Notes: generated by a model not told the origin, from the sequence alone. DNA of 64,000 nt from Limisphaerales bacterium (GCA_044226545.1 JBGAGW010000009.1:24438-88437); one strand, 5' to 3'. Positions 1 to 64,000 are shown, counted from the first letter of the stretch. Program-made: numbers and translations.

Positions 1-1707
1 TTTGCGGTAGCAGCTTCGTATCTGTTGTCGAGCACGTTGGTGCCGGTGCTGGCGGTGTGGGCATTAGGAAGCATGTTGGGCGGGGCGCCTGTCCTACCCA
101 TCGCGTGGTTTGAGAAGTTGCGCGGGTTTTATGGGGTTCTGATTGAGGGACTCCTGGCAAAGCGCGTTGGAATGATCGTGTGGTATTTCGTCGGGAGCGT
201 GTTGGTGATCGGACTTGGCGTGCGTCAGTTGGGCATCGAAATTTTTCCGAAGGTGAAGTCGGGAGAAATGCAGTTACGAATTCGCGCGGCGGCCGGCACT
301 GATGTCGAGCACACGGAAGCAATACTCCTGAAAAGTCTGGCCACGGTGGAGAAGCTGGTTGGCCGGGCGGAGTTCTCGCTGGGATTCGTAGGCCTGCATG
401 GATCGACTTATCCGATCAATTTTCTTTATCTCTGGAGTGGAGGCACTGAGGAAGCGGTCATGTATTTGAGGCACTCCGGTTCTCTTGATCCAGATCTTTT
501 GCGGAGACAGCTTGTGGCGGAAATTCCTGAAGCCGAATTTTCTGTCGAACCCGCGGATATTATCAGTCAGGTGATGAGCTTTGGAGCGGCGACGCCGATT
601 GAGGTAGCGGTGCGTGGGCCGAATTTGATGAATGATCTCGCGTTCGCGGAAAAGGTGAAGGCGAAGCTCGAAGCGATTCCGGAACTGCGTGACGTGCAGT
701 TCGCGCAGTCGTTTAATTATCCAACCGTGGAGGTTGCTGTGGATCGTGCGCGCTCGGGGATTATTGGGGCGGATATGACGGATGTTTCGCGCGCGTTGGG
801 TCCGGCGACGTGGTCGAGCCGATTTCAGGTGCCAAACTTCTGGGCGGATCCGCAAAGTGGTATCAGTTATCAGGTGCAAACGCACGTTCCGCAGGAACGA
901 ACGCGCTCGATGCAGGATCTCGGGAATTTGACCGTAGCGGAAGTGAAGGCAAAGCCGGTGTTGCTCAGAAATGTGGCGCGAGTAACGGAGGGCACTGCCC
1001 CCAGCCAGTTCGATCGGTTCAATATGCAGAGAACGATCACAGTGCGCGCGAACATAGCCGGTATCGATCTGGATGAAGCGGCGCGGAAAGTAGGTGACGC
1101 GTTGCGCGAATTGGGGGCGCCTCCGGCCCGGGTGAGCGTCGCGGTGCAAGGGCAGATTGCGCCGATGATGGAGATGCGAGGGGCGCTCTTGCGAGGACTA
1201 TCAATGGCGGTGATTGGCATTGCGCTGTTGTTGCTCGCGCATTTCCAGTCCTGGCGCCTCACGCTGGCGGTGAGTTCGGTAGTGCCGGCGGTGCTGGCTG
1301 GAGTGGTTGTGGCTCTGTGGCTGACGGGCGGTCGCTGGAATTTGCAGTCGTTCATGGGAACGATCATGGCCATCAGTGTAGCCCTGGCGAACGCCATTCT
1401 GCTGGTCACATTCGCCGAACGAACGCGGTTGGCCGGACCGTCGTCGCGCGACGCTGCATTGGAGGCGGCCCGTACTCGGTTGCGGCCGATTCTTATGACG
1501 AGTGCGGCGATGCTGGGAGGAATGATTCCACTGGCTTTCGGCTTCAGTGACGTCACCGGACAGTTAGCCCCGTTGGGACGAGCGGTGATGGGAGGACTCA
1601 TCGGTGGGACGTTATGTACGCTATTGATACTCCCGCAGACCTTCGCGGCGATGCAGGCGCGCGCTCAGACGCGCGGTGTTTCGCTCTTTGAAGGAGGTGG
1701 TGCGTGA
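1..1707 (+). CDS. RND efflux permease (AcrB/CzcA-like), 5'-truncated by window edge
   Basis: Frame is open from base 1 (FAVAASYLLSSTLVP aligns to FSMIASYFLSSTLVP of the next gene); C-terminal TM motifs ANAILLV and RLRPILMTS. Confidence 0.95.
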   Translation, partial: FAVAASYLLSSTLVPVLAVWALGSMLGGAPVLPIAWFEKLRGFYGVLIEGLLAKRVGMIVWYFVGSVLVIGLGVRQLGIEIFPKVKSGEMQLRIRAAAGTDVEHTEAILLKSLATVEKLVGRAEFSLGFVGLHGSTYPINFLYLWSGGTEEAVMYLRHSGSLDPDLLRRQLVAEIPEAEFSVEPADIISQVMSFGAATPIEVAVRGPNLMNDLAFAEKVKAKLEAIPELRDVQFAQSFNYPTVEVAVDRARSGIIGADMTDVSRALGPATWSSRFQVPNFWADPQSGISYQVQTHVPQERTRSMQDLGNLTVAEVKAKPVLLRNVARVTEGTAPSQFDRFNMQRTITVRANIAGIDLDEAARKVGDALRELGAPPARVSVAVQGQIAPMMEMRGALLRGLSMAVIGIALLLLAHFQSWRLTLAVSSVVPAVLAGVVVALWLTGGRWNLQSFMGTIMAISVALANAILLVTFAERTRLAGPSSRDAALEAARTRLRPILMTSAAMLGGMIPLAFGFSDVTGQLAPLGRAVMGGLIGGTLCTLLILPQTFAAMQARAQTRGVSLFEGGGA

Positions 1708-4700
1708 ACTTGGTGGAATTCGCGCTGCGCAGGCCCTTTACGATTCTTGTGACGGTGCTGACGATCGCGCTGGCCTCGGTGCTCGCGTGGTTGCGGATGC
1801 CCAAAGATATTTTTCCGACGCTGGGCGTGCCAACGATTTATATCGCGCAGCCGTATGGCGGCATGGATCCGGCGCAGATGGAAGGTTATCTGACCTATTA
1901 CTACGAGTATCATTTCCTGTTCGTCGCGGGGATCGAGCATGTTGAATCGAAATCGATTCAGGGCGCCGCCATCATCAGGTTGCAGTTTCATCCGGGAACG
2001 GACATGTCGCAAGCCATGGCGGAAACAGTGGCGTATGTGAATGCGGCGCGAGCGTTCATGCCGACGGGGACTCTTCCTCCGTTTATCACGCGTTTTGATG
2101 CAGGAAGTGTGCCGGTGGGGCAACTCGTCTTTTCCAGTGAAACGCGGAGCGTGACGGAAATGCAGGACGCCGCGCTGAATCTGGTGCGCCCGCTTTTTGC
2201 TACGTTGCCGGGCGTTTCGGCTCCGCCGCCCTTCGGCGGGAGCGCGCGCACGATTGTAGTGAGCATCAAACCGGACCGTCTGCATTCCTACAAGATTTCG
2301 CCGGACGAAGTTGTCGAAACGATCACCCGCGCAAACATGATCAGCCCATCGGGGAACCTGATGCTCGCCGGAAAGTATCCGATGGTGCCGCTCAATTCTG
2401 TTCCGCGAAATGTGAAGGAACTCGAAACGGTGCCGATTCGCACGGGCCAATATCCAACGATCTTTGTCCGGGATGTGGCGGACGTTTCGGATGCGGCCGA
2501 TATCGTCACGAGTTATGCGTTGGTGAATGGACGGCGGACCGTCTACATCCCGGTGACTAAGCGTGCGGACGCCTCGACGCTCGCAGTGGTAAACCTGGTG
2601 AAGCGGAATATTCCGAAGTTTCAGAATGTCCTGCCATCAGATGTGAAGGTGAGCTACGAGTTTGACCAATCATCTGTGGTCACTCGCGCGCTGAACACGC
2701 TGTTGCTCGAAGGCGGACTCGGCGCGGTGCTCACCGGGCTGATGATTTTGCTTTTCCTGCGCGATTGGCGGAGCGCGTTCATCGTCGTGATCAATATCCC
2801 GCTCTCGATCATGGGCTCGCTGCTCGCGCTGCACTTAACGGGTCAAACGGTGAACATTATGACTTTGGGTGGACTCGCGCTGGCGGTCGGAATTCTGGTC
2901 GATGAAGCGACGGTGGATCTCGAAAATATTCATGCGCATCTAACGCGCGGGAAGAAGCTCGCCCGGGCGGCGTTTGATGCCACGACAGAAACGCGCATCC
3001 CGCGTTTATTGGCAATGCTCTCGATTGTGGCGATGTTTACGCCGGCACTTTTCATGTCGGGCGCCGGACGGGCGATGTTTGTTCCACTGGCGCTCGCTGT
3101 GGGTTTTTCAATGATCGCTTCCTACTTTCTCTCCAGCACGCTGGTGCCGATTTTGTCTATCTGGTTTCTGCGAAGAAACGAAGGTTCACCGACTGGATGG
3201 AGCGAACGAGAAAGCGGATTTCGAAGGTTTCAGACTTCTTATGCAGTGGTCCTGAAGAGGCTGGCTCGCTGGCGGCTTGTTCTGGTTGGGATTTATCTTC
3301 TGGGCGCAGCCGCGATTATTTTCTTTTTTGGCAGCCGCCTCGGAACGCAGATTTATCCCGAAGTCGATGCAGGGCAGTTGCAGATTCGTTTCCGTGCGCC
3401 GCCCGGGACCGATATCGATGGGACGGAAACGGTTTTCCTCCAAGCGCTCGATATCATCAGAAATGCTGTAGGCGCCGAAGAGGTTTTGATTTCGATGGCG
3501 TTGATCGGGGTGCATGGTGCTAACTTTCCGATCAATTTTGTTCATCTTTGGAATAGCGGTCCCGAAGAAGGAGTCCTCCAGGTGCAGTTGAAAAGCGGCG
3601 TAGCAATGGATTCATTGAAGGATCGCTTGCGAGCAGATTTTGAGCGGCAACTTCCCCGTTCGACTTTTTCGTTCGAGCCGGCAGATATCGTTAGCCGTGT
3701 CATGAGTCTCGGGGCGAACACACCGATTGAAGTCGTCGTAAGTGGACAGGACTTCCCCGTGAGTCGTGCGTTCGCTGAGAGGATTCAGCAAAAACTCTCA
3801 ACGATTGACCAGTTGCGCGACGTGCAATTCGGCCAATTGCTCGATTATCCGACGGTGGATGTGACCGTGGATCGGGAACGCGCAGGGATATTGGGTGCGA
3901 AAATGGCTCAGGTGTCGCGGGCGCTGGTGCCGACAACCTGGTCCAGCCGTTTCAGTGTTCTGAATTTTTGGGCTGATCCGAACACCGGTGTTGCCTACCA
4001 GGTGCAAGTGGAGATTCCGCAGGACCAGACCAGGTCCACAGAGGATGTGGGGAACCTTCCGATTCTCCAGCATGAACCCAAACGTCCGGAGAAAGACAAA
4101 CGGAAGGATGTGCTGCTGCGGAATATTTCAGAAATCAAGGAGGGGTTGGCACTAGCAGAATATGATCGTTACAATATGCAACGCTACATCTCCGTGCGGG
4201 CAAATATAAATGGAAGCGATCTTGGCGGGGCTGCGCGTGCGGTTCGGCGCGCGATTGCGGAATTGGGTGCGCCTCCGGCCGGAGTAAATGTCGCGGTTCG
4301 CGGGCAAGTTGTTCCGATGCAGGAGATGATGAGTGGTCTGCAACGTGGTTTGATCGTCGCGGTGCTCGCGATCTTTCTTCTGTTGATGGCCAGCTTTCAA
4401 TCGTTCAAGCTGCCTTTCATCGTTGTATCAACAGTTCCGGCAGTTCTCGCGGGTGTGACCCTGGCTCTCTGGGCGACGCAGACCACTCTGAACATTCAAT
4501 CTTTCATGGGAACAATCATGAGTGTCGGTGTGGCTGTGGCGAATGCGATCTTGCTCGTCACGTTGGCAGAGCGTGTGCGCATGGGCGGCGCGGCCTCCAA
4601 CGAGGCGGCGATGGAAGGTGCAAAAAGTCGGTTGCGTCCCATTTTGATGACCAGCGCAGCGATGATTGCCGGAATGATGCCGATGGCTTTGAGCCTGGGG

Positions 4701-4853
4701 CAGGGTGGAGCACAAGCGGCTCCGCTCGGTCGTGCGGTCGTTGGTGGTCTGGCCGCGGCTACGCTCGCTACCCTATTTATTTTGCCGTCGGTATTCGCGA
4801 TCGTTCAAGCTCGCACAAATCGGCGCCCTGCCTCGCTGATTTCGACGACATGA
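1704..4853 (+). CDS. RND efflux permease (AcrB/CzcA-like)
   Basis: 1049 aa; GILVDEA, RLRPILMTS, typical RND TM/periplasmic layout; GTG start overlaps the upstream TGA. Confidence 0.96.
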   Translation: MNLVEFALRRPFTILVTVLTIALASVLAWLRMPKDIFPTLGVPTIYIAQPYGGMDPAQMEGYLTYYYEYHFLFVAGIEHVESKSIQGAAIIRLQFHPGTDMSQAMAETVAYVNAARAFMPTGTLPPFITRFDAGSVPVGQLVFSSETRSVTEMQDAALNLVRPLFATLPGVSAPPPFGGSARTIVVSIKPDRLHSYKISPDEVVETITRANMISPSGNLMLAGKYPMVPLNSVPRNVKELETVPIRTGQYPTIFVRDVADVSDAADIVTSYALVNGRRTVYIPVTKRADASTLAVVNLVKRNIPKFQNVLPSDVKVSYEFDQSSVVTRALNTLLLEGGLGAVLTGLMILLFLRDWRSAFIVVINIPLSIMGSLLALHLTGQTVNIMTLGGLALAVGILVDEATVDLENIHAHLTRGKKLARAAFDATTETRIPRLLAMLSIVAMFTPALFMSGAGRAMFVPLALAVGFSMIASYFLSSTLVPILSIWFLRRNEGSPTGWSERESGFRRFQTSYAVVLKRLARWRLVLVGIYLLGAAAIIFFFGSRLGTQIYPEVDAGQLQIRFRAPPGTDIDGTETVFLQALDIIRNAVGAEEVLISMALIGVHGANFPINFVHLWNSGPEEGVLQVQLKSGVAMDSLKDRLRADFERQLPRSTFSFEPADIVSRVMSLGANTPIEVVVSGQDFPVSRAFAERIQQKLSTIDQLRDVQFGQLLDYPTVDVTVDRERAGILGAKMAQVSRALVPTTWSSRFSVLNFWADPNTGVAYQVQVEIPQDQTRSTEDVGNLPILQHEPKRPEKDKRKDVLLRNISEIKEGLALAEYDRYNMQRYISVRANINGSDLGGAARAVRRAIAELGAPPAGVNVAVRGQVVPMQEMMSGLQRGLIVAVLAIFLLLMASFQSFKLPFIVVSTVPAVLAGVTLALWATQTTLNIQSFMGTIMSVGVAVANAILLVTLAERVRMGGAASNEAAMEGAKSRLRPILMTSAAMIAGMMPMALSLGQGGAQAAPLGRAVVGGLAAATLATLFILPSVFAIVQARTNRRPASLISTT

Positions 4854-6064
4854 TGAACAACGAAATGCCAAATAGTTTGGAGTGCGGCGGGAAGCGGAGC
4901 GCCACGCCGCTTTTTCCAGCGATGGGCTCGCCAGCATTCTCGAAAAGCGGTGTCGCCGCTTCGCTCTGCCACCGCACTCCATATTCGTGTAGCGCGCTCC
5001 TGGCGTTCCTAGTGGTTCTCTTCGTCGGTTGCGAACGTTCTACGCCTTCGTCCAGTACGACACCGGATTTGGCTCTCGAAGTGATCGCAATCCATCCCCA
5101 TCGAGGTAAGATTTATCGCTCCATCGATTTACCGGGAGAGGTCGCGCCACTTTTCCACGTCACACTGTTTGCCAAAGTGGATGGCTATTTAAAGGTGCTG
5201 ACTGTCGATAAAGGAGATGCGGTGAAAAAGGGCGACCTGATTGCCGAGATCGATGCGCCAGATCTTCGGGCGAATCATTTAAAGTTTAAGGCGGAGCTCG
5301 AACTCGCCGAAGCGGAGTTCCAGCAGATCAGCCAATCGCCCACCAATAATCCGGTGAACGCCGCGAAACAGGAAATGGAATCGGCTCGAAATCGAGTCGC
5401 CGTGGCGAATGCTCGGGTCTCTTCGGCCAGGGCTCGACTGGAAGCGACAGAGGTGATGCAGAACTACACGCGTATTCTCGCTCCCTTTGATGGAATCATC
5501 ACTAAGCGATTCGTTGATCCTGGCGCGTACATCCCGATTCCGAACGCGGCTGATACTCCCGAGGCCGCGGCGATTGTGGATGTGACCGATTACGCCACCC
5601 TCCGAATGCAAGTGGCCGTTCCGGAAAACGAGGTTCGCCATGTTAAGATCGGCCAACCGATTCGCTGGACCACGGACGCCTTGCCCGGCGAAGTTTTTGA
5701 AGGCAGCGTCACTCGCGCTTATTGGGCCTTGGATCGCGCGACCAAGACGATGCTTACGGAAGTCCAACTTACGAACCGCAACATGATGCTGCGCCCTGGC
5801 ATGCTCGTGAATGCTCACATCGGATTGGAAAGAAAGGACAACGCATTGCTCCTGCCCGTCAGCGCCCTCGTAAAAGACAGACTGAATACCTATGTCTTCC
5901 TCATCGCCTCCGGGTTTGCAAAAAAGGCCGCAGTAAAGATCGGCTTTAGCGATGGAACGAATGGCGAAATTGCTGAAGGGCTCAATGGCGATGAGACAAT
6001 AATCGTTCCGCAGGGCCAGTCTTTGCGCGATGGAATAATGGTGAAGTTAAAAAACACGCAATAG
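4850..6064 (+). CDS. RND membrane fusion (periplasmic adaptor) lipoprotein
   Basis: VDKGDAVKKGDLIAEID, IxAPFDGII and LRPGM motifs; lipobox LFVG-C; ATGA overlap with permease stop. Confidence 0.94.
   Translation: MMNNEMPNSLECGGKRSATPLFPAMGSPAFSKSGVAASLCHRTPYSCSALLAFLVVLFVGCERSTPSSSTTPDLALEVIAIHPHRGKIYRSIDLPGEVAPLFHVTLFAKVDGYLKVLTVDKGDAVKKGDLIAEIDAPDLRANHLKFKAELELAEAEFQQISQSPTNNPVNAAKQEMESARNRVAVANARVSSARARLEATEVMQNYTRILAPFDGIITKRFVDPGAYIPIPNAADTPEAAAIVDVTDYATLRMQVAVPENEVRHVKIGQPIRWTTDALPGEVFEGSVTRAYWALDRATKTMLTEVQLTNRNMMLRPGMLVNAHIGLERKDNALLLPVSALVKDRLNTYVFLIASGFAKKAAVKIGFSDGTNGEIAEGLNGDETIIVPQGQSLRDGIMVKLKNTQ
4878..4981. repeat. Palindromic REP/MITE-like element inside the 5' end of the MFP gene
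   Basis: Terminal IR TGGAGTGCGG (4878)/CCGCACTCCA (to 4981); inner arms CACGCCGCTTTT/AAAAGCGGTGT. Confidence 0.85.
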
Positions 6065-6073
6065 CGGAGCCGC

Positions 6074-6367
6074 TCATCGGCCGGTCATCGCCTGTTCAAC
6101 CACGAGTTGTTCGAAAAGCTCATAAACGACCGACCGGCGTTCAACGAACAAACAATCAAATATTCGAGCTCCGGTTTTAACACTGTCTGAATACACAATA
6201 CGGTATCCTCCCACACGAAGTCGCCAATAGCCTGCGAGCCGTCCTTCCAAAGCTTTGCAATCACCATCAGGAAGAGCTTTTATGGCACGAACGATTCGCT
6301 GACGAGGTTCTGGCGCCAGAGATTTGATGAATTTCTCCGGCTGCGGGTGGATCACGGCTTTATTCAT
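6074..6367 (-). CDS. RelE/ParE family type II toxin
   Basis: 97 aa; KALEGRLAGYWRLRVGGYRIVY; overlaps upstream antitoxin. Confidence 0.9.
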   Translation of the reverse strand: MNKAVIHPQPEKFIKSLAPEPRQRIVRAIKALPDGDCKALEGRLAGYWRLRVGGYRIVYSDSVKTGARIFDCLFVERRSVVYELFEQLVVEQAMTGR

Positions 6368-6608
6368 CGAGACAAGAGATGTCTTTGCCCTTGCTAGCCC
6401 CTGACTCGAAATCTGAGATGGCCTTCATGGCCTCCGGATTCGCAAGGATCTCCATCGTCTCGATGATGGCTTCCATCCGCTCCTTGGAAACGAGGAATCC
6501 GGCGATTCGCCCGTGGTTGGTGATCGTCACTGCCTTTGTGGTCGGCAATTGTTTGAGCAGGCGCGGAAGAGTAGCCTGAGCTTCTGTGGTGGTGACTGTA
6601 GTTTTCAT
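6360..6608 (-). CDS. Phd/YefM family antitoxin
   Basis: TTEAQATLPRLL, VTITNHG, ETMEILANPEAM. Confidence 0.9.
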   Translation of the reverse strand: MKTTVTTTEAQATLPRLLKQLPTTKAVTITNHGRIAGFLVSKERMEAIIETMEILANPEAMKAISDFESGASKGKDISCLDE

Positions 6609-6632
6609 GGAATTCTACGTAACTTAATTCTA
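6609..6632 (-). promoter_or_regulatory. Probable TA autorepression operator/promoter
   Basis: AATTCTA direct repeat (6611, 6626) and GAATT..AATTC dyad immediately upstream of the antitoxin ATG; TAGAAT -10-like on the minus strand. Confidence 0.5.
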
Positions 6633-6762
6633 ATCGAAGCACAAGTCCGTTTACTCCGATCTCGTTTTACGGTGTTCTCGCAATGTGATACGGTAGATCA
6701 GCTTCAGTTGATCGAATTTGATTCGTGCTTTCGCCTGTCGATAGACTGGAGTATTGAAGAGT

Positions 6763-7272
6763 ATGCTCTGCGACATTTGTAAAAAGAACGTTGCCACGGT
6801 CCACCTGACCCAAATGGTTGAAGGTAAAACCAAAAAGGTGGATCTCTGCGAGGCTTGTTCCAAGGAGAAAGGGGTGGATGATCCCACCGGCTTTTCTCTG
6901 GCCGATTTGCTTTTGGGTCTCGGAGCAGCGCAGGAAATTGAACAATCTTCCGGCGGAGGCGAGATCAAGTGCCCGAATTGCGGCTTCACCCAGGCTGACT
7001 TCAAGAAAGCCGGTCGCCTTGGTTGCTCTGAATGCTACAAGGTTTTCTCGGAGGGGCTCGAGAGCCTCCTCAAAACAATGCACAAGGGGACACGGCACGT
7101 CGGGAAAGTTCCTGCGGTTTTTCGCCAAAGCCAGGACATGGCGGACAAGTTGAAGAGTCTCCAAAAGAAACTCGAGAAGGCTATTGCGAACGAAGATTTC
7201 GAAGCTGCAGCCACCTTGCGCGACGAGGTGAAAGCTCTTCGCGCCCAGATGGGCGAACTTGCTGCAAAATAA
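6763..7272 (+). CDS. mcsA: McsA-like protein (CxxC motifs + UvrB/C coiled coil)
   Basis: Four CxxC motifs (CDIC, CEAC, CPNC, CSEC), HxGKVP and AIANEDFEAAATLRD. Confidence 0.9.
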   Translation: MLCDICKKNVATVHLTQMVEGKTKKVDLCEACSKEKGVDDPTGFSLADLLLGLGAAQEIEQSSGGGEIKCPNCGFTQADFKKAGRLGCSECYKVFSEGLESLLKTMHKGTRHVGKVPAVFRQSQDMADKLKSLQKKLEKAIANEDFEAAATLRDEVKALRAQMGELAAK

Positions 7273-7321
7273 GTAAGCTCTTGCGCGGAGCGAAGGAGCG
7301 GCGGCAATGTTGCCTATCCCT

Positions 7322-8761
7322 ATGCGAGAACCTGCTTCATGGATTGTTAATCTTTGTTCTGCATTCCTCCTTTTCTGCCCCACCAGCGGAGTTGCTGACA
7401 CCAACGCTACTCCCGCACCGCTAACCTGGACGACGCAACAGGATCATCAGAACATGATGAACCAGTTGGGGATCACCAGGCTTCGTCCGGGGCCCAGCGG
7501 ACGTGTGGGTGCAACCAATTCAGCGAATTACAATCCCGCGCTGGCCAACCCGTTTCCAGACCTGCCCGATCCACTTACGCTTAAAAATGGCCAGAAGGTA
7601 ACGACGCCGGAGATGTGGTGGAAACAGCGGCGACCTGAGATCGTGGAAGATTTCGAACGAGAGGTGATCGGTCGCGTTCCGGAGCACACGCCGAAGGTAA
7701 CATGGACGGTTATCTCGAATGTGGTTGATGGCCTGGTGGGCGAGTTGCATGCCAATGGAAAGGCGCTCTCGGGTCGTGTGGACAACTCGGGGTGTCCTTC
7801 CATCAGCGTCGAAATCCGCATAAATGTTGTTACGCCGGCAAGCGCCAAAGGACCGGTCCCGGTGCTGATGATGTTTGGCGGTTTCGGCGGTGGAGGAATG
7901 CCACGGCCCGCCGGCGCACCGGCACCGACCAATCGTGAGTTCGGCGGCCCTTTCAAGGATCCACCGTCCACCGAACAGTTGCTCGCCGCAGGCTGGGGGT
8001 ACGCGACTGTTTATCCGAATACCATCCAGATGGATAACGGCGCCGGCCTCACCAGGGGGATTATCGGCCTTGTGAACAAAGGTCAGCCTCGCAAGCCAGA
8101 GGATTGGGGTTCACTGCGCGCCTGGGCTTGGGGAGCATCTCGCGGGTTGGATTACCTCGAAACTGATCCGGCGGTCGATGCCAGGCGCGTTGGGATTGAA
8201 GGAGTATCGCGCTATGGCAAAGCGGCTCTCGTGGCGATGGCATTTGAGCCCCGATTTGCCGTCGTTCTCGTTGGTTCCTCCGGAGAAGGCGGCGCAAAAT
8301 TGCATCGCCGCAATTTCGGCGAAGCGGTCGAGAATCTCACGGGTTCTGGAGAATATCATTGGATGGCCGGGAACTTTCTCAAGTACGGAGCTGAGGTATC
8401 CAAGTTCGGGCGCAAGGACGCGGGCGATCTGCCGGTGGATGCGCACGAGTTGATAGCGCTTTGCGCCCCGCGCCCGACCTTTATCAGCTACGGAATTCCG
8501 GAGCGCGGCGATGCCAACTGGCTTGACCAGCAGGGCAGTTACATGGCGACTGTTGCGGCGGGGCCAGTGTTTCGTTTGTTAGGCGCGAAAGATATCGGCG
8601 ACAAGAATGACTATCGAACTGCAAAGATGCCACCTGTAAATACGGATATGCTCGATGGACAACTCGCCTGGCGTCAGCACGACGGTGGACACGAAGATCG
8701 TTCGAACATGAAATATTTCATCCACTGGGCGAATCGTGAGCTGAATTACACGCCGAAATAA
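7322..8761 (+). CDS. Carbohydrate esterase family 15 (glucuronoyl esterase-like), secreted
   Basis: WAWGASRGLDYLE, GVSRYGK nucleophile motif, LPVDAHELIALCAPRP, HDGGH; start 7307 or 7322. Confidence 0.88.
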   Translation: MREPASWIVNLCSAFLLFCPTSGVADTNATPAPLTWTTQQDHQNMMNQLGITRLRPGPSGRVGATNSANYNPALANPFPDLPDPLTLKNGQKVTTPEMWWKQRRPEIVEDFEREVIGRVPEHTPKVTWTVISNVVDGLVGELHANGKALSGRVDNSGCPSISVEIRINVVTPASAKGPVPVLMMFGGFGGGGMPRPAGAPAPTNREFGGPFKDPPSTEQLLAAGWGYATVYPNTIQMDNGAGLTRGIIGLVNKGQPRKPEDWGSLRAWAWGASRGLDYLETDPAVDARRVGIEGVSRYGKAALVAMAFEPRFAVVLVGSSGEGGAKLHRRNFGEAVENLTGSGEYHWMAGNFLKYGAEVSKFGRKDAGDLPVDAHELIALCAPRPTFISYGIPERGDANWLDQQGSYMATVAAGPVFRLLGAKDIGDKNDYRTAKMPPVNTDMLDGQLAWRQHDGGHEDRSNMKYFIHWANRELNYTPK

Positions 8762-8762
8762 G

Positions 8763-10961
8763 TTACTTCAGACTGTTGTAAAGCTGCTCGATTCGATCCA
8801 GATCGATTCCTTTCGGGCGATTTTCGATCAGCCAGCGGAGGTCCTCGCGCGCCTGGGAGCGATCTCCGGATTCGAGCCGTATCGAGGCTCGACGCCAATG
8901 TTCAAGCGCGTCATCGGGCGAGAGGGCGAGAAGAAGATTGAGGTAGGGCAGGGCCCGTTCGGAAGTTCGCGGCGCGACGCCGATCAGGTTCTTGAGCATT
9001 CGGATGACGATTTCTTTCTTTGTCGCAGGCTTAAAATGCTCCTCCAACAGCGGGACTTCGCTATGGTGATTGATCAGGTTGTAGAGGTCGTTCTTCTTGT
9101 AGAGTTTGCCACCATCAAAAACGTCTATGTAGATCGCCTCCGCGTCCCCTTCTAAAAAGCGGACCATGAAATGCCCGGGAAACGCCATTCCTTCGAGTTT
9201 TTCGATGCCAAGCTTTGCGCCCAGTTCGAGGAAAAGAACGGAGAGCGTAATGGGAATACCTTCGTGATCTTCCAGCACACGGTTCATGAAACTGTTGGCG
9301 CGATTATAATAATCGCTGCGACTTCCGTGAAAGCCGCTCTCCTCGAACAGATATTTCCGAAGAAGGTCGAGTTTCTCGCGATGAGTTGAATCGGTAGAAA
9401 AACGATTTCGGAGCCCGCGGGCCATGCTCTTGATTTCCTCCTGATAATCGGCGAGTTCCAGTTCTGGCGATTCGACCCGGGCGATTTGGAACGCGGCAGC
9501 GAAAAGATCGACGTCAGGGTTCTCAAAAATTCGCAGCAGATCGTGCTCGACCGCTTTTTGATTGAGCTCCCGGGCGAATTTCCGCGCGCCGGCGGCTTTT
9601 TCGTCCCATTCACGCGCGATTTCGAGAAGCAATGCGCGGGTGGCCGCGGAATCTTTCAAGAGATCTTCGGGCACCGGGGATTCACTAGCGAGCGATTTGT
9701 CGAGCCGCACACGGAGCGATTTGTCTGCGACACTCGGCGACGGTTCGATTTGCCGACCGATCTGAAAAGAGCGGAATTGCGCAGTCGTATTCCGGAACTT
9801 CGCGAGGCCGACTTTGCCGTGGCGGGCGACGGATTCGTCCGCTTCTGCTACAAGATTGCCATTCACATAGCAGAGAATTTTTTCCGGCTCGACGCGAACT
9901 TTCAGCCGGTTCCATTCGCCGGGACGATAGTGTGGTGTGTCGATCTGCTTCAGAATCGTCCATGTGAAAACGTTCGGTCCTTCAAAGCGAGTGAGGCGAA
10001 GCTGGCGAGCGCTCGGGTAAAATCCGTAGTGCCAATCGCCACCGTCCGAACCGAATACGAGCCCGGCTGCCCCGGATTCGTCTTCGAGGCGGACGTTTAC
10101 CGCAATTTCATACGGCGCGTCGGGAATATCCTTTTGCCAGAGACAAAGTGAGCGGCCACCGAAACCGGCCCCGGCGCCATCGACCGCAATCATTCCGGCC
10201 TTTTGCCGCCAATGGGCACCCATCTGCGGCTTCCACAGATCTTCGTTCAGTGCGCCCAGAGCGAGCCATTTCTCCATCGGCACGGGATTAGGATGTTCAA
10301 GAAGCGTCTTAAGGGAGTTGACTGGGATGGCGAACCCCAGGTTGTCGGTCACAGCGGATTTCATGTTCACGATGCCATGGACGCGTCCGTTCATGTTCAA
10401 CAAAGGCCCGCCGCTATTACCGGGCTCTATTGGGATCGCCAGTTGAAACATCGGTCCATATTCAAATTCGCGAATTGCCGAGACGACCCCTTGCACAATG
10501 CTATGGCTGAGGCCTTGCGGATTGCCAATCACCACCACATTTGCGCCTTGTTTCAAATTATCCGAATCGCCGAGCCGGAGCGTGGGAAGTTCCTTCGCGT
10601 CGATCCGAATCACGGCCAGGTCGAGTTTTCGATCCCACGCGTGAATTTCCGTGACCGTTGCGGTCTTCCCATCGGCGAAAGTGACGCTGAGCGGACGCGC
10701 CTCGCCGATGACATGCATGCAGGTGGCAATCAATCCCTCGCGGTCCACTACGAATCCCGTGCCGATGCCTTCCTGTCCGCCGTCGCGTCCGGTTTGACGA
10801 ATGACCACGATCGCATCGCGAGCTGCGTCCATGATCTGTTGCGCGGTTTTGCTGGTGCTGACAGGAGCGGATTCGTCAGCCGCGCGCGAGACTTGAGCCG
10901 GGGCCAACAAGGAAAGCACGAACCAAAATACCGACGCGCTCGCATGCAGCTTGTGCAGCAT
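8763..10961 (-). CDS. Trypsin-like serine protease fused to a DUF1080-like lectin domain and a SirB1/transglutaminase-like + TPR region
   Basis: GTGFVV, TCMHV, GNSGGPL; WNRLKV..NG; YYNRANSFMNRVL..GIPITLS..FPGHF. Confidence 0.85.
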   Translation of the reverse strand: MLHKLHASASVFWFVLSLLAPAQVSRAADESAPVSTSKTAQQIMDAARDAIVVIRQTGRDGGQEGIGTGFVVDREGLIATCMHVIGEARPLSVTFADGKTATVTEIHAWDRKLDLAVIRIDAKELPTLRLGDSDNLKQGANVVVIGNPQGLSHSIVQGVVSAIREFEYGPMFQLAIPIEPGNSGGPLLNMNGRVHGIVNMKSAVTDNLGFAIPVNSLKTLLEHPNPVPMEKWLALGALNEDLWKPQMGAHWRQKAGMIAVDGAGAGFGGRSLCLWQKDIPDAPYEIAVNVRLEDESGAAGLVFGSDGGDWHYGFYPSARQLRLTRFEGPNVFTWTILKQIDTPHYRPGEWNRLKVRVEPEKILCYVNGNLVAEADESVARHGKVGLAKFRNTTAQFRSFQIGRQIEPSPSVADKSLRVRLDKSLASESPVPEDLLKDSAATRALLLEIAREWDEKAAGARKFARELNQKAVEHDLLRIFENPDVDLFAAAFQIARVESPELELADYQEEIKSMARGLRNRFSTDSTHREKLDLLRKYLFEESGFHGSRSDYYNRANSFMNRVLEDHEGIPITLSVLFLELGAKLGIEKLEGMAFPGHFMVRFLEGDAEAIYIDVFDGGKLYKKNDLYNLINHHSEVPLLEEHFKPATKKEIVIRMLKNLIGVAPRTSERALPYLNLLLALSPDDALEHWRRASIRLESGDRSQAREDLRWLIENRPKGIDLDRIEQLYNSLK

Positions 10962-11026
10962 AGATTAGTACGCTGCCATAGCGTGGAAGGTTTGCCAATA
11001 AAATGCCCGCTGAATAGATTTCGTGC

Positions 11027-11851
11027 ATGTCTAGAACGTCATTTTTTGTTCTGGTCGTCATGGTCGCCGTTGTGGGTGCTTTCGCTTTCTTTGAACACGC
11101 CTCCGCGCAACGCCTGGCTGCTGAGTTGAGCGCGGGCAAAAGCGAACTAGCGCAGGAGCGAGCGGCGGCTGCCGAATTGCGCGAGCAGGTGGGACGCCTC
11201 GAACAAGACCGCGAAAAACTGCGCAAGGATGCCTCCGAGGTCCATCGCTTGCGTAGTGAAATCTCGACCTTGCGAGATGCGAACAAATCGCTGGAGCAAA
11301 AGGCTGCGCGCGCCGTTTTGACGGTGCAGGCTTCTGCGTCGCCTGCGGCTACCGAACCTCAGGCTTTCGCTCCGCCCGTATTCTCAAGCTACTCGGATAT
11401 GGGCAAGTTTGTCGCCGGTTTGCGCACAAAAGCTCGTGCGGGTTCTCTTTCTCCCGCGGAACAACAGTACTTGGATAGCCTCAAGCCGGAGATGGAAAAG
11501 TTGGAACGGTCGCCGGCGGATTTCGCCGCTTTGCAGACGGAGTTGATTCAAGCCGCGACTGGGATTTCAGAGACGGAGAAGATCGACAAGATTCGGCAAC
11601 TGATCCAACGCGTCTACGAGAACGCCGTTTCACGCGGTCTGGATATGCCCTCGCGTCCATTGGACGACCAAGCCTGGGTGGAGGAACGCTATAACCTGGA
11701 CAAGCGCGGCACGAAAGCGGTCGAGGGTTTTATGAGCGAAGAAGAACGCGCGGCTTTCGGCAAAAATTTCGTGGGTATCATCGGGGTCGATCTCGGCCTT
11801 GGAGCGGACAAAGCCGGCCAGCCGCGGACTTCTCCCGGGAATTCCAAATAG
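11027..11851 (+). CDS. Membrane-anchored coiled-coil hypothetical protein
   Basis: N-terminal TM followed by a heptad-rich region; promoter directly upstream. Confidence 0.75.
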   Translation: MSRTSFFVLVVMVAVVGAFAFFEHASAQRLAAELSAGKSELAQERAAAAELREQVGRLEQDREKLRKDASEVHRLRSEISTLRDANKSLEQKAARAVLTVQASASPAATEPQAFAPPVFSSYSDMGKFVAGLRTKARAGSLSPAEQQYLDSLKPEMEKLERSPADFAALQTELIQAATGISETEKIDKIRQLIQRVYENAVSRGLDMPSRPLDDQAWVEERYNLDKRGTKAVEGFMSEEERAAFGKNFVGIIGVDLGLGADKAGQPRTSPGNSK

Positions 11852-11882
11852 ATGATGGTCGGAGAAATCGCGTCTCATCTAT

Positions 11883-13535
11883 TTGCAACAAATCTCCCGG
11901 CGAAAGGGTATCAACATTCGTAATATCAGGATGCGGATGCGAACCAGGCTGTTTTGTGAAGCGGGCAGGGCGGTGCTCTGTTCTGTTCTTTTACTCTCCG
12001 GGCTTATTAAGGCACATGGTAAGGAGATCGCCGGGGAGGATCTCTTCCGAGATAATTTGATTCCAAACGTTCACTTGATCATCCCGTCGGAAGCGCTTTC
12101 GACTTTAAGCCAGCAAAACCAACCACACCGCCGCGGACCATACGTGAAGTGCACGGTTCGCGAGGGCGGAAAAACCTATACGAACGTCGCCGTTCGACTC
12201 AAGGGCGGCCCGGGAAGCTTTCGGCAGATTCAGGATAAGCCCGCATTCACCCTCAACTTCGAAAAATTTGCACCGGGCCAGCGTTTTCATGGTTTGAAGA
12301 AGATTCACCTGAACAATTCCGTCCAAGACCGGACTTATCAGCATGAACGGATCGCTCGGGAGCTATTCGACGCTACGGGAGTTCCGGTGCCCCGCGCGGG
12401 AAATGCCTGGGTGAATCTCAATGATCGGGAGTTGGGGATGTACGTCGTGCTGGAAGGCGTGAACAAGCAATTTCTAAAACGCTATTTCAAGGACGTGAGC
12501 GGAAATGTTTACGATGGCCACTCCGGTACTGACGTGGCGCAGCGCCTCCCTATTAATTCAGGTGACAAGCGAGAGTGGGACCGCCTCCATGATTTGGCGG
12601 ACGCAGCTCGTGAGCCCGATCTGGAAAAGCGTTACGCCGCGTTGCGAGAGACGCTCGACCTGGAGCGTTTCTATTCGTTCGTGGCGGCGGAACTGATTTT
12701 GGGTCATTGGGACGGCTACACGATAGGGCGAAATAACTGGCGCATTTATCACGATAAAGATTCCAACCGAATGGTTTTTATCCCGCACGGTGTGGACCAG
12801 GTTCTCGGCCGACGCTATCCGATCTTCCCTCCGCAATCTCAGGCGCTGGTTGTGCGTTCTGTTTTGGAGATTCCCGAGGCTCGCAAGCGCTATCGCGAGC
12901 GCTATGCGGAAATCGCAACAAACATTTTTAATGTCGATACGATGGTCACTCGCGCGCAGCAAGTGGGCGTTAAAATCCAAGCCGCTCTGGAGCAGCACAA
13001 GTCCAACGATCGATACAGCGCGGCGGGAGTCTGTGCGCAGATCCAAAAGACCGGTTCCTACGCGCAAAGCCTAATCCGTCCGGCAGTACCCCTTCGCTTC
13101 GATACGGATAGGCCAATCGTCCTTACGAACTGGGTTGCCCAGGCGCCGTACTCAGGCAAAGCCGAACAGAATGTTGTCAAAGACTCAGATGGCAGAGCAC
13201 TTCTGCATATTGCTGCGCAGGGTCGGTGTAGCGCTACGTGGCGGGCAACGTGTGAGTTGCCTCCCGGGCAATATCGGTTTGAGGCAAGTATAAAAACGAA
13301 AGGCATCGTTTACGCTGCCCAGGATGCAAAAGATGGGGCTGGTCTGCGCATATCGGGCTACAAAAAAGGCCAAAAAAACCCTGGAGATCGAGATTGGACG
13401 CCGGTCCATTTTGATTTCCAGGTCGAGGAAGGCTTGGAGGAGCCGGTCGAGTTGATCTGCGAGTTGCGCGCGAACGAAGGCGAAATCTGGTATGACGTCG
13501 CTTCGCTCAAACTCACTCGGCGTAACGCTGAGTAG
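11883..13535 (+). CDS. CotH kinase family protein with C-terminal carbohydrate-binding-like domain
   Basis: VRLKGG, KIHLNN, HWDGY..NNWRIY, FIPHGVD; real start probably a later Met (~11931). Confidence 0.88.
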   Translation: MQQISRRKGINIRNIRMRMRTRLFCEAGRAVLCSVLLLSGLIKAHGKEIAGEDLFRDNLIPNVHLIIPSEALSTLSQQNQPHRRGPYVKCTVREGGKTYTNVAVRLKGGPGSFRQIQDKPAFTLNFEKFAPGQRFHGLKKIHLNNSVQDRTYQHERIARELFDATGVPVPRAGNAWVNLNDRELGMYVVLEGVNKQFLKRYFKDVSGNVYDGHSGTDVAQRLPINSGDKREWDRLHDLADAAREPDLEKRYAALRETLDLERFYSFVAAELILGHWDGYTIGRNNWRIYHDKDSNRMVFIPHGVDQVLGRRYPIFPPQSQALVVRSVLEIPEARKRYRERYAEIATNIFNVDTMVTRAQQVGVKIQAALEQHKSNDRYSAAGVCAQIQKTGSYAQSLIRPAVPLRFDTDRPIVLTNWVAQAPYSGKAEQNVVKDSDGRALLHIAAQGRCSATWRATCELPPGQYRFEASIKTKGIVYAAQDAKDGAGLRISGYKKGQKNPGDRDWTPVHFDFQVEEGLEEPVELICELRANEGEIWYDVASLKLTRRNAE

Positions 13536-13543
13536 TTCCAGGG

Positions 13544-13559
13544 CTGTCAATTCTGACAG
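13544..13559. promoter_or_regulatory. Palindromic TF-box CTGTCA-ATTC-TGACAG
   Basis: Perfect 6-4-6 dyad upstream of the DUF3300 gene; near-copies at 16086 and 47270. Confidence 0.55.
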
Positions 13560-13644
13560 TTTCGATCCCTGGGTTGCGTCTGTTGTAGTCGCAGGACGAA
13601 GCGGAGGGAGGCATTAACTCATTGCCCCTCCCGGAAAGCACGGA

Positions 13645-15081
13645 ATGAATAACCAGCGTGGCCCGTCCAAACATCGCATCTCCTTTTATTTAGTCGCGAT
13701 TCTTTTCCTCCTGACACTCCTGTCGGCCTCGGCGCAAACAGCAACAAACGCGCCCGCGGGCGATCCTGTGCCGCCTCCTTCGGCGCCACCGAAATTGAGC
13801 TCGGCGGAACTGGAAAAACTCCTGATGCCGATTGCACTTTATCCGGACCCGCTGCTGGCCACGCTGCTGCCGGCATCTGTGTATCCGCTGGAAATCGTGA
13901 AAGCCGCGCGGTTTATCGCTGATACGAATAATGTTTCGAAGATCGACAACCAGGACTGGGATCCAGCGGTGAAAGAGATCGCGAAAATTCCCGATGCTCT
14001 GAAAAAAATGAACGAGGACCTGAACTGGACGATTCAGCTCGGTGAGGCGTTCGTAAACCAGGACAAGGACGTGATGGACACGATCCAGGCATTGCGGTCC
14101 AAGGCGCAAAAAGCGGGGACCCTGCAAACTTCGCCACAACAAACAGTGGTTGTAACCAATATGGTCGTTGAAACGACGGTGGAGGAGAGGGTGGTGGTCG
14201 TGACGAACACCGTAGTGCAAATTCAGCCTTCGAATCCACAAACTGTGTACGTGCCGACCTATCCACCGACGGTTTATTATCCTCCACCTTCGTATGTTTA
14301 TGATCCGTACGCTCCGTTAATCACCTTCGGTGTTGGCATGGCCATGGGGGCGATTATTGCCAACAATAGTTGTGGCTGGGGTCACGGTGGTTGCTACTGG
14401 GGTGGCGGGGGCAACGACATTAATATCGAGCGCAACACCACCATCAATCAAGGAGATCGAACGATTAACAACTCCAATCGGCAAAATGCCCAAAGTAAAA
14501 AATGGCAGCCGGATTCAAACCGAGTGCGGTCAAGCGGTTCGCCCAATACCGCCAAGGCAATGGAATCTCGTGGGTGGGGTAGTCAGGGTACGGGCAGTCG
14601 AGCTGGTTCAACGCAAGCCGGCGGACGCGGGCAGGGCCTGTCAGCTTCTCAGCGTCCGGCGAGTGGAGCAGGGGCTGGAAGCGGGGCGCGTCCTGCAGCC
14701 AGTCCGTCCGTCGGCAATCGCGCTGCGGGAGGTGCGGGTGCTGGAGGCGCCGGAGCTGGGAACAGGGCTTCCAGTCCATCTTTGAGCGGGGGAAGCCGTC
14801 CTGCAGCCAGTCCTTCCCTTGGCGGGGGCGGCGCGAGCGCGGGCAACAGAGCATCCAGTCCATCAGTCAGTGGCGGTGGCGCTGGAGGCGGCAGAGCGGC
14901 GAGTCCCTCCGTTTCCTCGAGTGGCGGCGGGCGTTCATCTGCCTTTAGCGGTGGCGGAGCTTCGCAACAATCCTTCAGCCAACGTGGATCGGCCAGTCGA
15001 GGCGGTGGAGGTTTTAGCGGAGGCGGGGGTGGGGGAGGTCGCGGAGGCGGCGGACGGGGCGGTGGAGGAGGGCGCCGATGA
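13645..15081 (+). CDS. DUF3300 domain protein with Gly/Ser/Arg-rich tail
   Basis: PIALYPDPLLA, WDPAVK, VMDTIQALR, VYVPTY; GGGRGGG tail. Confidence 0.92.
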   Translation: MNNQRGPSKHRISFYLVAILFLLTLLSASAQTATNAPAGDPVPPPSAPPKLSSAELEKLLMPIALYPDPLLATLLPASVYPLEIVKAARFIADTNNVSKIDNQDWDPAVKEIAKIPDALKKMNEDLNWTIQLGEAFVNQDKDVMDTIQALRSKAQKAGTLQTSPQQTVVVTNMVVETTVEERVVVVTNTVVQIQPSNPQTVYVPTYPPTVYYPPPSYVYDPYAPLITFGVGMAMGAIIANNSCGWGHGGCYWGGGGNDINIERNTTINQGDRTINNSNRQNAQSKKWQPDSNRVRSSGSPNTAKAMESRGWGSQGTGSRAGSTQAGGRGQGLSASQRPASGAGAGSGARPAASPSVGNRAAGGAGAGGAGAGNRASSPSLSGGSRPAASPSLGGGGASAGNRASSPSVSGGGAGGGRAASPSVSSSGGGRSSAFSGGGASQQSFSQRGSASRGGGGFSGGGGGGGRGGGGRGGGGGRR

Positions 15082-16022
15082 AAAGCAGAACCTTCATCAA
15101 ATTGAGGATTATGAAATCATTAGCTTTTTCCCTTCTCGCAATCTGTGCGTTTGGCTTGTCGGGTTTCGCCGACACGAAATTTGGTGGTCAACCTTTTGGC
15201 GACCCGCAACAGGCTTTGACTGCGTTGCGCGACGCCGTGGCGGCAAAGGATAAAGACCGTTTGAAAACGATCTTCGGGCCGGACCTGGAGGATCTAGTTA
15301 ACCCTGACCCGGTCGAGGCCGTCACGGAGTTTGAGTTCGTGGCCAAATCGCTTGCGGAATACAGCAAGTTTATCGAAGGCGGCCAAGATCGAATGATCCT
15401 CGAATATGGCAACGATAAAACCGAGTTCCCGGTTCCATTGGTGAAGAGCGGTCGCCAGTGGTACTTCGATACGGTCGCGGGAAAAGAAGAGCTGGACAAT
15501 CGTCGTATCGGACGAAACGAACTCGAAGCTTTGGATACGATCCGCACGTACGTTGTGGCTCAGCGTGAGTATGCCTCCCTGGATCGCGACGGCGACGAGG
15601 TGCTCGAATACGCGCAAAAATTTGCCAGCTCTCCGGGGCAAAAAGATGGCCTTTACTGGCCGCTCGACCTTGACGGGACGATGAGCCCGCTCGGTCCCTT
15701 TGTCGCCGAAGCGTCCGCCGCGGGTTATCGAAAAACGAAGGAGGAACGCCAGCCATTTCATGGTTACTATTTCAAGATTCTGACCCGGCAGGGGAAAAAC
15801 GCTCCGGGCGGCGCTTATGATTACGTCATTAATGGTAATATGATCGGCGGATTCGCTCTGGTTGCCTGGCCTGCTCAGTATGATGAGACCGGAGTGATGA
15901 CCTTCATCATCAACCAACAGGGGAAGGTCTATCAGAAGGACCTGGGCGCCAACTCAGCCAAAGCTGCGGAGGCAATGACTGTCTACGATCCCGACAGCAC
16001 CTGGGTCGTGTCGAAAGATTAA
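15078..16022 (+). CDS. DUF2950 family protein
   Basis: RRIGRNEL, DGLYWP, PFHGYYFKIL, GGFALVAWPA.Y..TGVMTF; usual DUF3300 partner, ATGA overlap. Confidence 0.93.
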   Translation: MKSRTFIKLRIMKSLAFSLLAICAFGLSGFADTKFGGQPFGDPQQALTALRDAVAAKDKDRLKTIFGPDLEDLVNPDPVEAVTEFEFVAKSLAEYSKFIEGGQDRMILEYGNDKTEFPVPLVKSGRQWYFDTVAGKEELDNRRIGRNELEALDTIRTYVVAQREYASLDRDGDEVLEYAQKFASSPGQKDGLYWPLDLDGTMSPLGPFVAEASAAGYRKTKEERQPFHGYYFKILTRQGKNAPGGAYDYVINGNMIGGFALVAWPAQYDETGVMTFIINQQGKVYQKDLGANSAKAAEAMTVYDPDSTWVVSKD

Positions 16023-16194
16023 TTCAAATCAATGCTCGAACCACGAGGACAGCCCATCATGCGGCTGTCCTTTCCAGTTTCGGGCCTGTCAATACTGCCA
16101 GTAGCTAGACGCGCCGCTCGCCGGTATGAAAGCAATGAACTCAGGTTTCGAGCAAGCCAACCTGAATGTAACGCGAATACAAAGAGGACCGTTT

Positions 16195-16902
16195 ATGAAG
16201 ATTCCGAGATATACGTTTCTACGAGTTTGTCTGGCTACGTTGTTGGCTGGCACTCTCACCATCCCAACTCTGGCCGCTTCGAAAAATAAACTCGATGCCC
16301 GGGTGCGGGACCTGACCGATTACTTCGATTCCGTGCAAAAGGATGTCGAAAAAGCTGTTCCCGCCGAAGTTTTGGCCAAAGCAGAAGGTCTCATTATCAT
16401 GCGCAACTACAAAGCAGGGTTCATTATCGGAGTTGCCGGCGGGCACGGCATCGCCGTGGTCAAAGATAAAGCGACCGGCAAATGGGGACCGATTGGCTTT
16501 GTAAAAGCGGGCGAGGGGAGTTTCGGTTTCCAGGCTGGCGCCCAACGCAACGATATGATTCTCGTTCTCATGAACAGCGACGGCGTGAAAGTTCTCACCG
16601 ACCCAAATCTCAAGATTGGAGTCGATGTGCGTGCAACGGTCGGACCGAAGAGCGGCGGTGATCAGGCAAACTTCAAGACCGACACAACGCCGGTTCTAAT
16701 TTATGGCGATACGCGGGGGCTCTATGGCGGTGCCTCGATCGAAACGGGCGGGATTTTCCCAGATAAGGGCGATAACGAGGAATACTACGGAAAAGAGCTC
16801 ACTGTTCCTCAAATTCTGACGGGAGGTGCAGTGGAACCTACTGACGCGGCCAAAAAACTTGGCGAGAAGATCGAGCAATACGCGAAGTCCGCGTCGAAAT
16901 AA
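16195..16902 (+). CDS. Lipid-binding SYLF (Ysc84-like) domain protein
   Basis: KAGFIIG..GG.G, SFGFQAG, RGLYGGAS..G, N..YYG; signal peptide; AGAGGA RBS. Confidence 0.88.
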   Translation: MKIPRYTFLRVCLATLLAGTLTIPTLAASKNKLDARVRDLTDYFDSVQKDVEKAVPAEVLAKAEGLIIMRNYKAGFIIGVAGGHGIAVVKDKATGKWGPIGFVKAGEGSFGFQAGAQRNDMILVLMNSDGVKVLTDPNLKIGVDVRATVGPKSGGDQANFKTDTTPVLIYGDTRGLYGGASIETGGIFPDKGDNEEYYGKELTVPQILTGGAVEPTDAAKKLGEKIEQYAKSASK

Positions 16903-16927
16903 TTCAATTTTCAATTACGTGTGGAAG

Positions 16928-16960
16928 ACGGGCGATTTCTCTTTCGCCCGTTTTTCATTT
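16928..16960 (+). terminator. Rho-independent terminator
   Basis: ACGGGCGA/TCGCCCGT stem followed by a T-rich tail. Confidence 0.65.
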
Positions 16961-16994
16961 TCGAAACTCGCAGAGAGTGCAATCCTCGCGCTTT

Positions 16995-19900
16995 ATGAGT
17001 GCAATTAGCGGGTGTCCGTCATGGGCAGGGCTGCTGCTTTTTGCTGTGATGCTTTCGTTTGGGCATCCGTATGCCTCAGAGCGCGCCTCTCTGCAAACCG
17101 AATGGCTGACGCGTACCTGGGAAGCCGAAGATGGTTTGCCGGAAAACTCGGCCACAGCCATGGCTCAAACGAAGGATGGTTACCTTTGGTTTGGCACATT
17201 CAACGGACTGGTGCGTTTTGACGGCACGAAATTCAAAGTTTTTAACCCGCAAAATTCTCCCGGCCTGCCCAGTGGCGGTATCGTGAACCTACACCTGGAT
17301 CGCGGCGGGCGCCTCTGGGTCAGCACACTGGAAGGCATCGTCGTCCAGGAAGGGAACAAATGGCGGAATTGGGGAACTAAGGAGCAACTCGTCCGCACAT
17401 TCACCGAGCGGCCGAATGGTGATCTCTTACTCACCATGTTCGACGGTGCCGTGTTCGAGTTTCGCGATGGAAAATTTGAACGTCTGCCCGACCCGCCCGG
17501 AGAGAAGAAGTTCGGATACTTCGGTTCCGTGGACGACAAGGGCATCTGGTGGGTCGTTCAGCATGGTTTCGTCGGTCACTGGAGTGGCAGCAACTGGATC
17601 CGCAGAATATCGATCCCGAAGATGGCCTCCTCAGAAACCGGATGCGCCCAGGCACGAGATGGCGGTCTCTGGCTGTTGCTGGGAAAGGAACTGCGCAAGT
17701 ACAAAGATGGCGCTGAGGTTGCGCGGTTTGCTGTGCCCGAGGTGGCCGGCAGCATCTGGACCCTCTTTGAGGATCGCTCCGGCACAATCTGGATTTCCAC
17801 CGCGGACAACGGTTTGTTTCAGGTCAGCCCCGGGGCGCCCGTTCGGAACTGGACGATTACCAGCGGACTGCCAGCGCAAGGTGTTCGTTTCGTTTACGAG
17901 GATCGAGAGAGCAATCTGTGGGTCGGAACGAGTGGCGGCGGATTGACCCGCCTCCGCCCGAAGTACTTTCGGAGCTTTGGTCGCGATTCCGGCTTGAGCG
18001 AACTCGTAATTCACTCGGTTTCCGCAGCACGGGGGGGAGGAGCGTGGATCGGAAGTTATGGGAAAGGTCTGTTTCGCCTGCGCGACGGGGAGATTCGAAA
18101 TACTCCGATTGTCGGAGCAAGACCGGCATCATCCTTTGTTCAAAGTGTTCTTGAGGACAGGTCCGGCCGCTTGTGGGTCGGTACCTTCGGTGGAGGCCTT
18201 TATCGATTGAATCATGATAAGACCGATGTATTTGAGAGCGATGTAACGGCTGGTTCCAACGTCATCGCGCTCTACGAAAGCCCGCGCGGCCCCATCTGGG
18301 TTTCGGGTGGAAGCGGCGTAGCGCGGTTTGACGGGGATAAATTCATCGCCTTCACTGAGCGCGAGAACGCGCCGCGAAACATTCGTTGTTTCGTTGAGGA
18401 TCGTAAAGGCTCCGTCTGGATGTCGAACGGGGAAGAGGTGTTTCGTTTTGATGAAGGTACTTTCCGGAAGGTGCAGGAGAATGAGACGGCTATCCGGGGG
18501 GTTAGTTGCCTTAAGGAGGGATCCGAGGGCACGATATGGCTGGGCTCACTGGACCGGGGACTGCTCGCCTGGCGCGAGGGCGCACTGCCGGCCCTGGCCA
18601 CTGTCAATGTGCGAGATGGATTTCCGCTTCAAAATGTTTTCGGCATCGAAGCGGATCAGCAAGGCTGCTTTTGGATCACATCCAACCGCGGAATTGTGCG
18701 TGTGTTGGAGAGCCAGTTGCTGGCCGTCCTTTCCGGCAAAAAATCACCTGTTGAGTGCCAGTTCTTTGACCTGACGGATGGACTGCCTACCATCCAGTGC
18801 GCGAGCGGTTTCCAGCCCGTTGTTTCTGCTGGCCAGAAAGGCGATATTTGGATCGCTACGGTCAAGGGGATAACAGGAATTGACTCTGCCAGCTATCATC
18901 CTAAGGGCCGGGCGCCACAAACACGAATTCAGGAACTGGGGTATTCCACGAAAGATCAGGCAAGCTCACGTCCGGGCGCAGTTCGCGTCCTTGAACCTTT
19001 CGACACGCCAGTGCGTATTCCGGCAGGCAGCCACGGTTTGGAATTTCGCTACTCCGCGCTGAACTTTTCTGCGCCCGAGAAAGTCCGCTACCAGGTTAAG
19101 CTCGGCTCAGTTTCCAACATGGGCGAATGGGAGGATGCCGAAAATCGAACCGAGATGATCTACCAAAGCCTTGTGCCTGGTGATTACACCTTCTCCGTGC
19201 GCGCATGGACCGGCGACGGCATCACCGACGAAACCGAGGCGACTCTGGCGTTCACCGTTCTTCCCTTTTTCTGGGAAACCAGCGGATTTCGCATGGTTGC
19301 CGCAACAATGTTAGTTGCGTTGGGCTGGTTGGGCGCGCGGTATAGAATACGCTCGGCCGAAACACTTCAGCAAACTGAAAAGCGAATGGCCCTCGCGGCG
19401 GATTTGGCACACCTCGGGATGTGGCAATGGGAAATTCCCCAGGATCGCGTTTGGCTCACGCGGACGACTCGGGAAACCTTTCAGTTTCCCCTCGATACGG
19501 TTGGAGCGCAGGCGTTCCTCGAAAGGATTCGTTCGCTGGACCGGGAGAGAGTGAACGACGCATTCGAGCACGCAATGTCCTTTGGCGCCTCACACTTAAC
19601 CTTTAGACTGCGTCCACCGGACGGTCCAACTCGTTGGATCACCGCGAGTGTCCTCGTGGATTTTGACCGCCACCAAAAACCGATCCGGATGATCGGCGTA
19701 TGCATGGATGTGACGGAACGCCGCAATGCGGAGGAATCCGCGCGCGAATTGAGCGGCCGCCTGATCCATGCGCAGGAAGACGAACGCCGCCGAATTGCCC
19801 GCGAGTTGCACGACGATTTGAACCAGCGCCTGGCTGTCCTGTCGGTCGAGATTGCTCTTCTCCGGCAGGCGAACGACGCGGCTGAGAAGCGAGAGCAGCG

Positions 19901-20423
19901 CTTGAACGATGTAGGCGAACAAATCAAGGAACTGGCCTCCGAAGTGCACAAGATTTCCTATCGCTTGCATCCCGCCAAACTTGATCAACTCGGTCTCGTT
20001 GCGGCTTCGCGCAGTTTTTGCCGCGAACTCGAGCAACAAACCGGAATCAAAGTGGAGTTCGTTCACGCGGATGTCCCACGCAAACTCCCGGAAGATGTGG
20101 CGCTCTGCGTCTATAGGGTGATGCAGGAGGCCTTGCAAAATATGATCCGGCACAGCCGAAGTCCGGAAGCCAAGGTTCATCTGCAATTCCACGGCGGCGA
20201 TTTGAGCATGCTAATTTCGGATAACGGAAAAGGCTTCGATCTGGACGTTGTCCGGCGGAAGGGTGGCTTGGGCCTGATTAGCATGAATGAACGTGTGCGG
20301 CTGGTGAATGGCACGTTTAAAATCGAATCTGATGTCGGCTCCGGCACGCGGATTACCGTCAAGGTGCCTCTTGCGCTAAACCCGGCGCACCGGTTGGAAC
20401 GACAGCCGGATCTCGGCATTTAA
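16995..20423 (+). CDS. Sensor histidine kinase: beta-propeller repeats, Y_Y_Y, PAS, HisKA_3/HATPase
   Basis: DGYLWFGTFNGLVRFDG repeats; ERRRIARELHD; DNGKGF, GLGL..M.ER; start 16977 or 16995. Confidence 0.93.
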   Translation: MSAISGCPSWAGLLLFAVMLSFGHPYASERASLQTEWLTRTWEAEDGLPENSATAMAQTKDGYLWFGTFNGLVRFDGTKFKVFNPQNSPGLPSGGIVNLHLDRGGRLWVSTLEGIVVQEGNKWRNWGTKEQLVRTFTERPNGDLLLTMFDGAVFEFRDGKFERLPDPPGEKKFGYFGSVDDKGIWWVVQHGFVGHWSGSNWIRRISIPKMASSETGCAQARDGGLWLLLGKELRKYKDGAEVARFAVPEVAGSIWTLFEDRSGTIWISTADNGLFQVSPGAPVRNWTITSGLPAQGVRFVYEDRESNLWVGTSGGGLTRLRPKYFRSFGRDSGLSELVIHSVSAARGGGAWIGSYGKGLFRLRDGEIRNTPIVGARPASSFVQSVLEDRSGRLWVGTFGGGLYRLNHDKTDVFESDVTAGSNVIALYESPRGPIWVSGGSGVARFDGDKFIAFTERENAPRNIRCFVEDRKGSVWMSNGEEVFRFDEGTFRKVQENETAIRGVSCLKEGSEGTIWLGSLDRGLLAWREGALPALATVNVRDGFPLQNVFGIEADQQGCFWITSNRGIVRVLESQLLAVLSGKKSPVECQFFDLTDGLPTIQCASGFQPVVSAGQKGDIWIATVKGITGIDSASYHPKGRAPQTRIQELGYSTKDQASSRPGAVRVLEPFDTPVRIPAGSHGLEFRYSALNFSAPEKVRYQVKLGSVSNMGEWEDAENRTEMIYQSLVPGDYTFSVRAWTGDGITDETEATLAFTVLPFFWETSGFRMVAATMLVALGWLGARYRIRSAETLQQTEKRMALAADLAHLGMWQWEIPQDRVWLTRTTRETFQFPLDTVGAQAFLERIRSLDRERVNDAFEHAMSFGASHLTFRLRPPDGPTRWITASVLVDFDRHQKPIRMIGVCMDVTERRNAEESARELSGRLIHAQEDERRRIARELHDDLNQRLAVLSVEIALLRQANDAAEKREQRLNDVGEQIKELASEVHKISYRLHPAKLDQLGLVAASRSFCRELEQQTGIKVEFVHADVPRKLPEDVALCVYRVMQEALQNMIRHSRSPEAKVHLQFHGGDLSMLISDNGKGFDLDVVRRKGGLGLISMNERVRLVNGTFKIESDVGSGTRITVKVPLALNPAHRLERQPDLGI

Positions 20424-22318
20424 AAGGGACTTCCCACATTCGTCACTCCATAAAGGCGGAAGAAAGTACGCGAGTTGGTGCTGCTCGAGTTGGTGATGGT
20501 CAGTATATTTGAAGTCCCGTTATTTGTCGTTGTTTGCGTGGCAACGCTCCAGACGGTGTTTGTGCTGAGCAGATTCGTTGTGAATTGCAGATAAAGATTA
20601 GGGTAGCCTGCCGGCCACAAGATTGAAACGGAGTTGGTTTGTCGCGAAACCGAAAGACTGTTGAGAACGCTTGCTGGAATGTCGCGTACCGCGGTCTCGT
20701 ATGCGCCAATATCGCAAGCATCCAGGCGGTTTGTGCCGCGTTGATCCAGCGGCGGGCAAAAATCTGCCACACCGCGATTGATCGCCGGGCTGTTCGTGGC
20801 AATCGCCATCGTTTGTGTCGGTCCGCCATTGCTCGCCAGTCCGCTCAAAAGCGGATTGGTTAAGCGCAAGCTCGTGGTGCTCGTGAGCAATGGATTCAGG
20901 TCTGTGCTCAAATTTCCGCCACGATCGGTCACCGTTCCACCTACGGTCACCTTCGAATTGGCCAAAATGTTATTGGCGATAATTACGGTGCCACTGCTGC
21001 CATAGACCGCGCCGCCGCTCGTCGGTCCGGTATCGCCGTTGGCCCCATTGGAACTGATCCCACCTCCCGTTCCGCCTGCGCCTCCCGTCCCGCCGGTCGT
21101 CACATTGTCTGAGAAAGTGCAGTTCACAACCACGGCGTTTCCCGACAGGCTCTCGATGGCACCACCCAGGGCGCTTCCCCCTTCGCCACCATCGCCTCCA
21201 CTGCCACCGAATCCCGAGGTGCCTCCCGCGCCGCCCACACCGCCGTTGCCACCCTTCGCGGAATTAGAAAAGAATGTTGAATTCGTGACCCAAAGGTGCC
21301 CGCTGCTAAAGATCGCACCGCCCGAAGCGTCGCCCCCATCACGACCGGCCTGAGCGCTGCGGCTCAAAATCCCGGGATTGCCTGCGAGGCCATTTGCAGA
21401 GTTCGCATTGTTCCCGAAAAACGTCGAGCTGTTGACGCTTATGTCCGCGTTTTCTCCGGAAATTGCTCCGCCGACGCCTTCGCCGGGCTTCCCTGGGTCT
21501 CCCGGAAAACCGAGAAGACCAGTCCCAGTGCCTCCTGCGCCTGCGGCGGAGCCCGTGGCGTTGTTCGTTGTAAATGTGTTCGCGAAGACCGTCACGCTTC
21601 CTCCTCTCGAGTAGATCGCAGCGCCGCCGGCGGAACCGCCATCGCCACCTCGTCCCCCATTTCCACTGAAATTTCCTCCGGTGCCACCCGCTCCGCCGGT
21701 CCCGCCCGTCACGCTGTTGCCCACAAACACCACGTTTGAGAGAACGATCTGGCCCCCGTTGTTGTAAATTCCACCTCCCGCCGCATCTCCGCCAGACTCT
21801 CCATCTTCACTTCGATTCGTGCCCGCAAGGCCGGTGACGCCGACGACGCTGTTTGCCTCAAATCGCCCATCAAGAATCGTAACAATCCCGCCGTTGTTGT
21901 ACAGACCGCCGCCCGCCGTTTCCGCAATTCCGCCGTCGTTGAAATTCGTCTCTGTGTGGCGTCCGCTAAAAAAGTAAATATTCCGCAGGGTGACACGCAC
22001 TCCCTGTTTCACAATCATGATCCGCGTGAGGCTTTGGCCACTGAGCAGGACCGCTTGCGTGGCGATCAACGACAGATCGTGAGCGACTACGAGCGGTTCA
22101 CTCAGCTTGATGATGGGATTTGCCACATTCGTTCCGCAGTCCCCGAACTGGTAAATTCCACCCTGCCCAACCGCCGCTTGCAGAGCGCCCTCAGTGCAAA
22201 GGTTCAGCAGGTTGGTAGTTTGCGCGCCGGTGGTGACGCCCAAAAAAAGAAGAAGCAGCACGGCCCAATACCGTGAAATCGCTGGCCGATCTGTTGCAGG
22301 GATGATTTTCTCCGCCAT
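20420..22318 (-). CDS. Secreted Gly-rich beta-helix/choice-of-anchor-Q-like protein with C-terminal FFR domain
   Basis: GGAI/NSTF..N repeats; LASNGGPTQTMA..SPAI..DQRG..CDIGAYE; signal peptide after Met 22318. Confidence 0.85.
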   Translation of the reverse strand: MAEKIIPATDRPAISRYWAVLLLLFLGVTTGAQTTNLLNLCTEGALQAAVGQGGIYQFGDCGTNVANPIIKLSEPLVVAHDLSLIATQAVLLSGQSLTRIMIVKQGVRVTLRNIYFFSGRHTETNFNDGGIAETAGGGLYNNGGIVTILDGRFEANSVVGVTGLAGTNRSEDGESGGDAAGGGIYNNGGQIVLSNVVFVGNSVTGGTGGAGGTGGNFSGNGGRGGDGGSAGGAAIYSRGGSVTVFANTFTTNNATGSAAGAGGTGTGLLGFPGDPGKPGEGVGGAISGENADISVNSSTFFGNNANSANGLAGNPGILSRSAQAGRDGGDASGGAIFSSGHLWVTNSTFFSNSAKGGNGGVGGAGGTSGFGGSGGDGGEGGSALGGAIESLSGNAVVVNCTFSDNVTTGGTGGAGGTGGGISSNGANGDTGPTSGGAVYGSSGTVIIANNILANSKVTVGGTVTDRGGNLSTDLNPLLTSTTSLRLTNPLLSGLASNGGPTQTMAIATNSPAINRGVADFCPPLDQRGTNRLDACDIGAYETAVRDIPASVLNSLSVSRQTNSVSILWPAGYPNLYLQFTTNLLSTNTVWSVATQTTTNNGTSNILTITNSSSTNSRTFFRLYGVTNVGSPF

Positions 22319-22648
22319 GACAATCCCGCTATCCAACGTGAACTCGCATCGACTGTCAAACAAGCGGCGCGCAAAAAAGTTGCGCCATGTTGCGCAATCC
22401 CCGGACGCGCGGCGCGGAATCTCTTTGATTTCTTGTTCGCGCCTATCTGGAGCTAAACGCGACCAAGGAGGGCCGCTAGAAAGCAAGGAGCGTGCTCTTA
22501 TCAGTTATTCGTTCTTTCCGACTTTTCAGGCACGCCTCGGAGCAGAGTGGATTATCCAACTTTGTTACGATGCGCTCAGGGCGAGCCTTGCCCGATTCTC
22601 ATACCTGTTTCCGTTGTTCGGTGGGAGGGCGCAAGGCTAGTTTGACGC

Positions 22649-22747
22649 ATGAAGAAAGAAGCGCCTATGAACAATTGGAATGAGGCAGAATGGTTCGCGG
22701 AGTGGCTCAAGCTCGCGCGCAACGAAGGAAATTTGAAAGGCAATTAA
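22649..22747 (+). CDS. Small Trp-rich ORF (32 aa) coupled to the TPR gene
   Basis: MKKEAPMNNWNEAEWFAEWLKLARNEGNLKGN; TAA overlaps the AAGGAG SD of the next gene; promoter-like boxes upstream. Confidence 0.45.
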   Translation: MKKEAPMNNWNEAEWFAEWLKLARNEGNLKGN

Positions 22748-22756
22748 GGAGATCGC

Positions 22757-23305
22757 ATGAACCCTTTGACACAGGCAGAACGCTTCCAGATCGAGGCCGC
22801 GGAAGGCTGGTTGATGCTGGGAAATCCGCAGGAGGCACACGAAGAACTGGAGAAGATCCAGGGAGAAGCAGCCTATCACCCGACGGTTCTCTCGATGCGC
22901 TGGCAGGTTTACGCCGCAGCCGGTTGGTGGGAAGCGGCGTTTGTTGTGTCAAAGGCGTTATGCGAGTTGGCGCCGCAGTCGCCTGCCGCCTGGATTTGCC
23001 AGGCGAATACGATGCGCCATTACAAGGGTGTTGTCGAAGCCTGGGGCGTCTTACTAGGAGTGGTTAAGAAGTTTCCGGCCGACGCGGTCATGCGCTACAA
23101 CCTGGCTTGCTACGCTTCTCAGATGGGCTTGTTGGAAGAGTCATGTGGGTGGCTTGTGCAGGCCTTCGAGCTCGAGGAAAGCACTCAGCTTAAACTAGCC
23201 GCTGTTTACGACCCGGACCTGCAACCACTCTGGGAAAAAATTGGCCGCGATAAACTCTTCGAGGTAACAGGGCAGAGGGTGGAAGAACTGGCCGCCCCTA
23301 AATAG
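22757..23305 (+). CDS. TPR-like protein
   Basis: AAEGWLMLG, YNLACY, DPDL.PLW; AAGGAG RBS. Confidence 0.85.
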   Translation: MNPLTQAERFQIEAAEGWLMLGNPQEAHEELEKIQGEAAYHPTVLSMRWQVYAAAGWWEAAFVVSKALCELAPQSPAAWICQANTMRHYKGVVEAWGVLLGVVKKFPADAVMRYNLACYASQMGLLEESCGWLVQAFELEESTQLKLAAVYDPDLQPLWEKIGRDKLFEVTGQRVEELAAPK

Positions 23306-23395
23306 CCAAGAACTTGTGGTTCGGCGACGCGACGCGGAAGAGTCAAGGCACTCTTCCGCGTTGAGCTTTGGGCGCGTCTGCGTTTACATCCATAG

Positions 23396-24283
23396 ATGCT
23401 TTCGTTGGAATCGTTGCGGCAACTGGCCGATGCGCACCCGAGTGAGTTGAGCGCGCCGGTGCGCGCCGTTTCATTGAAGGGACAGTCATTTCCCTCATCC
23501 AGCCGCCCTGCATTGATGGGAGTCGTGAACCTCTCTACCGACTCGTGGTATCGCGAAAGTGTTTGCCTGACCACGGAAATGGCTGTTCAGCGCGCGTTTG
23601 TTCTACAGGAGCAGGGCGCGAATGTCGTCGACATCGGTGCAGAGTCCACGCTGGCTCACGCACAACGGGCGGACGAAGCGCTACTTCATTCAAAGCTCTT
23701 GCCGGTTCTGCAAGGTTTGCAGGGACTTCGCATTCCCATTTCCGTGGAAACCTACTCGACCCGCGTCGCTCGTCGATGTCTGGAAACGGGAGCAAGCATC
23801 ATCAACCTCACGGGAACGGAAGGCACAGACGATTTTTATCGGTTGGCGCGAGATTTTGATGGGGCGGTAATAATCTGCTTCGTCCAGGGCCGAAACGTCC
23901 GAGAGGTTGGAGACTTTGACCTCAGCCGGGACCCGGTCGAGTTCATGTATTCGTATTTCGCTCGCGAAGTCGAGCAGGCGGAAAAGGCGGGATTGCAAAA
24001 GGTATTTATTGATCCAGGACTCGGCTTTTACTACCGCAATTTGCAGGACAGCGCAGTGCGCGTCCGGCATCAAATGAACACCTTCCTCAATACTTTTCGC
24101 TTCCGAAAGCTTGGATATCCTGTTTGCCACGCGTTGCCGCACGCTTTCGAGTATTTCGGAGAAGAGGTTCGCTGCGCTGAACCGTTTTTTGCGGTGCTTG
24201 CCGCGCTTGGCAAAACGGACCTATTCCGCACACACGAAGTCGCTCGAGTGAAAGCAGTCCTCGATACGCTCGCGATCTATTGA
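23396..24283 (+). CDS. Divergent dihydropteroate-synthase-like pterin-binding enzyme
   Basis: MGVVNLSTDS, DIGAEST, DPGLGF, RTHEV; lacks the GxSRK motif. Confidence 0.85.
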   Translation: MLSLESLRQLADAHPSELSAPVRAVSLKGQSFPSSSRPALMGVVNLSTDSWYRESVCLTTEMAVQRAFVLQEQGANVVDIGAESTLAHAQRADEALLHSKLLPVLQGLQGLRIPISVETYSTRVARRCLETGASIINLTGTEGTDDFYRLARDFDGAVIICFVQGRNVREVGDFDLSRDPVEFMYSYFAREVEQAEKAGLQKVFIDPGLGFYYRNLQDSAVRVRHQMNTFLNTFRFRKLGYPVCHALPHAFEYFGEEVRCAEPFFAVLAALGKTDLFRTHEVARVKAVLDTLAIY

Positions 24284-25263
24284 GTTCGTTTACAAAGGAA
24301 TAATCCCTCGTAACCATCTGCGCCGATCCATGTTTCGAGAACGTTCAGACCAGCATCGGCTAAAAATGCGCGCGCATGGTCCACCGTGAAACGATGCGAA
24401 TAAAAGACTGAAAGTTCTTCGCCCGCTTTCAGTTTAATTTCGCGACTGTGGATGCGAACGACTCGATCATCTTTCAGACAGAAGACGGCTTCGATTCGCT
24501 TCAGTGTCGGCACAAAAGAAGGGCGAATCTCAACTCTGAGTTCGCCATCGATATCCGACAGACCAAGTTCCGACAACCCGCCCATTAGCCAGCGGCGCGT
24601 TGGTTCATTGTCATATTGCCGCACAACTTCGAGAAGCGATTGCTCGTAAGTTTCTGCCGGAACAAGATTGGCACTCAGGAGTAATTGATCCTGCGAACGA
24701 AGCGGATACAAAATGGATCGCAGAATTTCGGGCGGCCAGTAATTGTGAATCGTTCCAAGGAAAAGGAGCAGGCGTTCCGCACCTGAAGGATCGAATCCCT
24801 TCAGAATGGCCGGCATCACTGAGCAATGCGCCAGATCGCAGACGAGCGGAGTCGATTGAAGTCCCCGGAGCGCGGTTGTCGCCGTGCGCGACGCGGTGAG
24901 AACCATTTCGAAACTAATATCGGCGGGCGTATAAAGTGCCGCACGATCAGACCGGCGAATGCGCTCCAGACAGCGCACGTCTTTGGTTCCGTCACCGCAC
25001 GCCAGACTGACAAGGTGCGCCACGTTCCCTTGAATGTTTACCGCGGCACGACCAAACGCAGTGTCATACATATCGGCGCATTTTGAGTCTGTTTTCGCTG
25101 GCGAAAAAGCCTCATGGAGCGCAATCCACAGCCCTGTCTGGCGCAATCCGGAATAAAGCAAATGCGCGTGCACCCGCCGTTGCTCGAGTGCAAAAAGAAT
25201 TTGTTTTGTGAGAAATTCAGGCGAGGCACTTTCATGCACGGCAACGTTGGCGGTCCAATCCAT
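24277..25263 (-). CDS. EgtD-like (Methyltransf_33) SAM-dependent methyltransferase
   Basis: SLACGDGTKD SAM loop, YTPADIS, FLGTIHN. Confidence 0.75.
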   Translation of the reverse strand: MDWTANVAVHESASPEFLTKQILFALEQRRVHAHLLYSGLRQTGLWIALHEAFSPAKTDSKCADMYDTAFGRAAVNIQGNVAHLVSLACGDGTKDVRCLERIRRSDRAALYTPADISFEMVLTASRTATTALRGLQSTPLVCDLAHCSVMPAILKGFDPSGAERLLLFLGTIHNYWPPEILRSILYPLRSQDQLLLSANLVPAETYEQSLLEVVRQYDNEPTRRWLMGGLSELGLSDIDGELRVEIRPSFVPTLKRIEAVFCLKDDRVVRIHSREIKLKAGEELSVFYSHRFTVDHARAFLADAGLNVLETWIGADGYEGLFLCKRTQ

Positions 25264-25278
25264 TTAAACGGTCCTAAT

Positions 25279-25346
25279 CGTAATCTTGATCCTACTCCTA
25301 ATCCTGTATTCCGGCCGTATAAATTAGGATTAGGATCGAGATTACG
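25279..25346. repeat. Hexamer-based inverted repeat (TAATCC-like units)
   Basis: CGTAATCTTGATCCTACTCCTAAT vs ATTAGGATTAGGATCGAGATTACG, 22/24 complementary. Confidence 0.8.
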
Positions 25347-25376
25347 GTCAGGAGAGGGGCGGCGGAAAGCGAATTG

Positions 25377-26072
25377 CTACTTCGCGAGGCGATAAACGCA
25401 GTAGAGTTCCCTATCGACTAACTCGCGGCGCACCAACTTTGCCCGCAGCCCATCCGAAAGTGCGTTAATTCCAGCTCCATCCGCCATGGTCGGGGCTGTA
25501 CGTCCTCCGAAGATCACAGGACAAATTGTTACGTAGAGATCGTCGACCAATCGCTCTCTAAACACAGGCGCGTTGATCTCTCCTCCGCCTTCACAAAGCA
25601 GCCGTTTCACATCCCATTTTTCTCGCAGCCACTCCAGCGCAGCCCGGAAATGAATGGTTGCTCCCGGCGAAACAAAAACGTCATCCACCACGGTTGAAAG
25701 CCGCTTCAGGCGTGCGGATGGCGCAGCTTCCGTGGTGAGCAGCAAAATCGGCGAAAACCGTTTCTTGAAAATATGCGCTTGCGGATTGACCGACGCCGAA
25801 CCGCTCGCGATGACGCGCAAGTTGAACTCGGCGAGGCCGTTTTCGATCCGTTTCCGCTGATATTTCTTCCCCCCCGGGCCAAGGTCCACTTTTCCCAAAT
25901 CAACGGTCCTCGCGCCCGACATGACTGCGTCCGCGCGACTCCGCAGTTCCATCATCAGTTGCTGGTCGCGCTTGCTGCCAAACGGAACAAAGTGTCGGCT
26001 GTCGGGCGCCAGTTTACCGTCAGCCGTAATCGCAACGTTGACGGTCACGAAAGGGAGCTTTTCGCCGCTCAT
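25377..26072 (-). CDS. RibD C-terminal/DHFR-like reductase
   Basis: AITADGK, DAVMSGARTV, LLCEGGGEIN, LVDDLYVTICP; ATGA overlap with the M48 gene stop. Confidence 0.88.
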   Translation of the reverse strand: MSGEKLPFVTVNVAITADGKLAPDSRHFVPFGSKRDQQLMMELRSRADAVMSGARTVDLGKVDLGPGGKKYQRKRIENGLAEFNLRVIASGSASVNPQAHIFKKRFSPILLLTTEAAPSARLKRLSTVVDDVFVSPGATIHFRAALEWLREKWDVKRLLCEGGGEINAPVFRERLVDDLYVTICPVIFGGRTAPTMADGAGINALSDGLRAKLVRRELVDRELYCVYRLAK

Positions 26073-26887
26073 TTCGGCATCGGCTTCGAAATGACGCTGG
26101 ACTTCATCTCGGCGCGGACCTGCGGAAGCCATTCTTCAATCTGTTTGATCCGCACTTCATCGAGCGGATGCGTACTGAGGAAGCCGGGCGTTTTGCCCCC
26201 ACCATGTTCCTGATTGTAAGCGGCGAAACGCTTCCAGAAATTTAACGATTCGGCAGGGTCGTAACCCGCGCGCGCCATGTAAGTGAGGCCGATGCGATCT
26301 GCTGAAGATTCTTGTTTGCGGCTGTAGGGAAGCAGAACACCATATTGTGCAAGGGTCGGATAAGCGACCGAGACGAGAGATTGCGTCGTAGCACTGGCTC
26401 CAGCAGCGGCCGCGCCAATACCGACCAGTTGGCCCGCTGCTTGCATGGCGGTCGCCTGACTCATTCTTTCCGCACCATGATGCGCAGCGGCATGGGCAAC
26501 TTCGTGTCCCAACACGGTGGCTAGGCCCGCCTCGGTTTGGGTGATTGGAAGGATGCCGGTGTAAACGCCCACCTTTCCGCCCGGCAGACAAAATGCGTTC
26601 GCCTCTTTGCTGTCGAAAACGACGAACTCCCACTGCGCATCCGGCAAGTCATCTTTCGCCGAGGCCGCGATTTTTTTACCGACCCGCTGAACCATTTCGT
26701 TGATCTTCGGATCTTTGCTGATTGGTGTGCTTTGCTTCAGCTTATCGAATTCGGAGATGCCCAGTTGCGTTTCCTCTCCGGCTCCCATGAAGCTGAATTG
26801 CTTGCGGCCAGTCACAGGTTCTGTGGTGCAGCCTGCGATTAAAATGGTTGCGACAATCCCGACGGTGAAACCCCCATGTAATTTCAT
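26069..26887 (-). CDS. M48 family metallopeptidase lipoprotein
   Basis: NAFCLPGG, HEVAH, YSRKQESSAD, FLSTHP; lipobox IAG-C. Confidence 0.93.
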   Translation of the reverse strand: MKLHGGFTVGIVATILIAGCTTEPVTGRKQFSFMGAGEETQLGISEFDKLKQSTPISKDPKINEMVQRVGKKIAASAKDDLPDAQWEFVVFDSKEANAFCLPGGKVGVYTGILPITQTEAGLATVLGHEVAHAAAHHGAERMSQATAMQAAGQLVGIGAAAAGASATTQSLVSVAYPTLAQYGVLLPYSRKQESSADRIGLTYMARAGYDPAESLNFWKRFAAYNQEHGGGKTPGFLSTHPLDEVRIKQIEEWLPQVRAEMKSSVISKPMPK

Positions 26888-26984
26888 GCCGATTAAGTAG
26901 CATTTAAAACCGAAAGACTCAACTCTCCGCCGAGCAAAACAAAGCATTGCCGTAGAAGGCTGATTTTGTGGAGGATCGCGCGAG

Positions 26985-29630
26985 ATGAGAGCGTCCCCGG
27001 TTCTGTTTGTTCTAGTGTGTCTCGCAGTTCTGCGCTCCATTCCCGGCGCGGAGGAGGAGCGGTTCGGCCTGGAACGGCGTGTTCCCTGGATCACCTCCCG
27101 CGTCATCGGCTCACCGGAACCGCCTCTTCCGTTCACCACGGAACGTTTCTACACAAACTTGGCGGTGCGGAATCCGATGTTCTTGGCTCCAGAGCCAGGA
27201 GCTGAATCGCTCCTACTCGTGTTGCAAGGGGGCGAGAAGGAGCGTCCCTCCAGGGTTTTGCGCGTGCGTGATGAAGCTTCGGCTGATGAAACGGAAGCGT
27301 TCCTCGTGATGACAAACCGGTTGATCTACAGCGTGGAATTCCATCCAGGTTATCGCACGAACGGATGGCTGTTTGTCTTCAGCAACGGTCCCACTCCCGA
27401 ACAGGAGCGAACCAATCGGATTTCGCGTTTTACCGTGGACCGCATGCCTCCCTACCATTGCGATTCTGCATCCGAAGTGACGATCTTGGAATGGCATTCT
27501 CAGGGGCACGACGGCGGAGGAATTGTTTTTGGGAACGACGGCATGCTCTACATTTCAACGGGAGACGGAACGAGTGATTCCGATGGCTGGAATTCAGGCC
27601 AGACACTGGACGACCTGCTCGGCAGCGTGTTGCGCATCGATGTGGAGCATCCGCAAGGCACGAAAAGTTACTCCGTCCCGCTTGATAATCCCTTCGTGAA
27701 AACTTTCGGGGCGCGACCGGAGATTTGGGCCTACGGCCTGCGGAACCCGTGGCGCATGACCATTGATCGCAAAAGGGGCCACCTTTGGGTCGGCATCAAC
27801 GGACAGGACTTGTGGGAGACAGCGCAGTTGGTGCGCCGCGGCGAAAATTATGGATGGAGTGTCTATGAAGGAAGTCACCCGTTTTATTTGAATCGCAAGC
27901 GCGGCCCGACGCCCATTGTCGCCCCTACCATCGAGCATCCGCATTCCGAGATGAGATCGTTAACGGGCGGCATCGTCTACGATGGCGATGAATTTCCGGA
28001 ATTGGAGGGCGCTTACATCTATGGCGATCACTCGACGGGTCAGATCTGGGGCGCAAAACACGATGGCACGACAGTAACCTGGCACAAAAAACTCGCACAA
28101 ACCACACACCAGATCGCCGCGTTTTGTCAGGACGCGCGGGGGCGAGTTCTGATCGTGGATTACGGTGGCGGAATTTACCGGTTGGCCCGAGCCCCGAAAG
28201 AAGATCACCTCGCGGAATTTCCAAGGAAACTCAGCGAAACCGGCATTTTTCTCTCGACGCGCGAAAATCAAATCGCGCCTGGAATTATTCCCTTTTCCGT
28301 GAATGCGCCCGGGTGGGCGGACGGCGCCGAAGCCGAGCGCTTTGTTGGCCTGCCAAATGACACGCGAATTGGACGTACGCGTTCGGGGGGATGGAATTTC
28401 ACCAACGGTGCTGTTGTTCTTCAGACTCTGTCGCTGGAGAAGCGTCCGGGTGATCCGACTACTCGTCGCCGGATCGAGAGCCGAATATTGACCTACCAAA
28501 GCGGGCAGTGGGCGGGTTATTCATATCGGTGGAATGAAGAACAATCGGACGCCACTCTGGTTCCAGCGAGCGGAGACGAAATACGACTAAGCAGCGACCG
28601 TGTCTGGCGCTTTCCCAGTCGTGATGAATGCATGGGCTGTCACAGCCGGGCGGCAAATTTCGTCCTGGGATTGAGCGACGTGCAGATGGATCGAACGCAC
28701 GATTACGGTGGCGTGGACGCTAATCAGATCCGCACCTTCGAGCATATCGGTCTCTTCAAGGAAACGCAGGAGAAGGGGCGCCGGCGCAGCGGCAAACTGG
28801 TCAACCCATACGAGACGAACGAATCGCCCGAGATACGGGCCCGCTCTTATCTGCATGTGAATTGTTCGGTCTGTCACGTCGAGGCAGGCGGCGGAAATTC
28901 GAAAATGGAGTTGGCCGTTGCAACCCCGCTTGATCGAATGAATTTGATCGAGGCGCGCCCGCAGCATGACACTTTTGCAATCGCAAATGCGATGCTGGTT
29001 GCGCCCGGCCATCCGGAAAATTCCGTGCTCTTCCAACGCATCAGTCGCCGCGGGCAGGGACAGATGCCGCCGGTTGCAACCAAAACAGTGGACCAACAGG
29101 CCGTCGCGTTGTTCCGCGAATGGATTTCCGGGATGAATTCCAAACAACAGTTCGTGAAGGATTGGCAAATGGACGATTTTCTGCCGTTTTTGGGCCAGAT
29201 CGCTGAGGGTCGTTCGCGCGAGAGCGGAAAAAATGTCTTCCAGCAGGCGGGCTGTGCGCAATGTCATCGTTTTGCAGGAAATGGCGGGACTGTCGGGCCC
29301 GATCTCGAAGGTGTCGGCAAACGTTTGACGGCAGCCCAAGTGCTGGAATCGATCCTTTTGCCATCCAAAGTCATTGCCGAGGGCTACGCGAGCCACGAAA
29401 TCGAAACGACAGATGGCGAATCGTTCACGGGTTCCATTGAACGCGAGGACGGCGAGGCAATTGTCTTACGCCCGCTTTCTGCACTTCAAACCGCCGTGAC
29501 AATTCCCAAAAAGCAGATCGCCCGCCGCACGTTATCGAATCTTTCCAATATGCCTGCAGGGATTGCGAATTCGCTCAGTCAGGAGCAGATCCTTGATTTG
29601 GTCGCGTACCTAAGTTCGAGCGGAAAGTGA
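26985..29630 (+). CDS. Glucose/sorbosone dehydrogenase-type propeller fused to c-type cytochrome domains
   Basis: GLRNPWR, NYGW..YEG; three CxxCH motifs (CMGCH, CSVCH, CAQCH); GPDL. Confidence 0.9.
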   Translation: MRASPVLFVLVCLAVLRSIPGAEEERFGLERRVPWITSRVIGSPEPPLPFTTERFYTNLAVRNPMFLAPEPGAESLLLVLQGGEKERPSRVLRVRDEASADETEAFLVMTNRLIYSVEFHPGYRTNGWLFVFSNGPTPEQERTNRISRFTVDRMPPYHCDSASEVTILEWHSQGHDGGGIVFGNDGMLYISTGDGTSDSDGWNSGQTLDDLLGSVLRIDVEHPQGTKSYSVPLDNPFVKTFGARPEIWAYGLRNPWRMTIDRKRGHLWVGINGQDLWETAQLVRRGENYGWSVYEGSHPFYLNRKRGPTPIVAPTIEHPHSEMRSLTGGIVYDGDEFPELEGAYIYGDHSTGQIWGAKHDGTTVTWHKKLAQTTHQIAAFCQDARGRVLIVDYGGGIYRLARAPKEDHLAEFPRKLSETGIFLSTRENQIAPGIIPFSVNAPGWADGAEAERFVGLPNDTRIGRTRSGGWNFTNGAVVLQTLSLEKRPGDPTTRRRIESRILTYQSGQWAGYSYRWNEEQSDATLVPASGDEIRLSSDRVWRFPSRDECMGCHSRAANFVLGLSDVQMDRTHDYGGVDANQIRTFEHIGLFKETQEKGRRRSGKLVNPYETNESPEIRARSYLHVNCSVCHVEAGGGNSKMELAVATPLDRMNLIEARPQHDTFAIANAMLVAPGHPENSVLFQRISRRGQGQMPPVATKTVDQQAVALFREWISGMNSKQQFVKDWQMDDFLPFLGQIAEGRSRESGKNVFQQAGCAQCHRFAGNGGTVGPDLEGVGKRLTAAQVLESILLPSKVIAEGYASHEIETTDGESFTGSIEREDGEAIVLRPLSALQTAVTIPKKQIARRTLSNLSNMPAGIANSLSQEQILDLVAYLSSSGK

Positions 29631-29639
29631 AGGCCTGCG

Positions 29640-29851
29640 AACCCCAAGGGTTCACAGCCATTAGCCGGTGGTTGAGACCGCAAGGTCGATAACACCGGGC
29701 CGTTCGAAAAAAGACGTTCGCACCCCGAAGGCGGTGCCAGATTCACGAACGAGAATCTATCACCCCTCCAGGATGTTAAGATCATTAATCGTCAGACCAG
29801 TGGTGTCGCTGACGCGAAACCACTAGCTAATGGCTACGAACCCTCTGGGTT
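29640..29851. repeat. REPIN/MITE-like composite inverted repeat
   Basis: 34-bp terminal IRs (29640-29673 / 29818-29851, 28/34 match) with nested hairpins. Confidence 0.82.
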
Positions 29852-29932
29852 AGATCTACTGGTTGTCCGCCCGCTCCCTTCCCGAACTTAATCTGTGCGA
29901 ACCTCCACGACTTATGCTCTAGTGAGCTCGAA

Positions 29933-30184
29933 ATGAACGAAACGGAGCGGGAGATTTTGAAAGCGCTGAATGATTTGGACCGGATGGTGCAATCGATCAA
30001 AACGGCCAACCCGAAGCCAAACCTTCTGCCGCTTTTTGAGAAGCTCGAGGGCCTGACCTCTCGCCTGGGTCCCCAGGGTGATTCGTCGCTCCTCCACTAC
30101 CTGCACAAGAAGAGCTACGAGAAGGCGCGGCTTTATCTCGAAGGGCGTGATGCTGAAAACGCGCGCGGAGCTTGCCGTCATTAA
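29933..30184 (+). CDS. Small hypothetical protein upstream of mnmE
   Basis: 83 aa helical ORF ending 3 nt before mnmE; L.HYL.KKSYEKA. Confidence 0.75.
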   Translation: MNETEREILKALNDLDRMVQSIKTANPKPNLLPLFEKLEGLTSRLGPQGDSSLLHYLHKKSYEKARLYLEGRDAENARGACRH

Positions 30185-30187
30185 TCT

Positions 30188-31549
30188 ATGCTCGCCGACA
30201 CAATTGCGGCTATCTCTACTCCGATTGGTGAAGGTGGCCTTGCCGTCGTTCGCCTCTCCGGTGCGGGCGCCCTCGGCATAGCTTCACGCTGCTTCAAACC
30301 CCTTGGTGAGAACTCTTTTTCTCCAACCGAGGCTCAAACCCACACCCTCCATTACGGCAAAATTCATCGAGCCGGCAAAACCGTCGACGAAGTGATGATC
30401 GCTATCCTGCGTGCCCCTCGAACTTTTACGCGGGAAGACATGGTCGAGATCAGTTGTCATGGGGGAGTCCTTCCCGCGAAACTGGTGCTCGATGCTCTGC
30501 TTGAAGCGGGGGCGCGGCTTGCGGGTCCGGGAGAATTCACGAAGCGCGCATTTCTCAACGGACGGATCGATCTGGCTCAAGCCGAAGCCGTTGCCGATTT
30601 AATCCACGCGCGCACCGAACTGGCCCTCGACGCCGCCAACGAACAGCTCGCAGGCAAACTGTCGAGACGAATTGAAAAGCTGCGCGACGAGATGGTCCAA
30701 ACACTGGCACACATCGAGGCTCATATCGATTTTCCCGACGAAGATATCGCTCCGGACACGAAGGAAGCTCTGATCGCACGTCTTGAACGAGGGGTTGCGT
30801 TCATGGACGAACTCCTCCGCACTGCTACCGAAGGACAAATCCTCCGTCGTGGAATTCGCGCTGCGATCATAGGCCGGCCAAACGCAGGCAAGAGCAGTCT
30901 GTTGAATCAATTGCTTGGCCATGAACGCGCCATCGTCTCGCCCATCCCCGGAACCACTCGCGATACCATCGAAGAGACGGCGAATATTCGCGGCATTCCA
31001 GTTGTTTTCATCGATACTGCCGGCCTGCGCGAAGCCACCGATCAAATCGAAGCCGAAGGGATTCGTCGGAGCCATGAGAGCTTTGCGCGTGCCGAACTGG
31101 TGCTGCACGTCCTGGACGCTTCCGAGCCACTCGTTTCGCAGGATTGTGCCCGTTTCGATCAGCTCAAGGGAAGAAAGCACATCTTAGTCCTCAACAAAAT
31201 TGATCTCCCGCAAAAGCTTAAATTTGTCGATGCCGCGACAGTCGGTGTTTCATGCACGAGCGGGGCAGGAATCGAACAATTAAAGGACAGGATCAAAGAA
31301 ACCGTCTGGACCGGGGGCTTAGGCGGCGAAATGACGCAGGTGATGATCAACTCACGTCATCAGGAAGCGTTGCAGCGCGCGCGGCGCCACACTATACATT
31401 GTCTCGAGGCTTTCAAAACGGACCAAACGCTGGAATTGGTCGCGATGGACCTGCGGATCGCGGTCAATGCGGTCGGCGAGATCGTTGGCAAGACCACAAC
31501 CGAAGACATTCTCGATTCCATCTTCAGCCAGTTTTGTATCGGCAAGTAG
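30188..31549 (+). CDS. mnmE: tRNA modification GTPase MnmE
   Basis: DTIAAISTP, GEFTKRAFLNG, GRPNAGKSS, DTAG, NKID, FCIGK. Confidence 0.98.
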   Translation: MLADTIAAISTPIGEGGLAVVRLSGAGALGIASRCFKPLGENSFSPTEAQTHTLHYGKIHRAGKTVDEVMIAILRAPRTFTREDMVEISCHGGVLPAKLVLDALLEAGARLAGPGEFTKRAFLNGRIDLAQAEAVADLIHARTELALDAANEQLAGKLSRRIEKLRDEMVQTLAHIEAHIDFPDEDIAPDTKEALIARLERGVAFMDELLRTATEGQILRRGIRAAIIGRPNAGKSSLLNQLLGHERAIVSPIPGTTRDTIEETANIRGIPVVFIDTAGLREATDQIEAEGIRRSHESFARAELVLHVLDASEPLVSQDCARFDQLKGRKHILVLNKIDLPQKLKFVDAATVGVSCTSGAGIEQLKDRIKETVWTGGLGGEMTQVMINSRHQEALQRARRHTIHCLEAFKTDQTLELVAMDLRIAVNAVGEIVGKTTTEDILDSIFSQFCIGK

Positions 31550-31638
31550 CGTTTCGATTCTTGACCTCGGCGCTACTCAGCCCTAATCATCGGCGAAGCC
31601 TCACTGGATGCCCGCCTTGCCAGTGACTTTCGCAAATC

Positions 31639-32886
31639 ATGAAAAGAGCATTTCTTGTTTTCGCGTTTTTCCTGTTCACCATCACGCCCAGGGCCCACAA
31701 CGTCATCTGGTGGGAAAATCCGGACGGGCTTGAGGGGTTATTCGCGCCGCCCATTCAATTCGAAATTAACACTGATGATTTGTTTGAAGACGACCCCCCG
31801 TTTGTGGTCGTTCAGATTGTTCCTGATTACAGCTTTTTTGGCCCAATCCCTTTTTACGAGCCGTGCACCGTCTATGTGACGGTGGATAAGCCGGATCCCC
31901 TTCTTGGCATTGATATCGTGCCAAATGGTGGATTTTTTGACTTGAAACTTCCGCTCCCAGGGATTTTGCCGGCACTGGAGGTCGATGTGGTCGTCTACTT
32001 GAAAGATTTGCCTCCGGACGGCAAACCGATTCACACTTTTATCAGCGGCGAGTGGCATGCGAGCGGCCAACCTGACCCGATGGAGTGTACCGCCACCAAT
32101 CCCAACCCATTTATCGTTCCCATCGATATTTCCCTGACCCCTTTGGCCTGGTTTATCGCCTTCTCTCAAGAAACCCAGACCGTGACCATCGACACAAAAA
32201 AGGAGGTCGCTTTACAATGTGCGGATAGTGTAAATGGCCCCTACATTAACATTGGAATGGGTCACCTCTTCTCGCTTCCTCTGGACGGCGTGACAAAGTT
32301 TTTTCGTGGCATAAAAAGAAGTGCAGGCGGTCTGGTTGGAACGATTACTGACCCCACAGGCAAACCACAAACCGGCGTAACCGTTGATTTGCCCGTCGGT
32401 GGCCGAAATACCGCCTCCGACACGAGCGGTCGCTACACCACGAAGCTGTTTCCTTTCGGCGACAGTATCGTCCAGTTTCTCAAAACAATTAAGATTCCCG
32501 ATGGGAACGGTGGAAACAGCACTAACATCGCGACCATCGATATTCTCGTGCCGACGATAAAATCCTACGGCACGCTGAACTTCAAAGTCGATTTCCAAGT
32601 GATCAAAATCCCCGATTGTCCCTGCACACCCTGGGCCTCGATCGGCTTCGGAACCCTCGATAATACCCAGACACCTATTTATTACTCAGGTGGCGCTAAC
32701 GGGGCCAAAGGCGCCGACTGTGGTCCCATCGATGTCACCGTCACGCCGCCGAACGGAAGGGCTTTCAAAATACGGCCGGGCTCCGGGAAACATCAGAACA
32801 CCGGCGCGAATCCAGCTCCGGGCGTATGGACTGTCACCACGACGGTTTGCGGCCAAAGCAAATCTGCGACCATCACATTCCCGTAA
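31639..32886 (+). CDS. Secreted multidomain hypothetical protein (carboxypeptidase-regulatory-like domain)
   Basis: Signal peptide; GTITDPTGKPQTGVTV..SDTSGRY; Cys-rich C-terminus. Confidence 0.75.
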   Translation: MKRAFLVFAFFLFTITPRAHNVIWWENPDGLEGLFAPPIQFEINTDDLFEDDPPFVVVQIVPDYSFFGPIPFYEPCTVYVTVDKPDPLLGIDIVPNGGFFDLKLPLPGILPALEVDVVVYLKDLPPDGKPIHTFISGEWHASGQPDPMECTATNPNPFIVPIDISLTPLAWFIAFSQETQTVTIDTKKEVALQCADSVNGPYINIGMGHLFSLPLDGVTKFFRGIKRSAGGLVGTITDPTGKPQTGVTVDLPVGGRNTASDTSGRYTTKLFPFGDSIVQFLKTIKIPDGNGGNSTNIATIDILVPTIKSYGTLNFKVDFQVIKIPDCPCTPWASIGFGTLDNTQTPIYYSGGANGAKGADCGPIDVTVTPPNGRAFKIRPGSGKHQNTGANPAPGVWTVTTTVCGQSKSATITFP

Positions 32887-32933
32887 GCTTGAAATTCTTG
32901 CGCGCATCCGCCAATAGGGAATGATGTTCGGGC

Positions 32934-33968
32934 ATGGCGTTGCGCGATTTTCCTGAACAGGAGCCGGTCGTTGGGCTTTTGCAAAAGAGCCTGACCGCGG
33001 GCCGGTTGGCGCATGCCTATCTCTTCAGCGGAGATGATCTCGGCGAGATGGAGGATCTCGCGCGCAATCTGACGAAAGTGCTGAACTGTTCGAATCCGCC
33101 ATCGCGCGCGCCAAATGGACAAGCGCTGGAATGTTGCGATGTCTGTCTGAATTGCCGGCGCATCGAGAGCGGTAATCATCCGGACGTTCAGTGGGTGCGG
33201 CCGGAATCAAAGTCGCGCGTGATCACGATTGAGCAGGTGCGCGATCTCATTCAGATCATTTCTCTCAAACCAACTGAAGCGGAATACAAAGTCGCGATCA
33301 TTTCCAGCGCCGATCGCCTGAACGTTCAGGCCGCCAACGCGTTTTTGAAAACGCTCGAAGAACCCCCGGCTCGCTCGGTCATTATTCTTCTCACCTGCGC
33401 ATTGGAGCAGGTGCTCGAAACAATCTTGTCGCGCTGCCTGCGTTTACATTTTGCCGGTGAACCCGGCGCAAAGCTGGATCCCTCAGCGCAGGAGTGGTTG
33501 CAGTCGCTTGCGGTCGCCGCCAGCCAACCGCAGAAAAGTTTGCTCGCGCGCTATCGATTGCTCGGGTTGATCACCGGACGTTTGGCTGAGATCAAAGAAA
33601 AGCTCGAAAAACAACTGGAGGCCGCATCACCTCTCTCCCGCTATCCCGACGCCGAGAAAGCGACGCAGGAAAAATGGGAGGCAGAGTTGAATGCCGCGGT
33701 TGAGGCGGAGTACCGGCGCAAGCGCGCGGAAGTGGTTCTCCTCTTGCAATGGTGGATGCGAGATATCTGGTTCGCGAGCCTGAAAATGGCCGATTCGATG
33801 TTCGCGCTTCCCCAGTTGCGCGAGGCCACCGCACAACTCGCGTCGCGTATTTCCGCTTCCGACGCCGCGGAGAATCTGACTCATCTCGAACGGCTGCAGC
33901 GCCAAATCTCGACCAACGTGCAGGAAGCCCTCGCCGTAGAGATCGGCCTTCTGAAACTTCGCCTGTGA
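32934..33968 (+). CDS. holB: DNA polymerase III delta' subunit
   Basis: HAYLF, Zn-binding Cys cluster, HPD, AANAFLKTLEEPP, TILSRC. Confidence 0.93.
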   Translation: MALRDFPEQEPVVGLLQKSLTAGRLAHAYLFSGDDLGEMEDLARNLTKVLNCSNPPSRAPNGQALECCDVCLNCRRIESGNHPDVQWVRPESKSRVITIEQVRDLIQIISLKPTEAEYKVAIISSADRLNVQAANAFLKTLEEPPARSVIILLTCALEQVLETILSRCLRLHFAGEPGAKLDPSAQEWLQSLAVAASQPQKSLLARYRLLGLITGRLAEIKEKLEKQLEAASPLSRYPDAEKATQEKWEAELNAAVEAEYRRKRAEVVLLLQWWMRDIWFASLKMADSMFALPQLREATAQLASRISASDAAENLTHLERLQRQISTNVQEALAVEIGLLKLRL

Positions 33969-35287
33969 AACCGCCGCGCAGGGAAAAACAAGTCGCGAGC
34001 GTCGCAACTCCGTCGACTGGCGAAAAAGTTTTCGCTGCGATTTGCGGGCTCTGGATCGGCCTGAGCTTCTTGAAATTCGGCAACCCAATCATCTTCGATC
34101 AGATGATCGAAGCGCCGAAAACCTGGGACGAGTTCGTCTTCACGCCGTGGCCGATTGCCTGGGGATATTTCCTGACCGTCGTGGTAATCATCGCGGCGAT
34201 TCCGAACTTGAAGATCCGCGTGAGCAAAGCGGATTGGCCAGTGGGTTTGTTCGGCTTTTGGTTGTTCTGGCAATTTCTCAGCAGTGGACGCTCGATCGAA
34301 CCAAATCTCTCCAACCCTACCCTGGTTCACTTCGTGACCTGCGGAATCGCGCTACTGGTCGGTTGGTGGGCTCTTTCTGCACTTCGGGCAAGCCGCTGGT
34401 TTTGGACGCCAATTCTGGCCTGCATGTTTTACGCGCTCTTCGCCGGATTTGATCAACACGCGGGGGGCCTGGAGGCAACGCGGAAAGCCTTCTACGCGCA
34501 GGCCAATTGGCAGCTCTACCCCAAGGAGTATCTCCTGAAGATCGAGAGCAACCGTATTTTCTCGACGCTTGTTTATCCAAACGCCTTTGCCGGGCTCATT
34601 CTCCTGCTGCTCCCCGCCGTTCTGTGGCAGGACTGGGAGGTAACGGAGCGCTGGCCTCGCGTGGTTCGTGGCGTGCTGATCGGTTTATTCGCTTACCTCG
34701 GTTTGGCGTGTCTCTACTGGACCGGCTCCAAAGGGGGATGGCTGATCGCACTGATTGTTGCCGCGGTTTTTGCGTTGCAGACAAACGTCTCACGCAAGCT
34801 GAAGATGGGATTGATCGCTCTCGGTCTCGTTCTCGGCCTCACTGCTTTCTTCCTCCGTTTCAGCACTTACTTCGAAAAAGGTGCGACCAGCGTGGGCGCT
34901 CGCTTTGAGTATTGGACCGCCGCAGCCAAAATTGTGCGAATGCATCCTGTCCTTGGCAGTGGTCCGGGCACATTCTCCAAACTCTTCAAAACCCTGAAAC
35001 CGCCGGAAGCGGAAATGGCCAAGCTGGTGCACAACGATTATCTGGAGCAAGCGAGCGACTCGGGAATTCCCGGCGGGCTCGCGTTCGCTGCCGCAATCTG
35101 TTCTCTGCTGGTCATCACAAAACGGAGCGCCTCGAGTCGCCTCGATTCATTGCTTTGGCTCGGACTTCTTGGCTGGGCACTCCAGGGCTTCATTGAATTC
35201 GGCCTCTACATTCCCGGGCTCGCCTGGCCCGCTTTTCTTTTTCTTGGCGCGCTCTACGGAGCCGTGGACCGCAGAAAAGCTTTTTAA
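33965..35287 (+). CDS. O-antigen ligase family membrane protein
   Basis: YPNAFAG, TGSKGG, R..YW, GSGPGTF, HNDYLE; GTG overlaps holB TGA. Confidence 0.88.
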   Translation: MKPPRREKQVASVATPSTGEKVFAAICGLWIGLSFLKFGNPIIFDQMIEAPKTWDEFVFTPWPIAWGYFLTVVVIIAAIPNLKIRVSKADWPVGLFGFWLFWQFLSSGRSIEPNLSNPTLVHFVTCGIALLVGWWALSALRASRWFWTPILACMFYALFAGFDQHAGGLEATRKAFYAQANWQLYPKEYLLKIESNRIFSTLVYPNAFAGLILLLLPAVLWQDWEVTERWPRVVRGVLIGLFAYLGLACLYWTGSKGGWLIALIVAAVFALQTNVSRKLKMGLIALGLVLGLTAFFLRFSTYFEKGATSVGARFEYWTAAAKIVRMHPVLGSGPGTFSKLFKTLKPPEAEMAKLVHNDYLEQASDSGIPGGLAFAAAICSLLVITKRSASSRLDSLLWLGLLGWALQGFIEFGLYIPGLAWPAFLFLGALYGAVDRRKAF

Positions 35288-35316
35288 TTTTCACGGCACA
35301 GCTATTGTCTGCGCCG

Positions 35317-35616
35317 ATGTTTTCGCACGTAGTAATTTTTTGGACTGATCCGGATGATGCGCGCTCGGCGGACAAGTTGATCGAAGGCGCGGAGAAGTAC
35401 CTCCGCCCCATTCAGGGAGTGAAGACTTTCCATATCGGCCGCATGGTGAAAAGTCACCGGCCGGTGGTGGAACAGAGCTACCAGGTGGCCTTGAATCTCA
35501 TCTTCGACACAAAGCAGGCGCAGGATGATTACCAGGTGCATCCGATGCATGTGGAATTCGTTGAGAAGGTTTTCAAGAAGGTCTGCAAGCGGTGCGTGGT
35601 CTACGATTTCGAGTAA
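35317..35616 (+). CDS. Dabb (stress-responsive A/B barrel) protein
   Basis: HVVIFW, YQVHPMH..F, VYDFE. Confidence 0.9.
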   Translation: MFSHVVIFWTDPDDARSADKLIEGAEKYLRPIQGVKTFHIGRMVKSHRPVVEQSYQVALNLIFDTKQAQDDYQVHPMHVEFVEKVFKKVCKRCVVYDFE

Positions 35617-35628
35617 TCCTTGTACAAG

Positions 35629-35652
35629 AAAAAGGCGGCGCGAAGCCGCCTT
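35629..35652. terminator. Terminator between convergent Dabb and S8 genes
   Basis: AAGGCGGC/GCCGCCTT stem with an A-run on the left (U-tail for the minus strand). Confidence 0.7.
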
Positions 35653-35670
35653 GCCTTTAGCGTGATGGAA

Positions 35671-37848
35671 TCACGGCATCGTGATGGTCGCGAGGTTTGA
35701 ATAGGCCGTATTTACGGTCCCATTGTAAGCGCGCACGCGAAAAGAATAGGTGCTCCGGCTGCTGGTTCCGTTCACGACAATACTCGTGCTTCCGGTTGGC
35801 AAAGTCCCGAGTTGGTACCAGGTGCCGGAGGTCGAGTATTCCAATTTAAATCCCTGTTCGTCTGAGGTGCGGTCTGTCCACCGCAATTGAACCTGGGTCG
35901 AGGAGTTCGCGGTCGCAGTCAAGTTCGCCGGAACCGGAGCGGCAGGTTGAACCGCGATGTACGCGGAATCCGGACTCGTGCCGCTCGAATTTGAGGCGCG
36001 CATCGCGTAGTAATAGGAACCTCCGGCAGCAACGCTCTGTGAGTATGTGGTCGATGTGACACCCGTGGCTACGGCCGCCCACGGTCCTGAAGGCGAGGGC
36101 GCGCGATCCACCACGTAGCTGGTTGCGCCTGTGGCGGCCGCCCAATTCACGGTCACCGTTGCATTACCGGCTACCGTTGAAAGTGAAGCGCTGGAGGTTA
36201 CGCCGGTGGGGGCGGATGGAGCTGAAATCAACGGCGTCGCCGAAACTTGAGCGGAGTTCGCACTGCTGCCGCCGCTGTTGCTTGCGGCGACCAGGTAATA
36301 GTAAGTCACACCTGCGGTCACGGCAGTGTCGGTGTAACCGGGCGTCGCCAGGTTGCTCAACGTGGTGTAGGGGCCTCCAGAAACTGTGGCACGCTTCACG
36401 TTGTAAGATGTGGCGTTTGCCACAGCAGCCCATGAAAGAGTGACTTTGCCAATTCCTGCCACGGCTGAGAGGCCGGCCGGCGCGGCGGGTGGCTGTACGA
36501 CGGTCGTTGCGGGAGTGATGATTGTGCTGAGATCGAGGCGTCCTCCGGTGCTGGTTTTTCCAGCCAGGGACGGCGTCGGGGCAACGGCACCGAGAATAGC
36601 CGTGCGAATAGCTTGTGCGCTTGCGCCGGGGTGCGTGGACGCATAAAGCGCCACCGCTCCAGTGACGTGCGGCGTAGCCATCGACGTGCCGGACATGTAA
36701 CCGTAGCTGCTCGTCGGATAGGTCGAAAGAATTTGCACGCCCGGCGCGCCGAGATGGACCTTGCTCGCTCCGTAGTTGGAGAAGCTTGCAAGTGCACCGT
36801 TGCTGTCGATCGCTGCAACCGCGAGTACCGCGTTAAAACTGGCCGCCGCTTCCGTGGCCGTGGCAACGGTCGTATCAATGTTCGAGGGGTAATTGGCGGT
36901 TGTATCGTTATTCAAGCCGCTGTTTCCAGCAGCCGCTACGAAGAGAATACCTGCTTTAGCCGCGCGAATGATCGCCGAGTGCAGCGCTTGCGAATAACCA
37001 CTGCCGCCCCAGGAAGCGCTAAGGGCGACAAGGTTCAGACTGTGGCGCTTCTTCAGATCGATGAAATAATCGATTGCCTCCACCGCATCGAGAGTGCTGC
37101 CGCCGCTGGTGCCCATGAATTTTCCGGAGATGATCGTCACGTTCCAGTTCACACCCGCCACGCCCGCAGCGTTGCCGCCCACGGCTCCGATTGTCCCGGC
37201 GACGTGAGTGCCGTGATCGTCGTTTGCGGCATCGAACACCTGATTATTGTTCGCCAGAAAGTTCCAGCCGTTAACATCGTCAACATAGCCGTTTCCATCG
37301 TTGTCAATGCCATCCGGTGGATCGAAAGGGTTGGACCACATATTCGCTGCGAGATCGGGATGGTTTACCTGGATTCCTTCGTCAATGACGCCGACGTAAA
37401 CGCTTTTGCTTCCGGTGTAGCCGGCCTGCCAGGCTTCCGCGGCCTGGCTGCCGTAGTTATTTGCCGGAGCGGAAAGATTCCCATAGACGCCCCACATATT
37501 CCCGGCGGTGAAGCATGGATCGTTCGAAGTGGCCTGGTGGGTGTAGTGGACGTTTTCTTCGGCGAATTCGACCGCGCGATGTTTGCGAAGTTGTTGCAAC
37601 GTTTCTTCGACCGAACCTTCAGAATCCGCGAGGGTTAAGCCGCTGTGATTGCGTTCTGCCATCGGTGCGGTCAGCAAATGACGCTTGGGCTTGAGGCGCC
37701 CATGATTAACGACGTCGATAATGTCCGAATCCGTGGCGTCGGCCTTGAATTGGACAATGATTTCACCGCCATTCTTGGCGTGAGACGAGAGAACTGTGCA
37801 GAACGCCAGGAAAGCTACAACAGTAGTACGCGTGAGCGCGGGGTACAT
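35671..37848 (-). CDS. Secreted S8 subtilase with fibronectin type III domains
   Basis: VIDEG, HGTHVAG, AAAGN, GTSMATPH; three FN3-like C-terminal repeats. Confidence 0.95.
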   Translation of the reverse strand: MYPALTRTTVVAFLAFCTVLSSHAKNGGEIIVQFKADATDSDIIDVVNHGRLKPKRHLLTAPMAERNHSGLTLADSEGSVEETLQQLRKHRAVEFAEENVHYTHQATSNDPCFTAGNMWGVYGNLSAPANNYGSQAAEAWQAGYTGSKSVYVGVIDEGIQVNHPDLAANMWSNPFDPPDGIDNDGNGYVDDVNGWNFLANNNQVFDAANDDHGTHVAGTIGAVGGNAAGVAGVNWNVTIISGKFMGTSGGSTLDAVEAIDYFIDLKKRHSLNLVALSASWGGSGYSQALHSAIIRAAKAGILFVAAAGNSGLNNDTTANYPSNIDTTVATATEAAASFNAVLAVAAIDSNGALASFSNYGASKVHLGAPGVQILSTYPTSSYGYMSGTSMATPHVTGAVALYASTHPGASAQAIRTAILGAVAPTPSLAGKTSTGGRLDLSTIITPATTVVQPPAAPAGLSAVAGIGKVTLSWAAVANATSYNVKRATVSGGPYTTLSNLATPGYTDTAVTAGVTYYYLVAASNSGGSSANSAQVSATPLISAPSAPTGVTSSASLSTVAGNATVTVNWAAATGATSYVVDRAPSPSGPWAAVATGVTSTTYSQSVAAGGSYYYAMRASNSSGTSPDSAYIAVQPAAPVPANLTATANSSTQVQLRWTDRTSDEQGFKLEYSTSGTWYQLGTLPTGSTSIVVNGTSSRSTYSFRVRAYNGTVNTAYSNLATITMP

Positions 37849-37917
37849 GCGAATATTCAATTTGATTTGTTGCCTCTAACTGCGGGAGCTTGAACCGCGA
37901 ATAAGACGCGAGAAAAG

Positions 37918-37941
37918 TCCATCAGAAAGATGGATTGTCAA
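37918..37941 (-). promoter_or_regulatory. S8 promoter -35 (TTGACA) with adjacent dyad TCCATC-N5-GATGGA
   Basis: Perfect TTGACA on the minus strand at 37936-37941; palindrome 37918-37934 fills the spacer. Confidence 0.5.
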
Positions 37942-37966
37942 GAGGTGCGGGAAAGCCTGACTACAG

Positions 37967-38434
37967 CTAGCGTTTGCCTTGCGCGATGCGCGTTTGGACG
38001 TCTCGATAGACGTTTAAGAAGGTCAAATTGTCATTCACCACTTGCTGAACCACCAGGAGAAGTTTGTCGAGATCGACGCGGTTCACAATGGCGTGAACGC
38101 TTTGGTGGAAGGCTTGCATCGGATTCAGCGTCTCCAGCGTGTCGCTGAAGAGCATAACGGTCGAATGACGACGCAGATTCATTGGCATCGACTGAAGAGT
38201 GGTGAGCGCTTTGTTTTGAGTCCAAGGGACGCCGCCGAAGGAATCTTCCAGGAAAACGATCTCGTACTGGACGCGACCATATCGTTCGAGAAATTCGTCA
38301 TGCGTCGCAGCGCTGTGGACCTTGTAACCCATCTGGTCGAACACGCCTTCGGCGTAGTCGAGCACGTCTTTGCTGCTGACGCCCAGAAGGATCGGACGGT
38401 CGCCCGGGGCTAAGATTTCGAGATCGAGAGGCAT
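37967..38434 (-). CDS. Receiver-like hypothetical protein downstream of pilU
   Basis: Alpha/beta CheY-like pattern; 1 nt from the upstream stop. Confidence 0.75.
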   Translation of the reverse strand: MPLDLEILAPGDRPILLGVSSKDVLDYAEGVFDQMGYKVHSAATHDEFLERYGRVQYEIVFLEDSFGGVPWTQNKALTTLQSMPMNLRRHSTVMLFSDTLETLNPMQAFHQSVHAIVNRVDLDKLLLVVQQVVNDNLTFLNVYRDVQTRIAQGKR

Positions 38435-38435
38435 G

Positions 38436-39638
38436 TTATTTAAGTTTTAGAATTGCGGGAATGGGGATCGCGTCTTTCTTGGCGGCTTCCTCACGACGCA
38501 TTTGTAAGTTCGTGAGAGTAGTGGTGGTTTCACCGCGCTTCTTCTTGATGTTGTCGATACCGCGCGTCGTTGGCCCGCGTTTGCTGCAGTAAAGCATGGC
38601 GCTTTCTTCGGTAATGAGGCCTTGTTCGTAAGCGTCGAGGCAGGCCTGGTCGAACGTGCGCCAACCGAAGGTGTAGTTCGCTTCCGTGATTTCGTAGAAA
38701 GTTTTGCCTTCGCCTTCGCCCATGATGATCGAATCGCGAATACGCAGATTGCTCCCCATGATTTCCAGGAGCGCCTGGCGACCCCCACCGATTTTGGGGG
38801 AGAGACGCTGGCTGACAATCCACCGAATGGTGTCGGCGAGGCGAAGACGGATCTGCTCCTGCTCCTCCTGTTCGAACATACCGAGAATACGATTGATCGT
38901 TTGGCCGGCATCGATCGTGTGCAGGGTGCTGACGACGAGGTGGCCTGTTTCCGCCGCGCTGAGGCCGATTTCGACCGTCTCGCGATCACGCATTTCGCCG
39001 ACCAGAATCACTTTAGGCGCCTGACGCAATGCCGCGCGAAGACCGGAGGCGAAGCTGTCGAAGTCCGTGCCCATTTCTCGCTGGTTGAATGTGGCCCTTT
39101 TTTGGGAGTGCACGAATTCGACCGGGTCCTCGAGGGTGATAATGTGAATCGATTTAGTTTCGTTGATCTGATTAAGCAACGCGGCCAGCGTGGTGGATTT
39201 ACCGGAACCAGTGGCACCCGTGACGAGGATCAATCCGGTCTTCTCTTTTGCCACCTGTTCGAAAACGGGAGGCATTTTCAGATCCGCGAGCGTCGGGATG
39301 CGCGTGTTCAGTTTGCGAAGGACGATGGAGTAGTTGCCGCGTTGCGAGAAGATGTTAACGCGGAAGCGGGCTTTGTTTGGAACGCTGTAAGAGCAGTCGC
39401 ATGAACCGGTCCGAAGCAGGTCTTCGTTTAAACGGCGGCTGCCACCGACAAGATTTAGTGCGATCTGTTCGGTTTGAAATGGGGTGAGCTTTTCGATGTT
39501 TGGCTCAACGTTGACCGGAACAAGTTGTCCGGAGCTTTCGACCTGGAGCGGTTTGTCGACAGTGATGTTAAGATCAGATACGTCGTTGTTCGACTCCAAC
39601 ATCGTACTGAAAATGTAATCGAGTTCTTTGCGCCTCAT
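38436..39638 (-). CDS. pilU: PilT/PilU family retraction ATPase
   Basis: GATGSGKST, TLEDPVEF, ALRQAPKVILVGEMRD, GHLVVSTLH. Confidence 0.9.
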   Translation of the reverse strand: MRRKELDYIFSTMLESNNDVSDLNITVDKPLQVESSGQLVPVNVEPNIEKLTPFQTEQIALNLVGGSRRLNEDLLRTGSCDCSYSVPNKARFRVNIFSQRGNYSIVLRKLNTRIPTLADLKMPPVFEQVAKEKTGLILVTGATGSGKSTTLAALLNQINETKSIHIITLEDPVEFVHSQKRATFNQREMGTDFDSFASGLRAALRQAPKVILVGEMRDRETVEIGLSAAETGHLVVSTLHTIDAGQTINRILGMFEQEEQEQIRLRLADTIRWIVSQRLSPKIGGGRQALLEIMGSNLRIRDSIIMGEGEGKTFYEITEANYTFGWRTFDQACLDAYEQGLITEESAMLYCSKRGPTTRGIDNIKKKRGETTTTLTNLQMRREEAAKKDAIPIPAILKLK

Positions 39639-39679
39639 GCAGTGATGTAATGCGGTTCGGTTGCAGGACAGTCTGAAGA

Positions 39680-39863
39680 AATGACCAGTGACCTACCAAT
39701 GTCCAGACAATGACCAGAGCCCAAATCCCATAGCGCCTCCGTTTTGAGGTGGGGCGCGTCGCTCCGCGCGCGCCGTCCTATAAAAGCCGGGGATTGCGGC
39801 GCGCGCGGAGCGGCGCGCCCTACCGGGAATTCCTTGGTCATTCGGACTTGGAAATTGGTCATT
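39680..39863. repeat. GTAG-type REP doublet (39748-39824) nested in an AATGACC-type inverted repeat
   Basis: 28-bp arms GGTGGGGCGCGTCGCTCCGCGCGCGCCG / CGGCGCGCGCGGAGCGGCGCGCCCTACC (26/28); flanked by AATGACC / GGTCATT units. Confidence 0.85.
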
Positions 39864-39870
39864 GCGAAGC

Positions 39871-40962
39871 TCAATCTTCGTCCTCCGGCGGGTGCGCGAG
39901 GAACGGGCGGAATTTCTTTTTGTCCAGGCATTTGTCGTAGGCCTCTTCAGGTGAAATTCGCTTCATGCGCAGATGCTCCATGATCGCGTCGTCGAGCGGT
40001 TGATTGCCGAGCTTCTTGCCGACTTGGATCATACCGGGGATCTGGTGCGTTTTGCCTTCGCGCACCAGGTTCGCGACAGCCGTGGTGAACACGAGAATTT
40101 CAAGCGCGGCCACGCGGCCTTTCTTATCGATGCGTTTGAAAAGGTTTTGCGCAACGACCCCTTTGAGCGCTTCGGAAAGGGTCGCGCGGATTTTGTTTTG
40201 TTGATCGGCGGGGAAAACGTCGATCACACGGTCGACGGTTTTGGCCGCGCTTTGGGTGTGGAGTGTGCCGAAGACCAGGTGACCGGTGCTCGCCGCTGTG
40301 AGGGCGAGCTCGATTGTTTCCAGGTCGCGCATTTCACCGACCAGAATGATGTCCGGATCTTCACGGAGAGCTCCCTTGAGCGCGGAGCCGAATGATTTCG
40401 TGTGAAGCCCCACCTCTCGATGGTTAACGAGACAGTTTTTACTTTCATGCACGAATTCGATCGGGTCCTCCACGGTGAGAATGTGGTCCTTCCGATTTTT
40501 GTTCGCGTAATCGACCATCGCCGCTAGCGTGGTGCTCTTACCGGAACCGGTCGGACCGGTGACAAGCACGAGGCCCTTGTGCAGCATGGAAAATTTTTTT
40601 AGCACCGGCGGGAGCGGCGCATCGAATCGCTCGAAATCTTCGAAAGAAAGAACCTTGGATGGAATTTGACGGAAAACCGCGGAGCAACCGTTCTTCTGAT
40701 TGAAAAAATTCGCACGGAACCGGGACACACCAGGAATTTCGTAACCGAAATCAACGTCCCCGGTTTCTTCGTAAGTTTTGATCTTGTACTCGGGGGTGAT
40801 TTCGTAGAGCATCGCTTTGAGCGCGTCACTTTCGAGGGCGGGATAGTCAACCCTGTGCAGTTCACCATTGATGCGGAGCATGGGGGGGTTACCGCTGGCA
40901 AGGTGCACGTCCGAGGCTTTTTGCTCGAACATCAAATTAAAGAAGGCGTCGATCTTGGCCAT
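39871..40962 (-). CDS. pilT: Type IV pilus retraction ATPase PilT
   Basis: MAKIDAFF start; GPTGSGKST, EDPIE, ALREDPD, AVANLVRE. Confidence 0.95.
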   Translation of the reverse strand: MAKIDAFFNLMFEQKASDVHLASGNPPMLRINGELHRVDYPALESDALKAMLYEITPEYKIKTYEETGDVDFGYEIPGVSRFRANFFNQKNGCSAVFRQIPSKVLSFEDFERFDAPLPPVLKKFSMLHKGLVLVTGPTGSGKSTTLAAMVDYANKNRKDHILTVEDPIEFVHESKNCLVNHREVGLHTKSFGSALKGALREDPDIILVGEMRDLETIELALTAASTGHLVFGTLHTQSAAKTVDRVIDVFPADQQNKIRATLSEALKGVVAQNLFKRIDKKGRVAALEILVFTTAVANLVREGKTHQIPGMIQVGKKLGNQPLDDAIMEHLRMKRISPEEAYDKCLDKKKFRPFLAHPPEDED

Positions 40963-41293
40963 ACTACAATGAGTTATCGGCGGGCGACGCCGAGAGCTAA
41001 ACTTCGGAGAGCAAAGAGCATGCGAGTGGCAAAAATGCGACACGAAGAGGAGAGGGAAGACTGCAACTTTCATTCGACCTGCAGGAATTCACCTGATTCC
41101 AGGAAGAAACAGATCGACTTAGCCACAGGCCCACCGCGACAAAGATTGCGGACTTTGACCTGGAATTGCGAACCAACGAGTTACAGCGGAAAAACATACC
41201 TTCCATCGCAGAAACTTACGTTGAATGTCAGTTTCTCACGCGACAAAACCGGGCACAATCCTGCCCTTCCCATAGCGGATAAGCGCCGTCCAC

Positions 41294-41590
41294 TCAGCGC
41301 CCTACGGTGCCCAGAATGATCCAGAGAATTACAAGAGACGGAACAATTAGTGCTATCGCTGAACTGACGCGTTCCGTGAGCGATCCACGAAAGAGCGCGG
41401 CCACGAAGGGCACAATTGCCAAAACCGCAAGAGTCGCAGAGACGAGAATCCGAGTGGCGCTCGGCGAGTAGTTTGGGCTGATGATTACACCCGGCAATGC
41501 GTCTGGGACAAAGGCAATCCAGGACAACAGGAGCAGGGTAGCGCAACCACCTATGAGCAGTCTGAAACTCGATACGGGATCTTGCGCCAT
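41294..41590 (-). CDS. Small membrane hypothetical protein (3 TM)
   Basis: Three hydrophobic segments; start uncertain. Confidence 0.5.
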   Translation of the reverse strand: MAQDPVSSFRLLIGGCATLLLLSWIAFVPDALPGVIISPNYSPSATRILVSATLAVLAIVPFVAALFRGSLTERVSSAIALIVPSLVILWIILGTVGR

Positions 41591-41707
41591 GCCGAGCAAA
41601 ATCCTGAACTTCCCTGTAAAAGGCAAGCGGCGCCCCCCGAGCAGGTGTTTTGTCGGGGAGATGAGACCGGGCTTTCCTGCAAAACGAAAACATCCTATAA
41701 CACCGGC

Positions 41708-43009
41708 GTGTCTCCCGAACGAAGCAAACTAAACCGGCGCAGATTTCTGCGAACGAGCGGGGCAGGGGTCGCCGCGGGTTCTTTGGCCTGGAGCGGTTGC
41801 AGGTCGATCAACATGGCGTCGAAGAGCAACTCCCCGAAGACAGTCGCCTTGATCGCGACGGAGGTGCGGCGCCATTCGCACGCGCAGCATTTTATCGATC
41901 GATTTCTCGAAGGGTATGGTTGGGAAGGCCGGTGGCATCATCCGCGGGTGCAATTGGTTTCGCTCTATGTAGATCAATATCCAGAGGGTGATTTGGCTCG
42001 TGATCGCTCGCTTCGCTTTGGTGTTCCGATCTATCCTTCCGTGGAGGAAGCGCTGGGACGCGGCGGGTCAAAGCTGGCGGTCGATGGTGTAGTTGTCATC
42101 GGAGAACATGGGAAATATCCGAAAAATGAAAAAGCGCAGACGCTCTATCCCCGTTACAAATGGTTCAAGCAGATCGTGAAAATGTTCGAAGAGAGCGGAC
42201 GCACCGTTCCCATCTTCAACGATAAACATCTGTCTACAAGTTGGGCCGAGTGCGCCGAGATGGTTGACGATTCCAAACGGCTCCAATTCCCGTTCCTGGC
42301 CGGCTCATCTCTTCCGGTAACAGAACGCATCCCCTCAATCGACCTGCCGTTCAACGCACCATTGCGCGAAAGCCTCTCCATCTGTTACGGAGGTATCGAT
42401 TCTTATGATTTTCATGGGCTCGAAACGGCTCAATGCATGTCGGAACGCCGACGCGGCGGCGAAGTGGGCGTGCGTGCCATTCATGCTTTACGGGGTGAAA
42501 AGATGTGGGATCGGCTGGCCGAGCGGCAAGAGACTTGCAGGCTATTTCTCGCGGCGTTGGCTCGCAGTCACACGGTGCGTGCACCGGAGGGTTACACTGT
42601 TTATCCGCCGTCCCTTGAGCGAGCGCGCGTGGCCAGTCGAGATGCCGTGGGTTACTTCATCGAGCACAGCGATGGCTTTCGCACCACGACGCTCATGTGC
42701 AATGGCCTTGTGCAGGATTTCACTTACGCAGGGCTGGAGGACAGCGGTGAAGTCATCTCGACGCAGATGCATCTGCCGATGCCGATGCAAATCTCTACCA
42801 CCGCCGATTTTTTCAACCCGTTGGTGAACCACATTGAAGCGATGGTCGAAACGGGACGTGCTCCCTACCCGGTTGAACGAACACTCCTGACCTCAGGCAT
42901 GACACTCTTCGCGGTCGAATCGCTCTTCCGCGAACAAGCCGAAGTCTCAACACCCGAACTGGCGGTCCGCTACCGTAGCACAGCAGAATCTCATTTTTGG
43001 CGCTCATGA
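41708..43009 (+). CDS. Tat-exported Gfo/Idh/MocA-like hypothetical oxidoreductase
   Basis: NRRRFLR twin-arginine motif; VDGVVVIGEHG, NDKHLS, AGSSLP, YDFHGLE. Confidence 0.8.
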   Translation: MSPERSKLNRRRFLRTSGAGVAAGSLAWSGCRSINMASKSNSPKTVALIATEVRRHSHAQHFIDRFLEGYGWEGRWHHPRVQLVSLYVDQYPEGDLARDRSLRFGVPIYPSVEEALGRGGSKLAVDGVVVIGEHGKYPKNEKAQTLYPRYKWFKQIVKMFEESGRTVPIFNDKHLSTSWAECAEMVDDSKRLQFPFLAGSSLPVTERIPSIDLPFNAPLRESLSICYGGIDSYDFHGLETAQCMSERRRGGEVGVRAIHALRGEKMWDRLAERQETCRLFLAALARSHTVRAPEGYTVYPPSLERARVASRDAVGYFIEHSDGFRTTTLMCNGLVQDFTYAGLEDSGEVISTQMHLPMPMQISTTADFFNPLVNHIEAMVETGRAPYPVERTLLTSGMTLFAVESLFREQAEVSTPELAVRYRSTAESHFWRS

Positions 43010-44022
43010 ATCGCGTTGCGTTTATCCTCGATCAATTCGAATTACAGTCCCCTGGACAGCAGTTGCTCGACCGTTTTCTGATCGGTTACAAACAAAACGG
43101 CGAATTCCATGCGGCACCGGCCAAAGTCGTCCTCGCGACGCCGAAAGCGGACGAGAATCCGCTAATCCGAGCGCGAATTAAGGAATTTGGATTGGAAGTG
43201 GTCAATCCGCCGGAAGATTCGTTTCGTTCTGTTGAGATGCTGTTCTTGGTGCCGGGGACCAAAAACTTTCAGGAGCCTGATTCCGAAAACTTGCGAAAAA
43301 CCATGGCTGCGCTGATGCCGAAACAGAAAGTGTTTATCGATGGATCGTTCGTGCCGAGCCTCCAAAAAATCGACGGACTGCATGCAACCATCTTTGTTTC
43401 GCGCCCTTCCGCGCATCTCTTCCCGCTTCCGCGCGAACCGTTCTCCCGCCCGGTCACCCCGCACAGTGCTTTGATCGTTGTTCAAGGCGTATTTCCCGAA
43501 GCCGAACTCGATGCCCTCTTTGCTCTCAAACCGTATTTCACCAATTCCTGGACAAGGGCAGCAGCCCCGACAATCCAGCACCTCCGAGAGGACAAGCTTT
43601 GGAACCTGGCTTACTCATCCGATTGGCGACCGCTGCTCGAAGCGGCAATCTCTCGGTCGGACAACATAAAGGGCGATCCGGAAAAAGACGGACGAACCCA
43701 GGACATCGTCGGGCTCCAATTAATCGAAAAACTCGCGGCTAAGGCACGCGGTTGGCTTGTGCAACACGCCGACGGAGTGGAAATCTTCATTTTGGTTTGC
43801 GACGGCGCGCTGACCGATTTCAACATCGCTATCAAAGCGAACAACTCCATCCACTCTGCCCAGCTCTATCACGCGCAATCTCCGATGGAGAATCATTACG
43901 ATGAGATGGCGGCCTGGGTCGTTGATCAATGCGAAAATCCGAATGCGAAGAGCAACCTTCCGGGAGCGGTGTTCATCAGCGAAATAGTTAAAAAGATGAA
44001 ACCGTTCGTTCCAAACGCTTGA
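43006..44022 (+). CDS. Degenerate paralogue of the preceding protein
   Basis: QQLLDRFLIGY vs QHFIDRFLEGY; AAISRS vs AALARS; DGALTDF vs NGLVQDF; ATGA overlap. Confidence 0.75.
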   Translation: MNRVAFILDQFELQSPGQQLLDRFLIGYKQNGEFHAAPAKVVLATPKADENPLIRARIKEFGLEVVNPPEDSFRSVEMLFLVPGTKNFQEPDSENLRKTMAALMPKQKVFIDGSFVPSLQKIDGLHATIFVSRPSAHLFPLPREPFSRPVTPHSALIVVQGVFPEAELDALFALKPYFTNSWTRAAAPTIQHLREDKLWNLAYSSDWRPLLEAAISRSDNIKGDPEKDGRTQDIVGLQLIEKLAAKARGWLVQHADGVEIFILVCDGALTDFNIAIKANNSIHSAQLYHAQSPMENHYDEMAAWVVDQCENPNAKSNLPGAVFISEIVKKMKPFVPNA

Positions 44023-44031
44023 AACAGTCGC

Positions 44032-44060
44032 TTGCGTTTCGGGCGTGTGTGATGCAGATT
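44032..44060 (+). promoter_or_regulatory. Sigma70-like promoter for tRNA-Tyr
   Basis: TTGCGT-N17-CAGATT. Confidence 0.5.
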
Positions 44061-44146
44061 CGCCGCGCTTTCGAACCAGGCGGATGGTGTGATCGCTTTA
44101 AAATATCGCGCGCGCAGTGTAAACTGGAACGAAAATCACGACGGTC

Positions 44147-44232
44147 GGTAGGATACCCAAGCGGCCAACGGGGGCAGACTGTAAATCTGCTGGCTTACGC
44201 CTACGCTGGTTCGAATCCAGCTCCTACCACCA
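44147..44232 (+). tRNA. tRNA-Tyr (GTA)
   Basis: Acceptor GGTAGGA/TCCTACC, anticodon arm GCAGA-CTGTAAA-TCTGC, long variable arm, GGTTCGAATCC, encoded CCA. Confidence 0.98.
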
Positions 44233-44329
44233 CTTTCCAACACCTAAGCTGTCTTCAGCGGTTTTCCTCGTCAGACTGGGCGCGTTTACGGTTTGCGATG
44301 CGAATGCCTTGCTAGCATAATCCGGTCTC

Positions 44330-45640
44330 ATGCGTTCAATAAAAGTTGCGCTTAAGGGATTGAAGGTCTCTGTTCCACCTGCGCGTTGGAAGTTCTTCAG
44401 TTTGGTCTTTTTTTTCGCTGTCCATGTAATTTTACCGGTCGCAGAGGCCCAAAGCGGTCGAGTTGAGCAGGCAAAGATAACCAGCGACGAGCTGACCAAT
44501 AATCTTTTCGGCGATCCCGCAACTCGGTCGCTTAGCGTCTATCTTCCGCCGAGCTATGATGACGGAAGTGAACGCCGCTATCCGGTCGTTTACGTTCTTC
44601 ACGGATATGGCGGCTCTCCCGCAGATATGGTCAGTGTTATCCGTCCGACCCTGGAGTCAATGACTCGGGCGCGTGTCGTTTCGGAAATGATCATGGTTTT
44701 CGTGGATGGCGGGAACCGCCTTGGCGGCTCCTTTTATTTAAACTCGCCCGTCATTGGCGATTACGAATCGTATATCGCCAAAGATCTCGTGGCGTATGTA
44801 GATGGTCGTTATCGCACGCTCGCCCATCGGGAAAGCCGCGGAATCACCGGCTATTCCATGGGAGGTTGGGGCGCCATGCACCTGAGCCTGAAATTTCCGG
44901 AAACGTTTAGTGTGGTTGTTTCCGAAGCGGGTGTTTATGACGCGAACGGCAAGTTACTGGACGGACTGTGTCGCCAACTGGCCAGCGCCCATCCAACAAA
45001 CCTGACGCAGTTTGGCAAACTGGCTTTTCCGGTAAACGCCGCGCAGGCTCTTCTGGCTGGTTTGCTCCCGAATCCCGAGCGGCCTCAACTGTTTACCGAC
45101 AACCTGTACGATTTGGCAGGCGAGCAAACGGTTGCGAATACCATCGCCCAGCAACAGGCTCGAGAGGGTGATGTGCAACATGGCGATTTAGGGCGGTATC
45201 TGAATAAGACCAACGAGTTGAGGGCTATCAAGATCGTGCACGGAGTCGGCGATGCTGTAGTGGGCGTCAGCGAGGCGCGTGCTTTTTCCAACGCTTTGAC
45301 CACGGCCGGAATCGAGATCGAATATCAGGAGCATGCGGGCGGACACGACTACGTTCCGGGCCTGGCGTTGCCTTTTCTTTCGACAAACCTCGTTGGAGCT
45401 GAACTTTATCTATCCCGCCCTAAACTGGCGGTTGCTAACACGCCGGACGGATTGGCTCTGACCTTCCCCACGCAAAAGGGCGTGACCTATTCCGTAGAAA
45501 CTATTTTGAGTTTGTCAGGTAAGAATTTATGGATAGGCACGGGCGAAAGGGCGGGGGACGGTCAACCAGCAAAGATTTCCCTTCCGTTAGATACCAATGG
45601 CGCATTTTTCCGCGTGCGCAGCGCCAATGCTCCAATGTGA
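44330..45640 (+). CDS. Secreted alpha/beta hydrolase (esterase) with C-terminal FFR domain
   Basis: YLPPSY, YPVVYVLHG, GYSMGG, GGHD. Confidence 0.9.
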   Translation: MRSIKVALKGLKVSVPPARWKFFSLVFFFAVHVILPVAEAQSGRVEQAKITSDELTNNLFGDPATRSLSVYLPPSYDDGSERRYPVVYVLHGYGGSPADMVSVIRPTLESMTRARVVSEMIMVFVDGGNRLGGSFYLNSPVIGDYESYIAKDLVAYVDGRYRTLAHRESRGITGYSMGGWGAMHLSLKFPETFSVVVSEAGVYDANGKLLDGLCRQLASAHPTNLTQFGKLAFPVNAAQALLAGLLPNPERPQLFTDNLYDLAGEQTVANTIAQQQAREGDVQHGDLGRYLNKTNELRAIKIVHGVGDAVVGVSEARAFSNALTTAGIEIEYQEHAGGHDYVPGLALPFLSTNLVGAELYLSRPKLAVANTPDGLALTFPTQKGVTYSVETILSLSGKNLWIGTGERAGDGQPAKISLPLDTNGAFFRVRSANAPM

Positions 45641-45764
45641 ACGGAAATAGTAATAGAAGCGCTCCAACTTACTCAAAGTGTTACGATAACAGCAATGCCC
45701 GCCTCGAATCAGGCGTGCCCCTGATTCACGGTTCTTCGCGGCAGAGCAAAATCGACCGCTTGAT

Positions 45765-45953
45765 ATGCTGGTTAACCTGGATAAAGCCACTTGCATCGTG
45801 GTCGCCGGCTCGAAGGTGCAAGTGCAGTTTCAAGACACGAGCCTGCACGTTCGCAAATTCAGAAACCGCCGCGAGCTCCACGAGATTCTCGATGGATGGC
45901 ACATCCAGACGAGGGGTCTGCGCGGAGGAACCGAAGTCTCGCGCGGTCGCTAG
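45765..45953 (+). CDS. Small hypothetical protein
   Basis: 62 aa with protein-like composition in otherwise unassigned space. Confidence 0.35.
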   Translation: MLVNLDKATCIVVAGSKVQVQFQDTSLHVRKFRNRRELHEILDGWHIQTRGLRGGTEVSRGR

Positions 45954-46016
45954 AAGCGATTGAAGTTACCATCACGCTCTCGGGCCATCCTTGAAGTAAA
46001 ACGCCGAAAGCGCGTT

Positions 46017-46760
46017 TTAGTGGTGCGTTTCTGTTTCCGTCCAGCGGACCGCATGGCGGATTAATGCCGTGGAGTCGAGCAGTTCGAGCTTCTCTTTGAT
46101 GCGTGCGCGATGGACATCCACTGTTTTCGGGCTGAGATGCAGTTGATCCGCGATATCGCGCGTCCCCTTGCCGAAGCCAATCAACTGAAACACTTCAAAT
46201 TCGCGGTCGGTGAGTTTTTCGATGGGCGAGGTGGAGCGGCGCGAGCCGTTGCCCGTGACGTGGTCGAGGATCCTGGCCGACACCTGTTCGCTTACATAAA
46301 TTTGGCCGTTGAGTACGCGGCGGATGGCTCCCAGCAACTGCTCCCCGCCCGCCTCTTTCATGATGTAACCCCTTCCGCCCGCACGTAAGACCCGCTCTGC
46401 AAAGATCGCTTCGTCATGCATTGAGAGAATCAGGATAGGAAGGTTGGGCTGAATGGCGAGGATGTCCTTGATAAACTCAATACCGCCACGGCCTGGCATC
46501 GTTATGTCTGAAATCAGCAGGTCAGGACAGTTACGGGATATCAGCGTCATCGCCTGGGCCGGCCCGGCGGCTTCGCCAGCGACTTCGAGATCTGCCTGTT
46601 GATTGATCAGTTGAACGATGCCCGCGCGGGTCATGGGATGGTCGTCGACAACCATAACGCGGCCTCGCGCGTGGCCATTGGGCCTGACCGAGCGCGCGCC
46701 GTTAACGCGTATCTTAGCTTCCTGATCGAGACCCGTGTCGACTGAAATGTTCGTTTTCAT
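46017..46760 (-). CDS. NarL/LuxR family response regulator
   Basis: VVDDHP, DITMPG, LTDREFEVF, LSPKTVDVHR. Confidence 0.95.
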   Translation of the reverse strand: MKTNISVDTGLDQEAKIRVNGARSVRPNGHARGRVMVVDDHPMTRAGIVQLINQQADLEVAGEAAGPAQAMTLISRNCPDLLISDITMPGRGGIEFIKDILAIQPNLPILILSMHDEAIFAERVLRAGGRGYIMKEAGGEQLLGAIRRVLNGQIYVSEQVSARILDHVTGNGSRRSTSPIEKLTDREFEVFQLIGFGKGTRDIADQLHLSPKTVDVHRARIKEKLELLDSTALIRHAVRWTETETHH

Positions 46761-46777
46761 TGCAGGTCGGAGTTGAA

Positions 46778-47215
46778 TTATTCGAGCGCGGGGATGTGCA
46801 ATAACGTAAGGAACGCGCCGAGTTGTTGAATTACGGCCGAGAATTGATCGTAATCGATAGGCTTTACAATGTAGTTGCTGCAGCCGAGGAAATGACGTCG
46901 ATCCACTTCGTTGGGATCGTCAGTGGTGGTCAGCATTACAATCGGCAGACGGCGGGTGCGGGCATCGGCTTTGATCTCTTTGAGCACCTGCACCCCGTCC
47001 ACTTTCGGCATCCGAATGTCCAGCAAGAGAAGATATGAACCTTCGGAGGGTCTGCCTTTGCGTCCATCTCGCCGAAAGAGGTAATCGAGGATTTCCTGAC
47101 CGTTTTCGAATCGGAGGATCGAGTTTTGAACGCCGCTTCGCTGCAAATTCTTTTCGATGAGCCGGGCGTGGCCCGGGTCGTCTTCAGCGATCAGGATAGT
47201 GAGCGGCTTACTCAT
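46778..47215 (-). CDS. Single-domain response regulator (Rcp1-like)
   Basis: IAEDD, LLDIRMPKVDG, LTTTDD, YIVKP. Confidence 0.92.
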   Translation of the reverse strand: MSKPLTILIAEDDPGHARLIEKNLQRSGVQNSILRFENGQEILDYLFRRDGRKGRPSEGSYLLLLDIRMPKVDGVQVLKEIKADARTRRLPIVMLTTTDDPNEVDRRHFLGCSNYIVKPIDYDQFSAVIQQLGAFLTLLHIPALE

Positions 47216-47588
47216 GAGTAGCGGCTTCGCGATAGCTCGCATTGCGCCGAGCAGATGACCGATCGGCATCTGTCACTTTTTACAGGTCGTACCATGCCCT
47301 GTTTCTTATCCTCAGAATCAGGAGTCTGGCACTTGTCCATTCGTACGCACACTTATTTTTTGTAAGAGGTTTGGAGCGTGGCATTCTCCGTATCGGATTT
47401 CGGCTTAACGGAGCTGAAAGCGAGGATCTTTGAGGATTTCTTTAGATGAGGTAAAGAAATGCCGTACCCTGATCGGGTTGTTATTCTTAGCCTTCCACGC
47501 TTGGCTCCAGGTCACGACGTTAAAGGGGACAAGCGGCTCAAGCGTTCGTCGCCCTTGAGCCGGTCTGAAGTTTCGTGTGGTGCGTTGC

Positions 47589-50093
47589 CTATTCTGCGAT
47601 GACTCGGAAGAATTCCTGCTTCTGCACTCCGATAGTCGGTTGAAGTTTCCACGAGCCGCCCGGTGTGGAATTAGTTTCGATTGAACTCCATGTAGGTAAA
47701 GCAGCGGAGGATTGGAAGATCGCGCGGGTGCGATCTCCGGTGGTGGCGGTGATCACAAGTTTTCCATTGTTGACCTGGTGCGTGAGAATCGTTGGGTTGC
47801 GGTCGTAAACGGCGAAGTTGGGAACGGGGTACGTGCTGGGCGCTCTTCCTACGGTGCGGAACGATCCACCCACGAAAATGAAGGAGTCGGAAAGTGCGAT
47901 GACGCGAGGAGAACTTGGGGTTGCCGGATCCCAATCGTAAGTAAGGGCTGTCTCGGGATTCAGACACGCAAGATTTCTTCGGAAATCGCCACCGATCGAT
48001 TCGAATGCGCCGCCGTAATAGGCGATGGTTTCTGTAGCGGCAATGGCATTTATTCCGGTCGCGGCGGTGGGCAGCGCCGGATCAAACTGCATCAGGGTGT
48101 GTGCCGGGATTTCGTAGAGCGCGCTGTTGCGGAGTCCGACGCCATGAATAGTCGTAAAGGCGCCACCGACATAGAGGCGGTTCCCAACTGTGCAAAGAGC
48201 GGAGACATCGCGGTTCGGGGCGGGATTCCACGCGTCGACCTGAGCATTCGATTCGTTGATTGCCGCGAGTCGCGTGCGGCTTTGCCCGCCTACACTGTTG
48301 AAGTCGCCGCCGATATAGAGAAATCCGGAGGACCGCGCCAATTCAGTAACCCCGGCGGTTCCTCCAAGAATCTTGGCATCAAATGTGGAGGGATCTCCAG
48401 TAGCGGGGTCGATCTTGGCGAGCATACGAACGGCCTGGCTGCGAATATTCGAGAATTCTCCGCCAACGTACAAACGGTCCTCGCCAAAAAGGAGAGCCTT
48501 GATCTCGGCTGCCGCTGTCTTGTTTGTCGCAACGAATTTGAAGTCCGGGCGCAACGCTCCGGTGAGCGGATTCACCGCTACCAGGCCATTGGCGCTGACG
48601 CCGTTGACATTCGTAAAGGCTCCCGCGAGATAAATGTTCGTCGAGGAAGCGGTCATTGCGAGAACGGGCGAAGAGGGCGCTACGCTCCAGGGAAGAACCG
48701 CGCCGGATTGAAGCTGCAGAGCGGCCGCATTGGTCCGCGCCACGCCGCCCAGTGATTGGAAAGATCCGGCACACGCGAGACGGTTGCCGGCAAAAGCAAA
48801 GCAGGTCACGACCGCGTTGTCGCTCGCACCATTATAGAGCGTTCCAAGCGGCGCTTGATCCAGCACTTCCCCAGTCGCCGGATCAACGGCTGCGAGTAAG
48901 GGTTGGTCGTGACTTTGCAAGCGGCCAAAGTTGCCGGAGAGAAGAAGCGCATTATTTGCCATGTGGATAGCAAGGACCTGGCTGCCTGTTCCTTCGATTT
49001 TCAGGTCGAGCGGCAGGACGGAAGCCGTACTTCGACTCACCGCGGCAAACTTGTTTCGATTCTGAATCCCGAGGGAAGTGAAATCGCCGCCTAGGTAGAG
49101 GTTATCGTCCGCAATTTCCAGCGAGCGGACGTTTCCGTTCGGGTTCGGGTTCCAGGTCGTGGCTTGACCCGTGGAAGTTTCGAGAGCGGCGAGGCGATTG
49201 CGCGGCTTGGCGCCCACCGTGGTGAATTGGCCACCCACGTACAAAAGTTCGTCGGCCAGTCGCATGGCAAAAACAGCATTGTCTGCGTTCGGATTCCATG
49301 CGGTTGCTTTGCCGGTTTGGAGGTCGATGGCGGCGACACGGTTCCGGCCTGCCGAACCCACGGCCGTAAAACCGCCGCCCAGGTAAAGAATTTGACCATC
49401 AATCAGCAGGGCGTTTACGCGCCCGGTGACTTGCGGCAAAATGGGTTGGAGTGCGGCGTTCTCCGTGCTCAATGCCGCGATGCCAGACTGTGCTACGCCT
49501 CCAACCTTTGTGAACTGTCCGCCGATGAACAACAGGTCTCCCTGTCGGGCCAGTGCGTAAACGCCCGAACCAGTCAGGACCGGCGCGAAACTGCGATCAA
49601 CGGAAAGGTCAGAAAAAACATGCACGACGTAAGTTACCGGAACGTTCCCAATTTGCGTAAATTCGCCGCCGAGGAACCAACCACCCGATCCGTCCGGCTC
49701 CAGAACGTAAATAGTTCCATTCACGCGAGGAAAACGATTGAGGTAATCCCCGGTTGCGAGGTCGAATAGAGCCGCTGGACCGGTTTGTGGCCCTACATAG
49801 GAGAAGTCACCGCCCAGATAAACGGTGTCGTTCTGAATGGTAATGGCGTTAACGGGGCCGTCGGTAATCCAAAAATTATCGCGGGGAAAAGGCGAGGGCT
49901 GACCGTGAAGCGCGGCTGAACAGATGAAAAGCGCGGCAGCGACACACAGCAATTGGAGGAGGTGGGAGTGGAGGCGAAACGATTGTTGTCCTCCCTGAAC
50001 AAGGCAATTGATCCCATGAGACTCTAACGTTCTATTGCGCAGCATAAATCCTAGTCCTTTCAAACGGCGCTTTGCCGCTCGCTGTAGATTCAT
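47589..50093 (-). CDS. Secreted beta-propeller repeat protein (LYVGG.F repeats) with C-terminal FFR domain
   Basis: Many LYVGGxFT..G...R..LAA..WNP repeats; signal peptide ending ALHG; start uncertain. Confidence 0.87.
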   Translation of the reverse strand: MNLQRAAKRRLKGLGFMLRNRTLESHGINCLVQGGQQSFRLHSHLLQLLCVAAALFICSAALHGQPSPFPRDNFWITDGPVNAITIQNDTVYLGGDFSYVGPQTGPAALFDLATGDYLNRFPRVNGTIYVLEPDGSGGWFLGGEFTQIGNVPVTYVVHVFSDLSVDRSFAPVLTGSGVYALARQGDLLFIGGQFTKVGGVAQSGIAALSTENAALQPILPQVTGRVNALLIDGQILYLGGGFTAVGSAGRNRVAAIDLQTGKATAWNPNADNAVFAMRLADELLYVGGQFTTVGAKPRNRLAALETSTGQATTWNPNPNGNVRSLEIADDNLYLGGDFTSLGIQNRNKFAAVSRSTASVLPLDLKIEGTGSQVLAIHMANNALLLSGNFGRLQSHDQPLLAAVDPATGEVLDQAPLGTLYNGASDNAVVTCFAFAGNRLACAGSFQSLGGVARTNAAALQLQSGAVLPWSVAPSSPVLAMTASSTNIYLAGAFTNVNGVSANGLVAVNPLTGALRPDFKFVATNKTAAAEIKALLFGEDRLYVGGEFSNIRSQAVRMLAKIDPATGDPSTFDAKILGGTAGVTELARSSGFLYIGGDFNSVGGQSRTRLAAINESNAQVDAWNPAPNRDVSALCTVGNRLYVGGAFTTIHGVGLRNSALYEIPAHTLMQFDPALPTAATGINAIAATETIAYYGGAFESIGGDFRRNLACLNPETALTYDWDPATPSSPRVIALSDSFIFVGGSFRTVGRAPSTYPVPNFAVYDRNPTILTHQVNNGKLVITATTGDRTRAIFQSSAALPTWSSIETNSTPGGSWKLQPTIGVQKQEFFRVIAE

Positions 50094-50740
50094 TTATCAC
50101 CAGGCTCCGGGTGCGCGCTCGGCGATGATTGCTTAACGCTACACATAAGTTGGCTTGAATGATCGAGGCCCCGGAAGCCAACAGGAATGCTACGGGTGTC
50201 AATGTCTTTATGACGACTAAATAAATTCCGTACACTGCTTGCGCATTTTGCCTAATTCCGCCTTGCCTAAAACGTTGTCAGACTGAAACAAGATTTAATC
50301 GTGACGCTAAGCTAATAGCTCTCGCTCTATACGTTGAGAGTGGGTGGGGGGGGCTGTCTTATAGTTGGCAGACTCCCTTGCGTGTGTGTACATTAATAAA
50401 ATAGGGCTGTATCTATTAGGCTAGCATCTGTTGTGTTATGTGCAGTAATTGCTATCTAGAACGCAATATCCGGTGGCAATAACAAACGTAAGCAATTTTG
50501 ACAGAACTAAAGATATGTCATTTATAAATAAAAATGAGTGGCGGGATGTTTAATAGCGTTAGTTGTGCCCTCGCAAGTGCTTACGCGATTTTGGAATGTT
50601 ATGTTCAGGACTTGGCTCGGCGGCTGCTTTTCTGTGGTGGGGTGATAAAGTCCCGGTCTCGCTGTGATGAAATGGGATTCGCAAAAGATTACGAGGTCAC
50701 CCTCAAGAGCAAGTAACAATTCAAACATACGGTTAAATAT

Positions 50741-51451
50741 ATGAGAAATCGGAAGAACCTAATGGCCTCCAGCGGAGGAAAACGCCTGTTGGCGGTGACG
50801 ATTGGTGCATTGACCCTCTCGGCGGCGCAGGTCGCGAAGGCAGAGCTCGTTGTCTACCAGGATCTGCCCACCAACGATTCCCAGAAGCAATCGTTTCATA
50901 ATGCAAACGGCCCGATTTTGGCGGACGATTTCGTTCCAAGCCAGGGCGGCTTCATTTCACGTGTTGATTGGTGGGGCACAGCCGCCCAATCCGATCAATG
51001 GGAGTTGGCCTTCCATACTGATGATCCGAACACGCATCAACCGAATCTCGACGACGTAACGATTGGCTCTTTGAAAAAGGTGTTCGTTACCGCGGTTGGG
51101 ACTGCCGAACCCGGCTTGCCAGCGGGCCTGTTGCATTACAGTGCCACGGGTGACTTTATCAACGTGGCTGGCGGGACCGAGTACTGGCTCACAGTAGCGA
51201 ACAGTGCGGCGGGTTGGAATTGGGCGGACGCGCTCAATGGCCCTACCATCGGAAGCGAGAATTACAACGCGCATACCGCTACCGGACCTTTGGCTCTCGA
51301 TGGCGGGCCTCACGGCGGTCCTTGGACGGACGTTCACACGGATCTGGCTTTTAGTCTGTCGGTCCCGGACGGCGGGATGACTGCCGCATTGCTGGCGCTG
51401 GCTCTGGGCTCGATGAGCTTTCTGCCTATCCGAAAAATGAGTGCCCGTTAG
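50741..51451 (+). CDS. VPDSG-CTERM (PEP-CTERM variant) exosortase substrate
   Basis: Signal peptide; C-terminal VPDGG + TM + basic tail (IRKMSAR). Confidence 0.88.
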   Translation: MRNRKNLMASSGGKRLLAVTIGALTLSAAQVAKAELVVYQDLPTNDSQKQSFHNANGPILADDFVPSQGGFISRVDWWGTAAQSDQWELAFHTDDPNTHQPNLDDVTIGSLKKVFVTAVGTAEPGLPAGLLHYSATGDFINVAGGTEYWLTVANSAAGWNWADALNGPTIGSENYNAHTATGPLALDGGPHGGPWTDVHTDLAFSLSVPDGGMTAALLALALGSMSFLPIRKMSAR

Positions 51452-51772
51452 AAGATACAGGCGATTCGCCTTTATCTCACGAATAGCGAGAGCGCCAAGG
51501 GGCGGATTTTGCATCCCTTGGCGCTGAATCTCGCTAGAGAGGGCTCCGATAAGACTTTATCTTCGCCGCGGAAGGGCAAGTTTATTTACAGAGGATTCTT
51601 AACAGCCCAATTCTAACAACCGCTAGCCGGTTGAAGAATTGATCGTTAAAGAGCGGGCCCGGAGAGGCGGTGGAGGGATAGTTTCCTCACCCTCCACCGC
51701 TATTGCCAGTTCCCACTCACATGAGTGTGCAGGCAGTGAGCAATGAGGTCCCGCCGTGTCAGGCAGGCAATT

Positions 51773-52213
51773 TCAAGCAGAGGGATTTCCTTCGCGAAGC
51801 AGTGGCGGAAGAGTAATCTGCATACTCCGTCCAGAGGTCGGCGACAGCGGTGTTGACCGGAACACATTCCTGACAAGCGTCACGAGATCCTCCAACTCGA
51901 ACGGTTTTTGGACCCAGGCGCTTAGACGCATCCATTCATAGTCGTGAGCGGCAAAATGGTTTGTACTTCCCGAGGTTACGATAACGGGCAGATCGGAACC
52001 GTCCAAGCGCAGCCGGGCGACAAGCTCCAGACCGGTTAAGCGCGGCATATCATTATCCGTGATCAAAAGATCGAACGGGGAGAGTCTCGCTGCGTCGAGT
52101 GCCGCCTGGCCATCACCGACAGGAAGAACAAAGTAGCCGACGGCTCGAAGAGTCCGGACGGACGTTTCGCGCAACGGCTCATTGTCTTCCGCGTAGAGAA
52201 TTTTCTTCGTCAT
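51773..52213 (-). CDS. Single-domain response regulator
   Basis: YAEDN, LITDNDMP, QKPF. Confidence 0.9.
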   Translation of the reverse strand: MTKKILYAEDNEPLRETSVRTLRAVGYFVLPVGDGQAALDAARLSPFDLLITDNDMPRLTGLELVARLRLDGSDLPVIVTSGSTNHFAAHDYEWMRLSAWVQKPFELEDLVTLVRNVFRSTPLSPTSGRSMQITLPPLLREGNPSA

Positions 52214-52243
52214 ATCATCGCAGTGTGTGATTTCAGGAGTAGG

Positions 52244-52684
52244 TTACCGACTTCTCGCCAGCAGTCCGGGAGTGATTCCATGCGCCTGTTTAAATGCGCG
52301 CGAGAAGTGCGAGAGCTGCTTAAAGCCGAGATGGTAGGCCGCACTTTTGACCGACTCTCCCGCGCATATGAGTCGATACGCTTCGACCAGTCGAATCTGA
52401 TTTAGCCAGAGGCTAAGAGTTGTCCGATACGTTTGGCGGAAGCGACGCTGCAAAGTTCGCAGTGAGACATTACAAAGCCGGGCAATTCGGGCTGGTCGAT
52501 ATCCGGCCTGGCAGGGCAGCTTCTCCCAGGACAGCTCGACTGGCGATGCAACGGCGCCTTGAGAAGAGCCGGAGGGTAGAAGGATTGCATAATGAAGGGG
52601 AGCTGTCAGGTGGCTGATTTGCTCCGGCCACGGAGTTGCAAGATTGGCTCGCGCGCTGATTTGCATTCCGGGGATAATGCACAT
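52244..52684 (-). CDS. Stand-alone AraC-type HTH regulator
   Basis: VSLRTLQRRF, LGFKQLSHFSRAFK..G.TP; start uncertain. Confidence 0.85.
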   Translation of the reverse strand: MCIIPGMQISARANLATPWPEQISHLTAPLHYAILLPSGSSQGAVASPVELSWEKLPCQAGYRPARIARLCNVSLRTLQRRFRQTYRTTLSLWLNQIRLVEAYRLICAGESVKSAAYHLGFKQLSHFSRAFKQAHGITPGLLARSR

Positions 52685-52919
52685 GCTCGACGGTCAGTGC
52701 ATTAGGAATTGGCGCGTATTGCCACTAAGTGAAATCTTTAGGGCCTCGTTAATTCGGAATGCGCTTCGCTGGGCCTGCATCTATGAACACTCCGTTTGTT
52801 GGCGAACGAAGATCGAAGCGAGGAACGTTCGAAGGCCAAACCGATGATGATGCCAATGTATTTGGCACGGTCACCGAGAATGCGGTCTCTCGCCGCGTTT
52901 AAATGAAACGGGCATTAAA

Positions 52920-53864
52920 TCATGGGCTGAAAACAGCGGGCGCCTCCGTTATGATCACTCTGTAGAATTTTCGTGGTTCGCCTGGATAAATTGCGTCCGT
53001 TTGGCAGAGAATGCCGCCATCTCCCTTGAAGAGGTTCGTGACGACTGGGACCCAAGTGTCAGAGGTGAGTGCCGAAAGGTATTGGAATTGATACCATGGA
53101 CCAGGCACTGTTTTAAAGCAAAGTTCAACCTGGGAAACACGGATGCCTAGAACTGGCGAAGGAATGACCGCGCCGGATTCGATCGCGTAAACGTTTTGCA
53201 CCTCCGTCGCGGTTAAAGCTCGATTATAAATCCTAACCTGGTCAATCCGTCCATGGAATGGCCGCCCCCAGAGAGGACTGAAACCGATCGTAAACGGCGC
53301 GGAGTTCTCGCCGAGGATGCATTGGATCGGAAAGCTCACTTCGTTCGTGCCGTTGATATATAGGTCCATAGTCTCTGCCCCTTTATAGATCGCGGCGACG
53401 TGATACCACACCTCGCTTTGTAGGATGGTCGTTGAACCGGGATAACCGCCGCCCCCGGCACCCCCGCAGGGATAAAATCGCACGCGATTGTCCGTCTCGA
53501 CCTCAAGGTCGTAATCGTTAGCCCCCGCAGATCGGCGTGCGATGTAGTTGTTTCCGGTGGCGGAGGGCAGCGCATCCAATCGGATCCAAGCCATGAGCGT
53601 GCTTTGCTCGCGCTGATAAAGGCTGTTCGCGATTTCGACGTAGCCGCCGGAACCGTCGAATAAAAAGGCCTGACCTGCGGCGCCGGACGCGTAAGTCACG
53701 TTTCCTCGCAGGGTCCCGTTATTTGTGCTCGCCGAGTCCGCGGCATTCCCTTCCGCGGCCCACAGGCCAATCAGTCCTGGAGGTTCGCTGACCTGAGCTT
53801 CGGAGCGAACGGAAACCGTGAGCACCACAAACAGGGCTGCGCCGAGAGAGCGAAGGTTGATCAT
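52920..53864 (-). CDS. Secreted LamG-like protein with C-terminal FYR domain
   Basis: WYHVAA, LYING, F.G.ID.VRIYNRAL; signal peptide. Confidence 0.9.
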   Translation of the reverse strand: MINLRSLGAALFVVLTVSVRSEAQVSEPPGLIGLWAAEGNAADSASTNNGTLRGNVTYASGAAGQAFLFDGSGGYVEIANSLYQREQSTLMAWIRLDALPSATGNNYIARRSAGANDYDLEVETDNRVRFYPCGGAGGGGYPGSTTILQSEVWYHVAAIYKGAETMDLYINGTNEVSFPIQCILGENSAPFTIGFSPLWGRPFHGRIDQVRIYNRALTATEVQNVYAIESGAVIPSPVLGIRVSQVELCFKTVPGPWYQFQYLSALTSDTWVPVVTNLFKGDGGILCQTDAIYPGEPRKFYRVIITEAPAVFSP

Positions 53865-53867
53865 ACT

Positions 53868-54242
53868 CTAACTCCTTTCCTTCACGGTGAGATCGCGGAA
53901 GAAATCGACAATGGTGTGATGCTTCAGATCCCGGAATTCTCCCGCATCGAAGAACGACCCGCCGCAAACGGTGCAATGCTCGAACCAGATGTGTGGCTGG
54001 TTGAGATTGACCATGCGAATCATCCGGCTGCGGCAGCGCGGGCATTCAATTCGATCAATTCGATTGAAAGCTCGCCCAACGCGGCGATCTCCCGTATCAA
54101 TTGCGTCCGATCCGCTGATCCTTTCTAATTCCTCTTTTTCGAATTCATCGAAGAAAAGTCCGTGGCAGGCGGTGCAACGATCGACGTCGACGTCCGCAAA
54201 TTCAACCGAGACCATGGGGGAGTTGCATTTTGGACAGTTCAT
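53868..54242 (-). CDS. Double zf-TFIIB-like zinc-ribbon protein
   Basis: CPKC..M..D.C..C.G.F.D..E twice. Confidence 0.9.
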   Translation of the reverse strand: MNCPKCNSPMVSVEFADVDVDRCTACHGLFFDEFEKEELERISGSDAIDTGDRRVGRAFNRIDRIECPRCRSRMIRMVNLNQPHIWFEHCTVCGGSFFDAGEFRDLKHHTIVDFFRDLTVKERS

Positions 54243-54246
54243 ACAT

Positions 54247-54885
54247 TTATCCTTTTCTGGATTTGCTGGTCGTGGCCTGGCGTGAAGATGAGGAAGTTGG
54301 GATCGAAACCTCTCTTATCGTTTCATCTCCGGGGACCGGGATCCCCGCTTCCTCTTCTGGTTCCTCCAATGTTCGTCGTCCCTCTCTTCGAACCGAACCG
54401 AGAGTCCCAAGCTGTACGCCCCGGACCTGTTTACGTGCTTCGAGTTGAGCTTCGGCTGCGGCAGCAAAGCGAGTCCAGGGAACAGCGCGCAAGCGAACCG
54501 GCGAGATCGGTTCGCCGGTGAGTTCGCATTTCCCGTACGTTCCGTGGGCGATGCGGCATAGCGCCTGATCGACTTCATACAATGCGTCCTGTTCCGCGGA
54601 CAGTTCAGCCAGCGCGAGGTCATGCTCGATTTCATCGCTGGCCGAATCGGCGAGGCTCATGCTATGTGGCTCGACCTTTTCGGCGGCCTCGGCGCGCCGC
54701 TCTTTACGCTCGTCGAATAACCTATCGCGCAAAGTCAAAAGAGTTTTGTAGTGCCAGGCCCATTTTGGATGAGGGCTGCGAAAGGAATCGTCCTTTGACT
54801 CAGGCGGGAGTAGATTACTGCGCTCCGCGGCTGGTCGAATACCAGGCCCCGGTCTTTTCCCCGCTCCCTTAGTGATGCTTTTCAT
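54247..54885 (-). CDS. DksA/TraR family protein with degenerate zinc finger
   Basis: SLADSASD tip; AL.RI..GTYGKCELTGEPI...RL.AVPWTRF. Confidence 0.88.
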   Translation of the reverse strand: MKSITKGAGKRPGPGIRPAAERSNLLPPESKDDSFRSPHPKWAWHYKTLLTLRDRLFDERKERRAEAAEKVEPHSMSLADSASDEIEHDLALAELSAEQDALYEVDQALCRIAHGTYGKCELTGEPISPVRLRAVPWTRFAAAAEAQLEARKQVRGVQLGTLGSVRREGRRTLEEPEEEAGIPVPGDETIREVSIPTSSSSRQATTSKSRKG

Positions 54886-55113
54886 CTGGCGCTCCTTTCG
54901 ACAAAGCTTTGGCTCTCGTCATAAGCTCCCATGGCAGCACAGGCGTTCCTCTTCATCTTTTGTGAAAGATTAACCGGCGCTTGTGGGTCCCAAAGTTACA
55001 AGGAACATGTCTTTTTCCGCTGCTTAAACAAGGGTGGTGCCAAAAAGCGCAATATCGGACAGGCGAAGCCGGCTCGGATCGATGCAGATTTAGGATCAAG
55101 ACGGAGCAGCTAT

Positions 55114-56586
55114 ATGCGGAATTCATCTCAGGACTCTAAAGAGCGCGCTGAGGCCAGACTTCAGTCTTCCGCAGAAAAGCTGGCTCGGCTCGAAGGACTG
55201 GCGGATGCACTGCCAGTCTTGATCTCGTATGTCGACCGTGATTTTCGTTACCGCTTCAATAATGCGGCCTATCGCCGCTGGTTTCATGTTAGTAAGGCCG
55301 CGCTCGCAGGCAAACATGTGCGGGAAGTTTTGGGCGAGGAGGCCTGGCATGCTCTTAAACCGCATATGGCGGCAGCCCTCAAGGGCAAGCACCGGAGCTT
55401 CGAACAATCCATTCCATACAAAACGTGGGGCGTGCGGAATGTGCAGGTGAATTACGTCCCGCACCGAGAATCCTCGCGTAGGGTGGCCGGCTTCTACGCG
55501 CTCATTCGCGACGTCACGGAAGAAAAAAAGTTGGGCGAGGATTTGAAACGAAGTGAGGCCAGGCTCGCACGGGCGCAAAAGACTGCGCGGATCGGGAGCT
55601 ACGAACTGGATTTCACGCCGGGCGCAAAGTCCCATTGGTCTGGACAGGCCTTGCGCCTGATCGGTCGGCAAGATTCCGGCTTAACCCCAGAGTCATATCT
55701 CCGCGAGGTGATCCATCCTGTGGACCGGGACCGCGTCCTACAGGCCGAAAGGAACGCGCTCGACACCGGGGCGGCTTACCGAATGGAATATCGCATTCGC
55801 CGGCCCAATGGCGCCGTGCGCTGGATGCAGTCCAATGCGGAACCCAAGCGCAACGGGACGGGCGAGTTTGTGGGCCTATCCTGCACACTGCTCGATATTA
55901 CCGAGCGCAAACGGCTGGAGCGAAGCATCGCCCAAGTGGCCGAGACGGAACAACGGCGCATCGCGCGCGATTTGCACGACGGTTTGGGACAGTTGCTTAG
56001 TGGGACGATGCATCTCGCTACAGGTTTGGCAGAGCGTCTCCGCGGGCAGAATCCGTCTCTTCGGACGGACGCTGCGCGTGTTGTCCAATTGCTGGAGGAG
56101 GCGCTTGCGAAGACGCGACAATTGGCGCATGGGCTTTATCCCGTTCGCGCAGAGTTGGGTGGGCTCAACGCGGCTCTTCAGGAGTTAACGCAGAGCGCCG
56201 AAGAGCTATTCCGAATTCAATGCAGGTTGAGGATTGTGAACTTGCCGGCGGTGCGTAACCAGACCGCTGCCACCCATATCTACCGTATCGTTCAAGAGGC
56301 CATTCAGAATGCGGTGCGACATGGCAAATGCAGTAAAGTCTCGGTCTTTCTCGGCGTTCGCGGGACGACGGCTATCCTTTCGGTGCGCGACGATGGCATG
56401 GGGATTCGCAAAGGGCTGCCTCAGAGCAGCGGAATGGGCCTTCAGATCATGCGTTCGCGTGCCGGAATTCTGGGAGGTGTTCTATCCTTAGCGAGTCGGC
56501 CCAAGCACGGGACACGCGTCGTTTGTTCGTTTCCGAAGGCAGTTCTAATCAATAACACGGAGGCAACCGATGAAAGAACCTTCTGA
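55114..56586 (+). CDS. Cytoplasmic PAS-PAS histidine kinase (HisKA_3)
   Basis: Two PAS domains; EQRRIARDLHDGLGQ; DDGMG, GMGLQIM; GGAG RBS before 55114. Confidence 0.93.
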   Translation: MRNSSQDSKERAEARLQSSAEKLARLEGLADALPVLISYVDRDFRYRFNNAAYRRWFHVSKAALAGKHVREVLGEEAWHALKPHMAAALKGKHRSFEQSIPYKTWGVRNVQVNYVPHRESSRRVAGFYALIRDVTEEKKLGEDLKRSEARLARAQKTARIGSYELDFTPGAKSHWSGQALRLIGRQDSGLTPESYLREVIHPVDRDRVLQAERNALDTGAAYRMEYRIRRPNGAVRWMQSNAEPKRNGTGEFVGLSCTLLDITERKRLERSIAQVAETEQRRIARDLHDGLGQLLSGTMHLATGLAERLRGQNPSLRTDAARVVQLLEEALAKTRQLAHGLYPVRAELGGLNAALQELTQSAEELFRIQCRLRIVNLPAVRNQTAATHIYRIVQEAIQNAVRHGKCSKVSVFLGVRGTTAILSVRDDGMGIRKGLPQSSGMGLQIMRSRAGILGGVLSLASRPKHGTRVVCSFPKAVLINNTEATDERTF

Positions 56587-57271
56587 TCAACACGGAAATC
56601 CGAAGCGGATCTTGATTGTGGATGATCATCCCATTTTTCGTGAAGGAATAACCCAGACGATCAACCGCGAACCGGGATTGATGGTCTGCGGCGAAGCATC
56701 CAATGCCCGGGAGGGATTGGAGATGGTCGAGAAGCTAAAGCCCGACCTGGTGGTGGTTGACATCACCCTGCCGGGGAAAAGCGGCCTGGAATTGATCAAG
56801 GATTTGCGCGCGCTGCGGCCCGAACTTCCGCTCTTTGTTTTATCAATGCACGATGCTGCGGTCCTTGCCGAACGCGCGCTCAGATCCGGAGCGCGGGCGT
56901 ACGTCATGAAGCATGAGCCGCCCAAAAGGGTGATCGAGGGGATCAAGAGGGTCTTGAATGGGCAAATCTTCGTCAATTCGCACACTGCAGACCGAATCAT
57001 TCTTTCGTTCGCCGGGCAAAGGGGCGTTAAACACTACTCTGCAGTCAGTTCGCTCAGCGATCGGGAATTCGAAGTTTTCCGGCTGCTCGGGCGTGGTCAC
57101 GACACGGCAACCATTAGCCGTGAACTTCATCTCAGTCCCAAAACGATTGCCGTGCACAAAGCCAACATAAAACACAAACTCGCGGTAAGTTCGTCTGCTG
57201 AGCTCATCCGACTCGCGGTGCATTGGGAGTCGGAGCCGGGGCACCGCGCGGATTTGAAGCAAAAAAATTGA
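56570..57271 (+). CDS. NarL/LuxR family response regulator
   Basis: IVDDHP, DITLPG, LSDREFEVF, LSPKTI; overlaps the kinase. Confidence 0.95.
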   Translation: MKEPSDQHGNPKRILIVDDHPIFREGITQTINREPGLMVCGEASNAREGLEMVEKLKPDLVVVDITLPGKSGLELIKDLRALRPELPLFVLSMHDAAVLAERALRSGARAYVMKHEPPKRVIEGIKRVLNGQIFVNSHTADRIILSFAGQRGVKHYSAVSSLSDREFEVFRLLGRGHDTATISRELHLSPKTIAVHKANIKHKLAVSSSAELIRLAVHWESEPGHRADLKQKN

Positions 57272-57366
57272 CGATATCCAAAGCGCGGGGCCAATTTTGC
57301 ATTCAGCGAATTATCGATGTGGTAGGTGTTGCACATTTCGTAGCCGTTTTTTTTCAAAACTTAGTT

Positions 57367-59151
57367 ATGCAAATCGTTCGTTACCTGAGCGTCCTCATAC
57401 TCGTTCTCAATGCCGCAAGTGCTGTCCAGATCGCGCGCGAAGGAAAGGCCTTGGTCGAGATTGTTATTGCGCCTGACGCGCTCCCGCCGACGGAACGCGC
57501 CGCCACCGAGCTTGCACAGACGTTGCAGTCCATCACGGGTGCGACCATTCCAATCTCCCGGGTTGAGCATCCCGGCGCGGCCGTTTTTGTCGGAAAGAGC
57601 GCGGGAGCCTTCGCGGCCTTTGGCGAGATCAATGATTTGCACGAGGACGAGGTTGTTCAAAAGACGAGGGATGACAAACTGTTCTTGATGGGTGGCGGTA
57701 CGCGTGGCGATCTCTACGCGGTCGCCCGCTTTCTGCAAGAGCAGTGCGGAGTGCGTTGGTGGACGCCCTGGGCCAGCAAGATTCCGCCTGACGCCAACCT
57801 GAGCGTCTCTCAGATCGATAGGCGCTACTGTCCTCCGTTTGAGTTACGAGAGCCGTTTTGGATGCCGGCCTTTGCCTCGGTCTGGGCGATCCGCAATGGC
57901 TGCAACGGACAAAGTGCGCACATTCCGCCGGAGTTGGGCGGCAGCGTGCAATACAAGGGTTTCGTCCACACCTTTTATCCCCTGGTGCCGCCCGCCCAGC
58001 ATTTTGATGTTCATCCGGAATGGTACAGCTTGATCAAGGGCAAGCGCACGCATGATCGAGCTCAGCTTTGCCTGACCAATCCAAAATTGCGCGAGTTCCT
58101 CGTGGAACAAGTGAAGCAATGGCTGCGCGAAAGCCCGGAAGCGCGCATCATTTCCGTCTCGCAGAACGATTGGTATGGCGCCTGCGAATGCGACCATTGC
58201 CAAGCGCTCGATGAACGGGAGGGAAGCCACGCCGGAACCATGCTCGACATCGTCAATTATGTCGCCGCGCAGATCGAAGAAGAATTCCCCAACGTCTCAG
58301 TCGATACACTAGCTTACCAATACACGCGAAAACCACCCAAGACGCTGCGTCCCCGAAAAAATGTGATTGTGCGTCTCTGCTCGATTGAATGCAATTTCCG
58401 GGAACCGCTCGAAAGCGCATCCAATGCCGCCTTTGCGGACGATATCAAAGGCTGGGCGGCGATCACCGACCGCTTGTACGTGTGGGACTATACGACTGAC
58501 TTCTCGCACTACGTCCAGCCGCACCCGAACTGGTTCGTGCTCGGACCGAATATTCGTTTCTTCCAAAAGCACAATGTGCGCGGCATTTTCGAGCAGGGCG
58601 CCTACCAGTCGCATGGTTCGGAGATGGCGGAACTCCGAGCGTGGGTTCTCGCGCAACTGCTTTGGAACCCGGCGCAGGACGACCGCGCGCTAATTCGCGA
58701 GTTCCTGGAAGGATACTACGGAGCCGAAGCCGCAAAGCCAATCAGCGACTACCTCACGTTAATGACCGAGGCTAGCAAGCGTTACTATCTCACTTGCTTT
58801 TCCCCGTCTGATGCTGGTTTTCTGAACCCGTTGACAGTCGCCCGATCCGAAAAACTTTGGAGCCGGGCGGAAGCAGCCGTGCAAAACAATTCGGACTTCT
58901 TAATTCGCGTGCGCCTCGGTCGTTTGCCGTTGAAATACCTGTTGCTCGCGCGCTGGGACGACTTCCGGAAACAAGCGGCGGACGCGGAGCTAAAGTGGCC
59001 CGTGGTCGACGCGAAAGAAACGTTCGCGCGGGAGTTCCTTGATCTCACCAAAGGCCAGGCGGACAAACCGTGGACCATTGTCACCCGCCTGAATGAAAGC
59101 GGGCTCACTCCTGACAAGTTCGTGAAACCAATCCTCTCGGAAATGAAGTAA
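57367..59151 (+). CDS. DUF4838-like secreted protein
   Basis: GVRWW.P, HPEWYSL, QLCLTNP, SQND...CEC..C, TLAY, VWDY. Confidence 0.85.
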   Translation: MQIVRYLSVLILVLNAASAVQIAREGKALVEIVIAPDALPPTERAATELAQTLQSITGATIPISRVEHPGAAVFVGKSAGAFAAFGEINDLHEDEVVQKTRDDKLFLMGGGTRGDLYAVARFLQEQCGVRWWTPWASKIPPDANLSVSQIDRRYCPPFELREPFWMPAFASVWAIRNGCNGQSAHIPPELGGSVQYKGFVHTFYPLVPPAQHFDVHPEWYSLIKGKRTHDRAQLCLTNPKLREFLVEQVKQWLRESPEARIISVSQNDWYGACECDHCQALDEREGSHAGTMLDIVNYVAAQIEEEFPNVSVDTLAYQYTRKPPKTLRPRKNVIVRLCSIECNFREPLESASNAAFADDIKGWAAITDRLYVWDYTTDFSHYVQPHPNWFVLGPNIRFFQKHNVRGIFEQGAYQSHGSEMAELRAWVLAQLLWNPAQDDRALIREFLEGYYGAEAAKPISDYLTLMTEASKRYYLTCFSPSDAGFLNPLTVARSEKLWSRAEAAVQNNSDFLIRVRLGRLPLKYLLLARWDDFRKQAADAELKWPVVDAKETFAREFLDLTKGQADKPWTIVTRLNESGLTPDKFVKPILSEMK

Positions 59152-59169
59152 AAGCTTGAAGTGGGGAGA

Positions 59170-59246
59170 TGGCGCGTCCGGTAGGACTTGAACCTACAAC
59201 CATCTGATCCGAAGTCAGATGCGCTATCCAATTGCGCCACGGACGC
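59170..59246 (-). tRNA. tRNA-Arg (TCG)
   Basis: Minus strand GCGTCCG..TCTGA-CTTCGGA-TCAGA..GTAGGTTCAAGTCCTAC-CGGACGC-G-CCA. Confidence 0.98.
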
Positions 59247-59257
59247 CCAATGATGAT

Positions 59258-59315
59258 CAAGCACTTATGAAAGTGCTTGCAGAGTTTTTATACTCTGTCC
59301 TACCCTCTGTCCTAC
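59258..59315. repeat. Putative att-arm region: dyad plus direct repeats
   Basis: CAAGCACTT-ATGA-AAGTGCTTG (59258-59279); CTCTGTCCTAC twice (59293, 59305). Confidence 0.65.
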
Positions 59316-59337
59316 TAGTCAATACAGAGGAAAGTTT

Positions 59338-60459
59338 ATGGGATTTAACCAAACCGAGCCAAAATCGTACAAATGGGAACAGGTTGTTAACGCTGACGGG
59401 GAACGCTCCAGAGGGCTTTGGAAACGGGGAGAAACGTTTTACTGTCAGTGTCAAACCCTCGATCCCCAAACCGGGAAAACCGAAGTCAGACGACACCGGC
59501 TTGAAGGTGCCCGAACGGAACCGCAAGCCCGAAAGCTGGCGGCAGAGATTAAAATAAAAGCCGCAAATGGCGAGATTTACAAAGTGACAGGCTCGCCTTA
59601 CTTGGGCGAGTACATCGAGCACTATCTGGCGAACTGTCACAAAAGCGACATTACCAAAGTTAACGAAAAAATCTACCTGAATCGGTGGCTTGCTTGGCTC
59701 GGGAATGTTCGCCTGTCCACAATCACAACCGCACAGGTTCTTTCGTACCGCACCCATTACTTGACCAAAGAGCAACTCTCCGCCCATTCCGTCAACGTCC
59801 AAGTTTACGCACTCAAATCGCTTCTGAAATTGGCGAAACAGGAGGGGAAAATTGATGAGATGCCGACGCAAGGAATCATTCGCCTGAAACACAAAAACAA
59901 GAAGAAAGAATTGTTGTCTGTTGAGCAGGTGGAATCGATCATTGCCACCGCCGAAAAGGAATGCCCTCGCACGGGCAAACAGTTCTCCGATTACGTGAAA
60001 GTTTGCTGTTACTCAGGGGGACGGGAAACCGAGGTTCTCAACCTTCAATGGTCACACATCCATTTTGATACCGAACTGATTGAATTTTCGTACCTCACCA
60101 AATTCGACAAGACCCGATTCGTAAATTTTAATCCGAAGTTGAAGGCTCATCTTTTGGACATGTACGCCAGACGGAACCAAGACAGCCCATATCTGTTTCC
60201 CTCGGGACGGAACAAAGGGAAACCAATCTCCAGTTTCAATACCGCAATGCGAACGGTTGAAACCAAGATCAACCTCGATTTTTCAGACCATTCCTTTCGC
60301 CATTATTTCGCCTCAATGTGCGTAATGAAGGGCTTGGATTTTATGACCATCTCCCGTTGGCTTGGACATGCCGACGGCGGGTTATTGGTCGGAAAAACGT
60401 ACGGGCACCTGAACAATCAACACCTGAAGGATGCCGCCAACAAACTGACGACCCTGTAA
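59338..60459 (+). CDS. Tyrosine recombinase/integrase
   Basis: Catalytic R (SGGRETE), K (TKFDK), HSFRH, LGH, Y (TYGH); GAGG RBS. Confidence 0.95.
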   Translation: MGFNQTEPKSYKWEQVVNADGERSRGLWKRGETFYCQCQTLDPQTGKTEVRRHRLEGARTEPQARKLAAEIKIKAANGEIYKVTGSPYLGEYIEHYLANCHKSDITKVNEKIYLNRWLAWLGNVRLSTITTAQVLSYRTHYLTKEQLSAHSVNVQVYALKSLLKLAKQEGKIDEMPTQGIIRLKHKNKKKELLSVEQVESIIATAEKECPRTGKQFSDYVKVCCYSGGRETEVLNLQWSHIHFDTELIEFSYLTKFDKTRFVNFNPKLKAHLLDMYARRNQDSPYLFPSGRNKGKPISSFNTAMRTVETKINLDFSDHSFRHYFASMCVMKGLDFMTISRWLGHADGGLLVGKTYGHLNNQHLKDAANKLTTL

Positions 60460-60613
60460 AACCCATCACAATCGAACGGGAAGCCCTCTACGGAGATTTT
60501 TTCATTTTTGGGGATTCGTCACAGGGTCAAACCTTGCTCAAATGGAAATTTGTTCTTTCACCCGCTTGCTTTTCACCGAGGGTTTCCCCTACCGTTAATC
60601 AGGTTTCAAAAAA

Positions 60614-61237
60614 ATGCTTGAAGCTCTGAAATGGCCTTTGTCGACGCTTGCCGGTGGGATTTTTGTCTTTCTAATCCTACTCTGGAGATTTCCCAATGAA
60701 ATCAAAGCACTGCTCCAGCGGTTCAAAAAGGCTGGAATGCTGGAGTTTAGCACCACCGAGCAACAAAAACAACCCGAAGCCCTGCCGCTCACCAAGCATG
60801 AGGAATTGATGAGAGCGTTTGATAGCCCCATGCTACTAGCCTTTGAAAGTAAAATTAAATCGGACCTAACACAACGAGGAGACCCAGACCCTCAAAAGCA
60901 GATCGATGCTCTCGTTAGACACCTTGCGGTAGCGAACATCAGGGCAATTTTCGAGCGACTTGCACGGCTCATTTTCGGTAGTCAATTGGAGTTGCTGATA
61001 CATCTCAACTCCCGTTTCGAAGGGGAAACTCCAAGTGACCTTAAACATTATTATGATTTAGCGGCTGTGGCATCTCCGGGACTGTATAAGGATTACTCGT
61101 ATGACCAGTATCTTGGCTTTTTAAAAAGCAACAACTTAGTTCAGGAGATGGGAGGTCGTCTCTATGTCACCGACATGGCAAAGCAGTTTATGACCTACCT
61201 GATTCAAACAGGGGATACCGCTCCACGCCCCCACTGA
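60614..61237 (+). CDS. Membrane-anchored cargo protein with C-terminal winged-helix-like region
   Basis: N-terminal TM; YLGFLKSNNLV....LYVTDMAKQF. Confidence 0.75.
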   Translation: MLEALKWPLSTLAGGIFVFLILLWRFPNEIKALLQRFKKAGMLEFSTTEQQKQPEALPLTKHEELMRAFDSPMLLAFESKIKSDLTQRGDPDPQKQIDALVRHLAVANIRAIFERLARLIFGSQLELLIHLNSRFEGETPSDLKHYYDLAAVASPGLYKDYSYDQYLGFLKSNNLVQEMGGRLYVTDMAKQFMTYLIQTGDTAPRPH

Positions 61238-61248
61238 AAAATGGCACT

Positions 61249-61663
61249 TCAAATCTTCAGGAATTCCTCAAAGTAATATTTGAGTACGTCTTGCGGTTCT
61301 TCAAAGTGACCCTCAAAAACCTGTTTGCTAACCGCTTGGGCGTATCCACCAAGCAAATCCTCTTGGGTTAATTTCGAGTATTCCTCCCATAATTTTTCCA
61401 ACCGCTCCTTTTTTGCACCTTCGAGAAACAATGAGTATTCGAAAATGGCATCACGTAAACCCTCTTTCGTTTGATTGAAACCAACCCAAATGAGTTGAGA
61501 CTCCCTAAGACGGGCATCGGTCAACTTTACAACTGTACGAAATTTGAACTTCGCATCCCCGTAGCAGCTTCTTTTCGTTCAGGCGCCAACCGCTCCAGAA
61601 TCCCAAAACACCCGTTATGACCGGCATCACCACTGGTATCAACTGACTCCATTCCTGCCGCAT
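61249..61663 (-). pseudogene. Frameshifted TM-anchored helical cargo protein
   Basis: ATG 61663 gives MRQEWSQLIPVVMPVITGVLGFWSGWRLNEKKLLR; deleting one base of the C4 run (61557-61560) joins it to the 61249-61524 ORF. Confidence 0.6.
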
Positions 61664-61695
61664 GAAAATGTTTTATCGAAAATGCTGGATCGTTG

Positions 61696-61747
61696 AAACA
61701 AAGAAAACCCCGAAGCGTCCTAAGTTCACTTCGGGGTCTCTTGTTTT
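61696..61747. terminator. Terminator at the end of the small-ORF operon
   Basis: ACCCCGAAG/CTTCGGGGT stem with A-rich left flank and T-rich right flank. Confidence 0.7.
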
Positions 61748-61767
61748 ATGGAAGCGGGAGGGAAATT

Positions 61768-62043
61768 TTAGTTGATGAAAATATCTCTTTCTTTTCCGAT
61801 CAATCGCAGTGGCATCACTTCAAGCATAGAAAGAATTTCCTTTTTGGTCGGAAACTTAATCGTTGCTTGTGTTATTTTGGACCTCACCAGACCTTCGTTT
61901 GACTCAGGGGCATGAGTGCTTGCGTACTGTATCGCTTCGAATCGACTGACAAACGCTTTTTGGAATTGCCATCCTGCATGAGGTTGGGTCTTGTTCCAAG
62001 TGTTCCAATACACAATGAATGCGGTTAATTTTTTTTCGCTCAT
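61768..62043 (-). CDS. Small phage-like hypothetical protein
   Basis: 91 aa; AGGCGGTGA SD-like motif upstream. Confidence 0.7.
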   Translation of the reverse strand: MSEKKLTAFIVYWNTWNKTQPHAGWQFQKAFVSRFEAIQYASTHAPESNEGLVRSKITQATIKFPTKKEILSMLEVMPLRLIGKERDIFIN

Positions 62044-62089
62044 GGTGTCACCGCCTTTCTCGCTTCCTCGAAACTTTCACCGCCTAAAG

Positions 62090-62251
62090 TCAAAAGGATT
62101 GCACGCTGTCAGGGTAAGGAGGTTGACCGCCACTTTTCAAGGTCAATGGTCCGCCCCACATTTGCCAGACCGCTCCAGTTTTCTTCTCGTACCAAAGATG
62201 TACTCTCTGATCCCCTTGAGCGTCCTCTTTCAAATACTTAAATCTTCTCAT
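62090..62251 (-). CDS. Small phage-like hypothetical protein (53 aa, not in ORF track)
   Basis: MRRFKYLKEDAQGDQRVHLWYEKKTGAVWQMWGG...; ATGA overlap with the upstream stop. Confidence 0.6.
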   Translation of the reverse strand: MRRFKYLKEDAQGDQRVHLWYEKKTGAVWQMWGGPLTLKSGGQPPYPDSVQSF

Positions 62252-62496
62252 ACGATGCCCTTAACCTCCACAGTGGAAGTTCGGAAATTGGTGTGGATAC
62301 GCAGTCCTGAGCCGTCTTTGAACAAATAGGTTGCTGAGTGCCAATCCTCTCCAGTGCCTAATATAGACGATTCCCGAGACACTTTCACTATGTCAAATTC
62401 CGAGAGTACGTCTCTGTTTCGAGCCAAGAGGCAACAGACCTTATACCCTAGTGGATGAGTAATAACATTTGCGAACCATTCCGCTTGAGTGCTCAT
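62248..62496 (-). CDS. Small phage-like hypothetical protein
   Basis: MSTQAEWF start, 1 nt after the upstream stop; AAGGCGG SD-like motif. Confidence 0.65.
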   Translation of the reverse strand: MSTQAEWFANVITHPLGYKVCCLLARNRDVLSEFDIVKVSRESSILGTGEDWHSATYLFKDGSGLRIHTNFRTSTVEVKGIV

Positions 62497-62497
62497 G

Positions 62498-62737
62498 TTA
62501 AGCCACCGCCTTTCCGAGCGAGACAACCGACGTGTAGATTGGATTTCCGAACGGACCGTGACTGAGTTCCGCCCATCCTCCCTCGTGCGGAACAAGGTTC
62601 CGTCCTGAATTCAACGTAACTTTGTCGTTTGAAACTTCTGTTACGAAATCCTTAATAATCCTCGTCTTTAGTTTACCGCCAATGATCGGTGCGACCTTGT
62701 CGCCAATGTTGAGTTGCTTCTTGTATTTGAGACTCAT
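62498..62737 (-). CDS. Small basic SH3/KOW-like hypothetical protein
   Basis: LNIGDKV motif; TAATG overlap and AGGAGG SD. Confidence 0.7.
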   Translation of the reverse strand: MSLKYKKQLNIGDKVAPIIGGKLKTRIIKDFVTEVSNDKVTLNSGRNLVPHEGGWAELSHGPFGNPIYTSVVSLGKAVA

Positions 62738-62976
62738 TATGCCGCCTCCTTTTGTGCTTCTCCGATTTCGACCAAATATTCTTCAAGTTTTTGGCTGGCT
62801 TCGAATACGTCACCACACGATAGGGCGTCAATCGCATCCACAAGGGGACCATCTTCGTCATCCTCTTGGATGGTTTCCAATATCCCTTGGATGTCCTCTA
62901 TTTTGTTGCTGATTTCGTCAAGCGCAGTGATTGCAGTCTTGATCTCCGTTATTATATCTCTTTTGTTCAACTTCAT
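62737..62976 (-). CDS. Small highly acidic protein
   Basis: 79 aa with 21 D/E vs 7 K/R; first gene of the leftward operon. Confidence 0.72.
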   Translation of the reverse strand: MKLNKRDIITEIKTAITALDEISNKIEDIQGILETIQEDDEDGPLVDAIDALSCGDVFEASQKLEEYLVEIGEAQKEAA

Positions 62977-63225
62977 AATGGTGACGTTATATCAGGAACC
63001 GCCATTAAAGGCGAGGAAACAACTTCACTATATTTCACTCAGGCGAGATCGCTTGGTACAGTTCTACTGCCTCACAGGAAATTTTATGGGAGCTAAGTCC
63101 AAAGGGCGTATTGAAAGGAAATTTCCAATCAACAAAGAAAGTGCGGCCTTCACGTTAAAATAAGTGGTGATTAGTCAGGAATCCTGATACATATAAGACA
63201 GATAGTTTTCATCTATTTCGTCAAA

Positions 63226-63258
63226 TCCGACTCGGGCAACTGAGTCGGACCTTTTTTT
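63226..63258 (+). terminator. Intrinsic terminator upstream of the replication module
   Basis: TCCGACTCGG-GCAA-CTGAGTCGGA followed by T7. Confidence 0.75.
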
Positions 63259-63308
63259 ATTTCGAGAAACCGCACGTTTTCCAAAACGACAACATACTTA
63301 TTGTTACT

Positions 63309-63479
63309 ATGAGGACCAAAAACGGAATTAAACGAGATCAGCAACGGCGGTTCATGGCGAGGAAACGAGCCATGGGCTGGAAAGCAATACAATTTATCTT
63401 ACCACCCGAGGTCTACCAACGGGTTGTCGATTACAAAGGCATTTTAATGGCTGAGTACAAAGCAAAACAATTAACCTAA
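63309..63479 (+). CDS. Small basic RHH-like DNA-binding protein (56 aa)
   Basis: QQRRFMARKRAMGWKAIQFILPPEVYQRV: basic helix, beta strand, helix. Confidence 0.55.
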   Translation: MRTKNGIKRDQQRRFMARKRAMGWKAIQFILPPEVYQRVVDYKGILMAEYKAKQLT

Positions 63480-63501
63480 ACCTTGAAAGGAAGACGAAAT
63501 A

Positions 63502-64000
63502 ATGAAAACGGAAATAAAAAAGAATCACCGCTTACCAATCCAAACCGCCGCTCTGTTCTCCGATCCCTATGAATGGTGCATCCTCGATTGGGTGTACTGG
63601 AGGACAAACACTCAGACAGACCGTACTTGGATTTGTCGAATGAATCCGATTGCCGAAAATACTCCTGTAAAAAGACTCCAGACCATTAACAAAACCTTGG
63701 AACGTCTTTGTCAAATGGGGATCGGATTTTCGAAAATTCCTTTCGGAGTGCCACAACGCAGAAATCAAAAAGGCCAAACCCTGAAAGTTGAAGCCACCCA
63801 ATCATATCAATACATCTTCGATGCCGCCGCTTTTGATTCGTGGCTTGCCGAAAGCGGTAAGACTCTTACCGAAAGCGGTAAGAGGGTCTTAACAGAAACG
63901 GTAAGGGGCCTTGCCGAAAGCGGTAAGTGTACCTTGCCGAAAACGGTAAGTAAAAACATTGATAAAAAGAATGAAGTAAAAGAAGGTACTAAAAAAGAAG
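63502..64000 (+). CDS. Replication initiator-like protein, 3'-truncated by window edge
   Basis: Open frame MKTEIKKNHRLP... to the window end; GAAAGGA RBS-like motif; HTH-like N-terminus; intragenic iterons. Confidence 0.75.
   Translation, partial: MKTEIKKNHRLPIQTAALFSDPYEWCILDWVYWRTNTQTDRTWICRMNPIAENTPVKRLQTINKTLERLCQMGIGFSKIPFGVPQRRNQKGQTLKVEATQSYQYIFDAAAFDSWLAESGKTLTESGKRVLTETVRGLAESGKCTLPKTVSKNIDKKNEVKEGTKKE
63844..63950. repeat. Five 18-bp palindromic iterons (putative origin)
   Basis: CTT(G/A)CCGAAAGCGGTAAG-like units at 63844, 63865, 63888, 63910 and 63933, followed by an A-rich tract. Confidence 0.88.

Follow-up and report, generated by a model that had tools for sequence, protein, structure and literature searches.

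A very large, uncatalogued fn3-like domain family of Verrucomicrobiota exoproteins resembles a portable tether more than a secretion signal

Four secreted proteins encoded in a 64,000-nucleotide stretch of DNA from a Limisphaerales bacterium (the window, hereafter) end in a shared tail module, which belongs to an uncatalogued and very large fn3-like domain family of Verrucomicrobiota. Its features suit a portable module for binding or tethering better than a secretion signal. Neither Pfam nor NCBIfam holds it, and a surface-level literature search found no work on it. With a curated model of it, a large part of the exoproteins of Verrucomicrobia could be annotated.

An earlier note on this DNA had described one tail shared by five proteins. 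The LamG protein, the esterase and the beta-propeller protein carry clear copies and the Gly-rich protein carries a diverged one, but the internal segment of the fifth, the 31639 protein, is not a member. The coordinates of that note are correct, with three of the genes on the minus strand, and signal-peptide-like N-termini can be read directly on all five proteins. The 'VPDSG-CTERM substrate' that it reported nearby is present at 50741-51448 (+), where the translation reads S-V-P-D-G-G followed by a hydrophobic stretch and basic residues. The features are listed below.

52920..53864, minus strand: secreted LamG (Laminin_G_3) protein gene; PF13385 covers residues 70-223 (E 9e-29), and the start of the protein looks like a signal peptide
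52923..53162, minus strand: tail module at residues 235-314 of the 314-residue LamG protein; 11 residues follow its F-Y-R-V
44330-45640, plus strand: esterase gene; PF00756 esterase domain at residues 66-252
45413..45637, plus strand: tail module of the esterase, 29.2 bits; ends F-F-R-V-R-S-A-N-A-P-M
47589-50093, minus strand: beta-propeller protein gene; DUF5122/Rax2 propeller repeats upstream of the tail
47592..47822, minus strand: tail module of the beta-propeller protein, 24.0 bits; ends F-F-R-V-I-A-E
20423..20653, minus strand: diverged module copy of the Gly-rich choice-of-anchor-Q protein, 10.5 bits; gene end 20420
32140..32320, plus strand: segment inside the 31639 protein that had been put forward as the fifth copy; its sequence does not place it in the family
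35674..35943, minus strand: C-terminal canonical fn3 domain of a 729-residue S8 subtilase; PF00041 covers residues 644-722 (E 2.4e-11)
50741..51451, plus strand: small exported protein whose PEP-CTERM-class tail (S-V-P-D-G-G, hydrophobic helix, basic end) is read from the translation

The LamG tail is the top-scoring copy in the window (41.3 bits with the converged genome profile). The Gly-rich tail is much weaker, with an i-E of 0.06 against its own contig. This protein appears in a public collection as a 632-aa form, which places the start at Met57 (about 22318), and NF041518 matches its residues 544-598. We call its tail a diverged member because its top non-self phmmer matches are two members of the family (E 0.009 and 0.018), because a clear copy is terminal in 6 of 16 examined homologues (i-E <= 1e-3, with 2-3 aa following it), and because the nearest clade has a degenerate copy with an extension of 14-60 aa. 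The segment of the 31639 protein was rejected as a fifth copy; neither the profile nor phmmer matches it to the family, and it is without the invariant Trp described below.

The profile was seeded with the four C-terminal tails and run in successive rounds against the genome's 35,859 stop-to-stop ORFs of 80 aa or more, and it converged at 150 domains in 149 ORFs. The same profile gave 0 matches on the reversed ORF set versus 152 on the real set. About 2.6% of the gene calls (145/5,665) carry the module. Furthermore, it was found in 39 of 40 relatives and in 61 of the 151 sampled genomes of the phylum, and 75,822 protein-cluster representatives carry it. A single-copy query for related loci returned 29 loci, 25 of them with Verrucomicrobia-phylum labels.

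The module is 55-70 aa long, and the AF2 models fold it into a six-strand beta-sandwich (A, B, C, C', E and F) that terminates directly after strand F, the site of the [FY][FY]R[VLI] motif in the tyrosine-corner region. The model of the LamG tail has a pLDDT of 90.5 and strands at 4-8, 11-17, 23-29, 51-57 and 66-72. In the model of a two-copy protein (pLDDT 92.4), each copy has six strands and no seventh, and a 6-residue linker joins the two copies. Strand G is absent from the module in all contexts, whether terminal, N-terminal or tandem. A strand G donated by the adjoining sequence was rejected, since N-terminal and tandem copies lead directly into Pro-rich linkers, which in tandem arrays begin 3-4 residues after the motif. 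A Trp after strand C and an Arg in strand F are invariant in 43 copies that diverge strongly from each other (mean column identity 23%), and the strand alternation suggests that the Arg faces outward. A predicted complex of two module copies scored 0.00 with no control runs and carries no weight either way on homotypic binding.

Structural comparison of the LamG tail model with VIA-align returned nearly all fn3 domains as top matches (Z 5.8-7.3), and the top 50, mostly fn3, aligned over 61-75 residues with an rmsd of 2.1-3.7. These middling Z values show, for the predicted model, a fold in common with fn3 and do not by themselves prove homology. Foldseek with the module model gave no match at E <= 1e-3. 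The fn3 domain of the S8 subtilase (gene 35671-37860, minus strand) served as the in-window comparison, and hhalign aligned the module profile to it over 64 columns, up to strand F, at E 1.8e-4. The canonical domain extends 16 residues beyond the aligned end, covering the FG loop and strand G. PF00041 itself matched none of the five window proteins at E <= 1 and none of the 43 module copies, and fn3_5 matched one of the 43 (E 0.14).

The proteins that carry the module are highly heterogeneous. A signal-peptide-like start was found in 111 of 149 carriers versus 1,459 of 4,723 control ORFs, both counted with a strict home-made rule, not a trained predictor. A random sample of 20 carriers includes M4, S8 and M10 proteases, LamG, LTD, CotH, propeller and beta-lactamase-fold proteins and Ig arrays, and five of the 20 have no Pfam family. 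The cargo is so diverse that a substrate common to all carriers is unlikely. Many small enzymes have exactly one copy, and orthologues retain the module over long distances. The esterase tail is kept in 9 of 20 esterase homologues examined; homologues of other phyla (about 43% identity) bear a T9SS type A C-terminal domain at the position of the module, and further ones end without any tail.

Most copies are located at the C-terminus. In the genome, 119 of 150 copies have no more than 12 residues between their end and the stop codon, the other 31 have more than 12, and in 90 of 117 copies the protein ends 4-6 aa past the Arg. Across five genomes of other classes, 27 of 31 matches end within 12 aa of a stop, so the C-terminal bias extends across the phylum. 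About 18 of the 150 copies lie at the mature N-terminus directly after the signal peptide, where they precede FGE-sulfatase, GDSL, AhpC-TSA and other domains, including catalytic ones. About 10 further copies are internal, some of them in giant proteins. In a library of 1.84 billion proteins, metagenomic proteins line up as many as about 40 copies in tandem, and the number of matched stretches per array in related proteins ranges from 2 to about 45. These non-terminal copies argue against an obligate C-terminal sorting signal. Of the export or anchoring signal proposed in the earlier note, the portable, lineage-restricted and C-terminally biased character and the heterogeneous signal-peptide cargo stand, but the N-terminal, internal and tandem copies would not be expected of an obligate one.

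No dedicated machinery for the module was found. The secretin (PF00263) is present in 147 of the 151 phylum genomes, including all 61 module genomes and the module-less member of the order (see below); being near-universal, it is compatible but uninformative. SprA (TIGR04189) had no match in the genome, which is 97.6% complete, and 14 control genomes likewise gave none. Por_Secre_tail (PF18962) had no match genome-wide, and the control genomes of that search likewise gave none. Comparison of the 505 genes within two positions of carriers with all 5,665 gene calls revealed no conserved neighbouring gene, only weak enrichments. The top ones were two kinase-like paralogue groups (8/19 and 9/25), followed by prepilin-type N-methylation proteins (11/43) and ECF sigma factors (5/16); their p values of 1e-4 to 1e-2 are uncorrected for about 500 tests, and we do not count them as a finding. 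No ligand or candidate partner was identified, and no cohesin-like or cell-wall partner emerged.

We tentatively favor, with slightly less than even confidence, a position-tolerant tethering or binding module. It would be a portable, non-catalytic and mostly terminal module on Sec-exported proteins, through which differing cargo (proteases, esterases, lectin-like and adhesin-like proteins) would be held by a single common partner or ligand. The shared partner would most plausibly belong to the envelope or matrix of the cell itself, and the exoproteins may thereby stay with the cell. By analogy with SLH, LysM or dockerin, the module may act from either protein end and in tandem, and it would not be a cleaved C-terminal export signal. 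Several points weigh against tethering. No ligand or partner emerged, the signal-peptide count comes from a home-made rule, and fn3-like domains are in many cases simple spacers. The tight protein end 4-6 residues past the Arg would also suit a signal that is read C-terminally, and a 94% complete genome within the order has zero copies, whereas relatives of equal genome size have about 36. All-or-none loss is typical of tags relying on dedicated machinery.

An alternative that we consider unlikely is a dedicated sorting or export signal. Verrucomicrobiota would then have an undiscovered translocon in the outer membrane, or an attachment enzyme, that reads the module in the manner of the T9SS C-terminal domain in Bacteroidota, with the N-terminal and tandem copies as secondary uses. 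The terminal position and its tight spacing to the Arg, the abundance of the module, the enrichment of signal peptides among carriers and the total loss in the one genome all agree with such a signal, as does the esterase passenger, the same protein bearing a T9SS C-terminal domain in other phyla. One carrier in the window also has a 'choice-of-anchor' domain, and domains so named in NCBIfam precede alternative sorting signals. The N-terminal, internal and tandem copies weigh against it; to our knowledge, C-terminal sorting signals never occupy such positions. The degenerated module and its extension in the clade of the Gly-rich protein, the lack of a conserved neighbour, the failure of the secretin to separate genomes with and without the module and the lack of SprA and Por_Secre_tail matches (in searches whose controls matched nowhere) all point in the same direction. 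The more specific version, in which Verrucomicrobiota have an undiscovered pathway for surface display or secretion and the module serves as its address tag, seems distinctly unlikely. A dedicated receptor, translocon or attachment enzyme of the outer membrane would then recognise the open edge of strand F at the free C-terminus, and the module would do in this phylum, which has no T9SS, what the T9SS C-terminal domain does elsewhere; the N-terminal, internal and tandem copies would be leftovers or secondary uses.

It is likewise unlikely that the module is a passive structural domain, a compact fn3-like cap or spacer that would stabilise the ends of exported multidomain proteins or keep their domains apart and has no specific partner. 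The fold is fn3-like and fn3-like domains frequently serve merely as spacers; the long tandem arrays resemble the stalk domains of giant adhesins, internal sites occur in giant proteins, and no partner was found. However, a terminal spacer spaces nothing, yet most copies are terminal, and many small enzymes bear exactly one. The retention by distant orthologues also speaks against passivity, as does the invariance of the Trp and the Arg, which, if the Arg is directed outward, would exceed what the fold core needs. A carbohydrate-binding module that binds an environmental polysaccharide and directs enzymes to their substrate is very unlikely: the profile matches the central CBM32/discoidin strands of a Paenibacillus glucanase/chitosanase (PDB 2rv9, 4zxe; E 9e-6, about 50 columns) and a few members give sub-threshold Pfam F5_F8_type_C matches, but the cargo consists mainly of proteases, lectin-like, adhesin-like and unknown proteins, not glycoside hydrolases, the match spans only part of a 140-aa jelly roll whereas the predicted fold is an fn3-type sandwich, and a single polysaccharide for about 150 unrelated proteins is improbable.

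Collectively, the N-terminal, internal and tandem copies and the intrinsic six-strand fold shift the question from the translocon of a C-terminal signal to the binding partner of the module. If tethering or sorting is true, the module would explain the surface retention of proteases, esterases and adhesins in a phylum that abounds in soil and freshwater and has no T9SS, and it would give a handle for surface display in Verrucomicrobia.

Compared with known systems, the module and fn3 (PF00041) have the same two sheets, A-B-E and C'-C-F; both carry an aromatic side chain in strand B, a Tyr in strand C and the tyrosine-corner motif in strand F. It differs from fn3 in its length (55-70 versus about 90 aa), in having no strand G, in its invariant Trp and Arg and in its mostly terminal position, and no member reaches PF00041. 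Like the T9SS C-terminal domain of type A (PF18962 / TIGR04183) of Bacteroidota and allies, the module is a small Ig-like beta-sandwich with which many otherwise unrelated signal-peptide proteins end. It also resembles this domain in its number of carriers, tens to more than one hundred per genome, and in its position on homologous esterases. In contrast, it has six strands instead of seven and also occurs at N-terminal, internal and tandem sites, so that it is not strictly C-terminal, and the T9SS models matched neither the window proteins (Pfam and NCBIfam, E <= 1) nor the 43 module copies.

With Discoidin/CBM32 the likeness is a local pattern from strand B to strand C' (Tyr, alternating hydrophobics, Ser, Asp and Trp), as seen in the match to 2rv9, which spans chain residues 56-107 only. 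The full domain is an eight-strand jelly roll, whereas the predicted topology of the module is fn3-like, and PF00754 and PF22633 gave sub-threshold matches only, in 2/43 (best E 0.0086) and 5/43 (best E 0.018) copies. PEP-CTERM and VPDSG-CTERM tails are C-terminal tags on exported proteins in the same genome, with about 12 found genome-wide by motif plus the one in the window, which the motif missed. They consist of a short motif, a transmembrane helix and a basic tail, whereas the module is a folded soluble domain, and module tails have no hydrophobic stretch. Dockerin, SLH and LysM are unrelated to the module in fold and sequence, and the likeness to them would be one of use: a non-catalytic and mostly terminal domain on many exoproteins, tolerated at either end or in tandem, that may serve a shared attachment.

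The four terminal segments reported in the window belong to a large, uncatalogued family of six-strand, fibronectin type III (fn3)-like domains placed chiefly at the termini of exported proteins. The earlier note had described one shared domain at the ends of four window proteins and inside a fifth. All four C-terminal segments were found in the sequence where they had been reported, three of the genes lying on the minus strand, and the N-terminal parts of these carriers are indeed unrelated according to Pfam/NCBIfam annotation. The tails themselves gave no match in Pfam or NCBIfam, even at E <= 1. As that note had proposed, a profile was built from the four tails and iterated over the genome of the window (6.93 Mb; 35,859 stop-to-stop ORFs of >=80 aa). 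The first round found 11 domains at i-E <= 1e-3, almost all at ORF ends, and at convergence the profile matched 150 domains in 149 ORFs. Reversed ORFs yielded 0 matches with both the first and the final profile, versus 11 and 152, respectively, among the real ORFs. The module is held by 145 of 5,665 rough gene calls (2.6%).

Module candidates in the window, with scores against the converged profile.
52920-53864, minus strand: LamG protein, N-terminal Laminin_G_3 domain (Pfam/NCBIfam annotation); tail 41.3 bits, clear member
44330-45640, plus strand: esterase, N-terminal esterase domain (PF00756); tail 29.2 bits, clear member
47589-50093, minus strand: propeller protein, N-terminal DUF5122/Rax2 propeller (Pfam/NCBIfam annotation); tail 24.0 bits, clear member
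Ending at 20420, minus strand: Gly-rich protein, N-terminal choice-of-anchor-Q domain (NF041518); tail 10.5 bits, diverged member
32140-32320, plus strand: internal segment of the 31639 protein; absent from the converged-profile matches, not a member

The tail of the Gly-rich protein is assigned as a diverged member because its best non-self phmmer matches are two family members (E 0.009 and 0.018) and because its homologues carry recognizable copies. A clear module ends 6 of the 16 homologues examined, 2-3 residues before the C-terminus, and in the protein's own clade the copy is degenerate and followed by an extension of 14-60 aa. The supposed fifth copy, inside the 31639 protein, did not hold up: it was missed by both the profile and phmmer, and the invariant Trp is missing from it.

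An alignment of 43 copies (four from the window and 39 from elsewhere in the genome) has a mean column identity of only 23%, yet a single Trp and the terminal motif's Arg are invariant. The consensus begins with a hydrophobic strand with Phe or Trp at its end, continues with Gly-x-x-Tyr-x-(hydrophobic)-Glu/Gln and Leu-x4-Trp, and closes with a variable hairpin and [FY][FY]R[VLI]. Structure prediction, also suggested earlier, was run on the LamG tail with this alignment as input, and AlphaFold2 returned a confident model (pLDDT 90.5, pTM 0.74) with strands at residues 4-8, 11-17, 23-29, 51-57, and 66-72 and short bridges at the Trp. Foldseek found nothing in the PDB at E <= 1e-3 for this model. 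A structure search independent of Foldseek reached Z 7.3 at best, Z values of this order being middling, with mostly fn3 domains among the top 50; the fn3 matches span 61-75 residues from the start of the target. The module profile aligns over 64 columns with the canonical fn3 domain of an S8 subtilase (hhalign E 1.8e-4, probability 49%), placing the terminal motif on the strand-F pattern, and the canonical domain extends 16 residues beyond. In the model of a two-copy protein from a public library (pLDDT 92.4), each copy has six strands, with a linker of 6 residues between them. Collectively, the two-copy model, the fn3 alignment, and the structure comparisons indicate that the predicted six-strand form is intrinsic and that the family is a relative of fn3 modelled without strand G. 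The module is not a domain truncated by the stop codon. The S8 subtilase, which serves as an internal control, lies in the window itself (35671-37860, minus strand), and its seven-strand Pfam fn3 domain ends 7 residues before the stop, so that one genome uses both classical fn3 tails and the six-strand module on its secreted proteases.

The C-terminal bias anticipated earlier is evident in this genome, where the stop codon follows within 12 residues for 119 of 150 copies, and in other classes of the phylum, where the same holds for 27 of 31 hits (best 30 loci, five genomes). The aromatic-aromatic-Arg motif is present in 117 of the 119 terminal copies, 90 of these 117 end 4-6 residues past the Arg, and the protein stop coincides with the end of strand F. 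The 31 other copies comprise about 18 directly behind a signal-peptide-like segment, about 10 internal copies in large proteins, and 3 near-terminal copies or fragments. The N-terminal copies are followed by a short Pro/Ser/Thr-rich linker and then by the catalytic or binding part, with Pfam matches to FGE-sulfatase (3 proteins), GDSL lipase, AhpC-TSA, pentapeptide repeats, DUF3160, and DUF1800 (19 non-C-terminal carriers examined, 7 without a Pfam family). Among 1.84 billion representative proteins, 75,822 matched at E <= 1e-3 and 5,632 at E <= 1e-10. Every one of the top 150 by summed score has 2 to 45 matched stretches, and the array proteins inspected consist of head-to-tail units that repeat about every 75 aa, each closing with the motif and a Pro-rich linker.

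Co-occurrence with signal peptides, the other trend expected by the earlier note, was also found: 111 of 149 carriers have a signal peptide, versus 1,459 of 4,723 other ORFs of >=250 aa, by a strict, home-made rule that missed several carriers with obvious signal peptides by eye. Twenty carriers drawn at random from the 141 outside the window's contig include M4, S8, and M10 proteases, LamG/Ig proteins, Lamin-tail/CotH giants, a propeller, a beta-lactamase-fold enzyme, and PKD, CARDB, and ASH Ig arrays; no Pfam family was assigned to 5 of these carriers. One LamG and Ig carrier (L072, G000:C25:145179-148538) matches PF07953, a receptor-binding lectin-like domain family, within the LamG-type region (E 1.7e-7), probably reflecting the common concanavalin-like fold.

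The family is widespread and patchy. Matches number 27-144 in 39 of 40 relatives of the same order, roughly in proportion to genome size. G021, a genome of that order (2.6 Mb, 94% complete), has zero copies, versus about 36 in relatives of the same size, and offers a ready-made negative case for profiling. When the phylum was sampled evenly, matches at E <= 1e-5 appeared in 61 of 151 genomes, with some families at 14/15 and others at 0/24 or 0/14. Among 29 public records that contain close relatives of a single copy, 25 have Verrucomicrobia-phylum labels. In the ESM Atlas, the nearest clusters are mostly Verrucomicrobiota, without names and with no Pfam family in common. The module is absent from Pfam and NCBIfam, and a full-text literature search found no description of it.

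The earlier idea of a sorting or anchoring system draws its strongest support from the esterase. Of 20 homologues examined, 9 carry the module, all at 48-57% identity (one of these copies scores weakly and has an extension of 56 aa behind it), 4 carry the T9SS type A C-terminal domain (PF18962) at its position, two of them at 41-43% identity and nearly the length of the window protein, and 7 either lack a tail or have other domains. This comparison places the module in Verrucomicrobia where a known secretion and anchoring tag stands on esterase homologues elsewhere. A true sorting signal, served by machinery not yet known, is nevertheless unlikely in our view, since the module also occurs N-terminally, internally, and in tandem, and since in the clade of the Gly-rich protein it is degenerate and carries an extension. 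No such copies are known among T9SS CTDs, PEP-CTERM, or LPXTG signals. The machinery search also gave nothing specific. SprA and T9SS tail domain searches had no match, with uninformative controls, and a secretin occurs in 147 of the 151 genomes sampled from the phylum, as well as in G021, which keeps three secretin matches despite its zero module copies. Genome-wide, genes within two of a carrier showed weak enrichments only: a mild excess of prepilin-type N-methylation (DUF1559-like) paralogues, of two Ser/Thr-kinase-like families, and of ECF sigma factors (uncorrected p values of 1e-4 to 1e-2).

The window's genes are an unrelated mix, including efflux pump components, two-component regulators, PilT-like ATPases, and tRNA modification genes. 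At 38436-39638 and 39871-41073 (both minus strand) lie neighbouring genes for two PilT/PilB-like ATPases of the T2SSE family, each of 400 aa, and no link between them and the module was found. A small exported protein (50741-51451, plus strand) bears a tail of the PEP-CTERM class whose motif, V-P-D-G-G, is a variant that the genome search for V-P-[DE]-[ST]-G missed; by motif, such tails number about 12 genome-wide versus about 150 module copies. Outside the window, a 4,118-aa stop-to-stop ORF (G000:C12:7180-19533, plus strand) encodes an unusually long secretin, with dozens of N-domain-like repeats of about 80 aa ahead of a terminal Pfam Secretin domain (173.8 bits).

A passive cap or spacer seems to us no more probable than a sorting signal. 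A carbohydrate-binding module, a reading prompted by local profile similarity to a CBM32 discoidin module (E 9e-6), is less probable still. We tentatively favour a position-tolerant attachment module, which would join very different cargo to one common partner, probably on the cell's own envelope. Its use, as we infer it by analogy, may be comparable to that of the SLH, LysM, and dockerin modules.
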